A stretch of 64,000 bases of DNA from Heteronotia binoei (lineage: Eukaryota): contig NC_083227.1 of NCBI RefSeq assembly GCF_032191835.1, positions 39,928,001 through 39,992,000 of the forward strand. Reading direction: 5' to 3'. The notes beneath the pieces were generated by a model. That model ran no database searches. It had not been told where the DNA came from and worked only from the letters and a program-made list of their open reading frames with translations. How positions within the stretch are numbered: the stretch's first letter is position 1; every line of letters starts with the position of its first letter. Below are positions 1 through 64,000 of the stretch, piece after piece. A program made the position numbers and the translations under genes.

Positions 1-68
1 TGAAACAAATAAAGGGGTTGATGATATCTCTCCTTGAAAATTGCTTTCTTGTTATTTTAGTTCTTTTG

Positions 69-230
69 CTCAAGTTGCAACCAACTTGTGGCAACCCTGT
101 AGATTTTTCAAGGCAAGAGATGCTCAGAGGTGGCTTGCCATTGCTTGCCCTTGCATAGCAACCCTTGTGTTCCTTGGCGGTCTCCCATCCAAATACCAAC
201 CAGGGCTGACCCCTGCTTAGCATCCAAGTT
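69..230 (-). mobile_element. 5S rRNA-derived SINE (5S head plus RTE/Sauria-type tail)
   Basis: 176-228 (ggcggtctcccatccaaataccaaccagggctgacccctgcttagcatccaag) is the reverse complement of a diverged 3' half of 5S rRNA, fused to an RTE-like tail (gtggcttgccattgcttgcc). Confidence 0.7.
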
Positions 231-1002
231 CTCTGATCCTGTGGTAGTAGCAGGCCTTTTTATATGCCACTTTCCTGCCCTCTAGTGGTGAGACCAAGAA
301 TTTTATCATGTTATATTTGTTGAATGGCCCTCATACTCCAAAGTTTAAGAGCAACAGGTTGTGGCTCAGACTTCACAATTGCTTGCACATATCAGCCAAG
401 ACCTTTCTTGGCCCCATGGCCTCCACTGCACATGAGGAAATCAAATGTAATTTGCAGGGGAAAGTCTATTCATTAGATCTCACACTGATTTTTAAAAAAT
501 CTACAAAAAGCAGTGCTTGCCCTCCTTATTGAAGAGATCACATTGGCTGTTGAGGAACACAGCAGATGTAAAAATGGTTGCAATATGCCAGAGATGTCTT
601 CATTCTTTGCAGCATCCTGTTATCTGATTTCCCAGCATGCCATTTTTTCTCATATGCTCCATTTCTTCTGTGATTGTGCTGTTTTATAACTAAGCAAATC
701 CCACAGTGAGGCCTTGAAACCTTCCTCCAAACTTCAGTCAACATGGGGAAATCATTCGTTTTCAGCAGGCAATGGGTTGAATCCAGCACGAAATGCCCAC
801 TTGCACTAGAGCTCTAACGCATGTGGAAGTGCAAGAGAAAGACCGTTCTAGCTGCAAGCGCCAAGTCAAATTTACTGTATCATCACTTGCATTTCTGCTT
901 GCACAAGATTTTGTGCAACCAATTTCCAGGCACAAGGATATAGAGAGGAAAATGTTGGGCATTGCCCAAGATCTTGCACACACAATTGCAGAAAAGTCCA
1001 TT

Positions 1003-1190
1003 TTGCTCCCTCTAAGCTGTGGAGTCTTGTGAGCAAAAGTTGTATTTCATGAGCTACCGAAATTAAAGCTGTGAGGAGCAATTAACTTGCTCGGGGGCCA
1101 TTTCTCCCGAGCAAAGACAAAAATGTGTGAGCGAGGGGCTAAAAAACTGTGAGTTGACTCACACTAACTCAGCTTTAGAGAGAACTCTGG
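1003..1190. mobile_element. Non-autonomous DNA element (MITE-like), same family as 55222-55410
   Basis: Ends ctctaagctgtggagtcttgtgagc ... ctcacactaactcagctttagagagaactctgg; inverted match to the copy at 55222-55410. Confidence 0.55.
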
Positions 1191-3460
1191 TTTCTACTTG
1201 CACACCACAGGGTCCAAACCAGCTTTTTAAATCCTAAAAATGAAGCAGTTTCCTTTTACAACAAGGATAGACAAGAAATTGCTATATTACTGATAAGCCT
1301 CTTGTCCAGCATGTTCCTGCTTCTCACTATCAGTGGCATGCTAGAGTAGCCTGCCTTTCCCTAGTGGCCAGCCATAAGGCCTCCATAAAGCTCCATCCCC
1401 CAAATGATCTAACTTGAAGACACTGTATAGCTTCCTTTGCTTCAGAAGGCAGACAGAAGCAACCTCACCCCTTACCCGGGAACTGGAACCTCACTGCTTT
1501 CTACATTGTGTCAGGCACATTCGTGTGGCACAAGAAATAAACTGATAACAGTTTTGCCATGTTAAAAACATCCATCAGGGGAGATGGCCACCTGTGCTGC
1601 ATCATTCACCGAACAAGAGGCACACTCAGATGGGTTGATTACTGAAGAAATCCACGAAATGAGCATGACATTCAACCACCAAACCTTCCCCCTTGAAACT
1701 GAAGCATGCCTCTGACTTTACATTCAGAATAAGGAACAGGCCTCAGCAATCAGATGGGAAACCCTGCTCTGTGGAATAGCGTGGAGGTCCACATACAGGC
1801 AATGGTGTTTTGTGAAACCCTATGCAACCAGGCTGTGCTTATTTTAAGTTATTCACTTTTGAAGGAGAGGCACACTGACAGTGTTGCGTGGTGTGATCCA
1901 TGGGTAATTCTGGGGATGTACAGACATCCATTTTCATCAGACTGCGAGTAGAAAAAGCAAATTAGGCAATGTGAGCTACACAGTGGGAAAAGGAACTTCA
2001 TCCCTGTGTCACATCTGCCGGGGACTTTTTGGATCCATGCATGATCGAAGGAAGGAGCTTTACACAGGAAGAATCCGAAGCAAGGTGGGAAAGTCAAAGG
2101 ATTTAACTGATCGTTGTGTCGTCACTGAAACGGCTTCGCTGCTGAGAATTCTCATACTTCGAACGTGCTGAATGGCCTTGAACTCATCTTTTATTTTCAA
2201 ATGTGTATTTATTGGTTTTAACTCAGTTTTGTTAGCCAAACCTTGAGCAAAATTTTTTGGAAAGGCAAGATAAAAAATATTCCAAATAAATAATAATGAC
2301 AGCATGTCGTCCATCTCAAAAGGACCAGTGGTTTCTGTTAGCGCACCTGGACCCTCTTTGGACTGGGCCCAGCATCTCAGTTTTGATGCAAATCTCCAAT
2401 TCCACAGGAGAGCAGAATTGGACACACCTCCTTCCCCAACCTACTCCACCATTCACATCTCCACGACGCATTAAAATTCTCCACAATCCCAGTCACATTA
2501 CGTCCAGTGGACCCTGCTCCCCCTTCCAGGTTCCCCCCCTTTACTTCCACCCTCCCAAACAAGACAGTCTCTTACAGGTTTCCACAACATAATGGGGGGG
2601 GGAACCAAACAATTAAAAAAAACAACAGAAACTACAGAGGGAAAAGGCATCCTTTCAGAAAGACACACCTGCAAACAACAAAGGTAGTCAAGTAGCAACA
2701 ACGAAGTGGAACCAAGGCTTGTATTTCTGCGTGCTGGAAAAATTTAGGGCAGTACGGAGAACTGGAGGCTACCCCAAGAGGCAGCTGTGTGTGTCACTCT
2801 AAACTCCAAAGCTGTGACCGAGGAGGACGAGGAGGGAGGGAAAGGGCAGGTAACAGGGATACAGGTGGAGGCAGTGGGGCTGGTACCCAGAGGGGTCTTC
2901 ACAGCTGAGGCACGGAGAGAGAGAGAAAGCAAAGGCAGTGTATGGAAAGACAAAGAGGCACGAGGGGAGCTGGGTGTTGTAGAGGTATGTCGACAGGAAC
3001 TGGAGGAAGGGGAAGGTGCCACCTTTGCTGGCAAAAGGGGGCTTCATCACTGCCATTCCCAAAGCACCACCCATTTCCCACCTGGTTCATCACTGATACA
3101 AATATTTAATTGAGAAGCAGACAAAAAAAAAATCAGCCAAGGAATCCGGATGGCTCTGTCAATACATTCTATGCGGGGCAGGACGGGCAGCACCAGACGG
3201 ACTCACCAGCCACAGATAAGACAATAACAGCAGCAGCACTGGCACGAGACAGACAGGGAGAGGAATGCGCGTGCCCTCCCTTCCCTCCCCCCCAAGATGG
3301 CGTGAGCACCGGCACAAAACAGATTCAGGGGGTGGGGCTGGATGCATGTGCCCTGCCTTGCCCTCCCCTCCCTCCCCCCTTTACCCCAGAGCCGGGGCAG
3401 CGTCAGTCCCTGGTTGGGGTTGGAGTTGGGGCTCTCCTCCCCGCTGTGGCAGGGTGGGGT

Positions 3461-3684
3461 TCAGTGCTGCATGGCCCCAGCGTGGTTTTGGTCGGGTGGC
3501 TCTGACTTCTGGGGGCTGCTGCCCTCTGAAGGACCAGCTTCCCCTGCTTTATCCTGCGCTTTCCCCCGCTGGCCTTTCTTGTGGCCTCGGATACAGTGAG
3601 CGTTGCCACAGCCTTCATCGTCCTCGTCCTCACTCTCCGTCGAGCTCTCGCCAAAAGCCCGGGGCTTCTCGTAGATGCAGCAAC
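3461..3684 (-). CDS. PPP1R11: PPP1R11 (PP1 inhibitor-3) coding exon 3 (last)
   Basis: Acceptor ctgcag|GT, phase 1; encodes (C)[37 protein letters not shown]...MQH*, matching the known PPP1R11 C-terminus; TGA at 3461-3463. Confidence 0.97.
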
Positions 3685-4289
3685 CTGCAGAGGGGTAGGG
3701 AGAGAATGGCAAGAAGGGAGAATTGGGAGGCAGAGCCACAGCAGGGAACACCAAGGGAGAGAAAAGGAAGGAGATGATAAGGTGGGAGAGAGGAAAGACC
3801 AATATCATGCAGAGGGACAAAGGGAGCGAGGGGGGAGAGCAGCATGTTTTTAACAAGCGGATAAAAAGAAAATCAAAACATGGGAGAGGGAAGAGCAATC
3901 GCAAGGCAAAAGGTTAATAAAGTAGTGTAGGAGGGTAACCAAGAGGGAGAAGAGAGACAAAGAGAAAAAATCAGAACACAACATCTGCCAACTGTTCACA
4001 TCCCTAGGGTGAACATCAGTCCTGTATCCCTCTCGTGCACAGGACTTCCTTCACTCTGGGAGAAGGAAAAGGAAATGTGGACTATTTCTCCCTGTGTGAT
4101 GTCAGCTCTGCTTGGCACAAGCCTCCTCATCTTCTGCAGGGTGTGACTTTTGGCATTCAGAATGTACAATTTTAAAATTTGCAATTTGATAAGAATTAGA
4201 AACCAGAATGGCTTCAAAATTTCCAGAAAATTTACATCTCCATGTATATCTGCCTAGCACTCTCTTATGCCACTCTCGCACCAAGGAGC

Positions 4290-4430
4290 TCAAAGCGGCA
4301 TCGACGGTTCTCATTTCCCCCATTTTATCCTCACGACAACTGTGTGAGGTTGAGCGTGACTAGCCAAACTCATAAGTGAACTTCATGGTAGGATAGGGAT
4401 TTAAACCTGGCTCTCCTACCTGACACTCTA
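4290..4430 (-). mobile_element. Old Squam3/Ther1-like SINE remnant
   Basis: cccattttatcctcacgacaactgtgtgaggt...gggatttaaacctggctctcc resembles the younger copies elsewhere in the window. Confidence 0.4.
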
Positions 4431-4528
4431 CCCCTACTCTGGCATGCACACAGCCAGGGGCTCATAGAAGAAAGGAGCAAACAGAGATGAAGAAAAACAA
4501 ACTCAGTAGTATGTGCAGTAGTATGTGC

Positions 4529-5232
4529 GAAAAGGATCTAGGGGTCTTAGTGGCTCATACGCTGAACATGAGTCAACAGTGTGATGCTGTGGCAAAAAGG
4601 CAAATGCAATTTTGGGCTGTATCAACAGAAGTATAGTGTCCAGATCACGTGATGTGATGGTATCACTTTACTCTGCTCTGGTAAGACCTCACCTGGAGTA
4701 CTGTGTTCAGTTTTGGGCCCCACATTTTAAGAAGGATATAGACAGGCTGGAAAGGGTCCAGAGGAGGGCAACGAAGATGGGCAACGAAGGGGTCTGGAGA
4801 CCAAGTCCTATGAAGAAAGGTTGAAGAGGCTGGGGATGTTTAGCTTGGAGAGGAAGCGGCTGAGAGGTGATATGATCACCATCTTCAAGTACTTGAAGGG
4901 CTGTCATATAGAGGATGGTATGGAATTGTTTTCTGTGGCCCCAGAAGGTAGGACCAGAACCAATGGGTTGAAATTAAATCAAAAGAGTTTCCAGCTCATT
5001 AGGAAGAACTTCCTGACCATTAGAGCGATTCCTCAGTGGAACAGGCTTCCTCGGGAGGTGGTGGGCTCTCCTTCCTTGGAGGTTTTTAAACAGAGGCTAG
5101 ATGGCCATCTGACAGCAATGAAGATCCTGTGAATTTAGGGGGAGGTGTCTGTGAGTTTCCTGCATTGTGCAGGGGGTTGGACTAGATGAGCCTGGAGGTC
5201 CCTTCCAACTCTATGATTCTATGTTTCTATGA
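4529..5232 (+). mobile_element. CR1 LINE 3' fragment (end of ORF2 plus 3' UTR)
   Basis: Translates to [36 protein letters not shown] / RLGMFSLERKRLRGDMITIFKYLKG; ends in the (ATTCTATG)n tail typical of CR1. Confidence 0.92.
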
Positions 5233-5381
5233 AACTCAAGGAAAACAAGGGGGGAGGGGGAAAGTTCCTACCCACCCATTTGATGAAGGACAGGAAAGGC
5301 TCTGAGCAGTGTAAGGTCCACTTGGGGGTGTGGGTCTTGGAATAGATTCCTGAATGGGTGTCAACAAACTCATACCTCACA

Positions 5382-5566
5382 CAGGGCTTTTTTTTGTAGC
5401 ACGACCTCCTTTGCATATTAGACCACAAACCCCTGATGTAGCCAATTCTCCAAGAGCTTTCAGGGCTCTTCTTACAGGTCCTACTGTAAGCTCTTGGAAG
5501 ATTGGCTATATCAGGGAGGTGTAGCCTAATATGCAAAGGAGTCCCTGCTAGAAAAAAAAAACCCTG
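5382..5566. mobile_element. Palindromic MITE (cagggc...accctg)
   Basis: Whole element is an imperfect inverted repeat; possible 8-bp TSD acctcaca/acctcaga; half copy at ~55829-55921. Confidence 0.7.
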
Positions 5567-6655
5567 CACCTCAGATAAGGCAAACTATTAGTGAACCTCT
5601 CTCAATCTTTTCTTCCTCAACCAAAACCCTGACGATGTCCAAGGATAAAACCTTGAAGGAAAACATGAATGTGACAAAGGACACCCACTTGATAAATGTC
5701 ACCTACTCCTGTTGCCCCCTCTCCGCCAGTCCTGCCTGGCTTTGGTGCAGATGGGAATGCATCTGGCCAGATCCAGGAAGGCCATTTCAGGTGCTCCCCA
5801 ATTCTGTTCACTCGAGCCTGCCCCCTCCCATTCCTTCACTTCCCTCTCCCTCTCTGGACTGACTTATCAAGCCCCATCTATGCCACAAATCACTGTCACA
5901 CTTCTCCCACCCCTGCCATCTGTAATCAACCAAAACCCTCTGGCCCCTCTCCTCCTGCTTTCAAGTCCTGCAGCTTCCCCGCAATTTATCTCCTTTCAAT
6001 GCATTCTCCCTACATCTAATGATAACACAGATGTTCAGGCTTTGAATTACTCTCAGATACACTAGCATTACCCTTCCTTTCCGCCCCGCCCTGCTTCCTA
6101 CCATCACTCCCTTCTTCCATCAATTCAGCTAAAGCCAAAATAGCCACTCTCTCTCTCCTCCCTATCCCATTACAACTATCATGTGATGTGCTCTCTTCTA
6201 GCTTTCAGCCAGAATTGCTGAGTGCCCAAGATACCTTTGAACAGATGCCAGTTACCAGCAGGAAACAGACTGAGAAAGGCCCAAGCAATTTTTCCTCTGT
6301 ACAAAGGATCTCGGTTCCAACCCAAGCTCTGCCCTTGGGTTTTTATGCAGGGAAGTTAGAGCAGGAGACAGACAGGAGGCTTTCTCTTTCTAGGGAGCCT
6401 TCAGCTTTGGTCTGGCATGATACTAGAGATTGCAGATGAGACCGGTACAAGATTACACAGGAGCTTCCTGCACACCATGTATATATTCCCACAAGGGATT
6501 CCCCCCCCCCATATGTAGAAATCTGCAAATCTCTAGGAACAAGCGCCAGGAATCTCAATTCACAACTACCTTCCTTCCCCCAACGCTCTGATCTGACACA
6601 CTAGAGCAGGCATGACCAACTTCAGTGCTTATGGAGGCCCCTCTATCATCTACAC

Positions 6656-7163
6656 CAGGGGTGTCAAACTCATTTGTTATGAGGGCCAAATTTTACATAA
6701 ATGAGACCTTGCTGGACCAGGCTGGGCCATGTCGGGCCGGGCCATGTGCGTACCTATTTAAGATTAGGTAGCAGAGATATAAACTTTATAAAGGACACAG
6801 AAAACACAACTAAAAAACCCCATCCATCCTTAAAATAAAACATGCTTAAAACATTAGCACTTGTTTATCTTAAAGGTGCTTTCTTTTTATTTCTCCCATG
6901 GGATCCAGGGAACTGGGCAAAAGAAGCTCTGGCTCTTTCCCTCCCTCCCCAGGGGACCAGGAGGGGAAAATGCCTCAACCAATGGAGAAAATCAAGATTT
7001 TGCTCTGTAGCTCCTGTGCTTTTGAGCAAGCCTTGCAAAGCAAGCTGTGATGCAGAAGGAAGCAAGAGGGAGGGAGAGCAGACAAGAGCCAGTTGCTTGG
7101 GGGCCTGATAGGAGCCCTTTGTGTGTCTGATTTGGCCCCCAGGCCGCATGTTTGATACCCCTG
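6656..7163. mobile_element. hAT-type non-autonomous DNA transposon
   Basis: TIRs caggggtgtcaaac / gtttgatacccctg; 8-bp TSD atctacac (6648-6655) / atctacat (7164-7171). Partial inverted copy at ~60430-60610. Confidence 0.85.
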
Positions 7164-8792
7164 ATCTACATAGTGGTCTGAGAGCCAGAAGTGTATGTTG
7201 CCAAAAAAAAGCCAAGGCCTTCATGCATTCATAATAAAGCCAATGCCATCCAGCAGCAAATGTTTCCCAGCTGTGGCTCACTTATGCTCAGACCTAGCAT
7301 TACATGTAAATGCATATATTTACACGTAACATACATGTTTAATTTGCACCTAACAAAGTGTGAAATATTTTCCTGCAGTTTGGAAATAATTTTCTTTACA
7401 AATTAAATCATATGTTGACTATGATTTGGCGGAGATATTGCATCTATGAAATCCTCTCCTTTTAAGAAACAACACGTATTCCCATTTTTAAGGCTGTTTA
7501 GATGGACAGACAGATAGAATGGCCTTAAAATATATTGGGCCTTGGCTTGAAGGAGGCTGCTTTTGGCCTTCTCCGCCTCTGACACAGTTGGGGGGAAAAA
7601 ACAACTGTTCATGCTGATCCATGGAACAGTGTGTTCTAAATAGTCCGGAACCAATGCGAGACAAAGAAAAGCCTCTTGAAAGGAACACGAATTGAAATAG
7701 AGGAAATTTTCTACAACAAATAGAGGAAATTGCCAAGAATTGGTTGAATCATCTCCCAAGTATGAACATCAGAAACTCTTGAACTGGACAAGAGGGGCTT
7801 TCCAACCCATAATAGTGTTGTTCATCATGTATTTGCCTCATGAATTGAGAAATGAAAGGGAGTGAGGCAAGCTAATTTACCAAAATGAGGGGACACAAAT
7901 TATTTGACAATATCCAACTTGGACTGTAAGCTTCCAGAGAGTTATAAGAGGTACCAACAATCCAAATAAGTGATGCTTCTGAGTTATTTAGATAATGGTT
8001 AATTATGCAAGTCAAGACGCAAAAGGTAAATCCCACCACCACTGAACAAGATAAAAAAGAGTCATATCCCGATAGGATATCGACATATATTTTATCGCCT
8101 TTTTGCTCTATGTTCTCTTCTCTCTGTGTTAAAACTTGCTGCTGTGTAAATCTCCTAGTTTGACTGCTCCAATGAGCAAGAACCATCCAACTCTTTTTTT
8201 AAGCAATGTATTTTATTTCATTTATACTTTGCCTTTCTACCCAATAGTGACACAAACAGCATTACATTCTTCTCCTCTCCTCTGTTTTATCCTTACAACA
8301 AACCTGTCCCTGAGGTCAACCAGCAAGCTGCTGTGGCAGAGTGAGGATTGGAACCTGAGTCCCCCTGAACCTAGTCTGATACTCTGACTTTTGTCATTTT
8401 GGTCTTGAAAATCAGTAAAACAATTAACAGCAATTCTCTGTTATACAGGCTAGCACTGTAGAGAACAGGCTGGATCCAAACAGAGTTTCCACTGATAAAA
8501 ACACAAGGAGGGAGTCCCCTTTGACAACTAAAAAAGGCTACGCTGGAGATCACGGGACCCGCACGGACAAAAGCCACATTGGACAGGGGCTGTAATAAGA
8601 AGGAGAATTACACAAGACTGAACAAAAAAAATCTGTCTGGATCTAATCCAAGGACTGCTAACCTCTGCTTTTAAAGTTTATTTTCAAGAATTATGGGGAA
8701 TTTCCTGGATTAGCCTTGACGTCACCATTCTTGCTTTATGAAAGTCATAGGATTTATTAACCATTTCATATTTTTTCACTGAGTGCTTAACT

Positions 8793-9072
8793 AGAAGAAG
8801 AAGAATTGCAGATTTATACCCCGCCCTTCTCTCTGAATCAGAGACTCAGAGTGGCTTACAATCTCCTATATCTTCTCCCCGCACTAGACACCCTGTGAAG
8901 TGGGTGGGGCTGAGAGGACTCTCACAGCAGCTGCCCTTTCAAGGACAACCACCACCAGAGCTATGGCTGACCCAAGGCCATTCCAGCAGCTGCAAGTGGA
9001 GGAGTGAGGAATCAAACCCGGTTCTCCCAGATAAGAGTCCACGCACTTAACCACTACACAAAACTGGCTCTC
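8793..9072 (-). mobile_element. Squam3-type SINE (tRNA-derived head, L2-like tail)
   Basis: (GAA)n tail complement, gatttataccccgcccttctc L2-like end, and ttaaccactacac-aaactggctctc head; near-identical copies at 20017, 48483, 50325, 61325. Confidence 0.8.
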
Positions 9073-9605
9073 TAAATACTATCATGATTTTTCCCCCCAA
9101 AGGGGCTTTGTTTTTCTCGTTCCAAAGAATAAAAGTTAAAGTTCATCCAAGTTTATAAACCGGGGAAGGGGGAGAGAATAGACAGGAGAGCTGCTGGGGG
9201 TGGCATAAAATAGCCCAAGGGCTTGGATTCAGCCCATGGCCTTCCAGTGCAGTAGAACCTGCTTCCACAACACAGCTGAGAAATATACTCCAGGAATCCA
9301 ACCTTTCCTCAACCATCCGTCCAGTCATCTCTGTTCACCAAACTGACAAGCGAAGGACCTTGGCCCCCACAACTGGTCCTCAAGCTATATACAATCCAGC
9401 ATTCCTACGCTCCTATTATCCAGTTGCCACATTTCCTTAGGATTTGGTAAACATACACCCTCCCATAGGGTCAGAAGGAACCTGGGTAGAGGGAGCTGTT
9501 AGCCACTGGGATCAAAAGGTGTAGGCAACACGTTTGTGGGTCATCTGACCGTTCAACACAGAAGATGGAGGCTTACATAACGGCACAAATGAGCGTGCCA
9601 CTTAC

Positions 9606-9714
9606 ATTTGGAAGATCGGCGTCCCAAGTGTTCATTGTCCACCGTGTCACTTGACCATTCCACCTTCTTGGCTGGCTTTCGTTTCCTCAGCTTGATGGTA
9701 AGGCTGCGATTCTC
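9606..9714 (-). CDS. PPP1R11: PPP1R11 coding exon 2
   Basis: 109 bp, cag|GAG...AAAT|gtaagt; encodes [36 protein letters not shown](C), including the RVxF-type KKVEW PP1-docking motif. Not in the ORF track. Confidence 0.97.
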
Positions 9715-10099
9715 CTGCCCACCCATTTGATGTGGACAGAGAGAAAGAGGAAAAGTTTTCAGTTGCAGTACAAATGAAAAGGATATGTTTCTCTCTATAA
9801 ATGTGACAGACTGAAATGGAATCTTTTCTATAGTGGCTCATCTGCTGAGAGACGCTGCACAATGGCCACAAAGCCTACATGTATTGCAGAAGATTCTGGG
9901 GGCACGTTCAAGGCCTACTGAGTCTTGCCTCCTCGCCTTAGAAAATACCCAAAACAAAATGGAGAAAAGTATCATACCATCATTGGTGGGCAAACTATAT
10001 TTCAGGAGACATTCTCTGCCATCACTGATCTTCTCAGCTTTGGTAACTTCTAAAGAACTGCCATGTTTTATACAGAGTCAGAAGCAATCTTACATAGAG

Positions 10100-10268
10100 T
10101 CAGAGCACGGGCTCACCTAGCTTAGAGCTGTCTGTTCAGACTGGCAGCGGCTTTCCTCGGTCTCAGACAGAGAAAGACATTTCTCCAAGTATCATTTAGC
10201 AGAAGATGCCAGGGATTGATCGTGGGCTCTTATAAAAAGCAAATGCTCCATCACTGAGCCACAGCCAG
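10100..10268 (-). mobile_element. Degraded tRNA-derived SINE (same family as 53812-54025)
   Basis: cagactggcagcggct... and gcaaatgctccatcactgagccacagcc match the 53812-54025 copy. Confidence 0.45.
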
Positions 10269-11399
10269 TCCTCTTTTAAAAAGCCATCATTCTACAACAA
10301 AATAAAATGGGCCACCTGAAAGAGGAAATCTGCAAATCAGGACATTTGTTAACTAAAAATCCTCCCTAATCCCCATGTTTTTCTTGTTAAGTTTCACCCA
10401 TGCGATATCATCCTTAGGCCAAGCAGGATGTAATGTTACTGGCTTTTCTGACTAAGGAGCTGGGAGGAGCTAGGCTAAAATGGTCATTTCTCTTGTAGTC
10501 CCATCCTGCTGTGTGACACTGTGAAAATCCAGTGCAGGTTAGGTGGTGCTCTGTCAAGAAAACAGGCACAACTACTACTTCAGCAAGGGAACTCCACAGG
10601 CTACTGATGGGATCAGAGGATGCACCACTTTATTGGGTATGTATATTTCTGTATGCTGCATACCTTCAAAAAACACTTGACAAAAGGTTCTGAAAAGTGT
10701 ACAATACTAAAAAGAGCAGGGAGGAAGACCACAATGATTTGCAGTTCTGTCTCATGGAACACACAATGGGAAGTCTCCCTGTGCTACAGCATTGCTGTGG
10801 GAGAGTTTCTAGATCCCCTTCCACTTCAGTTCCAGTTTCCATGCTCTAAAGCTGACATCTCTTTGAATACTTTATTCTCCATAATCTCTGCACAGACTGG
10901 CTCCCATGGACTGCAGATTCACTGGCTTTTGCATCCTGGCTTCCTTCACTTCCGAAACCTCTCCTGAGTTGCCATGGTTTCTGTCAAACAAGAAACACCT
11001 TCCTTTCTTATTACAGGATTGTTCAACTCTCCTACACACATCTAACCAAGGGTTCACCCACATGGTTAAAGGCCACTGGGGACTTCAGGTGTACCCACTG
11101 GCTCTAGTCTGTAACTTAAACATGGTATACACCCTATTATCATTGTTACAATTACGAAGATGCTCCTGTCTTGCCAGAATAAATACAAGGTGACAGCCTT
11201 CCCTAACAGACTTGCAGGGCTGCTAGTGCCACAACTTTCAAGACGCCATGGGAGAAATTGGCTGACACTGACAGCAGATTTGATTACTGTCTGCTGAGGT
11301 AGCTGGATGGACTGCAGTGATTCTGCTCTCCTGCCTCTTGCCCTGATATAGAGCTCTAATATTCCATAAATGTGTACTTGCCTAAAGTATTTTTTATCC

Positions 11400-11545
11400 T
11401 TTGGAGGTTTTTAGACAGAGACTAGATGGTCATCTGACAGCAATGCTGATTCTGTGAACTTAGGGGGAGGTATTTGTGAGTTTCCTGCATTGTGCAGGGG
11501 ATTGGACTAGATGATCCCGGAGGTCCCTTCCAGCTCTATGATGTC
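11400..11545 (+). mobile_element. Short CR1 3' end
   Basis: ttggaggtttttagacagagactagatggtcatctgacagcaatg...ggtcccttccagctctatg, same family as the 5060-5232 tail. Confidence 0.8.
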
Positions 11546-11759
11546 TATATTTACAGAACCTTGCCAGAATCCTGAGGCTCGTCTCCTTGACATGCAATAA
11601 ATGGGCCAGTGACCAAATCAACCAACCTAAACCTCTCCTAGTAGAGCTTGTGACATGCCTGACTCTTTCCCTCCACTTTAAAATTCACCTGATTGCTAGA
11701 TGTGTCTCTTATTACTTGTATCCATTTAGATATTTATACTGGTTTTCTCACCAACAGGA

Positions 11760-11935
11760 CCCAAACCAACTTATGCTGTTCTTCATACCTCCACTGCATC
11801 CTCACAACAGCTGCCCTGTGAGGTAGGTTAGGCTGTGATAGAGTGACTGGTCCATGATCACCCAAGAAACTTCCATGAGAGAAGATTCGAACCTGGGTCT
11901 CCCAGGTTAGTATGACTTTCTAGCCACACCACCAC
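11760..11935 (-). mobile_element. Older Squam3-like SINE
   Basis: catcctcacaacagctgccctgtgaggtaggttaggctg...gattcgaacctgggtctcccagg. Confidence 0.5.
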
Positions 11936-12187
11936 ACCTACACTCTGGACAGCTATCTTTCCTGCCCAGCCACCTTGCTTACTCGCTACAGTGGTTATTT
12001 TGAAGAAAAAAGAAAGCATGGTCTGAAAACACCCTTGCTGAAGCAGGACTGGGGCTAGTCAGCACCTGGAGACCACACATGAGAAGGTAGGGAAACAGGA
12101 TTTTGCCTCCTTCCTATCACAAAATTCAAGGCAGCCAACTTAAAGACTGGCTGACTAAAAGACCTCCTGCGCTATACGCGACAAGAC

Positions 12188-12325
12188 CAGGGGTGGCCAA
12201 ACTGTGGCTCAGGAGTCACATGTGGCTCTTTCACACATATTGTGTGGCTTTTGAAGCCCCCACTGCATTGTCAGCTGACTCATAAAAAGTATTTCTCTCT
12301 TTAAGTCACTTCGCCAAGCCACCTG
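12188..12325. mobile_element. hAT-like MITE 5' part, interrupted by a CR1 tail
   Basis: caggggtggccaaactgtggctc terminus similar to the 6656 element. Confidence 0.5.
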
Positions 12326-12329
12326 GTGA

Positions 12330-12495
12330 ACATAAGAGAAGCCATGCTGGATCAGGCCAATGGCCCATCCAGTCCAACACTCTGTGTCACACAGTGGCCA
12401 TATATACACACACACACACACACACTGTGGCTAATAGCCGCTGATGGACCTTTGCTCCATATTTTTACCCAATCCCCTCTTGAAGCTGGAGAATG
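12330..12495 (-). mobile_element. CR1 3' UTR fragment with (CA)n
   Basis: aacataagagaagccatgctggatcaggccaatggcccatccagtccaacactctgtgtcacacagtggc, the same tail as 18470, 32990, 49035 and 63430. Confidence 0.85.
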
Positions 12496-12769
12496 CATTT
12501 AAAGTTAAAGTTTCCTTTCCTCCTTTTCCAACCATTTGCTTTCCTGCCTGCCTTCCTGTATTGTCAAACATCTTATGTTTATTCTATGTGGCTCTTACAT
12601 CAAGCAAGTCTGGCCACCCTGGACTAGACCCATACCTTCCTAGCTTCAGCGAGGTGGCAGCATCACCTGCTTTCAGATTATACCTTGGGACCAATAACAA
12701 AAAAACCCTACGCACATTAAACGCATCAGAAGCATCCAGAATGAGGGAGCTGGTGGCAAGCAAAGGACA

Positions 12770-13300
12770 GCTGCAGGCGAGAGGGTCCATCACGGCCCCA
12801 TCGCAAAAAACAGTCTCCGGAGTGGTCCTTTTCGAGACCCTCCGAGGTTGCCTCGACAACCGTGGCGGATGGGTCCGCAGCCGCTAGGGTTGCCATGGTT
12901 CCTGCATCCTCCCGGTTGCCATGGCGATCCCCGTGCCTCTCCCGCCCCCGCCACGTTCACACGGCCCCCTTCGTGGCGCCCCCATCTCACCGGCTCAGTC
13001 ACCTCAGTTTCGGTGACAGTCGCTGTGGCTCCCACGCTGGCTGTTGACTCGGCCATGCTCAAGCCCCCGCTCGCCGTGGCGCCGGTTGCAGGAGGGAGGG
13101 ATATTCGGAGAGCCCCGTCACGGAGCTCACCCAAACCCGCCCCGGCCTCAGGGACTCTATTGGAAGCGCTTCAGCCACACCTTCCGCCGCCTCCCTTCCT
13201 GCTTCTTCTGCCCTCGCCTGGGCAGCACTCTATTCCAGCCTCCTTCCGGTGCCGCTTCTTCCTATTTCCGGTGCGCGTCCCTTAAATTAAAATGTCCCCC
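12770..13300 (-). promoter_or_regulatory. CpG-island promoter of PPP1R11
   Basis: CpG-rich block spanning exon 1; tandem ETS/GABP-like ttccgg motifs at 13243-13249 and 13265-13271. Confidence 0.7.
12991..13056 (-). CDS. PPP1R11: PPP1R11 coding exon 1
   Basis: ATG at 13056-13054; MAESTASVGATATVTETEVTEP then donor gtgag; joins exon 2 in phase 0; resembles the known MAE...TVTETTVTVTTEP N-terminus. Confidence 0.95.
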
Positions 13301-13649
13301 ATTTGGACTTCAGTCACTTCTGCCATACTCAAAAAGATGTTTGCGGGAGCTACGTATTGGAACAGTTCCCTACCCCCACTATTTAATTCAATTTCGACAG
13401 TCTTAAGACAGAAATATAAAAAGTTCTTCCCGGGCCCTAGAACAATGCAAATATTCTACGTCTTTGTCACATACGATGCATGTTACAGCCAGGGCTGGTT
13501 CAAACAGAGTAATTTGTTGAACCAAGTACAAATTCCATTGCCAACCTTTCTTACACGTGAAGTTTTTAGGGGTGGGAAAGACGCTCCAGCAGTGGTTGCT
13601 TCTTCAGTGCCTCAACTGCCAGAGTGAAATCATGTTGGGGTTTGTCAGC

Positions 13650-13812
13650 TCTAGGTTGGGAAATTCCTAGAGATTTGAAGGTGGAACTTGAGGGAAGGGG
13701 TTTAAAAGGATGCCATAGTACAGATCCCACCCTCCAAAGTTGCCATTTTCTCCAGGGAAAGTCACTTGGAGATCAACTGTAATACCAGAAGTCCATGCTC
13801 CACCTGGAAGTT
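13650..13812. mobile_element. agggttgcca-family MITE fragment
   Basis: gggaaattcctagagatttg...ttgccattttctccaggg...ccacctggaagttg; related copies at 23996, 30168, 58101. Confidence 0.55.
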
Positions 13813-14780
13813 GAAAAAAATTTACCACCACACAGTTATAGTGACCAAATAACGAATTAATGTCAAGGTATAACAATAACAAAAATTAGGAGTCCCGATG
13901 TGCAGGGGGTCAACTTGAACTTCCTGCTTCATTCACACTTCATGCAAGGGGTGCTCCATACATGTTAATTTCAAAAAGTCCAGTTCAAACCAAAATCAAT
14001 ACAGGTATTCACACAGCGATCAGTGACTGCAAAATAATAGATTTTTCATAAGGACACGAAGTGTTTCCAAAACATTCTTCAAAGACAGGCACTACACTCA
14101 ATAAGGCTCAATGGCCATATTGAATGTTGTGTGAATACCTATACTGATTTTGGTCTGAACTGGACTTTTTGAAATTTAACATGTACGGATCACCCTTTGC
14201 ATGTGAAGAGGGACCCCTGAATAATTATGAACACCCCTATAATAAATGAAAATATGGTTTTTGTGCCTTCAGAAGAGTGTCTGATGCAATATTTGAAGCA
14301 GCTGTAACTGTTAAAGAGGCCACACAGCCCAAAATGGGTGTGAATGCAAAGGTTGTGGAGTAAATAAGAGGCCCCTCTGAGGAAGCTCCTTGTTAAAACT
14401 GATAAACGCATGAAGGCAGAGGGACTGTGGAAATTACTGGAAGGAAAGGAGGTGGAGCATTTGAATAGATAAGGCTGGTGGGCTTGTCTGCTTGTTTTGG
14501 GGGATGAATAAAAATGGTCAGAAGGCTGATGATTTTAACTTAAGTCATTTTGGGCTTATGCCGACAAGTTCTACTTTGATGTCAAAGTAAAATACCTCAT
14601 TTCAAACCAAGCAACGTGTGGGGCTTCGTTATTTTCCTGCTACACATGAAGTGTGAACTGAAGCAGGAAGTTCAAGTCGACCCTCTTCACATCGGGACTC
14701 CTAATTTTTGTTATTGTTATACCTTGACATTATTAATTCGTTATTTGGTCACTATAACCCTGTGGTTGTATATTTTTTTC
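13813..14780. mobile_element. Foldback element with ~130-bp terminal inverted repeats and an internal inverted repeat
   Basis: 13813-13944 matches the reverse complement of 14643-14780; inner arms 13938-14015 and 14128-14207. No ORF, no clear TSD. Confidence 0.7.
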
Positions 14781-16612
14781 AGTCCATGAGTGACCTCTCT
14801 CCTTATCTAGCCACCTGGAAGTTGGCAATACTAAACCACGTGTATTAATATTTGTCCTTACATTTCTATCTTGATAGCAGTTTGGAGGATGTTGTAAGTT
14901 ATTGGCATACCAGTCAAACGTGGTTAGATATGTGAATCCAAGAATGCCACTGTCCAAGTGGCAGTTTGTGTCATTTGTCAGCACCACCGGGCACATGCCA
15001 CTTAGCTTGGTAGCAGCAAACCTACCAGCACAGCTTCTCCTACTGACTACTTGTTATAAGTGCAGACATCGCCAAGCAGGAATGTAAATCGGCATCAGTG
15101 ACAAAAGTGGATAAGGCAGCCCTATCACCAACATGCAGCTCCCCCCCAATATATGCCAGCAGCCAGGATAAAAGCCAAAGAATAATTAAATACATTACAA
15201 TTTTTTAAAGTGAATTATTTCATAAGAGTTACCTAGTTTGTTTTTGTAACTTACAGTAATAAATTCACATTCTGGCATTCTAATAAAAGGTATTTCTTTA
15301 CAAACAGTTGAACAAGTATTCAAACCTTTCTGAGAAATCCAAAGGCCATTCCCACGTTTCAAGCCCAGTTCTCTCATCCCTCCCCTAAAATCCAAAAAAT
15401 TCTTTCTGGAGAGTAAGCCCTGCTGAATAGACCAGAGTAAGATTCTGGGTAGCTATGATTAGGATCACACTCTAAACATGGCAGCTGACACTTCTGAAAT
15501 GCATCACCTAAGATTTTTCTCTTTTAATTAAGGTGAATTTGGCTAGGTGATTTACATAGAAAATAGCAGCTGGCACTGGGAACCTGCTGCAGCATTTCTA
15601 CAATTTGCAACTGCCCGACTCTTAGAGGAAAGCTAAAAGATCAGTGTTTGTCTCTGATCTCTCATTCATTGCATTTAATTTAGACCTCTGAAACCAGCTT
15701 TAACACAATCGCTCTCAATTTAGCCCACCTCCCAAAGTTTCTGTGAAAAATGGAAGACACTCACGTATACCTTGGAAAACAACATAACTGACTGCAGTTA
15801 GAGGGTATATGTCATTACAGAACCATGGTTCTTGAAGTCTTTTGCAATCCTCTGCACATCAAGGCGAGAACTAAAGTTGGCCCATAAAGGCTACCAGTTA
15901 GCCCTTCCTCCCTGATTGAACAGCAACTGCAGCCCCACATGGAAACAGTGAATGGAGGAGTGTGAATTAACCTTCACCTTGCAGCAGGATAAAAGCTAAA
16001 AAGGGAAAGGTGTGAGTGGCTGCTATGCAAGGAGCTGCATGGCTCTCCTACCCTCGTGGAACAAGCCTCAAACCAGGATCAGGTCACAGGATGACAATGA
16101 AGCAACCAATAAGTTTCTATCAGCGATGGTAGGAAATAACACACAAGGTGCCTTGAGATTGGTGCTGCTATCACTGTGGTCACCAATGGGGGGATCTGCA
16201 AGAGCAGAACACATACTTGGTGCTCAGCTTTGGTTTGGTAGGGTGCTATCATTAGACAGAAGTTCTAGTTTTTTCGAAGTCCCGCTGATTGTCTGCATTG
16301 GGAAATCCTATCCGTTCATATGCAAAGATGAGAGGAAAGGAATTGAGGGAGAGGAGAAGGATTTGGACTCCTTGTAAGACTTTTGCCATACAGTTCCCTT
16401 CCCATCCCTTCCTTGCTGGTCACCAATACGGCTTGCTGCAGGACAGAAATCACCATTCATGAATCATCTGGCTGATGCAAGAGGATGTTCCCACAGCACC
16501 AGTTCAGTGCTGTGTACTCAATGTACTCTCCCCCTCTGGGATCTGGAGAGTTTCTAAATCAAGAAGAGAGAGTTTGTTCAGATGTGCCCGAGGGGACGTA
16601 GGTGCTGTCTGA

Positions 16613-16637
16613 TCAAGAATCTTCCTTCTCTTGGAAT
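16613..16637 (-). CDS. POLR1H: POLR1H (ZNRD1/RPA12) last coding exon
   Basis: ttccag|A TTC CAA GAG AAG GAA GAT TCT TGA = (R)FQEKEDS*, the conserved RPA12 C-terminus. Confidence 0.95.
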
Positions 16638-17891
16638 CTGGAAGTTAAAAAATAAATAAAAACCAACAAAAATCATACACCATGCCAGTCATAGAATGCA
16701 CCAATGGCAGATATCAAGCACATAGAATCCATTAGCAAAACAGGTGGGACACAGAAGATCAGACAATTAATGAAAGTTACCGGAGGTTTAAGATTTCCTG
16801 ACAGTAATAATATCTCTTTTGACAAACAGTAACAGAAAAGAAATTTGTTTGGCTGTAACAAAAATATATGCACCCACATGGAGCTCTGGATAAGAGCCAG
16901 AATAATAGTTTTCTCTCACAAAATTCTGACTGCATTTTTGGGAACTGGTGGGGCACAAACAGTGGAAAAACAGCTGGATTTCTTCCTCCACCTGCAGTTG
17001 CATAAAACACCTGAATGTGCAAATTGAAGTTTCAAACTTCTTGAACTGATCCAGGTGGGCAGCCATGTTGGACTGAAGCAAATAGAACAAAGTTGTAGTC
17101 CAGTAGCACTTTAAGACCAACCTAAACTTAAGACTCCAACTTCTTAAAGACTTCAAGACTCCAGCTTCTTAAACACACATGGAAAGATGAAGTGTAACTA
17201 CGGCAAAGTACAGATATAAAACCTTCCAGCAGTGAGTAGAAGTACACTTATTGTATTTGTTGCAACACCTGTAAAATCTTTGCAGGACTGTGTCTGGAGA
17301 AAAAGGGACCATTTTCAGCTTTTTTAGGGGAGGGAGAGGACTTGGCAAAATGCTGGTTGGAAGTTGATTTCCCCTTTACACAGGCAGTGCAGAGAATTGT
17401 TTTGATTGGCTGGCACTTAAAGTTATTCACATAGCCAATCCTTTCTCCCATGCTGGAAGGCAGGACTTTAAACAAATAAAAAGCAAAAATAATGCTCCAA
17501 ATAAGATTTTAATTCAATGTCTTTGCAGGTGTTTTGAAAACAGAATAGAAAATGAAGTGACAGTTTGCTAGAAGCACAGGAGAGGAGTGGGCTGGGCTTT
17601 CATTCTGGAATCATGCATGAAAGTCCATAAAGGAAGAAAGCAAAGCTTCCCCCCAAACCTATTCCAGTTTCAAGACACAGCTATGCAGTCTTTCTCCCTG
17701 CCTGGGATGAACCTTGGGAGCTACTATGCACGTCCCATTTAAGAGGACAAAAAAACGGGAGAGAAGAATGGTATAAGTTCCTTCATGGCCAAGATTTCAG
17801 TTGTTCATAACAATAACAAATTCAGCAGAGAAAAAAAACAATGTATTAGTGACACCATATGGAACAACTATTAGTAGGGGCATTTCCTTAC

Positions 17892-18001
17892 CTGCAGCTG
17901 GGGCAGGTATAGAAGACTGTCTGTCCTTCATCGGCTGATCTCATCTGCCGGGTGTGATATACCATGCCTTCATGCCCACACTGGGGACAGTTCCTGTCAA
18001 G
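17892..18001 (-). CDS. POLR1H: POLR1H coding exon 3 (TFIIS-like zinc ribbon)
   Basis: 110 bp, ttttcag|CTT...AG|gtaag; [36 protein letters not shown] with the catalytic RSADEG motif. Confidence 0.97.
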
Positions 18002-18040
18002 CTGAAAAGGACAACGTTAAGCAAGGGGGGGGGGGGGAGA

Positions 18041-18332
18041 GAAAGGTCCCCTGTTCAAGCACCAGTCATTTCTGACTCTGCGGTGACGTTGCTTTCACAA
18101 TGTTTCCATGGCAGACTTTCTACTGGGTGGTTTGCCATTGCCTTCCCCAGTCATCTACACTTTCCCCCCAGCAAGCTGGGTACTCATTTTACCGACCTTG
18201 GAAGAATGGAAGGCTGAGTCAACCTCGAGTTGGCTACCTGAAAACCCAGCTACTGTCGGGGACTGAACTCAGGTTGTGAGCAGAGTTTAGGACTGCAGTA
18301 CTGCAGCTTTAACACTCTGTGCCACAAGGCTC
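18041..18332 (-). mobile_element. Sauria SINE
   Basis: Reverse complement of gtggcacagagtgttaaagctgcagtactgcagtcc...gggactacc; matches 22041-22336 and 32368-32660. Confidence 0.85.
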
Positions 18333-18469
18333 TTAAGTTATGCAAAGGGGAATCCCTTTTCCACAGCCCTACAGTGACCTGAAACAGGTGCTGGTGTAGT
18401 AGACTGCCCAGCTGTGGGGAAGACTGGAGGGGAGAGTCTTCCAGTACAGAGGGGGAAAGAGGAAAGGTT

Positions 18470-19650
18470 AACATAAGAACATAAGAGAAGCCATGTTGGA
18501 TCAGGCCAACGGCCCATCAAGTCCAACACTCTGTGTCACACAGTGGCAAAAAATTTTATATACACACATACACTGTGGCTAATAGCCACTGATGGACCTG
18601 TGCTCCATATTTTTATCTAAACCCCTCTTGAAGGTGGCTATACTTGTGGCTGCCACCACCTCCTGTGGCAGTGAATTCCACCTGTTAATCACCCTTTGGG
18701 TGAAGTACTTCCTTTTATCCGTTTTAACCTTTCTGCTCAGCAATTTCATCGAATGCCCACGAGTTCTTGTATTGTGAGAAAGGGAGAAAAGTACTTCTTT
18801 CTCTACTTTCTCCATCCCATGCATTATCTTGTAAACCTCTATCATGTCACCCCGCAGTCGATGTTTCTCCAAGCTAAAGAGTCCCAAGCGTTTCAACCTT
18901 TCTTCATAGGGAAAGTGCTCAAGCCCTTTAATCATTCTAGTTGCCCTTCTCTGGACTTTCTCCAATGCTATAATATCCTTTTTGAGGTGCGGCGACCAGA
19001 ACTGCACACAGTACTCCAAATGAGACCGCACCATCGATTTATACAGTGGCATTATGATACTGGCTGATTTGTTTTCAATTCCCTTCCTAATAATTCCCAG
19101 CATGGCGTTGGCCTTTTTTATTGCAGACGCACACTGTCTTGACATTTTCAGTGAGTTATCTACCACGACCCCAAGATCTCTCTCTTGGTCAGTCTCTGCC
19201 AGTTCACACCCCATCAACTTGTATTTGTAGCTGGGATTCTTGGCCCCAATGTGCATTACTTTGCACTTGGCCACAATGAACTGCATCTGCCACGTTGACG
19301 CCCACTCACCCAGCCTCAACAGATCCCTTTGGAGTTCCTCACAATCCTCTCTGGTTCTCACCACCCTGAACAATTTAGTGTCATCCGCAAACTTGGCCAC
19401 TTCACTGCTCACTCCCAACTCTAAATCATTTATGAACAAGTTAAAGAGCATGGGACCCAGTACCGAGCCCTGCGGCACCCCACTGCTTACCGTCCTCCAC
19501 TGCGAAGACTGCCCATTTATACTGACTCTCTGCTTCCTATTACTAAGCCAGTTTTTGATCCACAAGAGGACCTGTCCTTTTACTCCATGACTCTCAAGTT
19601 TTCTAAGGAGCCTTTGATGAGGAACTTTATCAAAAGCTTTCTGGAAGTCT
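18470..19650 (-). mobile_element. Young 5'-truncated CR1 LINE with open RT C-terminal ORF
   Basis: 364-aa uninterrupted frame: DFQKAFDKVPH, SGVPQGSVLGP, KFADDTKL, CR1 C-terminal motifs; (TTCTTATG)n tail. Confidence 0.95.
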
Positions 19651-20016
19651 GGTTGGTTGAGTTTGAGCACCAAGACTGAAGCAACTGAGAGCCCTGTAAG
19701 GGAGGGGGTTGGAAGATTCCATCTTAAGTTTCATTTGTGGTCTGGATACAGTGAAAGTGGAAATCAAGTGCTGGCATAGTCACCTCGTGGCTCTGGGTTG
19801 CCAATGATGATGACTGCTGAGCCAAGTCAGAAACTGAGAGCTCGCTTCTAGAAGCTCTTCCATTCAGCTACAAGGTGGTGCAGGCCTCCTGCAGACCCAA
19901 ATAAGTTGAGGATCTAAACTTATTGTCTTGAGGAGAGACCTGCAAGCAGCACCCAAAATTTTTCAGCAAGAAGTTAATTTCATCTCAAAACATCTGGTTG
20001 CCTAGCTTCTCTTCCT

Positions 20017-20291
20017 GAAGAAGAGATTGAATTTATACCTTGCCCTTCACTACCCAAAGGAGTCTCAGAGCAGCTTACAATCTTCTTTCCCTTCCCCTCC
20101 TCACAACAGACACCTTGTGAGTTAAGTGGGGCTGAGAGCTCTGACAGACACTGCTATCTCGAGAACAGCTTCTGACAGTTATGATTGACCCAAGGTCACT
20201 CTAGCAGGTGCAAGTGGAGGAGTGGGGAATCAAACCCGGTTCTCCCAGATAAGAGTCCACACACTTAACCACTACACCAAACTGGCTCTCC
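20017..20291 (-). mobile_element. Squam3-type SINE
   Basis: Aligns end to end with 8793-9072. Confidence 0.8.
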
Positions 20292-21264
20292 TGATCACCA
20301 CCACCAGCAGCGCAACTATTTTTTGCAGGCAGGGAAACACAGAAGGGGCAGTGGAGGACCTAGTACCAAAGCCCACTTCTTGGTACCATCACTCTCCTCA
20401 TCTTTGCAATGCCAAAGACATGGACTTTACTACACATTTGCCACAACAACACAGGATGACTTAAATGGTAAGCCAGGCCCTATCAAAACTCAACCGCCTT
20501 GTGAATAGGAGTTCCTGGCTCCAAAGGTTATCTGTGTGGAGTGTAGAAGGTGGTGTTGTCAGGACCCCAAAAGATCTAATAAAGTAAGAGAGCCTAAAAT
20601 TTGGCATTCTGGCTTAATAGTAACGCTGCTAGGTCACAGAATAAAATAAAAGCACCACTGTGGTGCTCCAGTTTTCTGTGCTGCTGGTTGCTAGGCAACA
20701 GTGATGTTCAAGCTCTTTTGAGTGGCAGGAAATCTGAGGGTGTGGTTGCCAGGCAACACAAAAGCTGCGCCATTCTCCCATTCCATTTTCTAGGTACATT
20801 GCTAAACCAACAGAGGAACCATGCCATGATCACCCAGTTTTGTGACCTGGTGAAGGCACATTTTTCCAGTTGTTTTTGCTACTGACAACCCAGTGCAGTA
20901 CAGTGGTTAAGTGTGGGATTAGGATTAAATGCCCATAAATTTTAGGCTTTCTTTCAGCCTCTCCTACCCCACGGGGTAGAAAAATGGAATAAACATGGGA
21001 CAGGTGAATGATTTAAAGATTAGCTCAAAAGGAAAAAATAAATAGATTTCATTTTGCCACATGCTGCAGCTCTCTTGTGAGCTCCAACAAAAATTTCTAT
21101 CCTTGGGGTTTTCCCTCTCCCCCGACACAACCAGAGCCAGAACAGACTCTACCTCCACTGATAATGGATATACTTAGGATTCTACAAGTTTGGAACCCTC
21201 AAAGTTCCAAGTTCAAAAATCAAATTCTGCCTTTGGGAACAAAAAAAAATCACTTTCCTATGAG

Positions 21265-21810
21265 GAATGTCTGAAGATACTGGGACTTTTCAGTTTAGAA
21301 AAGAGACAAGTGGGTTGAGGGGCACAATAGAGGTTTATAAAATTATGTATGGAGTGGAGAAAGTGGACAAAGAGAATATTTTCTCCCTCTCCCCAAAAGA
21401 CTAGAACTCAAGGGAATCCAATGAAGTTGATGTAATAGATTCAAGAGGGACAAATGGAAATTCCTATTTACACAGTGAGTGATTACACACGGTGTAAATA
21501 AGTATTCCCATCTGTCCCTCTTGAATTAGCTGCCAGAGGTTATAGCAACAGCCAAAGGCATAAACAGCTTTAAATGGGGGTTGGATAGATTCATGGAGGA
21601 TAGGACTACCAGTGTCTACTGACCATGGCGACTAAAGGGAGTCTCTGCATTCAGAGGCACTAAACCTCTAAACCCTAGTGCTGAGAAGCAAGATCAGGGG
21701 AAGGCCTCTATGCCGTTGTTGGCCCTTCAGGGGAAATGGTTGGCCACTGTGTGAAGCAGGATGCTGGACGAGATGGATTGCTGGTCTGATCAAACAGGAC
21801 TGTTCTTATT
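21265..21810 (+). mobile_element. Older CR1 3' fragment
   Basis: ctgggacttttcagtttagaaaagagac...gaggtttataaaattatgtatggagtggagaaagtggac...ggggttggatagattcatggagga; degraded CR1 ORF2 end and 3' UTR. Confidence 0.7.
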
Positions 21811-22040
21811 TTCCCCTTATCTCCCATACAGTATGCTTAGAAAAGATACAACACAGCAACTGTATTGAAACTAAGCAGGTTCAGGTTTGTGGTCAGTACC
21901 TGCCTGGGAAACTTCCTGGAAATCCTAAGCAAGCTACTAGAGTTGCCAGAAAGAAAAGAAAAAAAAGCAGGATAGAAACACCACAAATAAATCTCAGAGA
22001 GAGGAGCCACCACCTGTTGTTAGGACCCAAGAAGAAAGCA

Positions 22041-22336
22041 AAGGTCCCATGTCCAAGCACCAGTAATTTCCGACTCTGGGGTGACGTTGCTTTCACAACA
22101 TTTTCATGGCAGACTTTTTACGGGGTTGTTTGCCATTGCCTTCCCCAGTCTTTTACACTTTCCCCCCAGCAAGCTAGGTACTCATTTACCGACCTCGGAA
22201 GGATGGAAGGCTGAGTCAACCTTGGGCCAGCTACCTGAATCCAGCTTCCGCCGGAATCGAACTGAGGTCGTAAGCAGAGAGTTCAGACCACAGTACTTGC
22301 AGTACTGCTGCTTTACCACTCTGCACCACGGGGCCG
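22041..22336 (-). mobile_element. Sauria SINE with 13-bp TSD
   Basis: Flanked by ttaggacccaaga at 22020-22032 and 22338-22350. Confidence 0.88.
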
Positions 22337-22564
22337 CTTAGGACCCAAGAGTCACATACAAAATCCTAAATCCAAGAATTAGATTGTAAATATCTCAAAT
22401 CTGTATTTTTAAAATTTGCATCTACAGTCCACAGATTTACTTTTCAGTAATAAGGTACCAGGCAACTACAAGTTAAGTCTATAAGCTAGGAAACAGAGAA
22501 CAACCTAAGTTAGATGACACTACCAGCAAGACGGTCACTTCTTATAACTTCCCCCACTACTCAC

Positions 22565-22665
22565 CAAGGGGCCTTTGATCTCGTTCGCCTCATCCATTTT
22601 CCTTTCAGACGTGGCATCTATAGTACTGAATTTGATGGATGTGTGGATCTCTCTCCCTTCAAATT
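22565..22665 (-). CDS. POLR1H: POLR1H coding exon 2
   Basis: 101 bp, ggacag|AA TTT GAA GGG...CCC TTG|gtgagt; (E)FEGREIHTSIKFSTIDATSERKMDEANEIKGPL, compatible phases with exons 1 and 3. Not in the ORF track. Confidence 0.93.
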
Positions 22666-23337
22666 CTGTCCAACAACAAAACATTACAACTAATAAAGAA
22701 CAGAACCCATATATTTAGGTATCTTAAGTTCTGCTCCTCCACAAAACATTATTTGCAAGTTGGGACCTGAAAGAAATTACAGAGGAATAGAGCACTGCAA
22801 TTTCCACCTGATCTTTTCCTCCAACCCTTAAGAACTTGAGCAGGCCAACTTCTTCATCTCTCTCTGTTTTTGCCCCCTCCGTAATCTAAACTGCTCTCAA
22901 CATCCCAGGCTTCCTAGAGTTTGCTCAACAGAACACCCCTGTGCCACTATGGTGCCACTGTGGTGTAGGATTTCAGAGTGGGATCTTGTTCAAATCCCCA
23001 CTTTGCCATGGAAACTCAGTGGACGAACTTGGGCTGGTTGATCTCTCTCCTCCTAACCTATCCAATAGGATTGTTGCCATGAGAATAAAATGGAGGGAGG
23101 AGGGGGGGACTTCTGTCTCTCTGGTTCCCTACCAGCAAGAAAGGTGGAGGTATCAATATCTAAATAACCATGCCCAAAATTTTATATACACCTGAAACAA
23201 TCCAGAGACTACCCCACTGGTTGTGAATATTTAATTGTGGGAGGGGCTGAAATGCACAGAAGGAAACAATACCGATTGTTGTCCCCGTCTGTCTGGGATC
23301 TCGACCAAATAACTGGGGAAAATCCTAAAGCACTCAC

Positions 23338-23467
23338 CCATGATATCAATGGAGAAGGAACAACAGAGACACGTAACCTTATCTTGGATCCCAGGCAAAG
23401 GCAGAACTGTACCACAATCAGGGCAGAAATCAACTTCAGACTGAAAATGAGAAGTATTCTGCTCCAT
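23338..23467 (-). CDS. POLR1H: POLR1H coding exon 1 (N-terminal zinc ribbon)
   Basis: ATG at 23467-23465; MEQNTSHFQSEVDFCPDCGTVLPLPGIQDKVTCLCCSFSIDIM + G|gtgagt. The four exons sum to 366 nt = 121 aa + stop. Confidence 0.95.
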
Positions 23468-23995
23468 AATTACAACTGAAATTGGATGCTGCAACAAAAG
23501 AACAAATGCAAACAACAATTATAAACTTGCAGTCAATTATGGAGAAATCACTTGACATGGCTATAGGAGTAACAGTGTCAGGAGCTGTATCTGATATATT
23601 ATTTCTCTTGAATCTTTTTCAGCTCCTCTGTTTTCAATTAATTCACTGTACCACTACAAGTAACAAAAGACACTAACACACATTCAAACTGAAAACAGAT
23701 TTTGCCAGGGAAGTCATCACAGCAAGTATTATGAGGAAGCACAATCAGGATCAACCAGCAGAACCCTGCTGTGGTCAGGATGAAGTTATAAAGTATGGCA
23801 AGCAGAGAGAAGACCACAAACTGAGAACCTGGGATTCAATGTAATTCACTACCTTATTACTAGCCCCTAATAATGGCCAAAGGTTCGAGGGCCAGCCATT
23901 GCCTCTCCAATTTAAAAGAATCAGAAAACAGGAGACATGGAAGATCTCTAGCTAAGAAAATACTTACCCTGATAGGCCAATGGGCTGACTCAGCA

Positions 23996-24470
23996 GGGTT
24001 GCCAGGTCTGACTAAGGATATAACTGGAGACTTTGGGGGTGGAGCCAGGAGCAAGGTTGTGACAAGTCTGATTGAATTCCAAAGGTGGTTGTGGTCACCA
24101 CGTTTAAAGTGACCATGCTTCTTTTAAACATCTTCCCTCCATTGGAAATAATGAAGAAATGGGAGTACCTTTGGGGGCTCATAGAATTGGACTCCCTGAT
24201 CCAATCTTTTTGAAACTTGAGAGGATTTTTTTGGGGGGAGGAAAGGCACTAGATGCTATGCTGAAAATTTGGTGCATATACCTCAAAAAACAGCCCCCCC
24301 CCAGACCCACGGATCAATTCTCCATTATATTCTATGAGAACCAGTCTCCATAGGGAATGGGAGTACTCAGCAGACATCCCTCCCCACCACAACTTTTTGC
24401 CAACCCTGGGGCAGGGGGAGGACCTCCAAACCAGGGGATCCCCTGCCCCCAACTGGGGATTGGCGGCATC
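23996..24470. mobile_element. agggttgcca-family MITE
   Basis: cagggttgccaggtc...ggggattggcggcatccct ends; internal sequence shared (inverted) with 58101-58610. Confidence 0.7.
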
Positions 24471-24894
24471 CCTATGACTCAATATAAGGCAGGTCTCTGT
24501 TAACATCATTTACTGTCATTTTTACAGAAACATTCAATAACTTCCCACCCACTTCCGAATTTTCCTAGTTCCCACAGTTCTACATTTAGCCTAGCTAAGC
24601 AGGCTGCTGCTGTCAGACTGACACTTATTTAAGGCGGGGGTGGAATCAGGTACACAAAATGATAAGCAACCCACTGCAGGATCTTTCTCGCACTTTGCAT
24701 CTTCAGAGTTCATTCTAAATAGGGTTTAGCTAACAGTACTCTGAACAGATCTCAAAATATTTTGGTCATGCTGGACCAAAAGCTTCGACAGTAAAGTTAC
24801 TCCCGGTGCATGCTGAGTGCAAAGAAAAGAGTTCTGTAACTGCAGCTTCTTCCACCACACTGAAGCCTTGCGCCCTCCGCCCCGCAAGTATCAC

Positions 24895-25437
24895 CAGGGC
24901 CGATCCTGCCGCTAGGCAAACTAGGCGGTTGCTTAGGTCGCCGGGAGGCAGAGGGCGGCAAATTGGCCACCTCCCCGGCGCCCCAGGCAAGTACTTAGTT
25001 TGCCTTCCTCTGCCGGCGCCGCCGAACTCGACTTGCTCTCCCTCCTCCCGCGCCGCTTGCCAAACTAAGGCTTCCTCGCAGCCCGCGCCTGCGCATTTTG
25101 TTGAGTCAAAAAGCGCAGACGCGGGCTGTGAGGAGGCCTTAGTTTGGTGAGCGGCGCGGGAGGGAGAGCGAGTCGAGCTCGGCGGCGGCCGGCCTGAGGG
25201 GGCCAGCAGCGGCCGCGAGGACGCCCAGCATACCAGCTCCGAGGTCTGTGTGTATTTTGAAGAGACCTCCGCAGGAAATTTCGCTTCCTCCGGAGGTCTC
25301 TTCAAAACACGCCCAGACCTCCGACCGGTATGGCTAGGCCTCCTCGCCGCAAGCGGGGGGGAGGGAGGGAGTAGGCGGCAGGCGCAGGGAATCAGAGGCG
25401 GCCGCAGCTGTGCTGCCTAGGGCTCGGGCCGGGCCTA
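24895..25437. mobile_element. GC/CpG-rich hAT-type MITE with internal palindrome in POLR1H intron 1
   Basis: Perfect 8-bp TSD agtatcac (24887-24894, 25438-25445); imperfect TIRs cagggccgatcc / gggccgggccta; ~190-bp internal inverted repeat 25005-25200. Confidence 0.8.
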
Positions 25438-25623
25438 AGTATCACCTATGCAGCACACACACAGTACAATCCTAAACAGGCTTTCCCATCGAGTTAAAAA
25501 TAGAACTTTGCTCACTAATAAGGATGTTGACTATTGCAGGCATACGGGGCTTCAAACCCATACTAAATAGAACCGACGCCTTTTTCCAGTCCCACACACT
25601 TTCCTCCAGTCCGGCTCCCTTAC

Positions 25624-25800
25624 CCGTTTGCCTTCCAAGTCCAACAGCAAACCTGCACGTGTTAGCATAAACCGCTTCTTCAGTTCCCGGAGAGACAAGC
25701 CTTGGAGGAGCACGAATACGGAGCGGCTTCGAGAGCAGTAGAAAAAAGAACAGGAAGTAGAAGTGCGCTCCGCATAAAACCTGTCGGCGGGCGCGAAATC
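25624..25800 (-). promoter_or_regulatory. Likely non-coding first exon and CpG-rich promoter of POLR1H
   Basis: Minus-strand donor AAACGG|gtaagg after 25624; E-box cacgtg 25656-25661, ETS caggaagt 25751-25758, E2F gcgcgaaa 25791-25798; CpG-rich to ~26120. TSS not determinable from sequence. Confidence 0.6.
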
Positions 25801-26069
25801 CGAGTCGAGAAGTTCCTAGGCAGTGTATTAGTTGTGCGCTTTTCTGAAAGTAATCTGACTGAATTCGTGACCCTTATTTCCGAGTTAACTTGCTTCAGAT
25901 GGGGCTGCGCAGCTGCAGTCTTCAAGTATATGTTCAACGTCTTACTTCTGTGTAAACGTGCAAAAAATCTGGTTGCGCAGGAATTTCCAAGTGACGGGTG
26001 TCGTTGCAATGGACAGACAAACTAGTCTACTCAAGACGAACGAGCATATCCAGATAAAGATTTCGTCGG

Positions 26070-26177
26070 TTTGCTGTGATGATAAGAAACACGTTTCCAA
26101 AACCGGTGATGCCCGCGGGCATGTTAAAGGTTCACTGGTCACTAATTCTTGATTTTTATTTATGTATACTGAGCAAA
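26070..26177 (+). ncRNA. Candidate C/D-box snoRNA-like motif
   Basis: tttgc-TG-TGATGA (box C 26076-26082) ... CTGA (26169-26172)-gcaaa with a 5-bp terminal stem; no guide target or family recognised. Confidence 0.25.
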
Positions 26178-28159
26178 TGTTTCTAAAACGGTTTGCTTCT
26201 TCTGTGATAAGATATATCATTTACCAGGGAGCTAGATAGGTAATGAGTTATGCTAATGACCTCCACCACCTATTTTTCTACAAAACGATCCCTGGATTTT
26301 GTTGTTTTTTTCCCCCCAAGAACAGTCGGAATCAGTTTTTTGTTTGAGCAGGAACACAGTCCCGGCTGGCTTGGCATCACGAAGTGTGGCCTAATATGCA
26401 AATGAGTTCCTGCTGTGAAATGATGGTGCTGTCGGGGGGGGGGGCGGCCTAATATGCATATGTTCATACTGGGCTTTTCCTACCAAAAAAGCTTTGGTCT
26501 GAATTAGAATGAGCTCAAAGAAAGTTCCTCATAGTGGGCTCGTGTTGTTAACCAGCTACTCAATCCTAACCAAATTTGTGCACATTTCTATTTTCAAAAG
26601 TTTTATTTTCTTTATAAAATGCATGGACTACTGATTTGTATAACTGACCAAGGAGCTTACAACTATACCAACATAGTTAAAAGCAATACATTTTTTAAAA
26701 AATCACATCCATCATTTACATCATCGTTGGGATAGAACTAAAAGTTCTGCAGCTTGTATTTAAGTATAACTACCTGAAAACAATAATACTTTAAAGCTTA
26801 TGATGGAATAAATGCTGTAACAAGATTTACTCCAGCATAAGCTTTAAAGTGCTCCTGTTTTATTTTGCTGCTACAGACTAACACTGATATCCATCTAATA
26901 TTATTTGTTTAGGCTTTGTGGGTTTGTTTTCGCTTTACCCTCATAAAACCTTGTATGATAATTTATGCTGAGAGAGAGAGAGAGTGACTAGCTCAAAGCC
27001 TCCCCTTGAGCTTCCTTACAGAATGGGAATCAGGATCTGGGTTACTTCATTTCCTGAATGCCAGCACAAAGAATGGTTATGAGACTCATATGAATGGATA
27101 GTTAGCCAGCCAGACTGTTTTTGGCACCTCTGACTGAGGACAGTGAAAAACCACAGTAAATGTTTCAAGGTGTGTGCAGTACAGTTGAAACATGACCCAA
27201 AGATCATCCCTGAACTGTCTTCAAGAACAGCCATGTACAGAAGATGTTGCAGTAATATAATCTAGAGCTTTCTAAAGCATGCAGTAAACTCCAGCTAGTG
27301 GCATGACTGGTGAAACAACCCACTTCAGGTTGAACATACTAAGGCTATACCATAAAATTTGTTTTCTTTTCCTTGTCACCCTGCATTCTCAACCTAACCA
27401 GCTGGTTCACAGTTGCCATAACTATTGTAGAACATAACCCACTGATAGAACTAAAACAGTTAGCATGTGTAGCCCATCAGAGTTCTTAATGCTCAGCTGA
27501 GATTGTCACCACCATGCTAGAAAGCAGATTTTCAGAAACATCCTCAGGCAAGCTGTTCCATAACCACAAGTACAGTAACACCATGGCTGACTTCAAACCA
27601 TGAACAATCAGATGAGGTAGTCTGAAAGGAAACCTGTCCTCATCTCACTGAGCACATTTCTCTAGATCAGAGACATGATCCTTCGGATAAAAGGATTCCA
27701 GGTTAAGTAGGGCTTTAATGAACCAGTATCTTGAATGAGATCCAAGAAACAACTATACTATGTACAGTAACTATGAGAGAGAGAGAGATGAGAGATGAGA
27801 TGTATACTATGTACAGTAACCATACATGTTTTCACAAATTTAATAATTGAATCATAGCATCTAATTCCAGAAAGATATACAGCTGCATTTTGCACTACTG
27901 AAGCTTCTGACTATCCTCAAGGGGGTGCCATAGAGAGTGTGTTACACTAAACCAGCCTAGAGGTTATGGGTTGGGGCAGCAGCTGTATCTAGAAGTGTGG
28001 ATATAAATCGAATCAAATAAACATAGCTTAATGACCAGATGTAAGTAATAAAAAGCAGCTTTGGCCACAGTAGCAACCTACTTTTCAAATACCAAAGATA
28101 CAAGATCAGGCAATGTTAAACTAAATAAATTTAAAACAGCTCCGTCTGTAGAATCTCAG

Positions 28160-28620
28160 CTTCTCTGCCCAGCATCACCACTGGATTGTCTGAATTTGCT
28201 TCTTCTCCTCCTCCTCTTTTTTTGTCGAGTTTTCGGGAGTACTGTAGACTTTCAGACTCAAAAAAGGATTTGGTTTTTCTGTTAATTGCAGCTAGGCATG
28301 TAATTGCATCTAATTGGAATCAGAAGGAGCTACCATCACTTCCGAATTGGTTGAACAAGTGCTGGGAGTACTTTGTCCTTGATAAAATAACGGATAGCAC
28401 TTCCTGTAAAAGGCAGCTTGATTCAAGGTCAAAGTTATTAACTGTAGTCTCCACTTTTTAATTATTTTGTGTCTGATGTATGCTCCTTGTTTTTGGCTTC
28501 TGCTTGTAGATGTTTAAGTGGAATTTAATTGTTTAATTTAATCTGTTCTGCATTCTACTATATATTGTCATTGTAATTTTGACAAATCAGAAATAAAGTC
28601 TATGAAATTTTTAAAAATTC
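28160..28620 (+). mobile_element. L1/Tx1-like LINE 3' fragment
   Basis: AARHVIASNWNQKELPSLPNWLNKCWEYFVLDKIT resembles the L1/Tx1 ORF2 C-terminus; AT-rich 3' UTR ending near aataaa. Confidence 0.55.
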
Positions 28621-30167
28621 AGTTCAGCTTCTTCTCCCCCATCCACTTGTCCATAACACCTAGATTCAAGAAAGAGACAACCATTTCTGGATGTTTGGTT
28701 CATGAAATTTAAACCTCGGCATCTCAGCATATTCACATGACACCCAACTTGAAAGCTCCAATAGATCTCATTTAGTGGCTTTGTACAAGTCTTGAAAAGA
28801 AGTGTGAAAGGACAGAAGTGTACAGAACACCATGTTCACATTCCACCGCATATGATTCTATTACTGAAATGGAACTCAAATAAAGTTTTGTCTGAGCAGG
28901 CAAACAGACCAAAACCACTGGAGGACATCATTTCCGTAATTCTCAGTTTCTCCAGTCAGTATAGCAAGAGAGCCACAAACAGCATTCAAGGTGGCTGAAA
29001 AACTTAATAAAAACAAAGGATGGGCTACCTGTATCCATTTGTCAATAGAGATCATCCACCTAAGCTCTGTCTTTTCCTAAATCAAGCCAGCCCTAAAACC
29101 AGATTGAAAGAGGTTAAGGGGGAAAGTGTCATTCAGAATGCCGGGTTGCCCTGCTAGTGTTATGTATGTGCCTTAAGGTATGTACTTCCTGCCGGCTCAA
29201 TGGAGCCAGGAAAGCAGAACTTGGGGACTGTATAACAATGGGTAGTGAGATCCAAATACCTGCCACCTATCACAGACCCCTGCCTGTTTGAATGAACCAA
29301 TGGCAGGCTAGCGTGGGAGATTAGCGTTGTATATAGGTTTGGCCCACAGGCCCTTAGTCTTTGTTGGGAGCAGCCTTCACCATGCTTTCCTTAATAAAGA
29401 GCTGTCCTCACTATGATCTCGTCTCTGCAATGCTTTGAACCCACTATATTATAGCTAGCATGCACTCAATCACCTTTTGCCAGAAACATGATGCTGACCT
29501 ATACTTCACCACTTGGTGGTGGAGAATTTCAGTACTTTACACCCCCTGAGCCTAGTTACGGGGCTGATGCAATGAAACATTTGGCTTGCCAGTTAATTAC
29601 ACAGTTTCCCTCTATAAACAACTTCACTGCAACTTTTCAGAAGTTGCTTGAGACAGGAGAGCAAGGGCTCTCTTGCGGTCTGGGGTGATGTCAATAAAAA
29701 GAGCTTCCTGCCTCCCACAAGGCTCTTTGGGATAAGACTGACAGGACCAAGCTGTCTAGAGATCATTGCAGATACAAGCAGTTGTTAGTGAACAATTCCT
29801 TCTGAGCCAGTATACTCAAGAAGCAAAGCTGAAGCAGACTTATTAACCAGGTTGTTGGTGGTGGGGAGGAGGGAGTTCTGATATTGTATATTCCTGTCTC
29901 CTCCTTGTTCTTTATCCTATCTCCCTTGTGCCCTGATTGTTTTCCCTTTTAAACTGCCCTACATTAGATTTCATTCAGTCTACTGTTGTCTTTTTTTCTT
30001 TATGTAATGTAGAAATTAAAAGCCTGGCAGTCTTTCAGTTCTATCGTACGAATGCTTTCCTGGGATTAAGCCCTATTGAATAGATTTGAATAAGCATTTT
30101 AGGATGGCACTGTAATTATACTGTGTATGAAACTATGGAGTTAGCTGTGCGCCTGTCTGCTGGTCAT

Positions 30168-30625
30168 AGGGTTGCCAACCTCCAGGTGGTGTTAATATTA
30201 TTGTTGCTGCTTTGAACATTTAGGATTTAGTGGAGCCCTTCGTCTTTGCAGTGTTTGGGTATTGTTGTATATCTTTTGTATGTATAACTGTTTGCTAAGA
30301 TTTATAGTAACTGCTTGCTAAGATTTAGATATAAACGAGACATAACACAACATATGAGAAAGAGATTTCATATATAGATTTATTGATTTTGTCGCACAGT
30401 TGCTTTTTCTTGCTGGTCTGATACTGTGTTGCCATTTGATCTGGTCACCCTCCAGGTGGTGGCTGGAAATCTCCTGGGATTACAACTGATCTCCAGCTGA
30501 CAGAGATCACCTGGAGAGAATGGCTGTTTTGGAAAGTAGCCTTTATGGCATATACCCCACAGAAGTCCTCAGGCTCCACCCCGAAAATTTCCAGGCTTTT
30601 CCTACCCTGGAGCTGGCAACTCTAG
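30168..30625. mobile_element. agggttgcca-family MITE (composite/interrupted)
   Basis: tagggttgccaacctccaggtgg ... ccctggagctggcaactcta ends; duplicated ctccaggtggt suggests an internal insertion. Confidence 0.5.
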
Positions 30626-30957
30626 CATGTCAATCCACTGAATCCCCTTTCCCTGCAAATTCTTTGTTCCTCCTCCCTCTAGTTTGTGTCTTTCTCTGTA
30701 TGGTTGTCTTGATTTGGATCTAGCTCTCTTTTTCCTTCAAGGGAACATCTCTCATTTCCTGTCTTCCCCACCTAGTGTATTTTCACTCCTATCTATAACT
30801 CCTGCTCCATCTTGAACATAGTCTTGGTACTACAGAGATCCATGCACTGTGGATCTGATGAGATAAGCCATCAGCTCCTTGAACAAAGACACCAGTTCCT
30901 CACATCCATAGGCCACTCTCTCTCTGGTCTGCAATAAAAGATATTCTTCATCAGCAA

Positions 30958-31002
30958 ATGGGAAAGGATCTGGAGAAGCATAGCTACCTGTGCAAGCCAG
31001 AG
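30958..31002 (+). CDS. Putative upstream coding exon of OR-1 (MGKDLEKHSYLCKPE)
   Basis: ATG 30958, 15 full codons, donor GAG|gtgagt; splicing to acceptor ttttatag|33859 is in frame with the OR ORF; homologous exon and donor upstream of OR-2 (52567). Confidence 0.5.
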
Positions 31003-31124
31003 GTGAGTTTGGGAAGTAGAGCATCCAGGGAATGGCAAGAAAGAGAGCCAATTCAACAGGCAGCAGACCAAGTATGTGTGAAATGGAGGGAGAAGAATAT
31101 TTGCACGTATTTCTTAATAATAAT

Positions 31125-31300
31125 AACATTTAATTTATATCCCGCCCTCCCCGCAGAAGCAGGCTCAGAGTGGTTTACATAGCATAATATAAAATGCAAA
31201 CATTACAATAATACAATAATAAAAGTACACTGGTTACATAACAAATTATAAATTACAGTTCAATTATATGTATTATTACATTAAAACCATCAGATTTAAA
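31125..31300 (-). mobile_element. L2 3' end fragment
   Basis: atttatatcccgccctccccgcagaagcaggctcagagtggtttaca; same end as 45900-45960 and 55620-55690. Confidence 0.6.
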
Positions 31301-32159
31301 GACCAACAATTTAGTTTGGTGCTACAGTCTCGATGTTCTTGAGATTTGGCAGGTGGACTGATCTGTAGTATTGAAATGCGGGAGACCAAGGATATATAGG
31401 ACAGCTTACAGTATTTACTGCTTTATTTTTGTTACTTTACTAATACTTCCTCACTTTGAATTTGGAAAGGAGAGTCTGTGGCACTCTGAAATGTTTACAG
31501 AACATTTGTCCCCAATTTGAAATTCACATTCAGTTCTTTCCCCATAAGTAGATTGAAGTTAACAACGACAGTAGTAATAGTAATAATAAAAGTGGGTCTT
31601 TTATTATTCCTATTTATTATTACTACTATAGTAATAATAAAAGTATCATCACTACTATTAATTGTCACAGTCAGATATCTGACTGGTAGATGATAGATCT
31701 TGAACTGCAGAACATCATCTATCAGTCAAATATCTAACTGTGACAATAATAATGAGGATGAGGATGATAATCTTGATGAGGGTAATAACAACAGCAACTC
31801 CACTGTGCATTGCTTTGGTCCCTGACTTGTCTCATCTGCCATTCTGTTACCCGGATCTTGTTTTGAAGACTTCAGAGTTGGAGGTGATTTTACTCTTCTT
31901 TTGAATAGTTTACTGTCATCACTACTGGGCTTGACTCCAGAACATTCTGGAGAACTCCTGAATCAGAAAAGTTGCACTAAGCCAATGCCTTGGGTGTCCT
32001 CAGTGTGGTTCTGCATCTCTTTATCCCTACCCTCTGCTCCACATTTTCAAGCAGCTCTCTGTCCCTAGGACAATTTGTTCTCCTATGTTACTTACAGTAT
32101 AGCCTAGAGTTACACCCTCCAAAGCCCATTGACTTTAAAACCAGTTGAATTCAGAAGGT

Positions 32160-32660
32160 TGTTGTCTCAGCCTTCCATCCTTCTGAGGTCGCTAAAATGA
32201 ACATCCAGCTTGCTGGGGGTAAAGTGTAGATGACTGGGGAAGGCAATGACAAACCACCCCATTAAAAAGTCTGCCATGAAAATGTTGTGAAAGCAACGTC
32301 ACTCCATAGTCGGAAATGACTGGTGCTTGCACAGTGGACTACCTTTACCTTTAACACTGCTTAGTAGGACCTTCATGGCGCAGAGTGGTAAACTGCAGTA
32401 CTGTGGTCCAAGCTCTGCTCACAACCTGAGTTTGATCCCGGCAGAAGCTGGGTTCAGGTAGCTGGCTCAAGATTGACTCAGCCTTCCGTCCTTCCGAGGT
32501 CAGTAACATGAGTACCCAGCTTACTGGGGGCAAGTGAAGATGTCTGGGAAAGGCAATGGCAAACCACCCCATAAAAAGTCTGTCAAGAAAAAGTCATGAT
32601 GTGCCATCACTCCATAGGTTGATAATGACTCAGTGCTTGCACAGGGGACTACCTTTACCT
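32160..32660 (+). mobile_element. Two tandem Sauria SINEs (5'-truncated copy plus full copy)
   Basis: Both end in acctttacct; the second (32368-32660) is flanked by the 16-bp TSD taacactgcttagtag (32352-32367, 32661-32676). Confidence 0.85.
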
Positions 32661-32989
32661 TAACACTGCTTAGTAGTACATTTGTAGGTTATTTTATGTA
32701 GTGATTTTTTTTTGTCATTGACCTGGACTCTGTACACATGGCCAGAGCTTGGAAAGGCTCAAATGTAGTTCCATTCATGCTGCTGTGTTATGTAAGTGGT
32801 GTCACTAGCACGATGGATGCATATTGTGACAGTTTCACATGAACTATGTTTTGTGCTTATGCTACCATTCACTCAAGTGGAAAAAGCTTACATGATACTA
32901 ATGCAAAGACGGTCTGCCGCTTGTGAAAGGGTGCATATGTAAACAGAACTACAGTTTAGAATCTGACCCATTGTGTCAATTGTGATTTC

Positions 32990-33257
32990 ATAAGAACATA
33001 AGAGAAGCCATGTTGGATCAGGCCAATGGCCAATCCAGTCCAACACTCCGTGTCACACAGTGGCCCCCCAAAATTATATACACACACACACACACACTGT
33101 GGCTAATAGCCACTGATGGACCTCTGCTCCATATTTTTATCTAAACCCCTCTTGAAGGTGGCTATGCTTGCAGCCGCCACCACCTCCTATGGCAGTGAAT
33201 TCCATATGTTAATCACCCTTTGGGTGAAGAAGTACTTCCTTTTATCCGTTTTAACCT
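32990..33257 (-). mobile_element. CR1 3' end
   Basis: cataagaacataagagaagccatgttggatcagg... near-identical to 18470-18730. Confidence 0.88.
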
Positions 33258-33680
33258 GTCTGCCTTTTCCCAAGTCCACCACATATGGTAGAAAGATCCT
33301 TCTTGTTTTTTACATTTCCAACACCTATCCGACACCTGGTTGTTCTTTTTTGCCAATTTCTTAGGTGTCATGTACCACCTATATAACATGTTAAAGCAAT
33401 TTTCTTTAATATTATAACATGTAGATATTTTCATATCCTTCCATAAATGTTCCCATGACTCCATCTGTATTTCTTTATTCATATTTATCGCCCATTTTAT
33501 CATTTGTGATTTAACTATTTCATCTTCCATAGACCATTTCAATAATAGTTTATATGTCTTTGAAATCAGCTTTTCATTTTCCCCAAACAGCACTCTCTCC
33601 AGTTCTGTTTGTTCTTGTCTTATTCCATGGTTCTTAACGTCCTGTTCAAGCAAACTCTTTACTTGTTGCAATTGGAACCA
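33258..33680 (-). mobile_element. L1 ORF2 C-terminal fragment
   Basis: LYRWYMTPKKLAKKNNQVSDRCWKCKKQEGSFYHMWWT (CCHC), same family as 47520-48210. Confidence 0.85.
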
Positions 33681-33861
33681 ATTATATTTATATTTATATT
33701 GTATAAATATTTATATTGTATAATATATATGAGAGACTATGTATGGTCCAAAATCATCCTCATGTCAATTGTGATTTGAATCTGGGATTCAATGTCTGTT
33801 CTTCACACCTGTATAGTCTTTGTTGCTTGCTATTCATTATCTTTCATGACTTTTATAGACG

Positions 33862-34815
33862 ATGAACAGTGATGCATTATGGAAACACCATAACCAAAGC
33901 TACCAAGGAGAATTCATCTTACTGGGAGTGGCTGACCACCCTCGTTTGGAGATGGTGCTCTTTGCCATCATCCTGATGTGCTACACGATGACCCTCCTCG
34001 GCAATACCATCATCATTACCTTGTCCCATCTGGATCCACATCTCCACACCCCCATGTATTTCTTCCTTAGCAACCTCTCCTTTCTAGACATCTGTTACAC
34101 AACAAGTATTGGGCCCCAGATGCTGGTGAATTTCTGGGGGAAAAGAAAGACCATTACCTATGTTGGCTGTGCAGTCCAGCTGTTTGCCTCCCTTGCCCTG
34201 GGTGCAACAGAGTGTATTCTGTTGGCAGTCATGGCATATGACCGTTATGCTGCAGTCTGCCAGCCTCTGCATTACACCGTCATTATGAGCCACTCCACAT
34301 GTCTCAAAATGGCTGCCGTTTCCTGGTTGAGTGGCTTTGGTAATTCCCTAGTGACAACAGCAATGACTTTTATGCTTCCACTGTGTGGACAGAACAGCGT
34401 GGACCATTTTTTCTGTGAAGTATCGGCTTTGCTCAAACTGGCTTGTGTGGATACGTCAGTTAATGAGGCTGAGCTGTTTACTGTTAGTGTAGTCTTCCTT
34501 TTAGTGCCACTTGGGCTCATCATAGCCTCATATGGCTACATCACAGTAGCCATGCTGAAGATCCGCTCAGCTGAAGGCAGGCGCAAAGCTTTCAATACCT
34601 GTGCCTCCCACTTGACTGTGGTGTCACTTTTCTATGGGTCAGCAATTTTTAGTTATCTCCAGCCTCCTTCTAACTATTCACGTGACCAAGGCAAGATGAT
34701 TTCCCTGTTTTATACCATGGTGGCTCCAATGCTCAACCCATTAATCTACACACTGAGGAACAAAGAGGTCCACCGAGCTCTAAAAAGAGCAATGGGCAGG
34801 GTACAAATAGCTTAG
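33862..34815 (+). CDS. Olfactory receptor OR-1, class II, OR2-like, intact
   Basis: 317-aa ORF with [47 protein letters not shown] and [15 protein letters not shown]; NQS sequon; AATAAA ~45 nt after the stop. Confidence 0.97.
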
Positions 34816-34884
34816 CCCAGTAATTCTGGATTTCATTTCTAGAGGACCAGTAGTATCACTTAATAAATCAATTACAATTAAAAA

Positions 34885-35020
34885 CATAAGAGGCCTTGTT
34901 CGATCAGGCCAATGGCCCAACCAGTCCAACACTCTGTCACAAAGTGGCCAAAAAAACCCAGGTGCCATCAGCAGGTCCATCAATGGGGCCTGGAGACTAG
35001 AAGCCCTCCCACTGCTGCTC
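34885..35020 (-). mobile_element. CR1 3' UTR fragment (left half; continues at 38231-38375)
   Basis: aacataagaggccttgttcgatcaggccaatggcccaaccagtccaacactctg...; split by the Gypsy insertion. Confidence 0.7.
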
Positions 35021-38000
35021 TGTTGTGTATGTGTCGGGCTCATTGAAGCCATACCGACTGAGCTTGGGGACTTGGGAACAAAGGGCTGCAGGATCCAAAT
35101 CTCTGCATCCCTAGACCAATCACAAGCCCCCACCGGTTTGAATGACCCAATGATGTGCTAGCGCAGGAATCCAGAGATGTATATGTTGGGCCAGAAGGCC
35201 CCCATCCCCAGTCTTGTAATGTAGCCCTATCCTATATCAAGTCTATTAAAGAGCTGGTGATCACTCAGCTGGCGACTCCTCCATGCATAGAACTCACTAT
35301 ATTATAGTGGCAATGAGTTTGGGATTCGGATGAGTGAGGCCCAGGACCAACTGGCATCGCCAAACGTGCAGAGCTCCAGTGCTACCACGGAACAGGCACC
35401 ACCACCTGGCCTGACCATGGCCACCACGTCCAGATCACAAAACTCCATTCCAGAGTTCGACATAGCACAGGCCAAGGCCTGGGAAGCCTGGGTCAAAAGA
35501 CTCAAGTATCACCTTGTGGCGCAATGAATCAAGGACGACGAACTAGAAATCAAAAAGGCCATCCTGCTGAGCAACTGCGGGATCGCAATCTTACAACTCG
35601 TGGAGGGCCTGGTTGCACCAGGGATGCTCAAAGCATCTTCCTTCAACGAGATCATCAAGGCACTGACTGGCCATTTCGTCTGAAGCCTACCCACCTCACC
35701 TGGTGGCTACAGTTCCTCGACAGATTCCAGGAACCAAATGAGATAGCTGCAACCTTCCTAGCCCGCCTGCGGGACATGGGAAGGAAGGCGGACTACGGCG
35801 CACAACTTGAAGAAGCCCTGATCGCAAAGTTCACTCATGGCCTCCAGGACTCAAAGGCATGTAGGAAAATTGCTATGGAGGATGATCCCACCCTGGCGAA
35901 GGACCTACAGATAGCCACTGCTGCCAAGGATGTGAGTAAGGAGAAGGCCTGCTGCCCGAGCATCAGTGCTCACCAGCTGTGACCGGCCACAGAGTCGGAA
36001 GACTCCAACGGGGACAACGCCCTGAAGCTGCACCAGGCAACTCAACAAAAGCCACAAGCACGGGTGACAGAAACAACCACCCCCAAGACCTGCTCCAGCT
36101 GCGGGGAGCCGCACAAGTGATGCACTTGCAGGTTCCAGAGCACAACCTGCCACACGTGTGGAAAGGCCGGGCATCTGGCCTGGGTCTGCTGATTGTAGGC
36201 GCAGTGGCAAGGCAAACCTCCATGCCAACAAGATGGCCGCTGCCACAAAGTTGCACTCGTGAACGACATCCAGGCACTCTCCATGAAGGGGACCCAGGTA
36301 TGCCAACTGCCCCTTTCATCCCCCGATATGTACCACGTGACTGTGTTCATTGATGGCAAGCCCTGCAAAATGGAAGTAGACTCGGGGGCGGGCCAGACGG
36401 TCATTTCAGCCTGCACATTTATGGGGTTATGCCTAGGGGGAGAGGCCCAACTACAACCATCCCCATTCATAGTCCACGATTTTCAAAAGTGGGAGGTTGC
36501 AATTCTGGGAGTGCCTGGTCCAGGTTACATATGGGAGGTTCAAGGGCAAGCTTTCCCTAATCGTAGCAGAAGGTGACCCGAGTTCTGGACTGGGTGTGGA
36601 GGGGGTGACCGGAAGGCAGGGTGAGTTCGGAATTCTTGTTATTTGCATCCCACAGGGACGAACTGTGCATAAAGGGTGTCTGTTGTGGGGAAGTAGGGTG
36701 GTGGTGTTCTGGTACTGCGGCAGCGAGTCCTAACAGCCCTGCACGAGACCCACCCGGGAATTGAGCGCATGAAGGCGCTAGCCCGCAGCTATGTGTGATG
36801 GCCCAGGATAGACAAAGCAATTGAATCCTGGGTGGCCAGATGTCAGCCATGCCAGGAGATCCGACCAGCGCTGGCCCACGCCCCAGCACAACATTGGGAG
36901 TCCACTCACAACCCTGGTCCCGTTTGCACCTCAGTTTTGCAGGGCCATTCCAGGGGCAGGTATTCTTCATTATTGTGGACCCCTACTCTAAGTGGATGGA
37001 GATAGTTCCAGTAGCATCCACATCCATGCGGGCAGTGCTAGGGGCCTTCCGCAGGGTTTTCGCCACACATGGCCTCCCGGATTCATTGGTATCGGATAAT
37101 GGGACAGCTTTCACCTTGGCTGAGTTCCAGGATTTCTGTGGCTGGAACTTAATAAAGCACATACGGTCAGCCCCTTTTCATCCCACCACCAATGGCCAAG
37201 AAGAGAGGATGGTGCGGGTTACGAAGGAAACGCTCCGCCGCATCATACATGGAGAGTGGGAAACCCGCTTAGCTGAGTGCCAGCACCGTCACCGGCCACA
37301 GCCCAGCCGAGCTGCTCATGGGTTGGCAGCTGACTACCCTTCTTGACCACATGCACCCAGACTGAGCTCCCGACCTACAAGCGGTGCCAGATGTGGTCTA
37401 GGAGCCCTGGGGGTTTGACACAGGGGACTTAGTGTTTGCTAAAAACTTTGGGGGTGGGCCAGCATGGATACTAGCACGGGTTTCCAGAGTATTGGGTGCC
37501 ATCATGTACAAGGTTACATCCGAGGGGGGAGGGATCATGATGAGGCGGCACATCGACCAATTACGGGCACGCGAGTCGCCTGGAGGGGAGGGGGACAAGA
37601 GCATCACAAATCTGACAGCCACGCCAGACACCGCATCGTATGAGCCGGAGGAAGCAGAAAGACCAGCAGCAACACCCCTGCTGGCACTCGAGACAGCAGA
37701 GCAGCCAGGACTACCACAAAACAAGAGACCGCGGTGAACCCAGCTCCACCAGCCGAGATCCTATCTGTGCCAAGCCCTATGCCCAGGGCACCAGAAGCTG
37801 CCGCCACATCCCTGCCCACACCAGCTCTCAGACAGTCGACACGAGAGCATTGCAAGCCTGCATACCTAAAAGGCTATGTCCACTAGGGGGCTTGCGAACT
37901 AAGGGGGGAGGGATGTTATGTATGTGGACTCAAGTGACGACTTTGGGTGTGCCTGCCAGGCTCATTGGAGCCATATGGACTGAGCTTGGGGACTTGGGAA

Positions 38001-38230
38001 CAAAGGGCTGCAGGATCCAAATCTCTGCGGTCCTAGACCTATCACAAGCCCCCACTGGTTTGAATGATCCAATGATGTGCCAGCACGGAAATCCAGAGAT
38101 GTATATCAGTTGGGCCAGTAGGCCCCCATCCCCAGTCTTGTAATATAGCCCTATCCTATATCATGTCTATTAAAGAGCTTGTGATCACTCAACTGGCGAC
38201 TCCTCCATGTATAGAAACCACTATATTATA
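35021..38230 (+). mobile_element. Gypsy (Mag-like) LTR retrotransposon, internally deleted and decayed
   Basis: LTRs 35021-35306 and 37914-38230; PBS-like tggcaatgag after the 5' LTR; PPT aaggggggaggga; TSD tgctc/cgctc; gag CCHC knuckles, protease EVDSGA, integrase HPGIERMKALARSYV and VSDNGTAFT; stops and frameshifts throughout. Confidence 0.92.
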
Positions 38231-39169
38231 CGCTCCCCCCCCCCCGTAAGCACCAAGAATAAAGGGTACCATGTGCCCTAGACGGAGAGTTCCATCTACA
38301 CCATGTGCCCTAGATAGAGAGTTCCATCTATATAATTGATGGACCTCTGCTTCATATATTTATCCAATCCCCTCTTATTTATACCTCACGTTCCCAAATT
38401 CATCACTCAAACCAGTTTACATCAAAATTCTCTAAAATAAATTCAGTAATCAGCAAGCATCATGTATGAACCAGAAAGCACCACACTAATAAAAACATAG
38501 GTCAGTCATAGCTACAGTAAGGAAACAGAACAAAATTAATCAAACCAAACCTGGAAAAACATAACCAGAAGAAGAGTTATATGAATAAAAGCCCAACCGT
38601 GATGGCAATTCTGAGGATTTTCATTCATTAGATTTGGCTTGCACAGGATTGGCTCACACTGTCTCTGCTATGCCATTGGCTGATTCTGCTCTCCCCTGCC
38701 CACTGACAGCCCCATCAGGCAAGAACCCCAGCAGAAGGCTACTGTCCTTCGACAGAGACAGTTCTCTGCTGACAGGAAGCTGACAGGAAGCTTACTGAGC
38801 AGGACTGCTTCTCCTCAGACCCTGTTGTAGGAAATCCAGGACAGTTCGTCTGAGAGTAGGCAAGGAGGTGTGAGGGTGTAAAACGGGAAATATTTGTGGT
38901 GCCTGGCCCCTAACCCGCTCCCACCCAGCTACGGGCCTGTGTTCATGAGAAAACAGTAGGGTTCCTTCTCTTCAACTGAGGCAAAAGGAATGTTCATTCA
39001 CAGCAGGGAGGGGCCCTTTCCAGCTGCCAATACTCTTCACTCTTTCTATTCCAGTTAGGCTACAATGGGCTCATATGACAGAATGGACTCTGAGGGAGAG
39101 GCTTTTCCTCCTGGAGAACCACTGCTGCCATTCTTCAGGTGAGCAAAATCAAAAAAATACCGAGACCAA

Positions 39170-41630
39170 ATAATGAATACAAATAACTCTATTCTTATAA
39201 ATAACTTGTTATATAAATATTTCTACATCACATCATTGGCGTTAGTAATACATGACTCAAAACAACCACTGAGCACAAGACAAATTTCTCAAAGCAAACA
39301 CTTATACAATAAAGTGCTGAGTGCAAAAAGGTGCTTGTATAATAATAATTTTAGAAAGTTCATTCCCAGAAGACTCCATAGGTCTACCTCCTATGGAGCC
39401 TGAAGCCGGCTGACACTTGCCACGCCATTTCAATTTCTTTGTCAAAGAGGAGAATGTGAAGTTCTTCCAAAATTGCTATATAAAATGCAACATTAATGCA
39501 CATATTACAGTTATAATAAACTCCATAGTCTTTCAAATTTTCAGTATGCACAAACTTGAATTAACTCACCAATAAATAAATTATTCAGAAGCACATACAA
39601 GCACACTCAGCTCCTTTCAAGGGTGTTTTACCGCAGCTGTCTCTAAGCCATGAGCTCAGTATTTAAAGATACAGTACTCAATTTATAAATTATACACAGC
39701 TGTTCCTCAGAATATTCTCAAAAGCTAGGAAACCACCTAAATACCCCAATGTACATGCTTTAAACAGAAACAACATAATTAATTTATTACTGTTTACAAA
39801 AAAACCAGGAAAAATCAATATTGTTGTTTGAACCATTGGGTGCAAGTGATTTTAAACAAAAAATCCAGAATGTTTCTTCCCTCAATAAACATTTCTTAGC
39901 AAACTCATTGTGAGGATCTTTGTGTTTGTATAATACAATAAATTGCATATCATCAATATGATGATTAGCCTCCAAAAAATGAATTGTGAGGGGGACTTTT
40001 AAATTTTTCATTTTAATTCTTGAGCAGTGTTCTGTCAGTTGAACACAAATGGGATGGGTTGTGTTTCCCACATAAATCCTGCCACAGCCACACTGGATGG
40101 CGTACACGACAAAGGAGGAGTTGCAATTACTAAAATGATGTAATGTAATAGTTAATCCAGTTCTAGGAGGTGTAAAAACCTTGGTTTGCAAAGCTAAATT
40201 ACACAGCTGAGTTTCCGCACCTGTAATGTCCCTGTGGACCAATAGGTGGCATCAAAGTTTTAGGCATATCTGAATGCACTAACGTATTTCTGAACGCTGT
40301 AGTGCAAACAGAGGATTCAAACACCCAGGTACCTCCGATAATAAATGCCAATGTCGATCCACAGTTTTCCGAATTGCTAAAGCATTCAGAGTATAATCCA
40401 AAGTATAAAAAATATTGTCACGTTTCACTCTAGTTGGCAGTTTTAGCAACGACCCCCTATCCATCGAATCTGCTTTTCTAGCAGCTCTAGCAACAATATT
40501 TCCTAGAAAACCCCTTTGCAAAAAATTGTTACTTAAAAGATTACAATGTTCCTTATAGTCTACTTCCTTTGTGGCATTCCTTTTTAATCTCAGAAATTGT
40601 GAATAAGGTAAATTGGTTTTTAAATGCTGCGGATGAAATGAAGAATAAAACAAATATGAAACCCGGTCTGTGTCCTTGGAATAAGGTTTAACCACAACTG
40701 TATGCTGTTCACTTTGGTACACAGTCATGTCTAAAAAAGGGACCAAATTTAAATCAGATATTCCCGTAAATTTGATAGTTGTGTGTATGTCATTCAGCCA
40801 GCTCAAAAAAGGTGTCATTCCGGAATTATCTCGTAAAATTATGAACAGATCATCAATATACTGATAATAGGTAATGAGGATTGGTCTGCTCATTACAAAT
40901 CCAATCCTCTTCCAATTTTGCCATAAAAAGGTTAGCTATGCTTGGAGCCATACTTGAGCCCATTGAAATACCTCCAATCTGGTAGAAAAAATCTTCCTGA
41001 AATCTAAATTTTTTTTTTTCAAAAACTATATCAATAAATTGTAACAGAAAAAAAGTAGGGGGATTATGGTTTGAGCATTTCTCAAGCACAGCTTCTAAAA
41101 CCAAACGTGCTTCCTCCAGCAGAATGTTGGTATACAAGGAGGAAACATCAAAAGTACACAACACAGCATTCTCAGGTAACAATTTGCCTTCTAATTTTTT
41201 TATGAAGTTGCAACTATTCCTAATATAGGATGGTATTTCTAAGAAAATGGTTGCAGAAATGAGTCCACAAACTTAGAAAGGGGTTCTAAAAGAGAATTGG
41301 ACCCCAACACAATAGGTCAGCCCGGGGACGGGAACCCTGGCTTAGGAATTTCAGGTAAACAATATAACACTGGAGTTCTGGGATTTTTATTTAATAAAAA
41401 CGCCTTTGTTTTTTCATCAATGATATATAAAACTTCAGCTTCCGTAAGAGTCACCTGGAGGTGATTTTAAAGACATGTTCAGACGGGTCTTCCCGTATTT
41501 GTTTGTAGATGTCAGAATCTGCCAGCTGTCCTCTTATTTCCCCTATATAGTCATTAATATCCTGTACCACTATTGCCCCTCCCTTGTCAGCAGGTTTGAT
41601 AGTGATTTTCTTGGAGCTTCCGGGGATCGG
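39170..41630 (-). mobile_element. Penelope-like element, RT plus GIY-YIG endonuclease and 3' end (Neptune-like)
   Basis: ITIKPADKGG, FDVSSLYTNI, GISMGSSMAPSIANLFM, YIDDLF, SSFHP, and VVYAIQCGCGRIYVG...H...E...WI endonuclease; frameshifted. Confidence 0.92.
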
Positions 41631-44600
41631 AAATGGTGAGCTGAAGTGCCTTCCTTAATGAGGGCAGGCTGGCACATCTGTTCAGGGTAGTAAAAGGCAA
41701 ATCAATGCCTTCTGCCTACTTTTCTCAGTCAGAGAAAAGTCCAAGACTAGCATAGAAGTTTTTAGAAGATTTACCTTGGCTGAAAAAGAGTCCTGGAGAG
41801 GGTTCTTTTGAAGCTTTGAGGGGTCTTCAGTGATAAGCTGCTTTTCCAAGCGTCTGCAGAAGTGTCCAGAGTCATTTATTTGGCATAAGCTTGGCAGGAT
41901 CCAAACCCTCTTTGACAACTATAAACATCTAAACTTCAAAAGGCTGGTGCGGATCAGAGTAAGCTACAAAATGAAGGTACTGATCACTATCTATTCACTC
42001 CAGAGCTAATTAAAGCTGATTAAAAGGAAGAAAAAGGTGGGAGTTGTAAAGACTGTAAGTTTAAAAGGAGTAGAACAGAAGGGGTGAAATGTGAACTTTG
42101 TAAAACTGGAAGAGAGAGTGGAAATGAGAAAGGAATTTTTTGTTTAGTCTATCGGTGGTCACTGAAGCTGTGCCAGATCCATGGAGCTGCAAAACACCCA
42201 ATTATCACAGGAAGTACATCAGACATCATGAGAACTTCTTACCAGTGAAACAGGAGTTGGTGGCCAGATAAGCAGGAAGTATTGGAGGAAGAAGAAGGGA
42301 ACTATAGACTCTTTTTAAAAGCCTACTTTAGGATTTAATGCCATAAAGAAACATCGGTGGACATTGCTGGGAGGACTAAATTTCAATTAAGTTTTTAAAG
42401 TGATAGGAGCATTACAAATAGTAGGAACTGGTGGAGTGGACATTCTAAAACATTGCAAGTTAGACTGGCAGAGAGAGCTGGAAATACTCAAAGGAGAAGA
42501 AGTAATTTTTTAAAGGGAAGTAAAAGTCACAATTGTCTTTTTGGGAAGAATAAAAATTTTAAAAATTAATATCTGAGCCTGGGAGGCTTGTAGAATGGTG
42601 AAACTGGGCTTATAGAGCACACTCTATTGTATTGAGTTTGATGGTTCAGGAGTAAATTGGGGCGGTAAAAAAAATTTTTTGAGTTTTTTTTCATGTCAGA
42701 GCCAAGATTAACAGGTGCTGCTTCAACAGAGAAAATGCAGGCTCAGTTAGAGGCGATGGAAGCCAGGATAATGAAGGTGATTAATGCTTCTAAAAAAGAA
42801 ATAAGGAAAGATATTGAGGACTCTAAACAAGAATTAAAAAAAAGAAATGGAGAGTATTAGAAATGAGACTGTGGCAATAACAAAAACTGTGCATGACGTT
42901 GAGGAGAAAGTGAAAATACATGATTCCACCTTGCTAAAACTACAAGAAAAGGTGATTATGCATGACTGCAGATTGATGGAGACACAGATTCATTTGAGAG
43001 GTGTACCTGAAGATGAAGAAAATGACCTAAAAGGATATATAATAAGAATAATTGCAGAATTCTTGGAGGAGGATCCCAAAGAAAATAGAAATATGTATGA
43101 CTCTATGTATAGAGTAAATTCACTCTATGCAAAAAAGAATCTGCCAAGAGATGTGGTTATAAGGTTCAATACAAGAGAAATGGTGGGGAGGATTTTGAAT
43201 AAAAGTTATCGGAAAAATTTGATTGTAGGAGGTAGCAGAGTCAGACAGATGAAAGAACTACCAAGACAAGTTCTGACTGCAAGGGAGGAATACAAAAAAT
43301 TAACAGAAAAACTGCGTGACAAGGGAATGAGATATAAATGGATAATACCTGAAGGCTTGAGCTCTGAACTTCAAGGGAAAAGATTCACAATTACAAGTAC
43401 AGAAGAACTGCATAAATTTTGTAGAGAGAATAAGGAATTTGCACCATGATGGATTATAAATTGATTTCTTGGAATGTAAAGGGACTAAATTCACCACAAA
43501 AAAGAAGGGCAACGTTTCATTGGCTTAAAAAACAAAATTGTAACATAGTTTGTTTACAAGAAGTGCATATTAGACAAAAGGATTACAAATTTTATGGAAT
43601 AAACAATTGGGACTAGAATTTTGTGCATTGGCTGAGCAGAAGAGAAGTGTAATTTTTTTATATTAAACAAGAATTAGAACCGAAATTGGTATTTAAAGAC
43701 AAAGATGGAAGATATATAGCGGTGGAAATTACATTGAACACTAAAAAAACTTTATTGTTAGGAATATATGCTCCAAATGGGGCTAAAGACATTTTTTAAA
43801 AACATATTTTACAACATCTTGATGAAGTGACCTATGAGCAAATATTGATGATGGGGGATGATGGGGGACTTTAATGGAACAATCCAGAACTCATTAGATA
43901 GATCTCGGAAGAAGAACAACAATAAAGAAGGAAAATTGCCAAAATCGTTTTTTGAACTGATAAAACAAGAAAACTTAGAAGATATATGGAGGAAGTTCAA
44001 TCCAGTTGTAAGAGACTATACCTTCTTTTCTGCAAGACATAATACTTTTTCCAGAATTGATATCATATGGGGCACTAAAGACTTAAGCCTTATAACAAAG
44101 AAAATAGAGATCTTGCCGAAGGTAGGTGCAGATCACAACCCAATATTGTGGATTACAAAACTGTCTAGAAAACTAAGAAGATGGAGATTAAATGAAGACT
44201 TACTACAAAATAAAGAGACAGTGACATCTCTGGAAAATGAAACTAAAGCTTTCTTTCAAATAAATGATAAGGGTGATATAGCTTTCCAGACTGTGTGGGA
44301 TACGTACAAAGCTGTAATGAGAGGGATACTGATTACATTAAATAATAAGGATAAAAAACAAGAAGAAAAGCAGATGTTGGACATTCAAAATGAAATAAAG
44401 AAAAAAGAAGGGGAACTGAGGAAAGACCAGGGAAAAAGAAAATTATAAGAGAGATTGCAATATTACAAGCACAAATGAGACATCTGTTAAACAAGGAGTT
44501 GGAATGGAATTTGAAAAAACTACAACAGAAATCCTTTGAAGGTGCGAATAAACCTGGAAAATTTTTAGCTTGGCAACTGAAGAAAAAGAGAGAAAGTAAA

Positions 44601-45891
44601 ATAATTAATAAAATCGTAGTGGAAGGAGGAGATAAAGTAGATCAAGAAGGAATAGAGAGAATTTTTCAAATCTTATGCCAAACTATTTAAGGGTGTGAAT
44701 GTAGATAAAGGAAAGTTGGAAGCATATTTGCAAAAGGTCAAAATTGCACCCTTAACGGAATACATGAAGAAAATTTTGAATGATCCAATTGAACAGATAG
44801 AAATAGAGGCAGCGATTAATGCAATGAAAATTGGGAAAGCACCGGGGCCAGATGGATATATAGCAAAAAAATTTAAAACCTTTAAAATAGAATTAGTACC
44901 GAGACTTCAAAATATGATGACTATGATAAGAACGGAAGGGAAAATACCAAATACATGGAAGGAAGCTGTGATTTCGTTGATTCCTAAAGAAGACAGAGAT
45001 GTCACGAATGTAAAGAATTATAGACCAATTTCATTACTAAATAATGATTATAAGATATATACAAGAATTTTAGCAGAAAGACAGATTAACTTTATAAAAG
45101 AAGACCAAACAGGATTTCTCCCTAAAAGGCAAATTAGAGACAATATTAGAACTGTTGTAAATGTTGTAGAATATTATGAGAGATGTCCAGAGAAAGAAGT
45201 TGCATTATTCTTTGTGGATGCAGAGAAAGCCTTTGATAATTTGAACTGGGACTTTATGTTTGCAGTAATGGAGAAAATAAAATTAGGGGAAGACTTCATA
45301 AGAATGATAAAAGCAATATATACTGAGCAACATGCGAGATTATGTGTAAATGCAGATCTTACAGATGAAATGACAATTAGCAAAGGTAGAAGACAAGGGT
45401 GTCCGTTGTCGCCATTGCTGTTTATAATGACTCTTGAAATTCTTTTGATGCAAATACAAGATGATAAAAAGATAGAAGGACTGAGAATTAAAGGACTTTC
45501 TTATAAATACAGAGCATTTGCAGATGATATTATGTTTATAAATGAAAATCCTTTGCAAGTAACACCTTTGTTGCTAGATAAAATACAAGAATATGGAGAA
45601 CTGGCGGGACTTTATATTAATAAAGAGAAATCAAAGCTTCTATGTAAAAATATGCCAGTGAACAAACAAAAGGAGCTGCAGAAATTAACTGGATGTGAAA
45701 TAACCCATAAAGTAAAATATTTGGGGGTAGAAATTACAATGAAAAATATTGATCTGTTCAAAAACAATTATGAGAAGCTGTGGCGTAAAATGGATGAGGA
45801 CATGATAAAATGGAATAAACTTAATTTGTCATTGCTTGGAAGAATAGCTGCAATTAAGATGAATATTTTGCCGAGAATAAAGTACTTGTTT

Positions 45892-47065
45892 ATTTATTTA
45901 TTATTTATTACTTTGCATTTATATCCCGCCCTCTCCGCAAGCGGACTCAGGGCGGCTTACAGTATCATAAAAACAATCATTCCATAAAACATATAAAACC
46001 ATAATACATTTATCAGGTTAAAACTATTACGCTATCTCGATCCAGTCTGGCGGTATTGGGTTCAGACTATGACCACCAGCTTCTGTAGGATGTCCGGTGG
46101 CAGCTCATTTTCAGTCAACCAGAAATGCCTGTCTAAACAGTTCGGTCTTACAGGCCCTGCGGAACACCGACAGATCCCGCAGGGCCCTTATAGCTTCTGG
46201 GAGGGTGTTCCAGAGTTCTGGTGCTGCCACCGAGAAGGCCCTAGATCTTGTTGCGCATAGTCTGGCTTCTTTTGGGCCAGGGGCAGACAGCAGATTTTTT
46301 GTCCCTGATCGCAGTGCTCTCTGGGGGATATATGGGGAAAGGCGGTCCCGTAGATAGGCAGGTCCCTGACCATAAAGGGCTTTAAAGGTTAATACCAACA
46401 CCTTGAAGCGAACTCGGAACACAACAGGCAACCAGTGCAGCTCTCTCAGCACTGGCTGAATGTGCCCCCATCGTGGTAGCCCCATTAACAGCCGTGCCGC
46501 AGCGTTCTGCACTAGTTGTAGTCTCCGGGTTAGCGTCAGGGGTAGCCCCATGTAGAGAGCATTACAGTGATCTATTCTTGAGGTGACCGTAGCATGGATT
46601 ACCGTCGCTAGGTCGCTGCGGTCCAGGTAAGGGGCCAGCTGCCGTGCTTGCCGAAGATGGAAAAAGGCAGATCTAACAGTGGCTGCCACCTGAGCCTCCA
46701 TTGTAAGGGAGGACTCAAGGAGCACGCCTAAGCTCTTGACCTTGGGGACCGGTATTAGTGGCACCCCGTCAAGGGCCGGCAGCTGGATCTCTCTCCCCGG
46801 ACCGCCCCGACCCAGGTAGAGAACCTCCGTCTTCGTCGGATTCAATTTCAGCCGACTCAGTCTGAGCCAAGAGGCCACGGCTTGTAATGCCAGGCCTAGA
46901 TTTTCCAGGGTACAGTCAGACTGGCCACCCATCATTAGGTAGAGCTGGGTGTCATCCGCATATTGATGGCAACCCAGTCCATACCTCCTGACAATCTGGG
47001 CAAGGGGGCGCATATAGATATTAAATAACATCAGGGATAGGACCGCTCCCTGCGGCACCCCGCAA
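45892..47065 (-). mobile_element. Young 5'-truncated L2 LINE inserted in L1 ORF2
   Basis: 315-aa open frame (PQGAVLS, HQYADDTQLY, LQLVQNAAARLL, LHWLPV); AT-rich tail; TSD ttgttt (45886-45891, 47066-47071); the L1 frame resumes LPRIKYLF|QTIP. Confidence 0.93.
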
Positions 47066-48482
47066 TTGTTTCAAACTATTCCGATTGTGAAGGATAGTAA
47101 ACAATTTAGTAAATGGCAAAGGAAGATTTCTGAATTTGTATGGGCTGGGAAGAAACCAAGGATCAAAATGAAAGTACTAACGGATGCTAAAGAAAGAGGT
47201 GGTTTTCAACTACCAGACTTAAGACTGTATCATGATGCAGTTTGCTTAGTGTGGATAAAAGATTGGATGACGCTTTTGAATAAAAAACTTATAACGTTGG
47301 AAAGTTATGGAAATAAATTTGGCTGGCACGCGTATATGTATTATGAGAAGAAAAAGTTGGTCTTTTTTCTTACCGTTACATAAGGAACAATTTGTTAAAT
47401 ACTTGAGTGAAATATAAGAGATATGGTGATGAAAGAAAGCCATTATGGATAGTACCAGCAGAAGTGATAAAAAATAACAGTTGAGACGGATGAAGGAAAG
47501 CGGCTGTCGTACAATCAACTATTGAAAATACAAAGTGGCAAAATAGAATTAAAAACTGCTGAAGAGCTGAATAACAAATACGATTGGTTCCAGATGCAGC
47601 AAATAAAAAGTTTGGTGGAAAATGATATCAAAACTGTAGGAATTAGACAAGAACGAACTGAAATGGAGAACGTCTTGCTTGGAGATAATGAAAAATTAAC
47701 CTCAAAAGTATATAAATTATTGTTAAAATGGTCTACAGAAGATGAAGTAGTGAAGTCTCAAATGATTAAATAGGCAGTTAATGTAAATAGAGAAATATAG
47801 ATGGATACTTGGGAATATTTAGGGAAAAACTCTATGAAAATTTCAACATGTCAGAGTATAAAAGAAAATTGTTACAAGATGATGTACAAGTGGTATATGA
47901 CTACTAAAAATTGGCAAAGATGAACAATAAGATGTCAGATAGATGTTGGAAATGTAAAAAACATGAAGGTTCTTTTTACCATATGTGGTGGACTTGTGAA
48001 AGAACAAAACAGTATTGGCAGATGATTCAACAAGAAATTTCTAGGATCTTGGGGTATGAATTCAAGAAAGTGCCAGAGATCTTTCTCTTGGGATTACAAA
48101 TGGAAAAGTTTCCAAAAGAAGATAGAACTATAATATGGTATATGCTCTCAGCTGCTAGGACATTGTATGCGCAGTTGTGGAAGCAAGAAAAAATACCAGA
48201 AAAATGGGATTAGATAGTTAAAGTTATGACATGGAGTGAAATGGACAAATTAACAAGAACTTTAAGAGACTATGATTTGGAGGTTTTAAGATGGAGTGGA
48301 AAAAATTTAGAAGATATGCAGAAAAAGTAAAAGGACATTGGACAATTTTTGATAATGATTAAGTCTTAGAAGAAAGAAGAATATTAATTTTTGGTTTTAG
48401 TAGTTAAGTGTATCTTTAAATGTTAGTAGTTTTTGATAATGATTAAGATTAAGTTTTAGAAGAAGACAGAGTATAAATATTG

Positions 48483-48762
48483 AAGAAGAAGAAGATATTG
48501 GATTTATATCCCGCCCTCCACTCCGAAGAGTCTCAGAGCGGCTCACAATCTCCTTTACCTTCCTCCCCCACAACAAACACCCTGTGAGGTGGGTGGGGCT
48601 GGAGAGGGCTCTCACAGGAGCTGCCCTTTCAAGGACAACTTCTGCCAGAGCTATGGCTGACCCAAGGCCATTCCAGCAGGTGCAAGTGGAGGAGTGGGGA
48701 ATCAAACCCAGTTCTCCCAGATAAGAGTCCACACACTTAACCACTACACCAAACTGGCTCTC
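48483..48762 (-). mobile_element. Squam3-type SINE inside the L1 3' UTR
   Basis: Aligns with 8793-9072. Confidence 0.85.
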
Positions 48763-49034
48763 CAGTTTGGTACTTGATTAGAATAGAGTACCTTTAAATA
48801 TTATTATTTTGAATTATTATCATCAGCGGGAGCCAAGTAATGGGGGGAGGGTAATTAGAAAGTAATATAGGAGATGGTGGTGAAAAATGATTAAGGATGT
48901 AGAAATAGAAATTGTTACCTTATGTTACCAATGTTTATAATTAAGACTGGGGGGGAGGGAGAAGGGTAATGTATGGGGAAGGCATTGGTAACATATGGCA
49001 GTTATATCTAATACTAATAAAATATTAATGATAA

Positions 49035-49385
49035 GAACATAAGAACATAAGAGAAGCCATGTTGGATCAGGCCAACAGCCCATCAAGTCCAACACTCTGT
49101 GTCACACAGTGGCAAAAAATTTTATATACACACATTCACTGTGGCTAATAGCCACTGATGGACCTGTGCTCCATATTTTTATCTAAACCCCTCTTGAAGG
49201 TGGCTATACTTGTGGCAGTGAATTCCACATGTTAATCACCCTTTGGGTGAAGAAGTACTTCCTTTTATCTGTTTTAACCTTTCTGCTCAGCAATTTCATC
49301 GAATGCCCACGAGTTCTTGTATTGTGAGAAAGGGAGAAAAGTACTTCTTTCTCTACTTTCTCCATCCCATGCATTATCTTGTAAA
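49035..49385 (-). mobile_element. CR1 3' fragment
   Basis: Near-identical to 18470-18830, with an 18-bp deletion between tgtggc direct repeats. Confidence 0.9.
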
Positions 49386-49389
49386 TGAT

Positions 49390-49756
49390 AATGATCGTGT
49401 AGCTAATATTAGGTGTAAAAGTAGAGGCTGGTCGAAATTGTGTAGGTTCCTGTACATTTTGTGAACCACCAAGTATATATATTTTTTAATTTCACATGTC
49501 TAAGTAATCTAAAAATGTCCATTCTAGTTTTGAACGGATTGTAATTGGGTGTGGGTACGAAGCCCAACCCATAATTAAGGACCTGACGCTCTAGTCGTGT
49601 TAGAGGGCAAGAGGATAAATTAACAACTATGTCTTCCACTGGGGTTGGCGGCGGGGGCCGTGACATAAAATATATCGGTCCCTAGAAAAGTTTTTATTCC
49701 AATACACTGGGGTATTTAGGTGGTTTCCTAGCTTCTGAGAATATTTTGAGGAACGG
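49390..49756 (-). mobile_element. Penelope-like element 5' end (ORF N-terminus plus inverted pLTR piece)
   Basis: MSRPPPPTPVEDIVVNLSSCPLTRLERQVLNYGLGFVPT is the typical PLE N-terminal motif; 49703-49754 is an inverted copy of 39702-39753. Confidence 0.8.
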
Positions 49757-50324
49757 AAGATTGGAAGCTCTTACCATGAAGCTTCCTTCTCAGTGGTCCT
49801 GGAGTGGGATGGTCCAAAACTGCTGGGAGTAGGCTCTTCCTCCGGAAACAGGGTCGTTGATCGTTTGATCCGGCCCGGGGGAGGGGCCTCTCCATTGGAA
49901 ACTCTAGCCTAAGTGACCTTCTAAGTGACCTTTCTCTAGCCTAAGTGACCTTCCAGACTTAAGATCTCTTCCTTGGATGGAAAAACCACTTGACTTGTTG
50001 GAAGAGTCCTTTGGCTAGAAGAACTTTGTGCAGCCTAACAGGCTCTTTACATGAGCTTCTTTTGCTTCTGAGAACACTTTCTTAACAAAGCATGTTATCT
50101 ACAGAAGATCTATTAGGTATAATAATTTGGAGTTCTAGTGCTAACCAATAAAAACTTACAGAAGTTTTGTGATTTGTCTTACTGTTTATTCCAGTGCTTT
50201 TTTTTTTAAAAAAGTGCATGTACTCTTACGTAAGGTTGCATTTATTTCCCCCTCACAACTTGGGAGAGTCCGTTTCCCCAAAGGTGCCACTATTCAGTAT
50301 CAGTACCACCACAAAAAAGTCCTG

Positions 50325-50535
50325 GAGAGCCAGTTTGGTGTAGTGGTTAAGTGCGCAGACTCTTATCTGGGAGAACCAGGTTTGATTCCCCACTCCTCCA
50401 CTTGCACCTGCTGGAATGGCATTGGGTCAGCCATAGCTCTCTTCTGTGAGAACTCTCTCAGCCCCACCTACCTCACAGGGTGTCTGTTGCGGGGGGGCGG
50501 GCGGGTAGGAGGTAAAGGAGATTGTGACCACTCTG
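50325..50535 (+). mobile_element. Squam3-type SINE
   Basis: ggagagccagtttggtgtagtggttaagtgcgcagactcttatctgggagaaccagg head. Confidence 0.8.
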
Positions 50536-51004
50536 ACACCCACAAAAGTTTATGCTGGAATAAAATCCTTCTTTCTGTTTAAAAAGATACCACCAGAGTT
50601 TTGTTTTGTTTTTAAACACCTGAAACTTAACCTGTGTGCATAACGATAAGACTGACAAGCACCCATTAAATCAAGCAGCTATCACTTTGGGGCAGAAGAT
50701 CACTTTTAGACAGAATTTGAAGTTGCTTTCCTAGTGAAAATGTGCTTGGTTCAAAAGCCCCACCATGACAAATGAACTTACGTACTTCTGTATTTAATAG
50801 TTTCAAGACTTGATAGCACCAGTTCTTTCTGTGCTATCTTTTTTCATTCTTTGTAGCTATTGCCATAAAATAGTAGCTGTTAACAGTTTTGTCATGATTC
50901 CATATTCTGTTATTAACTGTAGCCTTGAAACAAGGGAGTGCCTCATAATTATTAATTGTTGGAGGATATTCAGAGAGGTGGTTGAATAGAACTGAATAGA
51001 CCTT

Positions 51005-51120
51005 CCCAACCTTGTTATTCCAAGGAGGTCTCCCACCCAAATACTTGCTAGAGTTGGCCCTGCTCAGCTTCTTAAATCTGGCAAGATCAGGCTTGCCTGG
51101 GCTATTCAAGTCAGGGGGCA
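51005..51120 (-). mobile_element. 5S-derived SINE remnant
   Basis: ggaggtctcccacccaaatacttgctagagttggccctgctcagcttc...gcaagatcagg, a diverged reverse complement of 5S rRNA. Confidence 0.5.
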
Positions 51121-51239
51121 ATTTCAAGTTTTGTCCTTTTCATTTCCCCCGCAATTCAACTGTTTTTGAGAATTGATTGGGGGGGGAGGTACCAGAAGTT
51201 AGTCTTGCCTAGGGCACCAGATAGTCTAGGGCCGCCCTG

Positions 51240-51440
51240 ATAGCTCTCACAGGAGTTGTCCTTGAAAGGGCAGCTGCTGTGAGAGCTCTCTCAGCCCTAC
51301 CTACCTCACAGGGTGTCTGTTGTGGGTGGGGGGGAGGAGGTAAAGGAGATTGTGACCGCTCTGAGACTCTGAGATTCAGAGTATAGGGCGGGATATGAAT
51401 CCAATATGATCATCATCATCATCAATCATCAACATCATCT
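51240..51440 (+). mobile_element. Squam3-type SINE 3' part with (CAT)n tail
   Basis: gctctctcagccctacctacctcacagggtgtctgttgtggg...gggcgggatatgaatcc followed by a cat/ctt microsatellite. Confidence 0.7.
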
Positions 51441-52439
51441 TCTTCGTCTTCTTCTTCTGTCACAGCTCTCCTTTTTCCCTTGTAAAGGTTAAGTGCTCCC
51501 TCTCCCCACTTCCTTCACTGATGAAAATCATTCCTGCAAATCATCCTCTTCTGACTCTGTGGAGGGTCTTGGGAGCTTGTTACAGGCTCCGCAGTGTAAT
51601 ATGTAGTTGGTCTCTCATGACATCATTTCAGTTCTGGTTCCTTGGGGTTCCATCTTAGTTCTCCAGACAATTTTGTTGTGACATTCAGGCAGTGGTGGAC
51701 ACCAACAACAGCCTCATCATCCAAGATCTTGCTCATAAAAGCTGCTATTCAGGTTTTCCTGCCTTCCACAAAGCTCTTTGGGGTTATGTGCTGGTTAAAC
51801 TGTCCAGCAATCTCTGAAGTATCACTTGCAAGAGACAGTCTGTGATGTGAGTCAAAATTGTGAAGATGCTGGACTGAAGCAAACAATACAATAAAAAGAA
51901 GAATTGCAGGGAAAACAGACTGATGCCTCCTTCTATTCCCTTAGTCTGCAGTGTGTCGGTCTCCCAAATTCTGCTTCTTTCTATCCATCTTTTCTCTGTT
52001 TCTTAACCCTGCTCCCTTCCACTTGCTGTCCCCTGTTCAGCCTTTTGCCTACCAACCAGATGCATAAGATTTCTCTCTGTGTTATCTTTCTTTCCTTGAA
52101 GAATATCAACATGTGAAGCTTAGAGTTTTATTTCTTTTGTGTGTGTGTGTGTGAGGCTACTGCCCTGTGCATGCTCATACTTAATGAGCCTCTGATCAAA
52201 CATTCCTAGAAGTGTGCTGTACACCAGATTTCTCTCTAGTAGAATACTTTTCTAATTGTGTTCTTCTCTCAGCCTTCTTCTCATATTAATCTCATGCCTT
52301 TGTCTCTCTCCCCCCAGTCTGCATCTTTCCCCATCTGTATGCTTCTCTTGACACTTGCTTTCTGGGGAATGTCTCTCTTTTCCATCACATCTCCTTCCAG
52401 CTGCAATTCCACTCAGATCTCAACTGGCCAGACCTTCCC

Positions 52440-52567
52440 TGATCACAAGTGGCACATCCACAGACGTCTCTGAGCTCTTTCTAGCATGGATTCATCAGAG
52501 ATGCTCTTCATCAGTGCATGAGAAGACTTGGAGGAAGAAAAACTGCCTGATTCTAAGCAAACCAGAG
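52440..52567 (+). other. Putative 5' (apparently non-coding) exon of OR-2
   Basis: Homologous to 30880-31002 (ttcttcatcagcaaatg / ctcttcatcagtgcatg; ccagag|gtgag donor). 5' boundary unknown. Confidence 0.5.
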
Positions 52568-53439
52568 GTGAGGTTGGGGAGTGGAGGCACTAGAGAAAAG
52601 TAAGGGGCTCTAAAGTCTAGAACAAATATCTGTGAAATGATGGAGAAAGCAGCAATCTATAATTTATTTGACAGGCATTTTTCAGACATTGGGAAACAGC
52701 ACTTGCCTTGCTTCAAAAGGGTTCTCTTTTCTTTCTGAACTTTCCAGATTCAACAGGAGTCTCGTGGCACTTCATAGATGAACATAATGTATTCCAGCAT
52801 TAAACCTCAGTTCTCCTGCTGTATTTGTTTGCAATCCTGGAACAGAGGCAGCGTTTTATGGGGAGGGTTATTAAAATCCCTTCCACTGCTTCCCCATTTC
52901 CTCCAGAAGCTATTAAAAAAAAAAGAAAAGCAAATCAAAACTCCTCACCTTTAACTTCTCAGCATGGGATTACTTTTACCCATGTTTGTGAACAAAAAGA
53001 ATAATCTTTGTGTCTAAATGAAAACAGTCCAGCCATTTTAGACTTTTCTTAAATGGGAGATGCTGCAGCCCCTTGAACATTTTATTCCTAGGTGTTGAGT
53101 TCTGTTGTTCTCTTAGATCTACCTTCTTCATCAGAATGCAGAATGTTACACACAATCATGAATTTCTACAATGGCATAGGGTAATTCCTTGGGTTTTTTT
53201 TAATTCACTCAAGCTAATTCCTAAGGTTAAATTTACCTTTTTCTAATATGTGCTTGCCCCACCCCTATGTCTTTTTAAAATAATAATTGATAGTTGTTTC
53301 TTCTATTTAGATATTTGTTACCTTAATTTCTCCCCATTGGGGACCAAAGCATCTTACAACATCATTCTCTCATCCTCCATTTTATCCACAATACAACAAC
53401 TCTGTAATACATGTATGTGTGAGTTAAGTGCTGTCATGT

Positions 53440-54960
53440 TGCTTCCAATTTATGGTGACCCTGTAAATTAATAACCTCCCACTGTCCTATTAGCCTTGCT
53501 CAGGTCTTGCAAACTGCAAGCCATCGTTTCCTTTATTAATCTATCTCATGTTGGGTCTTCCTCTTTTCCTGTTGCCTTCCAGTTTTCCTAGCATTATTGT
53601 CATTTCCTGTGACTCATCTTCTCATAATGTGACCAAATTATGATAGCCTTAGTTTATTCCTTTTAGTTTCAAGGAACAGTTCAGCCTTCCTTTGATCTAG
53701 AACCCAGTTATTCATCTTTTTGGCAGACCACAATATCTGTAAAACTCTCCTCCAACACCACAATCAACTTTTGTCCTGTCGGCTTTCTTCACTGTCCAAC
53801 TTATGCACATATGAACACATGAAGCTGCCTTATACTGAATCAGACCCTCGGTCCATCAAAGTCAGTATTGTCTACTCAGACTGGCACTGGCTCTCCAGGG
53901 TCACAAGCTGAGGTTTTTCATGCCTACCTGCCTGGACCCTTTTTAGTTGGAGATGCCGGGAATTGAACCTGGGACCTTCTGCTTACCAAGCAAATGCTCC
54001 ACCACTGAGCCACCGTCCCTCCCCAAATAATAATTCATGTATAGTAATAAATTATTATCTTCATCTTGGCTGACAGCAACACATCCTTAGTCTTAAGAAT
54101 CTTTTCTAGCTCCTTCATGGCTGAACTTTGCTGTGAGATGTTGAGTATTGATTTACTTGCATGAGAAATGAATGTAATGGTCAGATAGTTGATGCAGTCT
54201 TTGACATCTCTTTTTTTCAGAATTGGGATGCAGATTGTTTCTGGTCTGTTGGCCACTGTCCCCCCCCTCAATATTTATTGGAATATTCTTGTTCAGATGC
54301 TGATGGGCTCTGTTTCTGAGGCTTGAAAAAAAATGCTATTGATGATTCATCTACTCCTGGTGATTTGTTTCTCACAATTGCTCTCAGTGAAGTTGTACTG
54401 GTGCTTTCATTTCACTTTCTAAAACTGTAGATCATCTTCAAAAGATTCTTCTTGGAAGGAATGTCATCCTTTCATCTCTTTTGTATAGCTCTTCAGTGTA
54501 TTGTTCTCATATTTTCTTTATTTTGTTAATGCTTTACCATGTTGATCTTTCAGCATACCTAATAATGATTTACCGTAAATTTCCCTTTGATTTCTTGGAT
54601 CTTGTGGAACAGAACTCTTGTTCTTCCTTTTTTGTTGTTCTATTTCTTTACAGTGGTTATTATAATAGTTTTCTTTGTCTTTACTCACATGTCTCTGGAA
54701 CTCTGCACTGCCTCAGTCCTTAGAAATTTTAAGAGCTTCATCTGTCATCCACTGAGGTTTTTCATTCCTTTTAACTACAAGAAGAGTCTTGTGCGTTCTT
54801 CATTGTTGATATCTCTGGTTTTAGCCCCTAGTTCTTCCAATTTGCATTCACTCAGATTTAGTAATACAAAATCTGTTCTTTACATGGTCTTTTAACACTT
54901 CAGGAATGATGTTAAGATTGTATTAAGGCACAATGAATGTTTTGGAGTTTTTCTCCACCT
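53440..54960 (-). mobile_element. Degraded RTE-BovB LINE fragments
   Basis: RTE-type 3' end (ccctgtaaatt...ttgctcaggtcttgcaaact) and RT remnant IPILKKRDVKDCINYLTITFISHASK; interrupted by a SINE. Confidence 0.7.
53812..54025 (-). mobile_element. tRNA-derived SINE with CR1-like tail
   Basis: gggaattgaacctgggacc (B-box complement) and gaacacatgaagctgccttatactgaatcagaccc tail. Confidence 0.7.
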
Positions 54961-55104
54961 TAAAGGTGAAACAAATTAGCATCTGTAGTGAGATATGCAT
55001 CCTATATCCCTATTCAGTCCTGGGAGGTCCATTGCTCTGAATTTATGGATGAACTCAGGTTCAGCAATCTCACATTATAGGCTCAGGGGTCCCCAGTCCT
55101 ACTT

Positions 55105-55221
55105 GTATCTGATGAAGGGAGCTTGGAAGCTCAAAAGCTTGTAGCCTGGAAATTTTGTTGATCTTTAAGATGCTACTGGACTCAACTTTTGCTCTTCTAC
55201 TGCAGACCAACATGGCTATCC
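55105..55221 (+). mobile_element. Penelope pLTR-derived short element with degenerate hammerhead motif
   Basis: ctgatgaagggagcttggaagctcaaaagctt...ctgcagaccaacatggctatc; same family as 58818-58945. Confidence 0.55.
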
Positions 55222-55410
55222 CCAGTGTTCCCTCTAAGCTGAGTTAGTGTGAGCTAGCTCACATTTTGTTAGCCTCCAGTTCACACATTTTTGTCTTAGC
55301 TCAGGAATAGTGGCTCCAGAACAAACTAATTTATACAGTAGCTCATAACTTTAATGCCAGTGGCTCACGAAGCAGAATTTTTGCTCACAAGATTCCACAG
55401 CTTAGAGAGA
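55222..55410. mobile_element. MITE-like element (family of 1003-1190)
   Basis: cagtgttccctctaagctgagttagtgtgagc ... cagcttagagagagaattgctg. Confidence 0.6.
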
Positions 55411-56474
55411 GAATTGCTGCCCACCTGAACCTATATAAGCACAGTGCCTCCTCTTTGCTTGTTGTTCTCTTTTGGGTTGCTCCTGATAGGCACAGGGGGC
55501 AGATTATTTGCTTGCATTTCTTGGCAAAACAAACAAACAAGCAAACAAAATTGCTTTGCATTATCTTAAGTTTTCTACACTCATTTTCTACACTATTGTA
55601 ATTCATGGTACTTTCCATGTCTGTGAGCTGCCCTGAGCCTGCCTTGGCGGGGAGGGCGGGATATAAATAAAAATTATTATTATTATTTTCTTGAATTGTC
55701 ACCGAAAGCAGTTTCACCCCGGAGTTGCTCCTCACTTCACAAGAGTACTTTTGAACAGGGATTTTCTGCAGGTGGATTCAATGCTCATAAAAAATCTGAA
55801 TCAACCCTGAGTGTAGAAACAGCCTTAGTACAGGGTCTACTGTAAGCTCCAGAAGGATTGGCCACATCAGGGGTGTGTGGCCTAATATGCAAAGGAGTTT
55901 CTGCTACAAAAAAAAGCCCTGAAATTTGCGCCAATTTCCCGGTGTGAGAGCGCTCATCTTGGCAATTAATTTTAAAATTCTTAGTGTATAATAGCAGTAG
56001 TAATTACAAACATTTTAACAAAACTTCAACAAGCCCTCAGGCAGTACATTGGGGAAATCTGGCCATGGCCCTGTGAAAATCCAACTGCACTGTCCTACAC
56101 TCTTAAGATGGAATACAGTGTAACAACCTGATGAAAAGCATCAATGGTAGATGAACAAACGAACAATTCATCAAAAAATATTCTTTTTCTCAAATCTGAG
56201 CCCAACTGGCAAGTGTTTGAGCATTCCTAACTAATATTTAGACAAAAATCTATAAATAATATTTTGATAGGCTGTGCCCTACGTAGGGTGTGGACATACA
56301 TTTTGGAGGCTTAGACTCAAATCACAATTCACTGGGTGATCACAGAAATAACTGACTTTAATTCTCCCTGATACTGCTTTGGTGTGAGTAGTTCACAACA
56401 GCTTCCTTTCCTGATTCATTGCCTGTTATTCATTATTCCTGACTTTTACAGATGATGATGAACAGTGATGCATC

Positions 56475-57410
56475 ATGGAAACACTAAACCAAAGCTACCA
56501 AGGAGAGTTCATCTTATTGGGAGTGGCTGACCGCCCTCACTTGGAGAAGTTGCTCTCTGCAATTGTTCTGATCTGCTACGTGATGACCTTGCTTGGAAAC
56601 ACAATAATCATTGTGGTATCACAGCTGGATCCTTCTCTCCACACCCCCATGTATTTCTTCCTCACCAACCTCTCCTTTCTAGACCTCTGTTACACAACGA
56701 GCCTTGGTCCCCACATGCTAGTGAATTTCTGGAGAAAACGAAAGACCATTAAGTATGCTGCTTGTGCAGTCCAGCTTTATGTCTCTCTTAGTCTGGGCTC
56801 AACAGAGTGTCTTCTATTGGCATCCATGGCTTATGACCGCTATGCAGCAGTCTGCCAGCCTCTGCGCTACACTGTCATTATGAGCCATTCTGTATGTTTC
56901 AAAATGGCCACTGTCTCCTGGGTGATTGGTTTCAGCCACTCATTAGTGCAGACAATAATGACTCTGAAGCTCCCATTTTGTGGAAACAACAGGATAGACC
57001 ATTTTTTCTGTGAAGTACCAGCACTGCTGAGATTGGCATGTGTTGACATCTCGGTCAACGAGGCTGTTCTCTCGGCTTCCTGCATAGTCATCCTTCTGCT
57101 CCCTTTGGGCCTTATCATAGTTTCATATGGTTACATCACAGTTGCTGTCTTGAGGATCCGCTCAGCCGAAGGCAGGCACAAGGCATTCAGCACCTGTGCT
57201 TCCCACTTGACTGTGGTGTCTCTCTTTTATGGCTCAGCCATTTTTAGCTATCTCCAACCTCCTTCTAACTACTCCCACGACCAAGGCAAAATGATGTCCC
57301 TGTTCTATACCGTGGTTGCTCCAATGCTTAACCCTTTAATCTATACGCTGAGGAACAAAGATGTCCACAGAGCTCTAAGAAGACTAATGCACAGGGAACC
57401 AACCCTGTAG
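56475..57410 (+). CDS. Olfactory receptor OR-2, class II, OR2-like, intact ORF
   Basis: 311-aa ORF METLNQSY...; [56 protein letters not shown]; close paralog of OR-1; AATAAA at ~57457. Confidence 0.95.
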   Translation: METLNQSYQGEFILLGVADRPHLEKLLSAIVLICYVMTLLGNTIIIVVSQLDPSLHTPMYFFLTNLSFLDLCYTTSLGPHMLVNFWRKRKTIKYAACAVQLYVSLSLGSTECLLLASMAYDRYAAVCQPLRYTVIMSHSVCFKMATVSWVIGFSHSLVQTIMTLKLPFCGNNRIDHFFCEVPALLRLACVDISVNEAVLSASCIVILLLPLGLIIVSYGYITVAVLRIRSAEGRHKAFSTCASHLTVVSLFYGSAIFSYLQPPSNYSHDQGKMMSLFYTVVAPMLNPLIYTLRNKDVHRALRRLMHREPTL

Positions 57411-58100
57411 TCCACTAGCTTCCAAATCCATTTTTGGAGGATCAGTAGCATCTTCTAATAAAAAAACAACTGAAAATATTTATACCTCAATATCCCAAAT
57501 TAATTGCTTGAAGTAGATTGTATTAAAATACACATATGCTAAAATCTCTAAATGAACTCTTCAAACAGCAAAGGAATGCAAAACATCAATGTAAAAAAAA
57601 CCCCAGACCATCAGCCTATTTTTTTTAAAAAAAAAAACGAAGATGAAACAGCTAGCATAATGAGCCAAAGTAAGAAGCAAACTATTCCAGAACAAACTCA
57701 GCCTGAAGAAGAATAAAATCAAAAGTGCTTCTGATGGTACCTGAATACCAGCAACAAAGGTGCAGGCACTGTCACTCCAGAGTCTCACTGGCTAGTATCA
57801 CTGATCTTTGCCTACCTTGCCTGCTTTGGACTGCAGGGGGGTGTATCCAGAGAAGGGGCTCTGAAGAGTATCATAATCTGATTTGAGATACAATTATTTG
57901 GCTTCCAAAAGCTTTTCCAATGAGTTTCATGGGTGAGCAGATATTGTACCTTGGTCCTTTGTCCATTTTGAGACAAGTCTGACCTGTTCAAAATGGATGG
58001 ATTCCACTTGAACCAAGATAGGACCAGACTGCTAGAGTGTAACATAAAAAAAGGTGTCAGAACAGCTTTTAAACTGAACACCAGGAGAGGAGAGCCAACT

Positions 58101-58610
58101 AGGGTTGCCAATCCCCAGGTGGCATCAGGGGATTCCCTCGGTTTGGAGGCCCTCCCCCCTTTTTAAGGGTCATTAGAAAGCGGGGTGGGGTGGTGGGGAG
58201 GGAAATGTCTGCTGGGCACTCCATTATTCCCTATGAAGATTGATTCCCATAGGGTATAATGGAGAATTGATCTGTGGGTATCTGGGCCTCGGGGGGCTGT
58301 TTTTGAGGTAGAGGCACCAAATTTTCCACATAGCATCTGGTGCCTCTCCTAAAAGCGCACCCCAAGTTTAAAAAAGATTGGATAAGGAGGTCCAGTTCTA
58401 TGAGCCCCAAAAGAAGGTGCCCCATCCTCCATTATTTCCAATGAAGGGAAGATGTTTAAAAGGCTTGCAATCCCTTTAAATGTGATTTCCAGAACTCCCT
58501 TCAGAATTCAATTGTGCTTGTCAAACCCTTGTTCCCAGCTCCACCCCAAAGTCTCCTGGCTCCACCCCCAAAGTCCCCAGATATTTTTTGAGTTGGACTT
58601 GGCAACCCTA
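58101..58610. mobile_element. agggttgcca-family MITE
   Basis: agggttgccaatcc ... gacttggcaaccct TIRs; inverted homolog of 23996-24470. Confidence 0.75.
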
Positions 58611-58817
58611 GAGCCAACAGGAGCTGAGAAGCATCTCATTTGGGCATATTTTGGCCATATGTGACCAAGAATCCACCCTCTAGTGTTTTTTCAGCCCTGT
58701 TTTGTCCTACACTAACAAGCACAGATCCCTATTTGTGATTCTTTTAATTTGCTAAAAAACATTCCCATGATTCCACACTGCCCCCTTCTATTAAGAATTG
58801 CTGCTTGCCATTCTCAT

Positions 58818-58945
58818 TTTGTCTGATGAAGTCTGCTTAAGAGCATACGAAAGCTTACATTCTAAATAAAACTCAGTCAGTCTTAAAGGTGCATTTGTCT
58901 ACTGCTTTGTTCTATTGCTTCAGACCAACACGGCTGCCTACTGGG
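58818..58945 (+). mobile_element. Penelope pLTR-derived short element carrying a type I hammerhead-like core
   Basis: CTGATGA 58823-58829, hairpin gtctgc-ttaaga-gcatac, GAAA 58849-58852, then gctt; followed by the ...cagaccaacacggctgcc tail. Confidence 0.6.
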
Positions 58946-59479
58946 AAGAATCCACCTATTATTCAAACCACAAGACCTTGAGAAAAACCCAAACTCTTCT
59001 TGTGAAGATCCGGAATCCTATGTTAAAACTGGATAGGCAGTGTCAAGAAATTTGAGTTTTTAGTTAAGTTTCTTGTTTTCTCTAAAACATTAATTCATTT
59101 ATTTTCTAGGCCTGCATTCAAGTTAAAAAGTCCAAATGGAAAATATCTGGGCTGGTTGCTTGAAGGTTCAGCAAGCTGATCTGATGCCATTAGATTACAT
59201 TCTCAGGTGCAGAGAGGAAACCAGCAACTATCACTGACTCACTTCTTGTTCCTAAGGCCAGAATCAGGGTGTCTTGGTAACCATAATTAACTGCATTCCA
59301 TTCAATTAGGGTTCATGATTTACACCTGTAGAAATGAGAGAGTTATACTGCAAATAGCTCTATCAGTCAAATATGTGGCCTCTGAGAGGGATCCAGCCCC
59401 AGTAGGGCTTGTATGCATCCCACAAGCAACCAGCTGTGGTCTGCTTTCTTCTTCCTTTCTCTTGTTTTCTTTTGCATCG

Positions 59480-59745
59480 CAGCTTACTTTGGCAGGCTCT
59501 CTCAATCACACAGGAGCTACAGAGTAAAGCCTATCTTCTCTCCATTGGCTGAGGCTTCTCGGGAGGGATCCAGTGTTTGTTTGCTAGGCTCTCTCAATCA
59601 CACAGCAGAGCTACTGAGTCAAGCCTCTATTCCCTCCATTGGCTGAGTCTCCACCCCCTCTTATCCCCTGGGAAGGAAGAGAGGGGGAGGGTGGGAAAGA
59701 GTGAGAGCTTACTTTGCCCAGTTCTCTCAATCACACAGGAGAGAT
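59480..59745. repeat. Three-unit internal sub-repeat (ctctcaatcacacag)
   Basis: Motif at ~59498, ~59591 and ~59724; two units continue with tccattggctgag. Confidence 0.6.
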
Positions 59746-61324
59746 ACAAAGAAAGCACTTTTAAGATCAATGAAGTTTTATTCAAGGTATGAGCTTTTTG
59801 CCTTGCTACACACACACACACACAGAGAGAGAGTTTTGTTGAGCTTGTTATGTCAGGGCTCTCCTGGGTTCGACTGGGTTTCCCTCCTCTTTTTTACTGT
59901 ATTCATGCGTTCATGATTCAGTTTTTTTTCAGCAAGAAAGCTATGTGAACTATTTAGATGAGGGATAACATCAAGCCAGTGAGGTGGATTAGGCTGAGAG
60001 CGTGTGTCCAGACCAAGTTCACCCAGCACATTTCCTTTTTAGACTGGGGATTTTGAACTTAAGACGTACCAGATAGTAGGCTGATACTGACCACTGTACT
60101 TACTGGTACTTTCTTTTCTTGCACTGCCACATAGGAGTTGTAATTATTTCTCTGGGAAAGACTATAGTTTTGTATACAGCCCTCAGTCTATGTCATGGTG
60201 CCTTCACATGTTCTTGGCCAGCACACGAAGCAACTTATGTATAAAAGCTCACAATGCGCAGCCATTTCATGTCCCCCCCCTTAAGTCTTAGGTTCAAAGC
60301 ATTGATTTCTGTAATGAATGTCACTTAATCAAAAGTAGGCTTCCAACTCATAGGTACACACCTGCATAACATACTCAAGATTGCTACAGCACAGACATTG
60401 CCTCCAGATTTTGATGTAATAATTCAGAGCAAGATCTGTTAAATAAAATGTTGCAAGAATGTTAATGTTTTGAATTTTAAAAAATCTTTAATTGTGTTTG
60501 TCTGTATCATTTATATAAAGTTTATATCTCTGCTACCTGGCATTTCATTTTATGACAAAGTCTCATTTATGTCAGATCCGTCCCTCATAACAAATGAGTT
60601 TGACACTTCTGCTTTAACTCTACTCTGACCCCCTCCTGGGTCACATGCCTAGTAACAGGGTCACATCAGTAACTGACATCACTAGCCAGAGATCTGATTG
60701 GTCAGTGGGGCCCTAGATCACATTGGATCTTTGGCCATAAAAGTTTAGCCTTTACAATCTGTTGCTGGCTGCCAACAATGGCTATCTAGCCTTTTGGGTA
60801 TACAGTTCAAGACAGAAGTCAGACTAATACAGTGACAATAATGAGTAAGAGTAGACAGATAGAAAACAAGGTATCTTTACTGGAAGTTATAACAATCAGG
60901 GCCCTTTCCAGTGAAGTGACCTGATAATGTGACAAGTTAGCAACTGTAACATGCAATCTATCAGTTTGTGAAGGGGGTCAGAAAATTTTGGGAACATGGA
61001 CTGTCTGACTGATCTCCATTGCACTAGAAGCCTATGACAGCCAACTGGACTGGTCAATGTAAAGGGAGAGTCACTGCAAGTGACTAATTAAACTGAGGAC
61101 GTGCAAAGAGGTTTACATATATATCCCACATGTTCCAATAACACCCCCCCCCCCTTGGTATCCATGCTTCATAGGGGACACTGGGAAGATGCCCTCATTA
61201 TGTCAGCCGCTGATATTAGGGCTCCCTTGTGCTGTGGTTATGTTACAGCACACCATCATACCAAAGCAAACTACAAAATGGACACTGCTGCAGCCTTGTA
61301 ACTAACCCTTTGCATTTTTAACTC

Positions 61325-61586
61325 AAGGAGGAGGAGGAATTGGATTTATACCCCACCCTCCTCTCGGAGTCTCAGAGTGACCTACAATTTCTCTCCTTGC
61401 AACAGACACTCTGTGAGGTAGGTGGGGCTGAGAGAGCTCTCAGAGAACTGCCCTTGAGAGAACAGCTCTGTGGGAACTATGGATGACCCAAGGTCACCCA
61501 GCAGCTGCATGTGGACAAGTGGGGAATCAAACCCGGTTCTCCCAGATTGGGGTCCATGCTCTTAACTGATACACCAAACTGGCTCC
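61325..61586 (-). mobile_element. Squam3-type SINE
   Basis: Aligns with 8793-9072. Confidence 0.8.
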
Positions 61587-62179
61587 CAATATAGAAGAAT
61601 GATGATGACTACTAAAAGAAGAGTGGTAGTGGGCACACTCACCAACAACTACAAGGAAGGATGTCAAAAGCAAAGTTTAGAGTGCAAAGTTAAGAAATTT
61701 TGATTATCACTCAGTTAAAGTAGGAAAATAATATTAACAGAAGAAGGCTTTCTTTTGAATGCTAACCTAGCCATCACTCTCCCTCACTTTCCAACCACAG
61801 GACACTGAGAGAAGTCATGCAGACAGAAACTCACCTACTTTAGGGGCCAGTAAAAGATTACCCCTTTGTTACATATGCTTGTAACTTCAGGGGCCTTGAG
61901 AGGACAGGAAGGACTATGTTCCATGCAACTTTGGTGCTGTTATCTTCAAAAACTGCTGCCACAAACCATTGAAGGGTGTGTCCATTGTAAATAGTGGAGT
62001 CTGGCGTTCATGTGCACAGAAATTCGCCTGCTTCAAGGGTCTGTAAATCAGAATCCCTTTGTTATATATTCTTGTAACTTGTTATATGTGCGTGTGCGTG
62101 TTGAGAATAGGAGGACTATGTTTTGTGCAAATCTGGTACCATTATCTTTAAAAACTGCTGCCACCAAATCTTGAATTTG

Positions 62180-63716
62180 TTGTCAATTGAAAACAATGGC
62201 CCCAAAAATCTGGAACCCAGAAAAACACAATTGATTGATAAACTGATTGATGAATTAAAAACTAATAAGTCACCAGGTCCGGGTAGCATACCTCCAAGAG
62301 TTCTGAAAGAACTCAAAGTCGAACTTGTGGATCTCCTGACAAAAATATGTAATCTTTCATTGAAATCTGCCTCTATTCCTGAGGACTGGAAGGTAGCAAA
62401 TGTTACCCCCATCTTTAAAAAGGGTTCCAGAGGAGATCCGGGAAATTACAGGCCAGTCAGTCTGACTTCAGTAATGGGAAAGTTGGTAGAAACCATTATC
62501 AAGGACAGAATGAGTAGGCACATTGATGAACACAAGTTATTGAGGAAGACTCAGCATGGGTTCTGAAAGGGAAGATCTTGCCGCACTAACCTATTACAGT
62601 TCTTTGAGGGGGTGAACAAACATGTGGACAAAGCGGACCCAATAGAAGTTGTTTACCTTGACTTCCAGAAAGCTTTTGATAAAGTTCCTCATCAAAGGCT
62701 CCTTAGTAAGCTCGAGAGTCATAGAATAAAAGGACAAGTCCTTTTGTGGATCAAAAACTGGCTAATTAATAGGAAGCAGACCTAAAAAGGCCAACGACAT
62801 GCTGGGAATTATTAGGAAGGGAATTGAAAACAAATCAGCCAGTATCATAAGGCCCCTGTATAAACTGATGGTGCGGTCTCATTTGGAGTACTGTGTGCAG
62901 TTCTGGTCGCCGCACCTCAAAAAGGATATTATAGCATTGGAGAAAGTCCAGAAAAGAGCAACTAGAATGATTAAAGGGCTGGAATACTTTCCCTATGAAG
63001 AAAGGTTGAAACGCTTGGGACTCTTTAGCTTGGAGAAACGTCGACTGCGGGGTGACATGATAGAGGTTTACAAGATAATGCATGGGATGGAGAAAGTAGA
63101 GAAAGAAGTACTTTTCTCCCTTTCTCACAATACAAGAACTCTTAGGCATTCGATGAAATTGCTGAGCAGACAGGTTAAAACGGATAAAAGGAAGTACTTC
63201 TTCACCCAAAGGGTGATTAACATGTGGAATTCACTGCCACAGGAGGTGGTGGCAGCCACAAGCATAGCCACCTTCAAGAGGGGTTTAGATAAAAAAAATG
63301 GAGCAGAGGTCCATCAGTGGCTATTAGCCACAGTTTGTGTGTGTGTGTGTAATTTTTTTGCCACTGTGTGACACAGAGTGTTGGACTGGATGGGCCATTG
63401 GCCTGATCTAACATGGCTTCTCTTATGTTCAGAGAGTGAGTATAAATGGGCAGTCTTCGCAGTGGAGAACAGTAAGCACTGGGGTGCCTCAGGGCTCAGT
63501 ACTTGGTCCCATGGTCTTTAAAGTGTTCATTAATAATTTGAAGTTGGGAGTGAGCAGTGAAGTGGCCAAGTTTGCAGATGACACTAAATTGTTCAGGGTG
63601 GTGAGAACCAGAGACGATTGTGAGGTACTCCAAAGGGATCTGTTGAGGCTCGGTGAGTGGGCGTCAACGTGGCAGATGAGTTTCAATGTGGTCAGGTGCA
63701 AAGTAATGCACATTGG
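62180..63716 (+). mobile_element. CR1 LINE ORF2 3' half with permuted segments
   Basis: NKSPGPG, DWKVANVTPIFKKG, NYRPVSLTS, DFQKAFDK (62180-62780); C-terminus and tail (62785-63430); then the SINGQSSQW...FADD...MHIG segment (63431-63716). Confidence 0.9.
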
Positions 63717-64000
63717 GGATCATTTCAGGACTTCCAGTTTCGGCAATACGTGTTTAGAAGTGGCTCGGACTGGCACGTCCAGAACCGTTTCTAAATCGGA
63801 CTGTTTGAGGGGTCGCCCACGAAGGACAATTCGACTCTGAGGCCCAGGAAGGGTCCCAGAAGGCAGGGTGCTTGAGTAGTAGAATGGGGGTGTCAGTGGA
63901 GTTGGCTGCCCCCCAATCCCGCTTGCTCCTAGCTTCATCGCACTGATCGCCATTTTTAAATGGCAAGAGGGTTGACCGCCAGCTTCTCTTCTTCTTCTTG

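What the first reader, a model, noticed from the sequence alone, without database searches (positions are those of the whole stretch)
33859..56487. Sister ORs use opposite reading-frame starts because of a 1-nt indel
Seen: both exons begin with homologous atgaacagtgatgcat[t/c]ATGgaaacac. In OR-1 the canonical-looking ATG (33879) reads METP-stop (TAA 33891) and the receptor is in frame only with the upstream ATG (33862). In OR-2, one base shorter, the inner ATG (56475) is in frame (METLNQS, Asn5 sequon) while the upstream ATGs read MMMNSDASWKH-stop (56452-56487). Inference: either OR-1 suffered a +1 frameshift rescued by upstream ATGs and exon recruitment, or OR-2 lost the long form. This is a neat case of N-terminal frameshift compensation that annotation pipelines would miss.
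Basis: partly seen in the sequence, partly recalled or inferred. Interest (0 to 1): 0.7.

Follow-up and report, generated by a model that had tools for sequence, protein, structure and literature searches.

The report
Gecko smell-receptor start codon shift
Two neighbouring gecko smell-receptor genes start in different reading frames because the second lost one base soon after its old start and now begins at a nearby spare ATG; this is a tidy but ordinary piece of gene evolution that public annotation of a related genome already captures.

Summary
OR-1 (33862-34815, 317 aa) is in frame only with the upstream ATG. OR-2 (56475-57410, 311 aa) is one base shorter and in frame only with the inner ATG. 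Its upstream ATGs read MMMNSDASWKH-stop.

The polarity is now resolved. The long N-terminus (M.SDASWKHLNQS...) is the ancestral state of this OR2G3/2B8-like clade in geckos, other lizards, snakes and turtles. The Gekko japonicus ortholog of OR-2 still has it. So OR-1 is unchanged. OR-2 lost one base (CACCTT to CAC-TA) in the Heteronotia lineage. A latent ATG inside the old Ser-Trp codons (TCA TGG) came into frame. The old start codons now form an 11-codon overlapping upstream ORF.

The same state occurs in a second Heteronotia binoei assembly that differs by 3-5% in the flanks, so a random sequencing error is unlikely. NCBI already annotates both starts there (311 and 317 aa).

OR-2 stays strongly constrained (dN/dS about 0.07 against Gekko). 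The two genes are not sisters; they are old tandem paralogs.

No RNA data were found.

This is a neat, ordinary case. The scan holds notes on other receptor start changes elsewhere in this genome, but none on this mechanism.

The parts
33847..33858 (+). Conserved TGACTTTTATAG: a branch-point-like motif, a short pyrimidine run and AG, taken as the 3' splice acceptor of the OR-1 coding exon
   Evidence: TGACTTTTAYAG is invariant across 8 gecko paralogs and orthologs, including Eublepharis, while sequence further upstream decays (alignment A3). Its use as an acceptor is inferred; there is no RNA.
33862..34815 (+). OR-1 coding sequence, 317 aa, ancestral long N-terminus [13 protein letters not shown] (Asn11 sequon)
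   Evidence: ORF. 7tm_4 at 175 bits. 97% identical to H. binoei P0003, which has the same start.
33879..33893 (+). Out-of-frame inner ATG in OR-1 (METP-TAA), embedded in the Leu-Trp codons TTA TGG
   Evidence: It is homologous to the ATG that OR-2 now uses.
56440..56451 (+). Conserved TGACTTTTACAG, the presumed 3' splice acceptor of the OR-2 coding exon
   Evidence: Alignment A3. The 90 nt upstream are 88% identical to the Gekko ortholog.
56452..56487 (+). Relic of the ancestral N-terminus: ATGATGATG then NSDASWKH then TAA. It is now an 11-codon upstream ORF that overlaps the new start
   Evidence: Its peptide matches the start of Gekko P0012 and P0016, MNSDASWKH(L)NQS. It has one more ATG than Gekko.
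56466..56468 (+). TGA in the receptor frame, two codons before ATG 56475
   Evidence: frame 56454: DDEQ*CIMETLNQS. It rules out an N-terminal extension from an upstream exon through this acceptor.
56468..56530 (+). Second upstream ATG, in the third frame; a 20-codon ORF (MHHGNTKPKLPRRVHLIGSG)
   Evidence: frame 56453.
56484..56486 (+). Site of the 1-nt deletion. Ancestral CAC CTT AAC became CAC-TA AAC, with a T>A change beside it
   Evidence: Alignment A3. Gekko P0016, P0012 and P0007 and Eublepharis P0008 all have the extra base. The H. binoei assembly shares the deletion.
56475..57410 (+). OR-2 coding sequence, 311 aa, derived short N-terminus METLNQS (Asn5 sequon). Its ATG lies inside the former Ser-Trp codons TCA TGG, with A at -3 and G at +4
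   Evidence: ORF. 7tm_4 at 196 bits. 98% identical to H. binoei P0033 and to Gekko P0016 over the last 242 aa. dN/dS 0.07 against Gekko.

Best explanation
OR-1 and OR-2 are two old tandem paralogs of one class II olfactory receptor clade, named 'OR2G3-like / 2B8-like' by NCBI. The ancestral gene began right after a conserved splice acceptor, with ATG(ATG) AAC AGT GAT GCA TCA TGG AAR CAC CTT AAC CAA AGC (M N S D A S W K H L N Q S). OR-1 keeps this layout.

In the Heteronotia lineage, after its split from Gekko, OR-2 lost one base in CAC CTT. That threw the old start out of frame. An ATG already sat in the +2 frame inside the Ser-Trp codons (TCA TGG), in good context (A at -3, G at +4). The deletion, 7-10 nt downstream, brought this ATG into frame with the receptor.

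The result replaces MNSDASWKHL with METL and keeps the NQS glycosylation sequon, now at Asn5 rather than Asn11. The rest of the receptor is untouched.

Shown:
- the indel and its polarity;
- its presence in two diverged genomes;
- strong purifying selection on OR-2.

Inferred:
- the mRNA begins upstream of the relic ATGs;
- the receptor is made from ATG 56475 by leaky scanning past four upstream AUGs;
- the relic therefore acts as an overlapping upstream ORF that lowers, but does not abolish, translation.
For: Polarity:
- Of 85 annotated relatives, 71 have the sequon Asn at residue 9 or later, with the mode at 11. Long forms occur in Gekko, Eublepharis, Paroedura, Sphaerodactylus, lacertids, snakes and turtles.
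- The tree puts OR-2 with H. binoei P0033 and then Gekko P0016 (317 aa, long form) at 100/99 support. OR-1 goes with P0003 and then Gekko P0007 and Euleptes P0014.
- In the DNA alignment every outgroup has 13 bases where OR-2 has 12. OR-1 differs from Gekko there only by CTT>CAT.
- Synteny holds. OR-1 and OR-2 lie 22.6 kb apart in the window, 22.4 kb apart in Gekko on one scaffold in the same orientation, and 29.7 kb apart in H. binoei.

Reality of the indel:
- The H. binoei assembly GCA_032191835.1 has the same state at both genes, yet differs from the window by 2.9% (OR-2 flanks) and 5.4% (OR-1 flanks).
- The site is not a long homopolymer.

Function:
- OR-2 against Gekko gives dS 0.26, dN 0.019, ratio 0.07.
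- Polarised changes: Heteronotia stem 21 synonymous to 5 nonsynonymous; window tip 3 to 1.
- Coding divergence between the two Heteronotia genomes is 0.96%, against 2.9% in the flanks.
- All receptor motifs are intact.

Upstream ORFs are normal in receptor mRNAs: 67% of mouse Olfr mRNAs (PMC4627058), and 54.6% of human and 86.1% of mouse genes (PMC7055050).
Against:
- Three of the four upstream AUGs have a purine at -3, and the relic ORF ends after the main AUG. Ordinary reinitiation therefore cannot reach the main AUG, and receptor output could be very low.
- The age of the deletion within the Heteronotia stem is unknown, so most of the measured constraint may predate it.
- The H. binoei reference copy has 4 nonsynonymous to 1 synonymous private changes. 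OR-1 shows a similarly raised recent ratio (0.42 against 0.39).
- If the window and GCA_032191835.1 are two haplotypes of one animal, they share a read set, although not the same molecules.
Confidence: 0.8

Rival explanations
1. OR-2 is a young or hypomorphic pseudogene. The deletion destroyed the real start. The intact-looking 311-codon ORF exists only because a chance ATG lies in frame. The four upstream AUGs capture the ribosomes, so little or no receptor is made.
For: - Four upstream ATGs, three with a purine at -3, and an overlapping ORF that ends 10 nt after the main ATG.
- The relic is unchanged relative to Gekko P0012, so the deletion could be recent.
- Recent changes between the two Heteronotia copies are 4 synonymous to 5 nonsynonymous. 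This is a higher nonsynonymous share than on the deeper branches (Fisher p = 0.016).
Against: - The window lineage shows 24 synonymous to 6 nonsynonymous changes since Gekko.
- Coding divergence is a third of flank divergence.
- OR-1, which has no lesion, shows the same recent ratio (0.42). The rise therefore looks like the usual excess of mildly harmful young variants.
- Upstream ORFs are the rule in working receptor genes.
- The main ATG has the best context of the five.
Confidence: 0.15
2. The missing base is an assembly or sequencing error, and OR-2 really has the long form. Adding any base before TA restores MMMNSDASWKH(L/I/V)NQS.
For: - The sequence is exactly one base away from an intact long form, with no other lesion in the relic.
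- Reads could not be inspected.
Against: - The same 12-base state stands in a second assembly that differs at about 3% of flanking sites.
- The context AAACACTAAACC has no long homopolymer.
- NCBI's model for that assembly uses the inner ATG and carries no low-quality flag in its name.
Confidence: 0.04
3. One reading: OR-1 gained a base (a +1 frameshift) and was rescued by upstream ATGs and a recruited exon.
For: Only the pairwise comparison of OR-1 and OR-2, which cannot give a direction.
Against: - OR-1 has the same length as all outgroups at the site, and its start is the homologue of theirs.
- The long form is the norm across sauropsids.
Confidence: 0.01
4. OR-2 is translated efficiently because the mature mRNA lacks the relic ATGs. 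This could come from use of the second AG (gaacag at 56459-56464) as acceptor, or from a transcription start inside the exon.
For: A second AG lies 13 nt downstream of the conserved one, and using it would remove ATGATGATG.
Against: - The conserved pyrimidine run and AG lie at 56440-56451 in all relatives.
- The ATG at 56468 would still remain.
- There is no RNA to test this.
Confidence: 0.1

Closest known systems
Vertebrate class II olfactory receptors, OR family 2 (named OR2G3-like / OR2B8-like by NCBI in reptiles)
   Same: - 7tm_4 domain.
- The [20 protein letters not shown] and [12 protein letters not shown] motifs.
- A single coding exon of about 940 nt behind a 5' UTR intron.
- An N-terminal NxS sequon.
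- Tandem clusters with retroelement debris between the genes.
   Different: Nothing in kind. This reptile clade has an unusually long tail before the sequon (Asn11). OR-2 has reverted to the short tail (Asn5) that I recall as typical of most receptors.
Upstream ORFs and upstream AUGs in olfactory receptor mRNAs (Shum et al. 2015, PMC4627058; Barnes et al. 2020, PMC7055050)
   Same: One or more AUGs ahead of the receptor's start; these are common in working receptor genes and are thought to lower translation.
   Different: - Here the upstream ORF is not in a 5' UTR exon. It is the fossil of the gene's own former coding start.
- It overlaps the new start, so reinitiation cannot serve.
[quoted passage not shown] 2020)
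   Same: The extracellular N-terminal tail is the part of the receptor that changes: through a new start codon, an extra exon or alternative isoforms.
   Different: - OR-2 cannot be extended from an upstream exon, because TGA at 56466-56468 is in frame.
- The change is a frameshift plus a latent ATG, not splicing.
Start-codon turnover after a frameshift, rescued by a downstream out-of-frame ATG (general gene evolution)
   Same: An early frameshift is tolerated because a nearby ATG restores the frame and the lost residues are dispensable.
   Different: No specific difference. This is a clean, polarised example with a dated bracket: after the Gekko split and before the two Heteronotia genomes diverged.

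Membership tests
Olfactory receptor (Pfam 7tm_4, class II) | Match to PF13853 above the curated cut-off | tested here: met
   OR-1 scores 175.4 bits and OR-2 195.9 bits against a cut-off of 27.
Olfactory receptor (Pfam 7tm_4, class II) | Hallmark motifs (MAYDRY, KAFSTCxSHL, PMLNPxIY) and an N-terminal NxS sequon | tested here: met
   Read in the translations. NQS is at residues 11-13 in OR-1 and 5-7 in OR-2.
Olfactory receptor (Pfam 7tm_4, class II) | Uninterrupted coding exon of about 0.93-0.95 kb | tested here: met
   ORFs of 954 and 936 nt. These are the only two receptor matches in the window.
Olfactory receptor (Pfam 7tm_4, class II) | Expression in olfactory sensory neurons | not testable with these tools
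   No RNA run holds the stretch.
Overlapping upstream ORF acting on the main start | An upstream AUG out of frame with the main ORF, ending downstream of the main AUG | tested here: met
   The ORF at 56452-56487 ends 10 nt after A of ATG 56475.
Overlapping upstream ORF acting on the main start | The upstream AUGs are present in the mature mRNA | not testable with these tools
   Depends on use of the conserved acceptor at 56451/56452, and there is no RNA.
Overlapping upstream ORF acting on the main start | A measurable effect on translation of the main ORF | not testable with these tools
   Needs reporter assays or ribosome profiling.
Split-coding-exon olfactory receptor (Barnes et al. 2020) | Open frame from the acceptor into the receptor, so that an upstream exon can supply the start | tested here: not met
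   For OR-2, TGA at 56466-56468 is in frame. For OR-1 the frame is open (ACG before the ATG), but no upstream exon was tested here.

The most novel reading that the evidence does not exclude
The frameshift turned the gene's own former start into a regulatory overlapping upstream ORF, kept intact and even lengthened by one ATG. This ORF sets a lower receptor dose for an otherwise very strongly conserved receptor. That would be a traceable birth of a translational control element from coding sequence.
Probability: 0.12. Interest if true: 0.4.

Novelty: new member of a known kind. Interest (0 to 1): 0.2.

Why it matters
It gives a clean, polarised example of how an early frameshift in a receptor gene can be harmless. 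The outer tail before the glycosylation site is dispensable, and a latent ATG inside conserved Ser-Trp codons stands ready to take over.

For people who count intact and broken receptor genes it has two practical lessons:
- A receptor whose 'normal' start is out of frame need not be a pseudogene.
- Several 'short' annotated relatives are only spliced gene models laid over an intact long form.

It does not change what is known about olfactory receptors.

Tried and rejected
- Read-level check: the look-up of sequencing runs on window:56200-57500 gave only runs holding 8% or less of the words, from many organisms, and no RNA run.
  - The second protein search used only window:56682-57407, beside them.
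  - Closed local scripts for codon comparisons and a local match against the window file still read the whole stored sequence.
- Search for OR-2 orthologs nearer than Gekko, to date the deletion: none in the collection. The Euleptes ortholog P0019 (309 aa, a different short start) has no DNA on record.
- Recurrence of the same mechanism: two other 'short' relatives, Hemicordylus P0020 and Python P0056, turned out to be spliced gene models. Their main exon still encodes the intact long form, so they are not parallel frameshifts.
- Read-through of the old start by programmed frameshifting: a -1 shift would be needed, and there is no slippery heptamer at AAACACTAA (read by eye). Rejected.
- Conserved upstream exon: local blastn of 6 kb upstream against 3 kb of Gekko found about 250 nt of alignable sequence before OR-2 and only 36 nt before OR-1. 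This was not informative about 5' exons.
Full report
**What is in the sequence**

The window holds exactly two olfactory receptor genes, both on the + strand.
- OR-1 is the ORF 33862-34815 (317 aa).
- OR-2 is the ORF 56475-57410 (311 aa).
- Both match Pfam 7tm_4 far above the cut-off.
- They are 79% identical over 303 residues without a gap.
- The 22.6 kb between them is retroelement debris, with reverse transcriptase and integrase fragments.

**Check of the observation**

- In OR-1, ATG 33862 is in frame with the receptor. The inner ATG 33879 reads METP and stops at TAA 33891-33893.
- In OR-2, the three upstream ATGs from 56452 read MMMNSDASWKH and stop at TAA 56485-56487. ATG 56475 reads METLNQS and runs on for 311 codons.
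- The DNA alignment of the two genes has a single one-base gap just after the inner ATG, and no other indel in the coding region.

**Which state is ancestral**

- A protein search with OR-1 found near-identical proteins in Heteronotia binoei. P0003 has 317 aa, is 97% identical and has the same [13 protein letters not shown] start. P0033 has 311 aa and starts METLNQS.
- The N-termini of the other hits show that the long tail is the rule in this clade. Examples are MNSDASWKHLNQS in Gekko, MKSDASWEHFNQS in Eublepharis, MYREASWEEGNQS in lacertids, MNRETSWEESNQS in pythons and MSGKGAWEDGNQS in turtles.
- Of 85 annotated relatives, 71 have the sequon Asn at residue 9 or later, with the mode at 11.
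- Two of the 13 'short' ones that I looked at in DNA are spliced gene models. Their main exon still encodes the long form.

**Orthology**

- A maximum-likelihood tree places OR-2 with H. binoei P0033, then Gekko japonicus P0016 (317 aa, long form), then Euleptes P0019. Support is 98-100%.
- OR-1 groups with P0003 and then with Gekko P0007 and Euleptes P0014.
- The genes are therefore old paralogs, not sisters. dS between them is 0.75.
- In Gekko the two orthologs lie on one scaffold, 22.4 kb apart and in the same orientation.
- In the H. binoei assembly they lie 29.7 kb apart.

**The event**

- In the alignment of the 5' ends (A3), Gekko P0016, P0012 and P0007 read TGG AAR CAC CTT AAC CAA AGC. 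Eublepharis reads CAC TTT AAC.
- OR-1 reads CAC CAT AAC: the same length, with one substitution.
- OR-2 reads CAC-TA AAC: one base fewer, with a T>A change beside the gap.
- The T>A change is silent in both frames (CTT to CTA) and creates the TAA that ends the old frame.
- The ATG that OR-2 now uses is present in all the long forms as part of TCA TGG (Ser-Trp), with A at -3 and G at +4. It was therefore a latent start.
- OR-2 has also gained one more ATG at the old start (ATGATGATG against ATGATG).
- The motif TGACTTTTAYAG just before the old start is invariant in all eight sequences. I take it as the splice acceptor of the coding exon; this is an inference from conservation and from the usual structure of receptor genes.

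**Is the indel real?**

- The H. binoei assembly GCA_032191835.1 has the same state at both genes.
- It differs from the window at 18 of 954 and 9 of 936 coding sites, and at 5.4% and 2.9% of flanking sites.
The window may therefore be another lineage or haplotype of that species complex.
- Either way the two sequences come from different molecules, and the site is not a long homopolymer.
- Reads could not be inspected.

**Is OR-2 still a working gene?**

- Against its Gekko ortholog it has dS 0.26, dN 0.019 and a ratio of 0.07. OR-1 has a ratio of 0.22 against its own Gekko ortholog.
- With Eublepharis and Gekko paralogs as outgroups, synonymous to nonsynonymous counts are as follows:

| Branch | Synonymous | Nonsynonymous |
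|---|---|---|
| Gekko branch | 19 | 2 |
| Heteronotia stem | 21 | 5 |
| Window tip | 3 | 1 |
| H. binoei reference tip | 1 | 4 |

- The recent ratio between the two Heteronotia copies is 0.39. It is 0.42 for OR-1, which has no lesion. I therefore read the rise as the usual excess of young, mildly harmful variants.
- The date of the deletion within the stem is unknown, so constraint after the event is not proven.

**Translation**

- In the receptor frame there is a TGA two codons before ATG 56475. No upstream exon can extend OR-2, and 56475 is the first possible start.
- If the exon begins at 56452, a scanning ribosome meets three in-frame AUGs of the relic ORF (two with A at -3). It then meets a fourth AUG in the third frame (56468, G at -3, a 20-codon ORF) before it reaches the main AUG.
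- The relic ORF ends after the main AUG, so the receptor must be made by leaky scanning.
- This is not unusual for the family. Upstream ORFs are reported in 67% of mouse Olfr mRNAs (PMC4627058), and in 54.6% of human and 86.1% of mouse receptor genes (PMC7055050).

**Comparison with what is known, and verdict**

- Both genes are ordinary members of the class II receptor family.
- Variable N-terminal tails, upstream AUGs and alternative starts are documented for receptors.
- What is specific here is the route: a frameshift in the dispensable tail, rescue by a latent ATG, and the old start left behind as an overlapping upstream ORF.
- Public annotation already gives both starts for H. binoei.
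- The finding is correct and its direction is now resolved, but it is a neat example rather than a new kind of thing.
- Other notes of this scan describe different start-codon changes in receptors elsewhere in this genome. None describes this mechanism.

Noticed in passing
window 30958-31008: ATG followed by 14 more codons (MGKDLEKHSYLCKPE) ending at a consensus donor GAG|GTGAGT, in phase 0. If spliced to the OR-1 acceptor at 33858/33859 it would read in frame through ACG into ATG 33862. This is the scan's separate note s1-335957. It was not joined or searched here. The 3 kb upstream of the Gekko ortholog shows no match to it, and the fetched H. binoei locus does not reach it.
   Followed up: partly
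L008 (Hemicordylus capensis) 7560-7600; L009 (Python bivittatus) 720-760: The annotated short proteins P0020 (MWLSNQS) and P0056 (MKIGSNQS) are two-exon gene models that splice an upstream exon onto an AG inside the coding exon. The main exon itself still encodes an intact long form behind the usual acceptor: MYSEASWEGGNQS in Hemicordylus and MNGKTSWEESNQS in Python. Each is either an alternative isoform or a model artefact.
   Followed up: partly
window 56475-57410 against L003 (Gekko japonicus): OR-2 is unusually conserved for an olfactory receptor. It is 98% identical to its Gekko ortholog over the last 242 aa, with dN/dS 0.07. Its neighbour OR-1 evolves about five times faster at the protein level (dN 0.108 against 0.019).
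   Followed up: partly
window 33859-33864, L004 2998-3006, window 56452-56460: The tandem ATG ATG at the ancestral start turns over between copies. OR-1 has ACG ATG, Gekko P0007 has ATG ATC, Gekko P0016 has ATG ATG and Heteronotia OR-2 has ATG ATG ATG.
   Followed up: yes
window 35500-47100, also 18579-19673 and 62799-63371: The space between and around the two receptors is filled with retroelement remains. There are RVT_1 fragments on both strands (18582-19673 -, 44695-45984 +, 46114-47058 -) and an integrase core fragment (36840-37343 +).
   Followed up: partly
L001 (H. binoei OR-2 ortholog), codons 86, 106, 200, 203: The H. binoei reference copy carries four private nonsynonymous changes (W86R, S106G, S200L, C203S) against one synonymous change. 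The window copy has 1 against 3. This is a possible sign of relaxed constraint on that allele.
   Followed up: no
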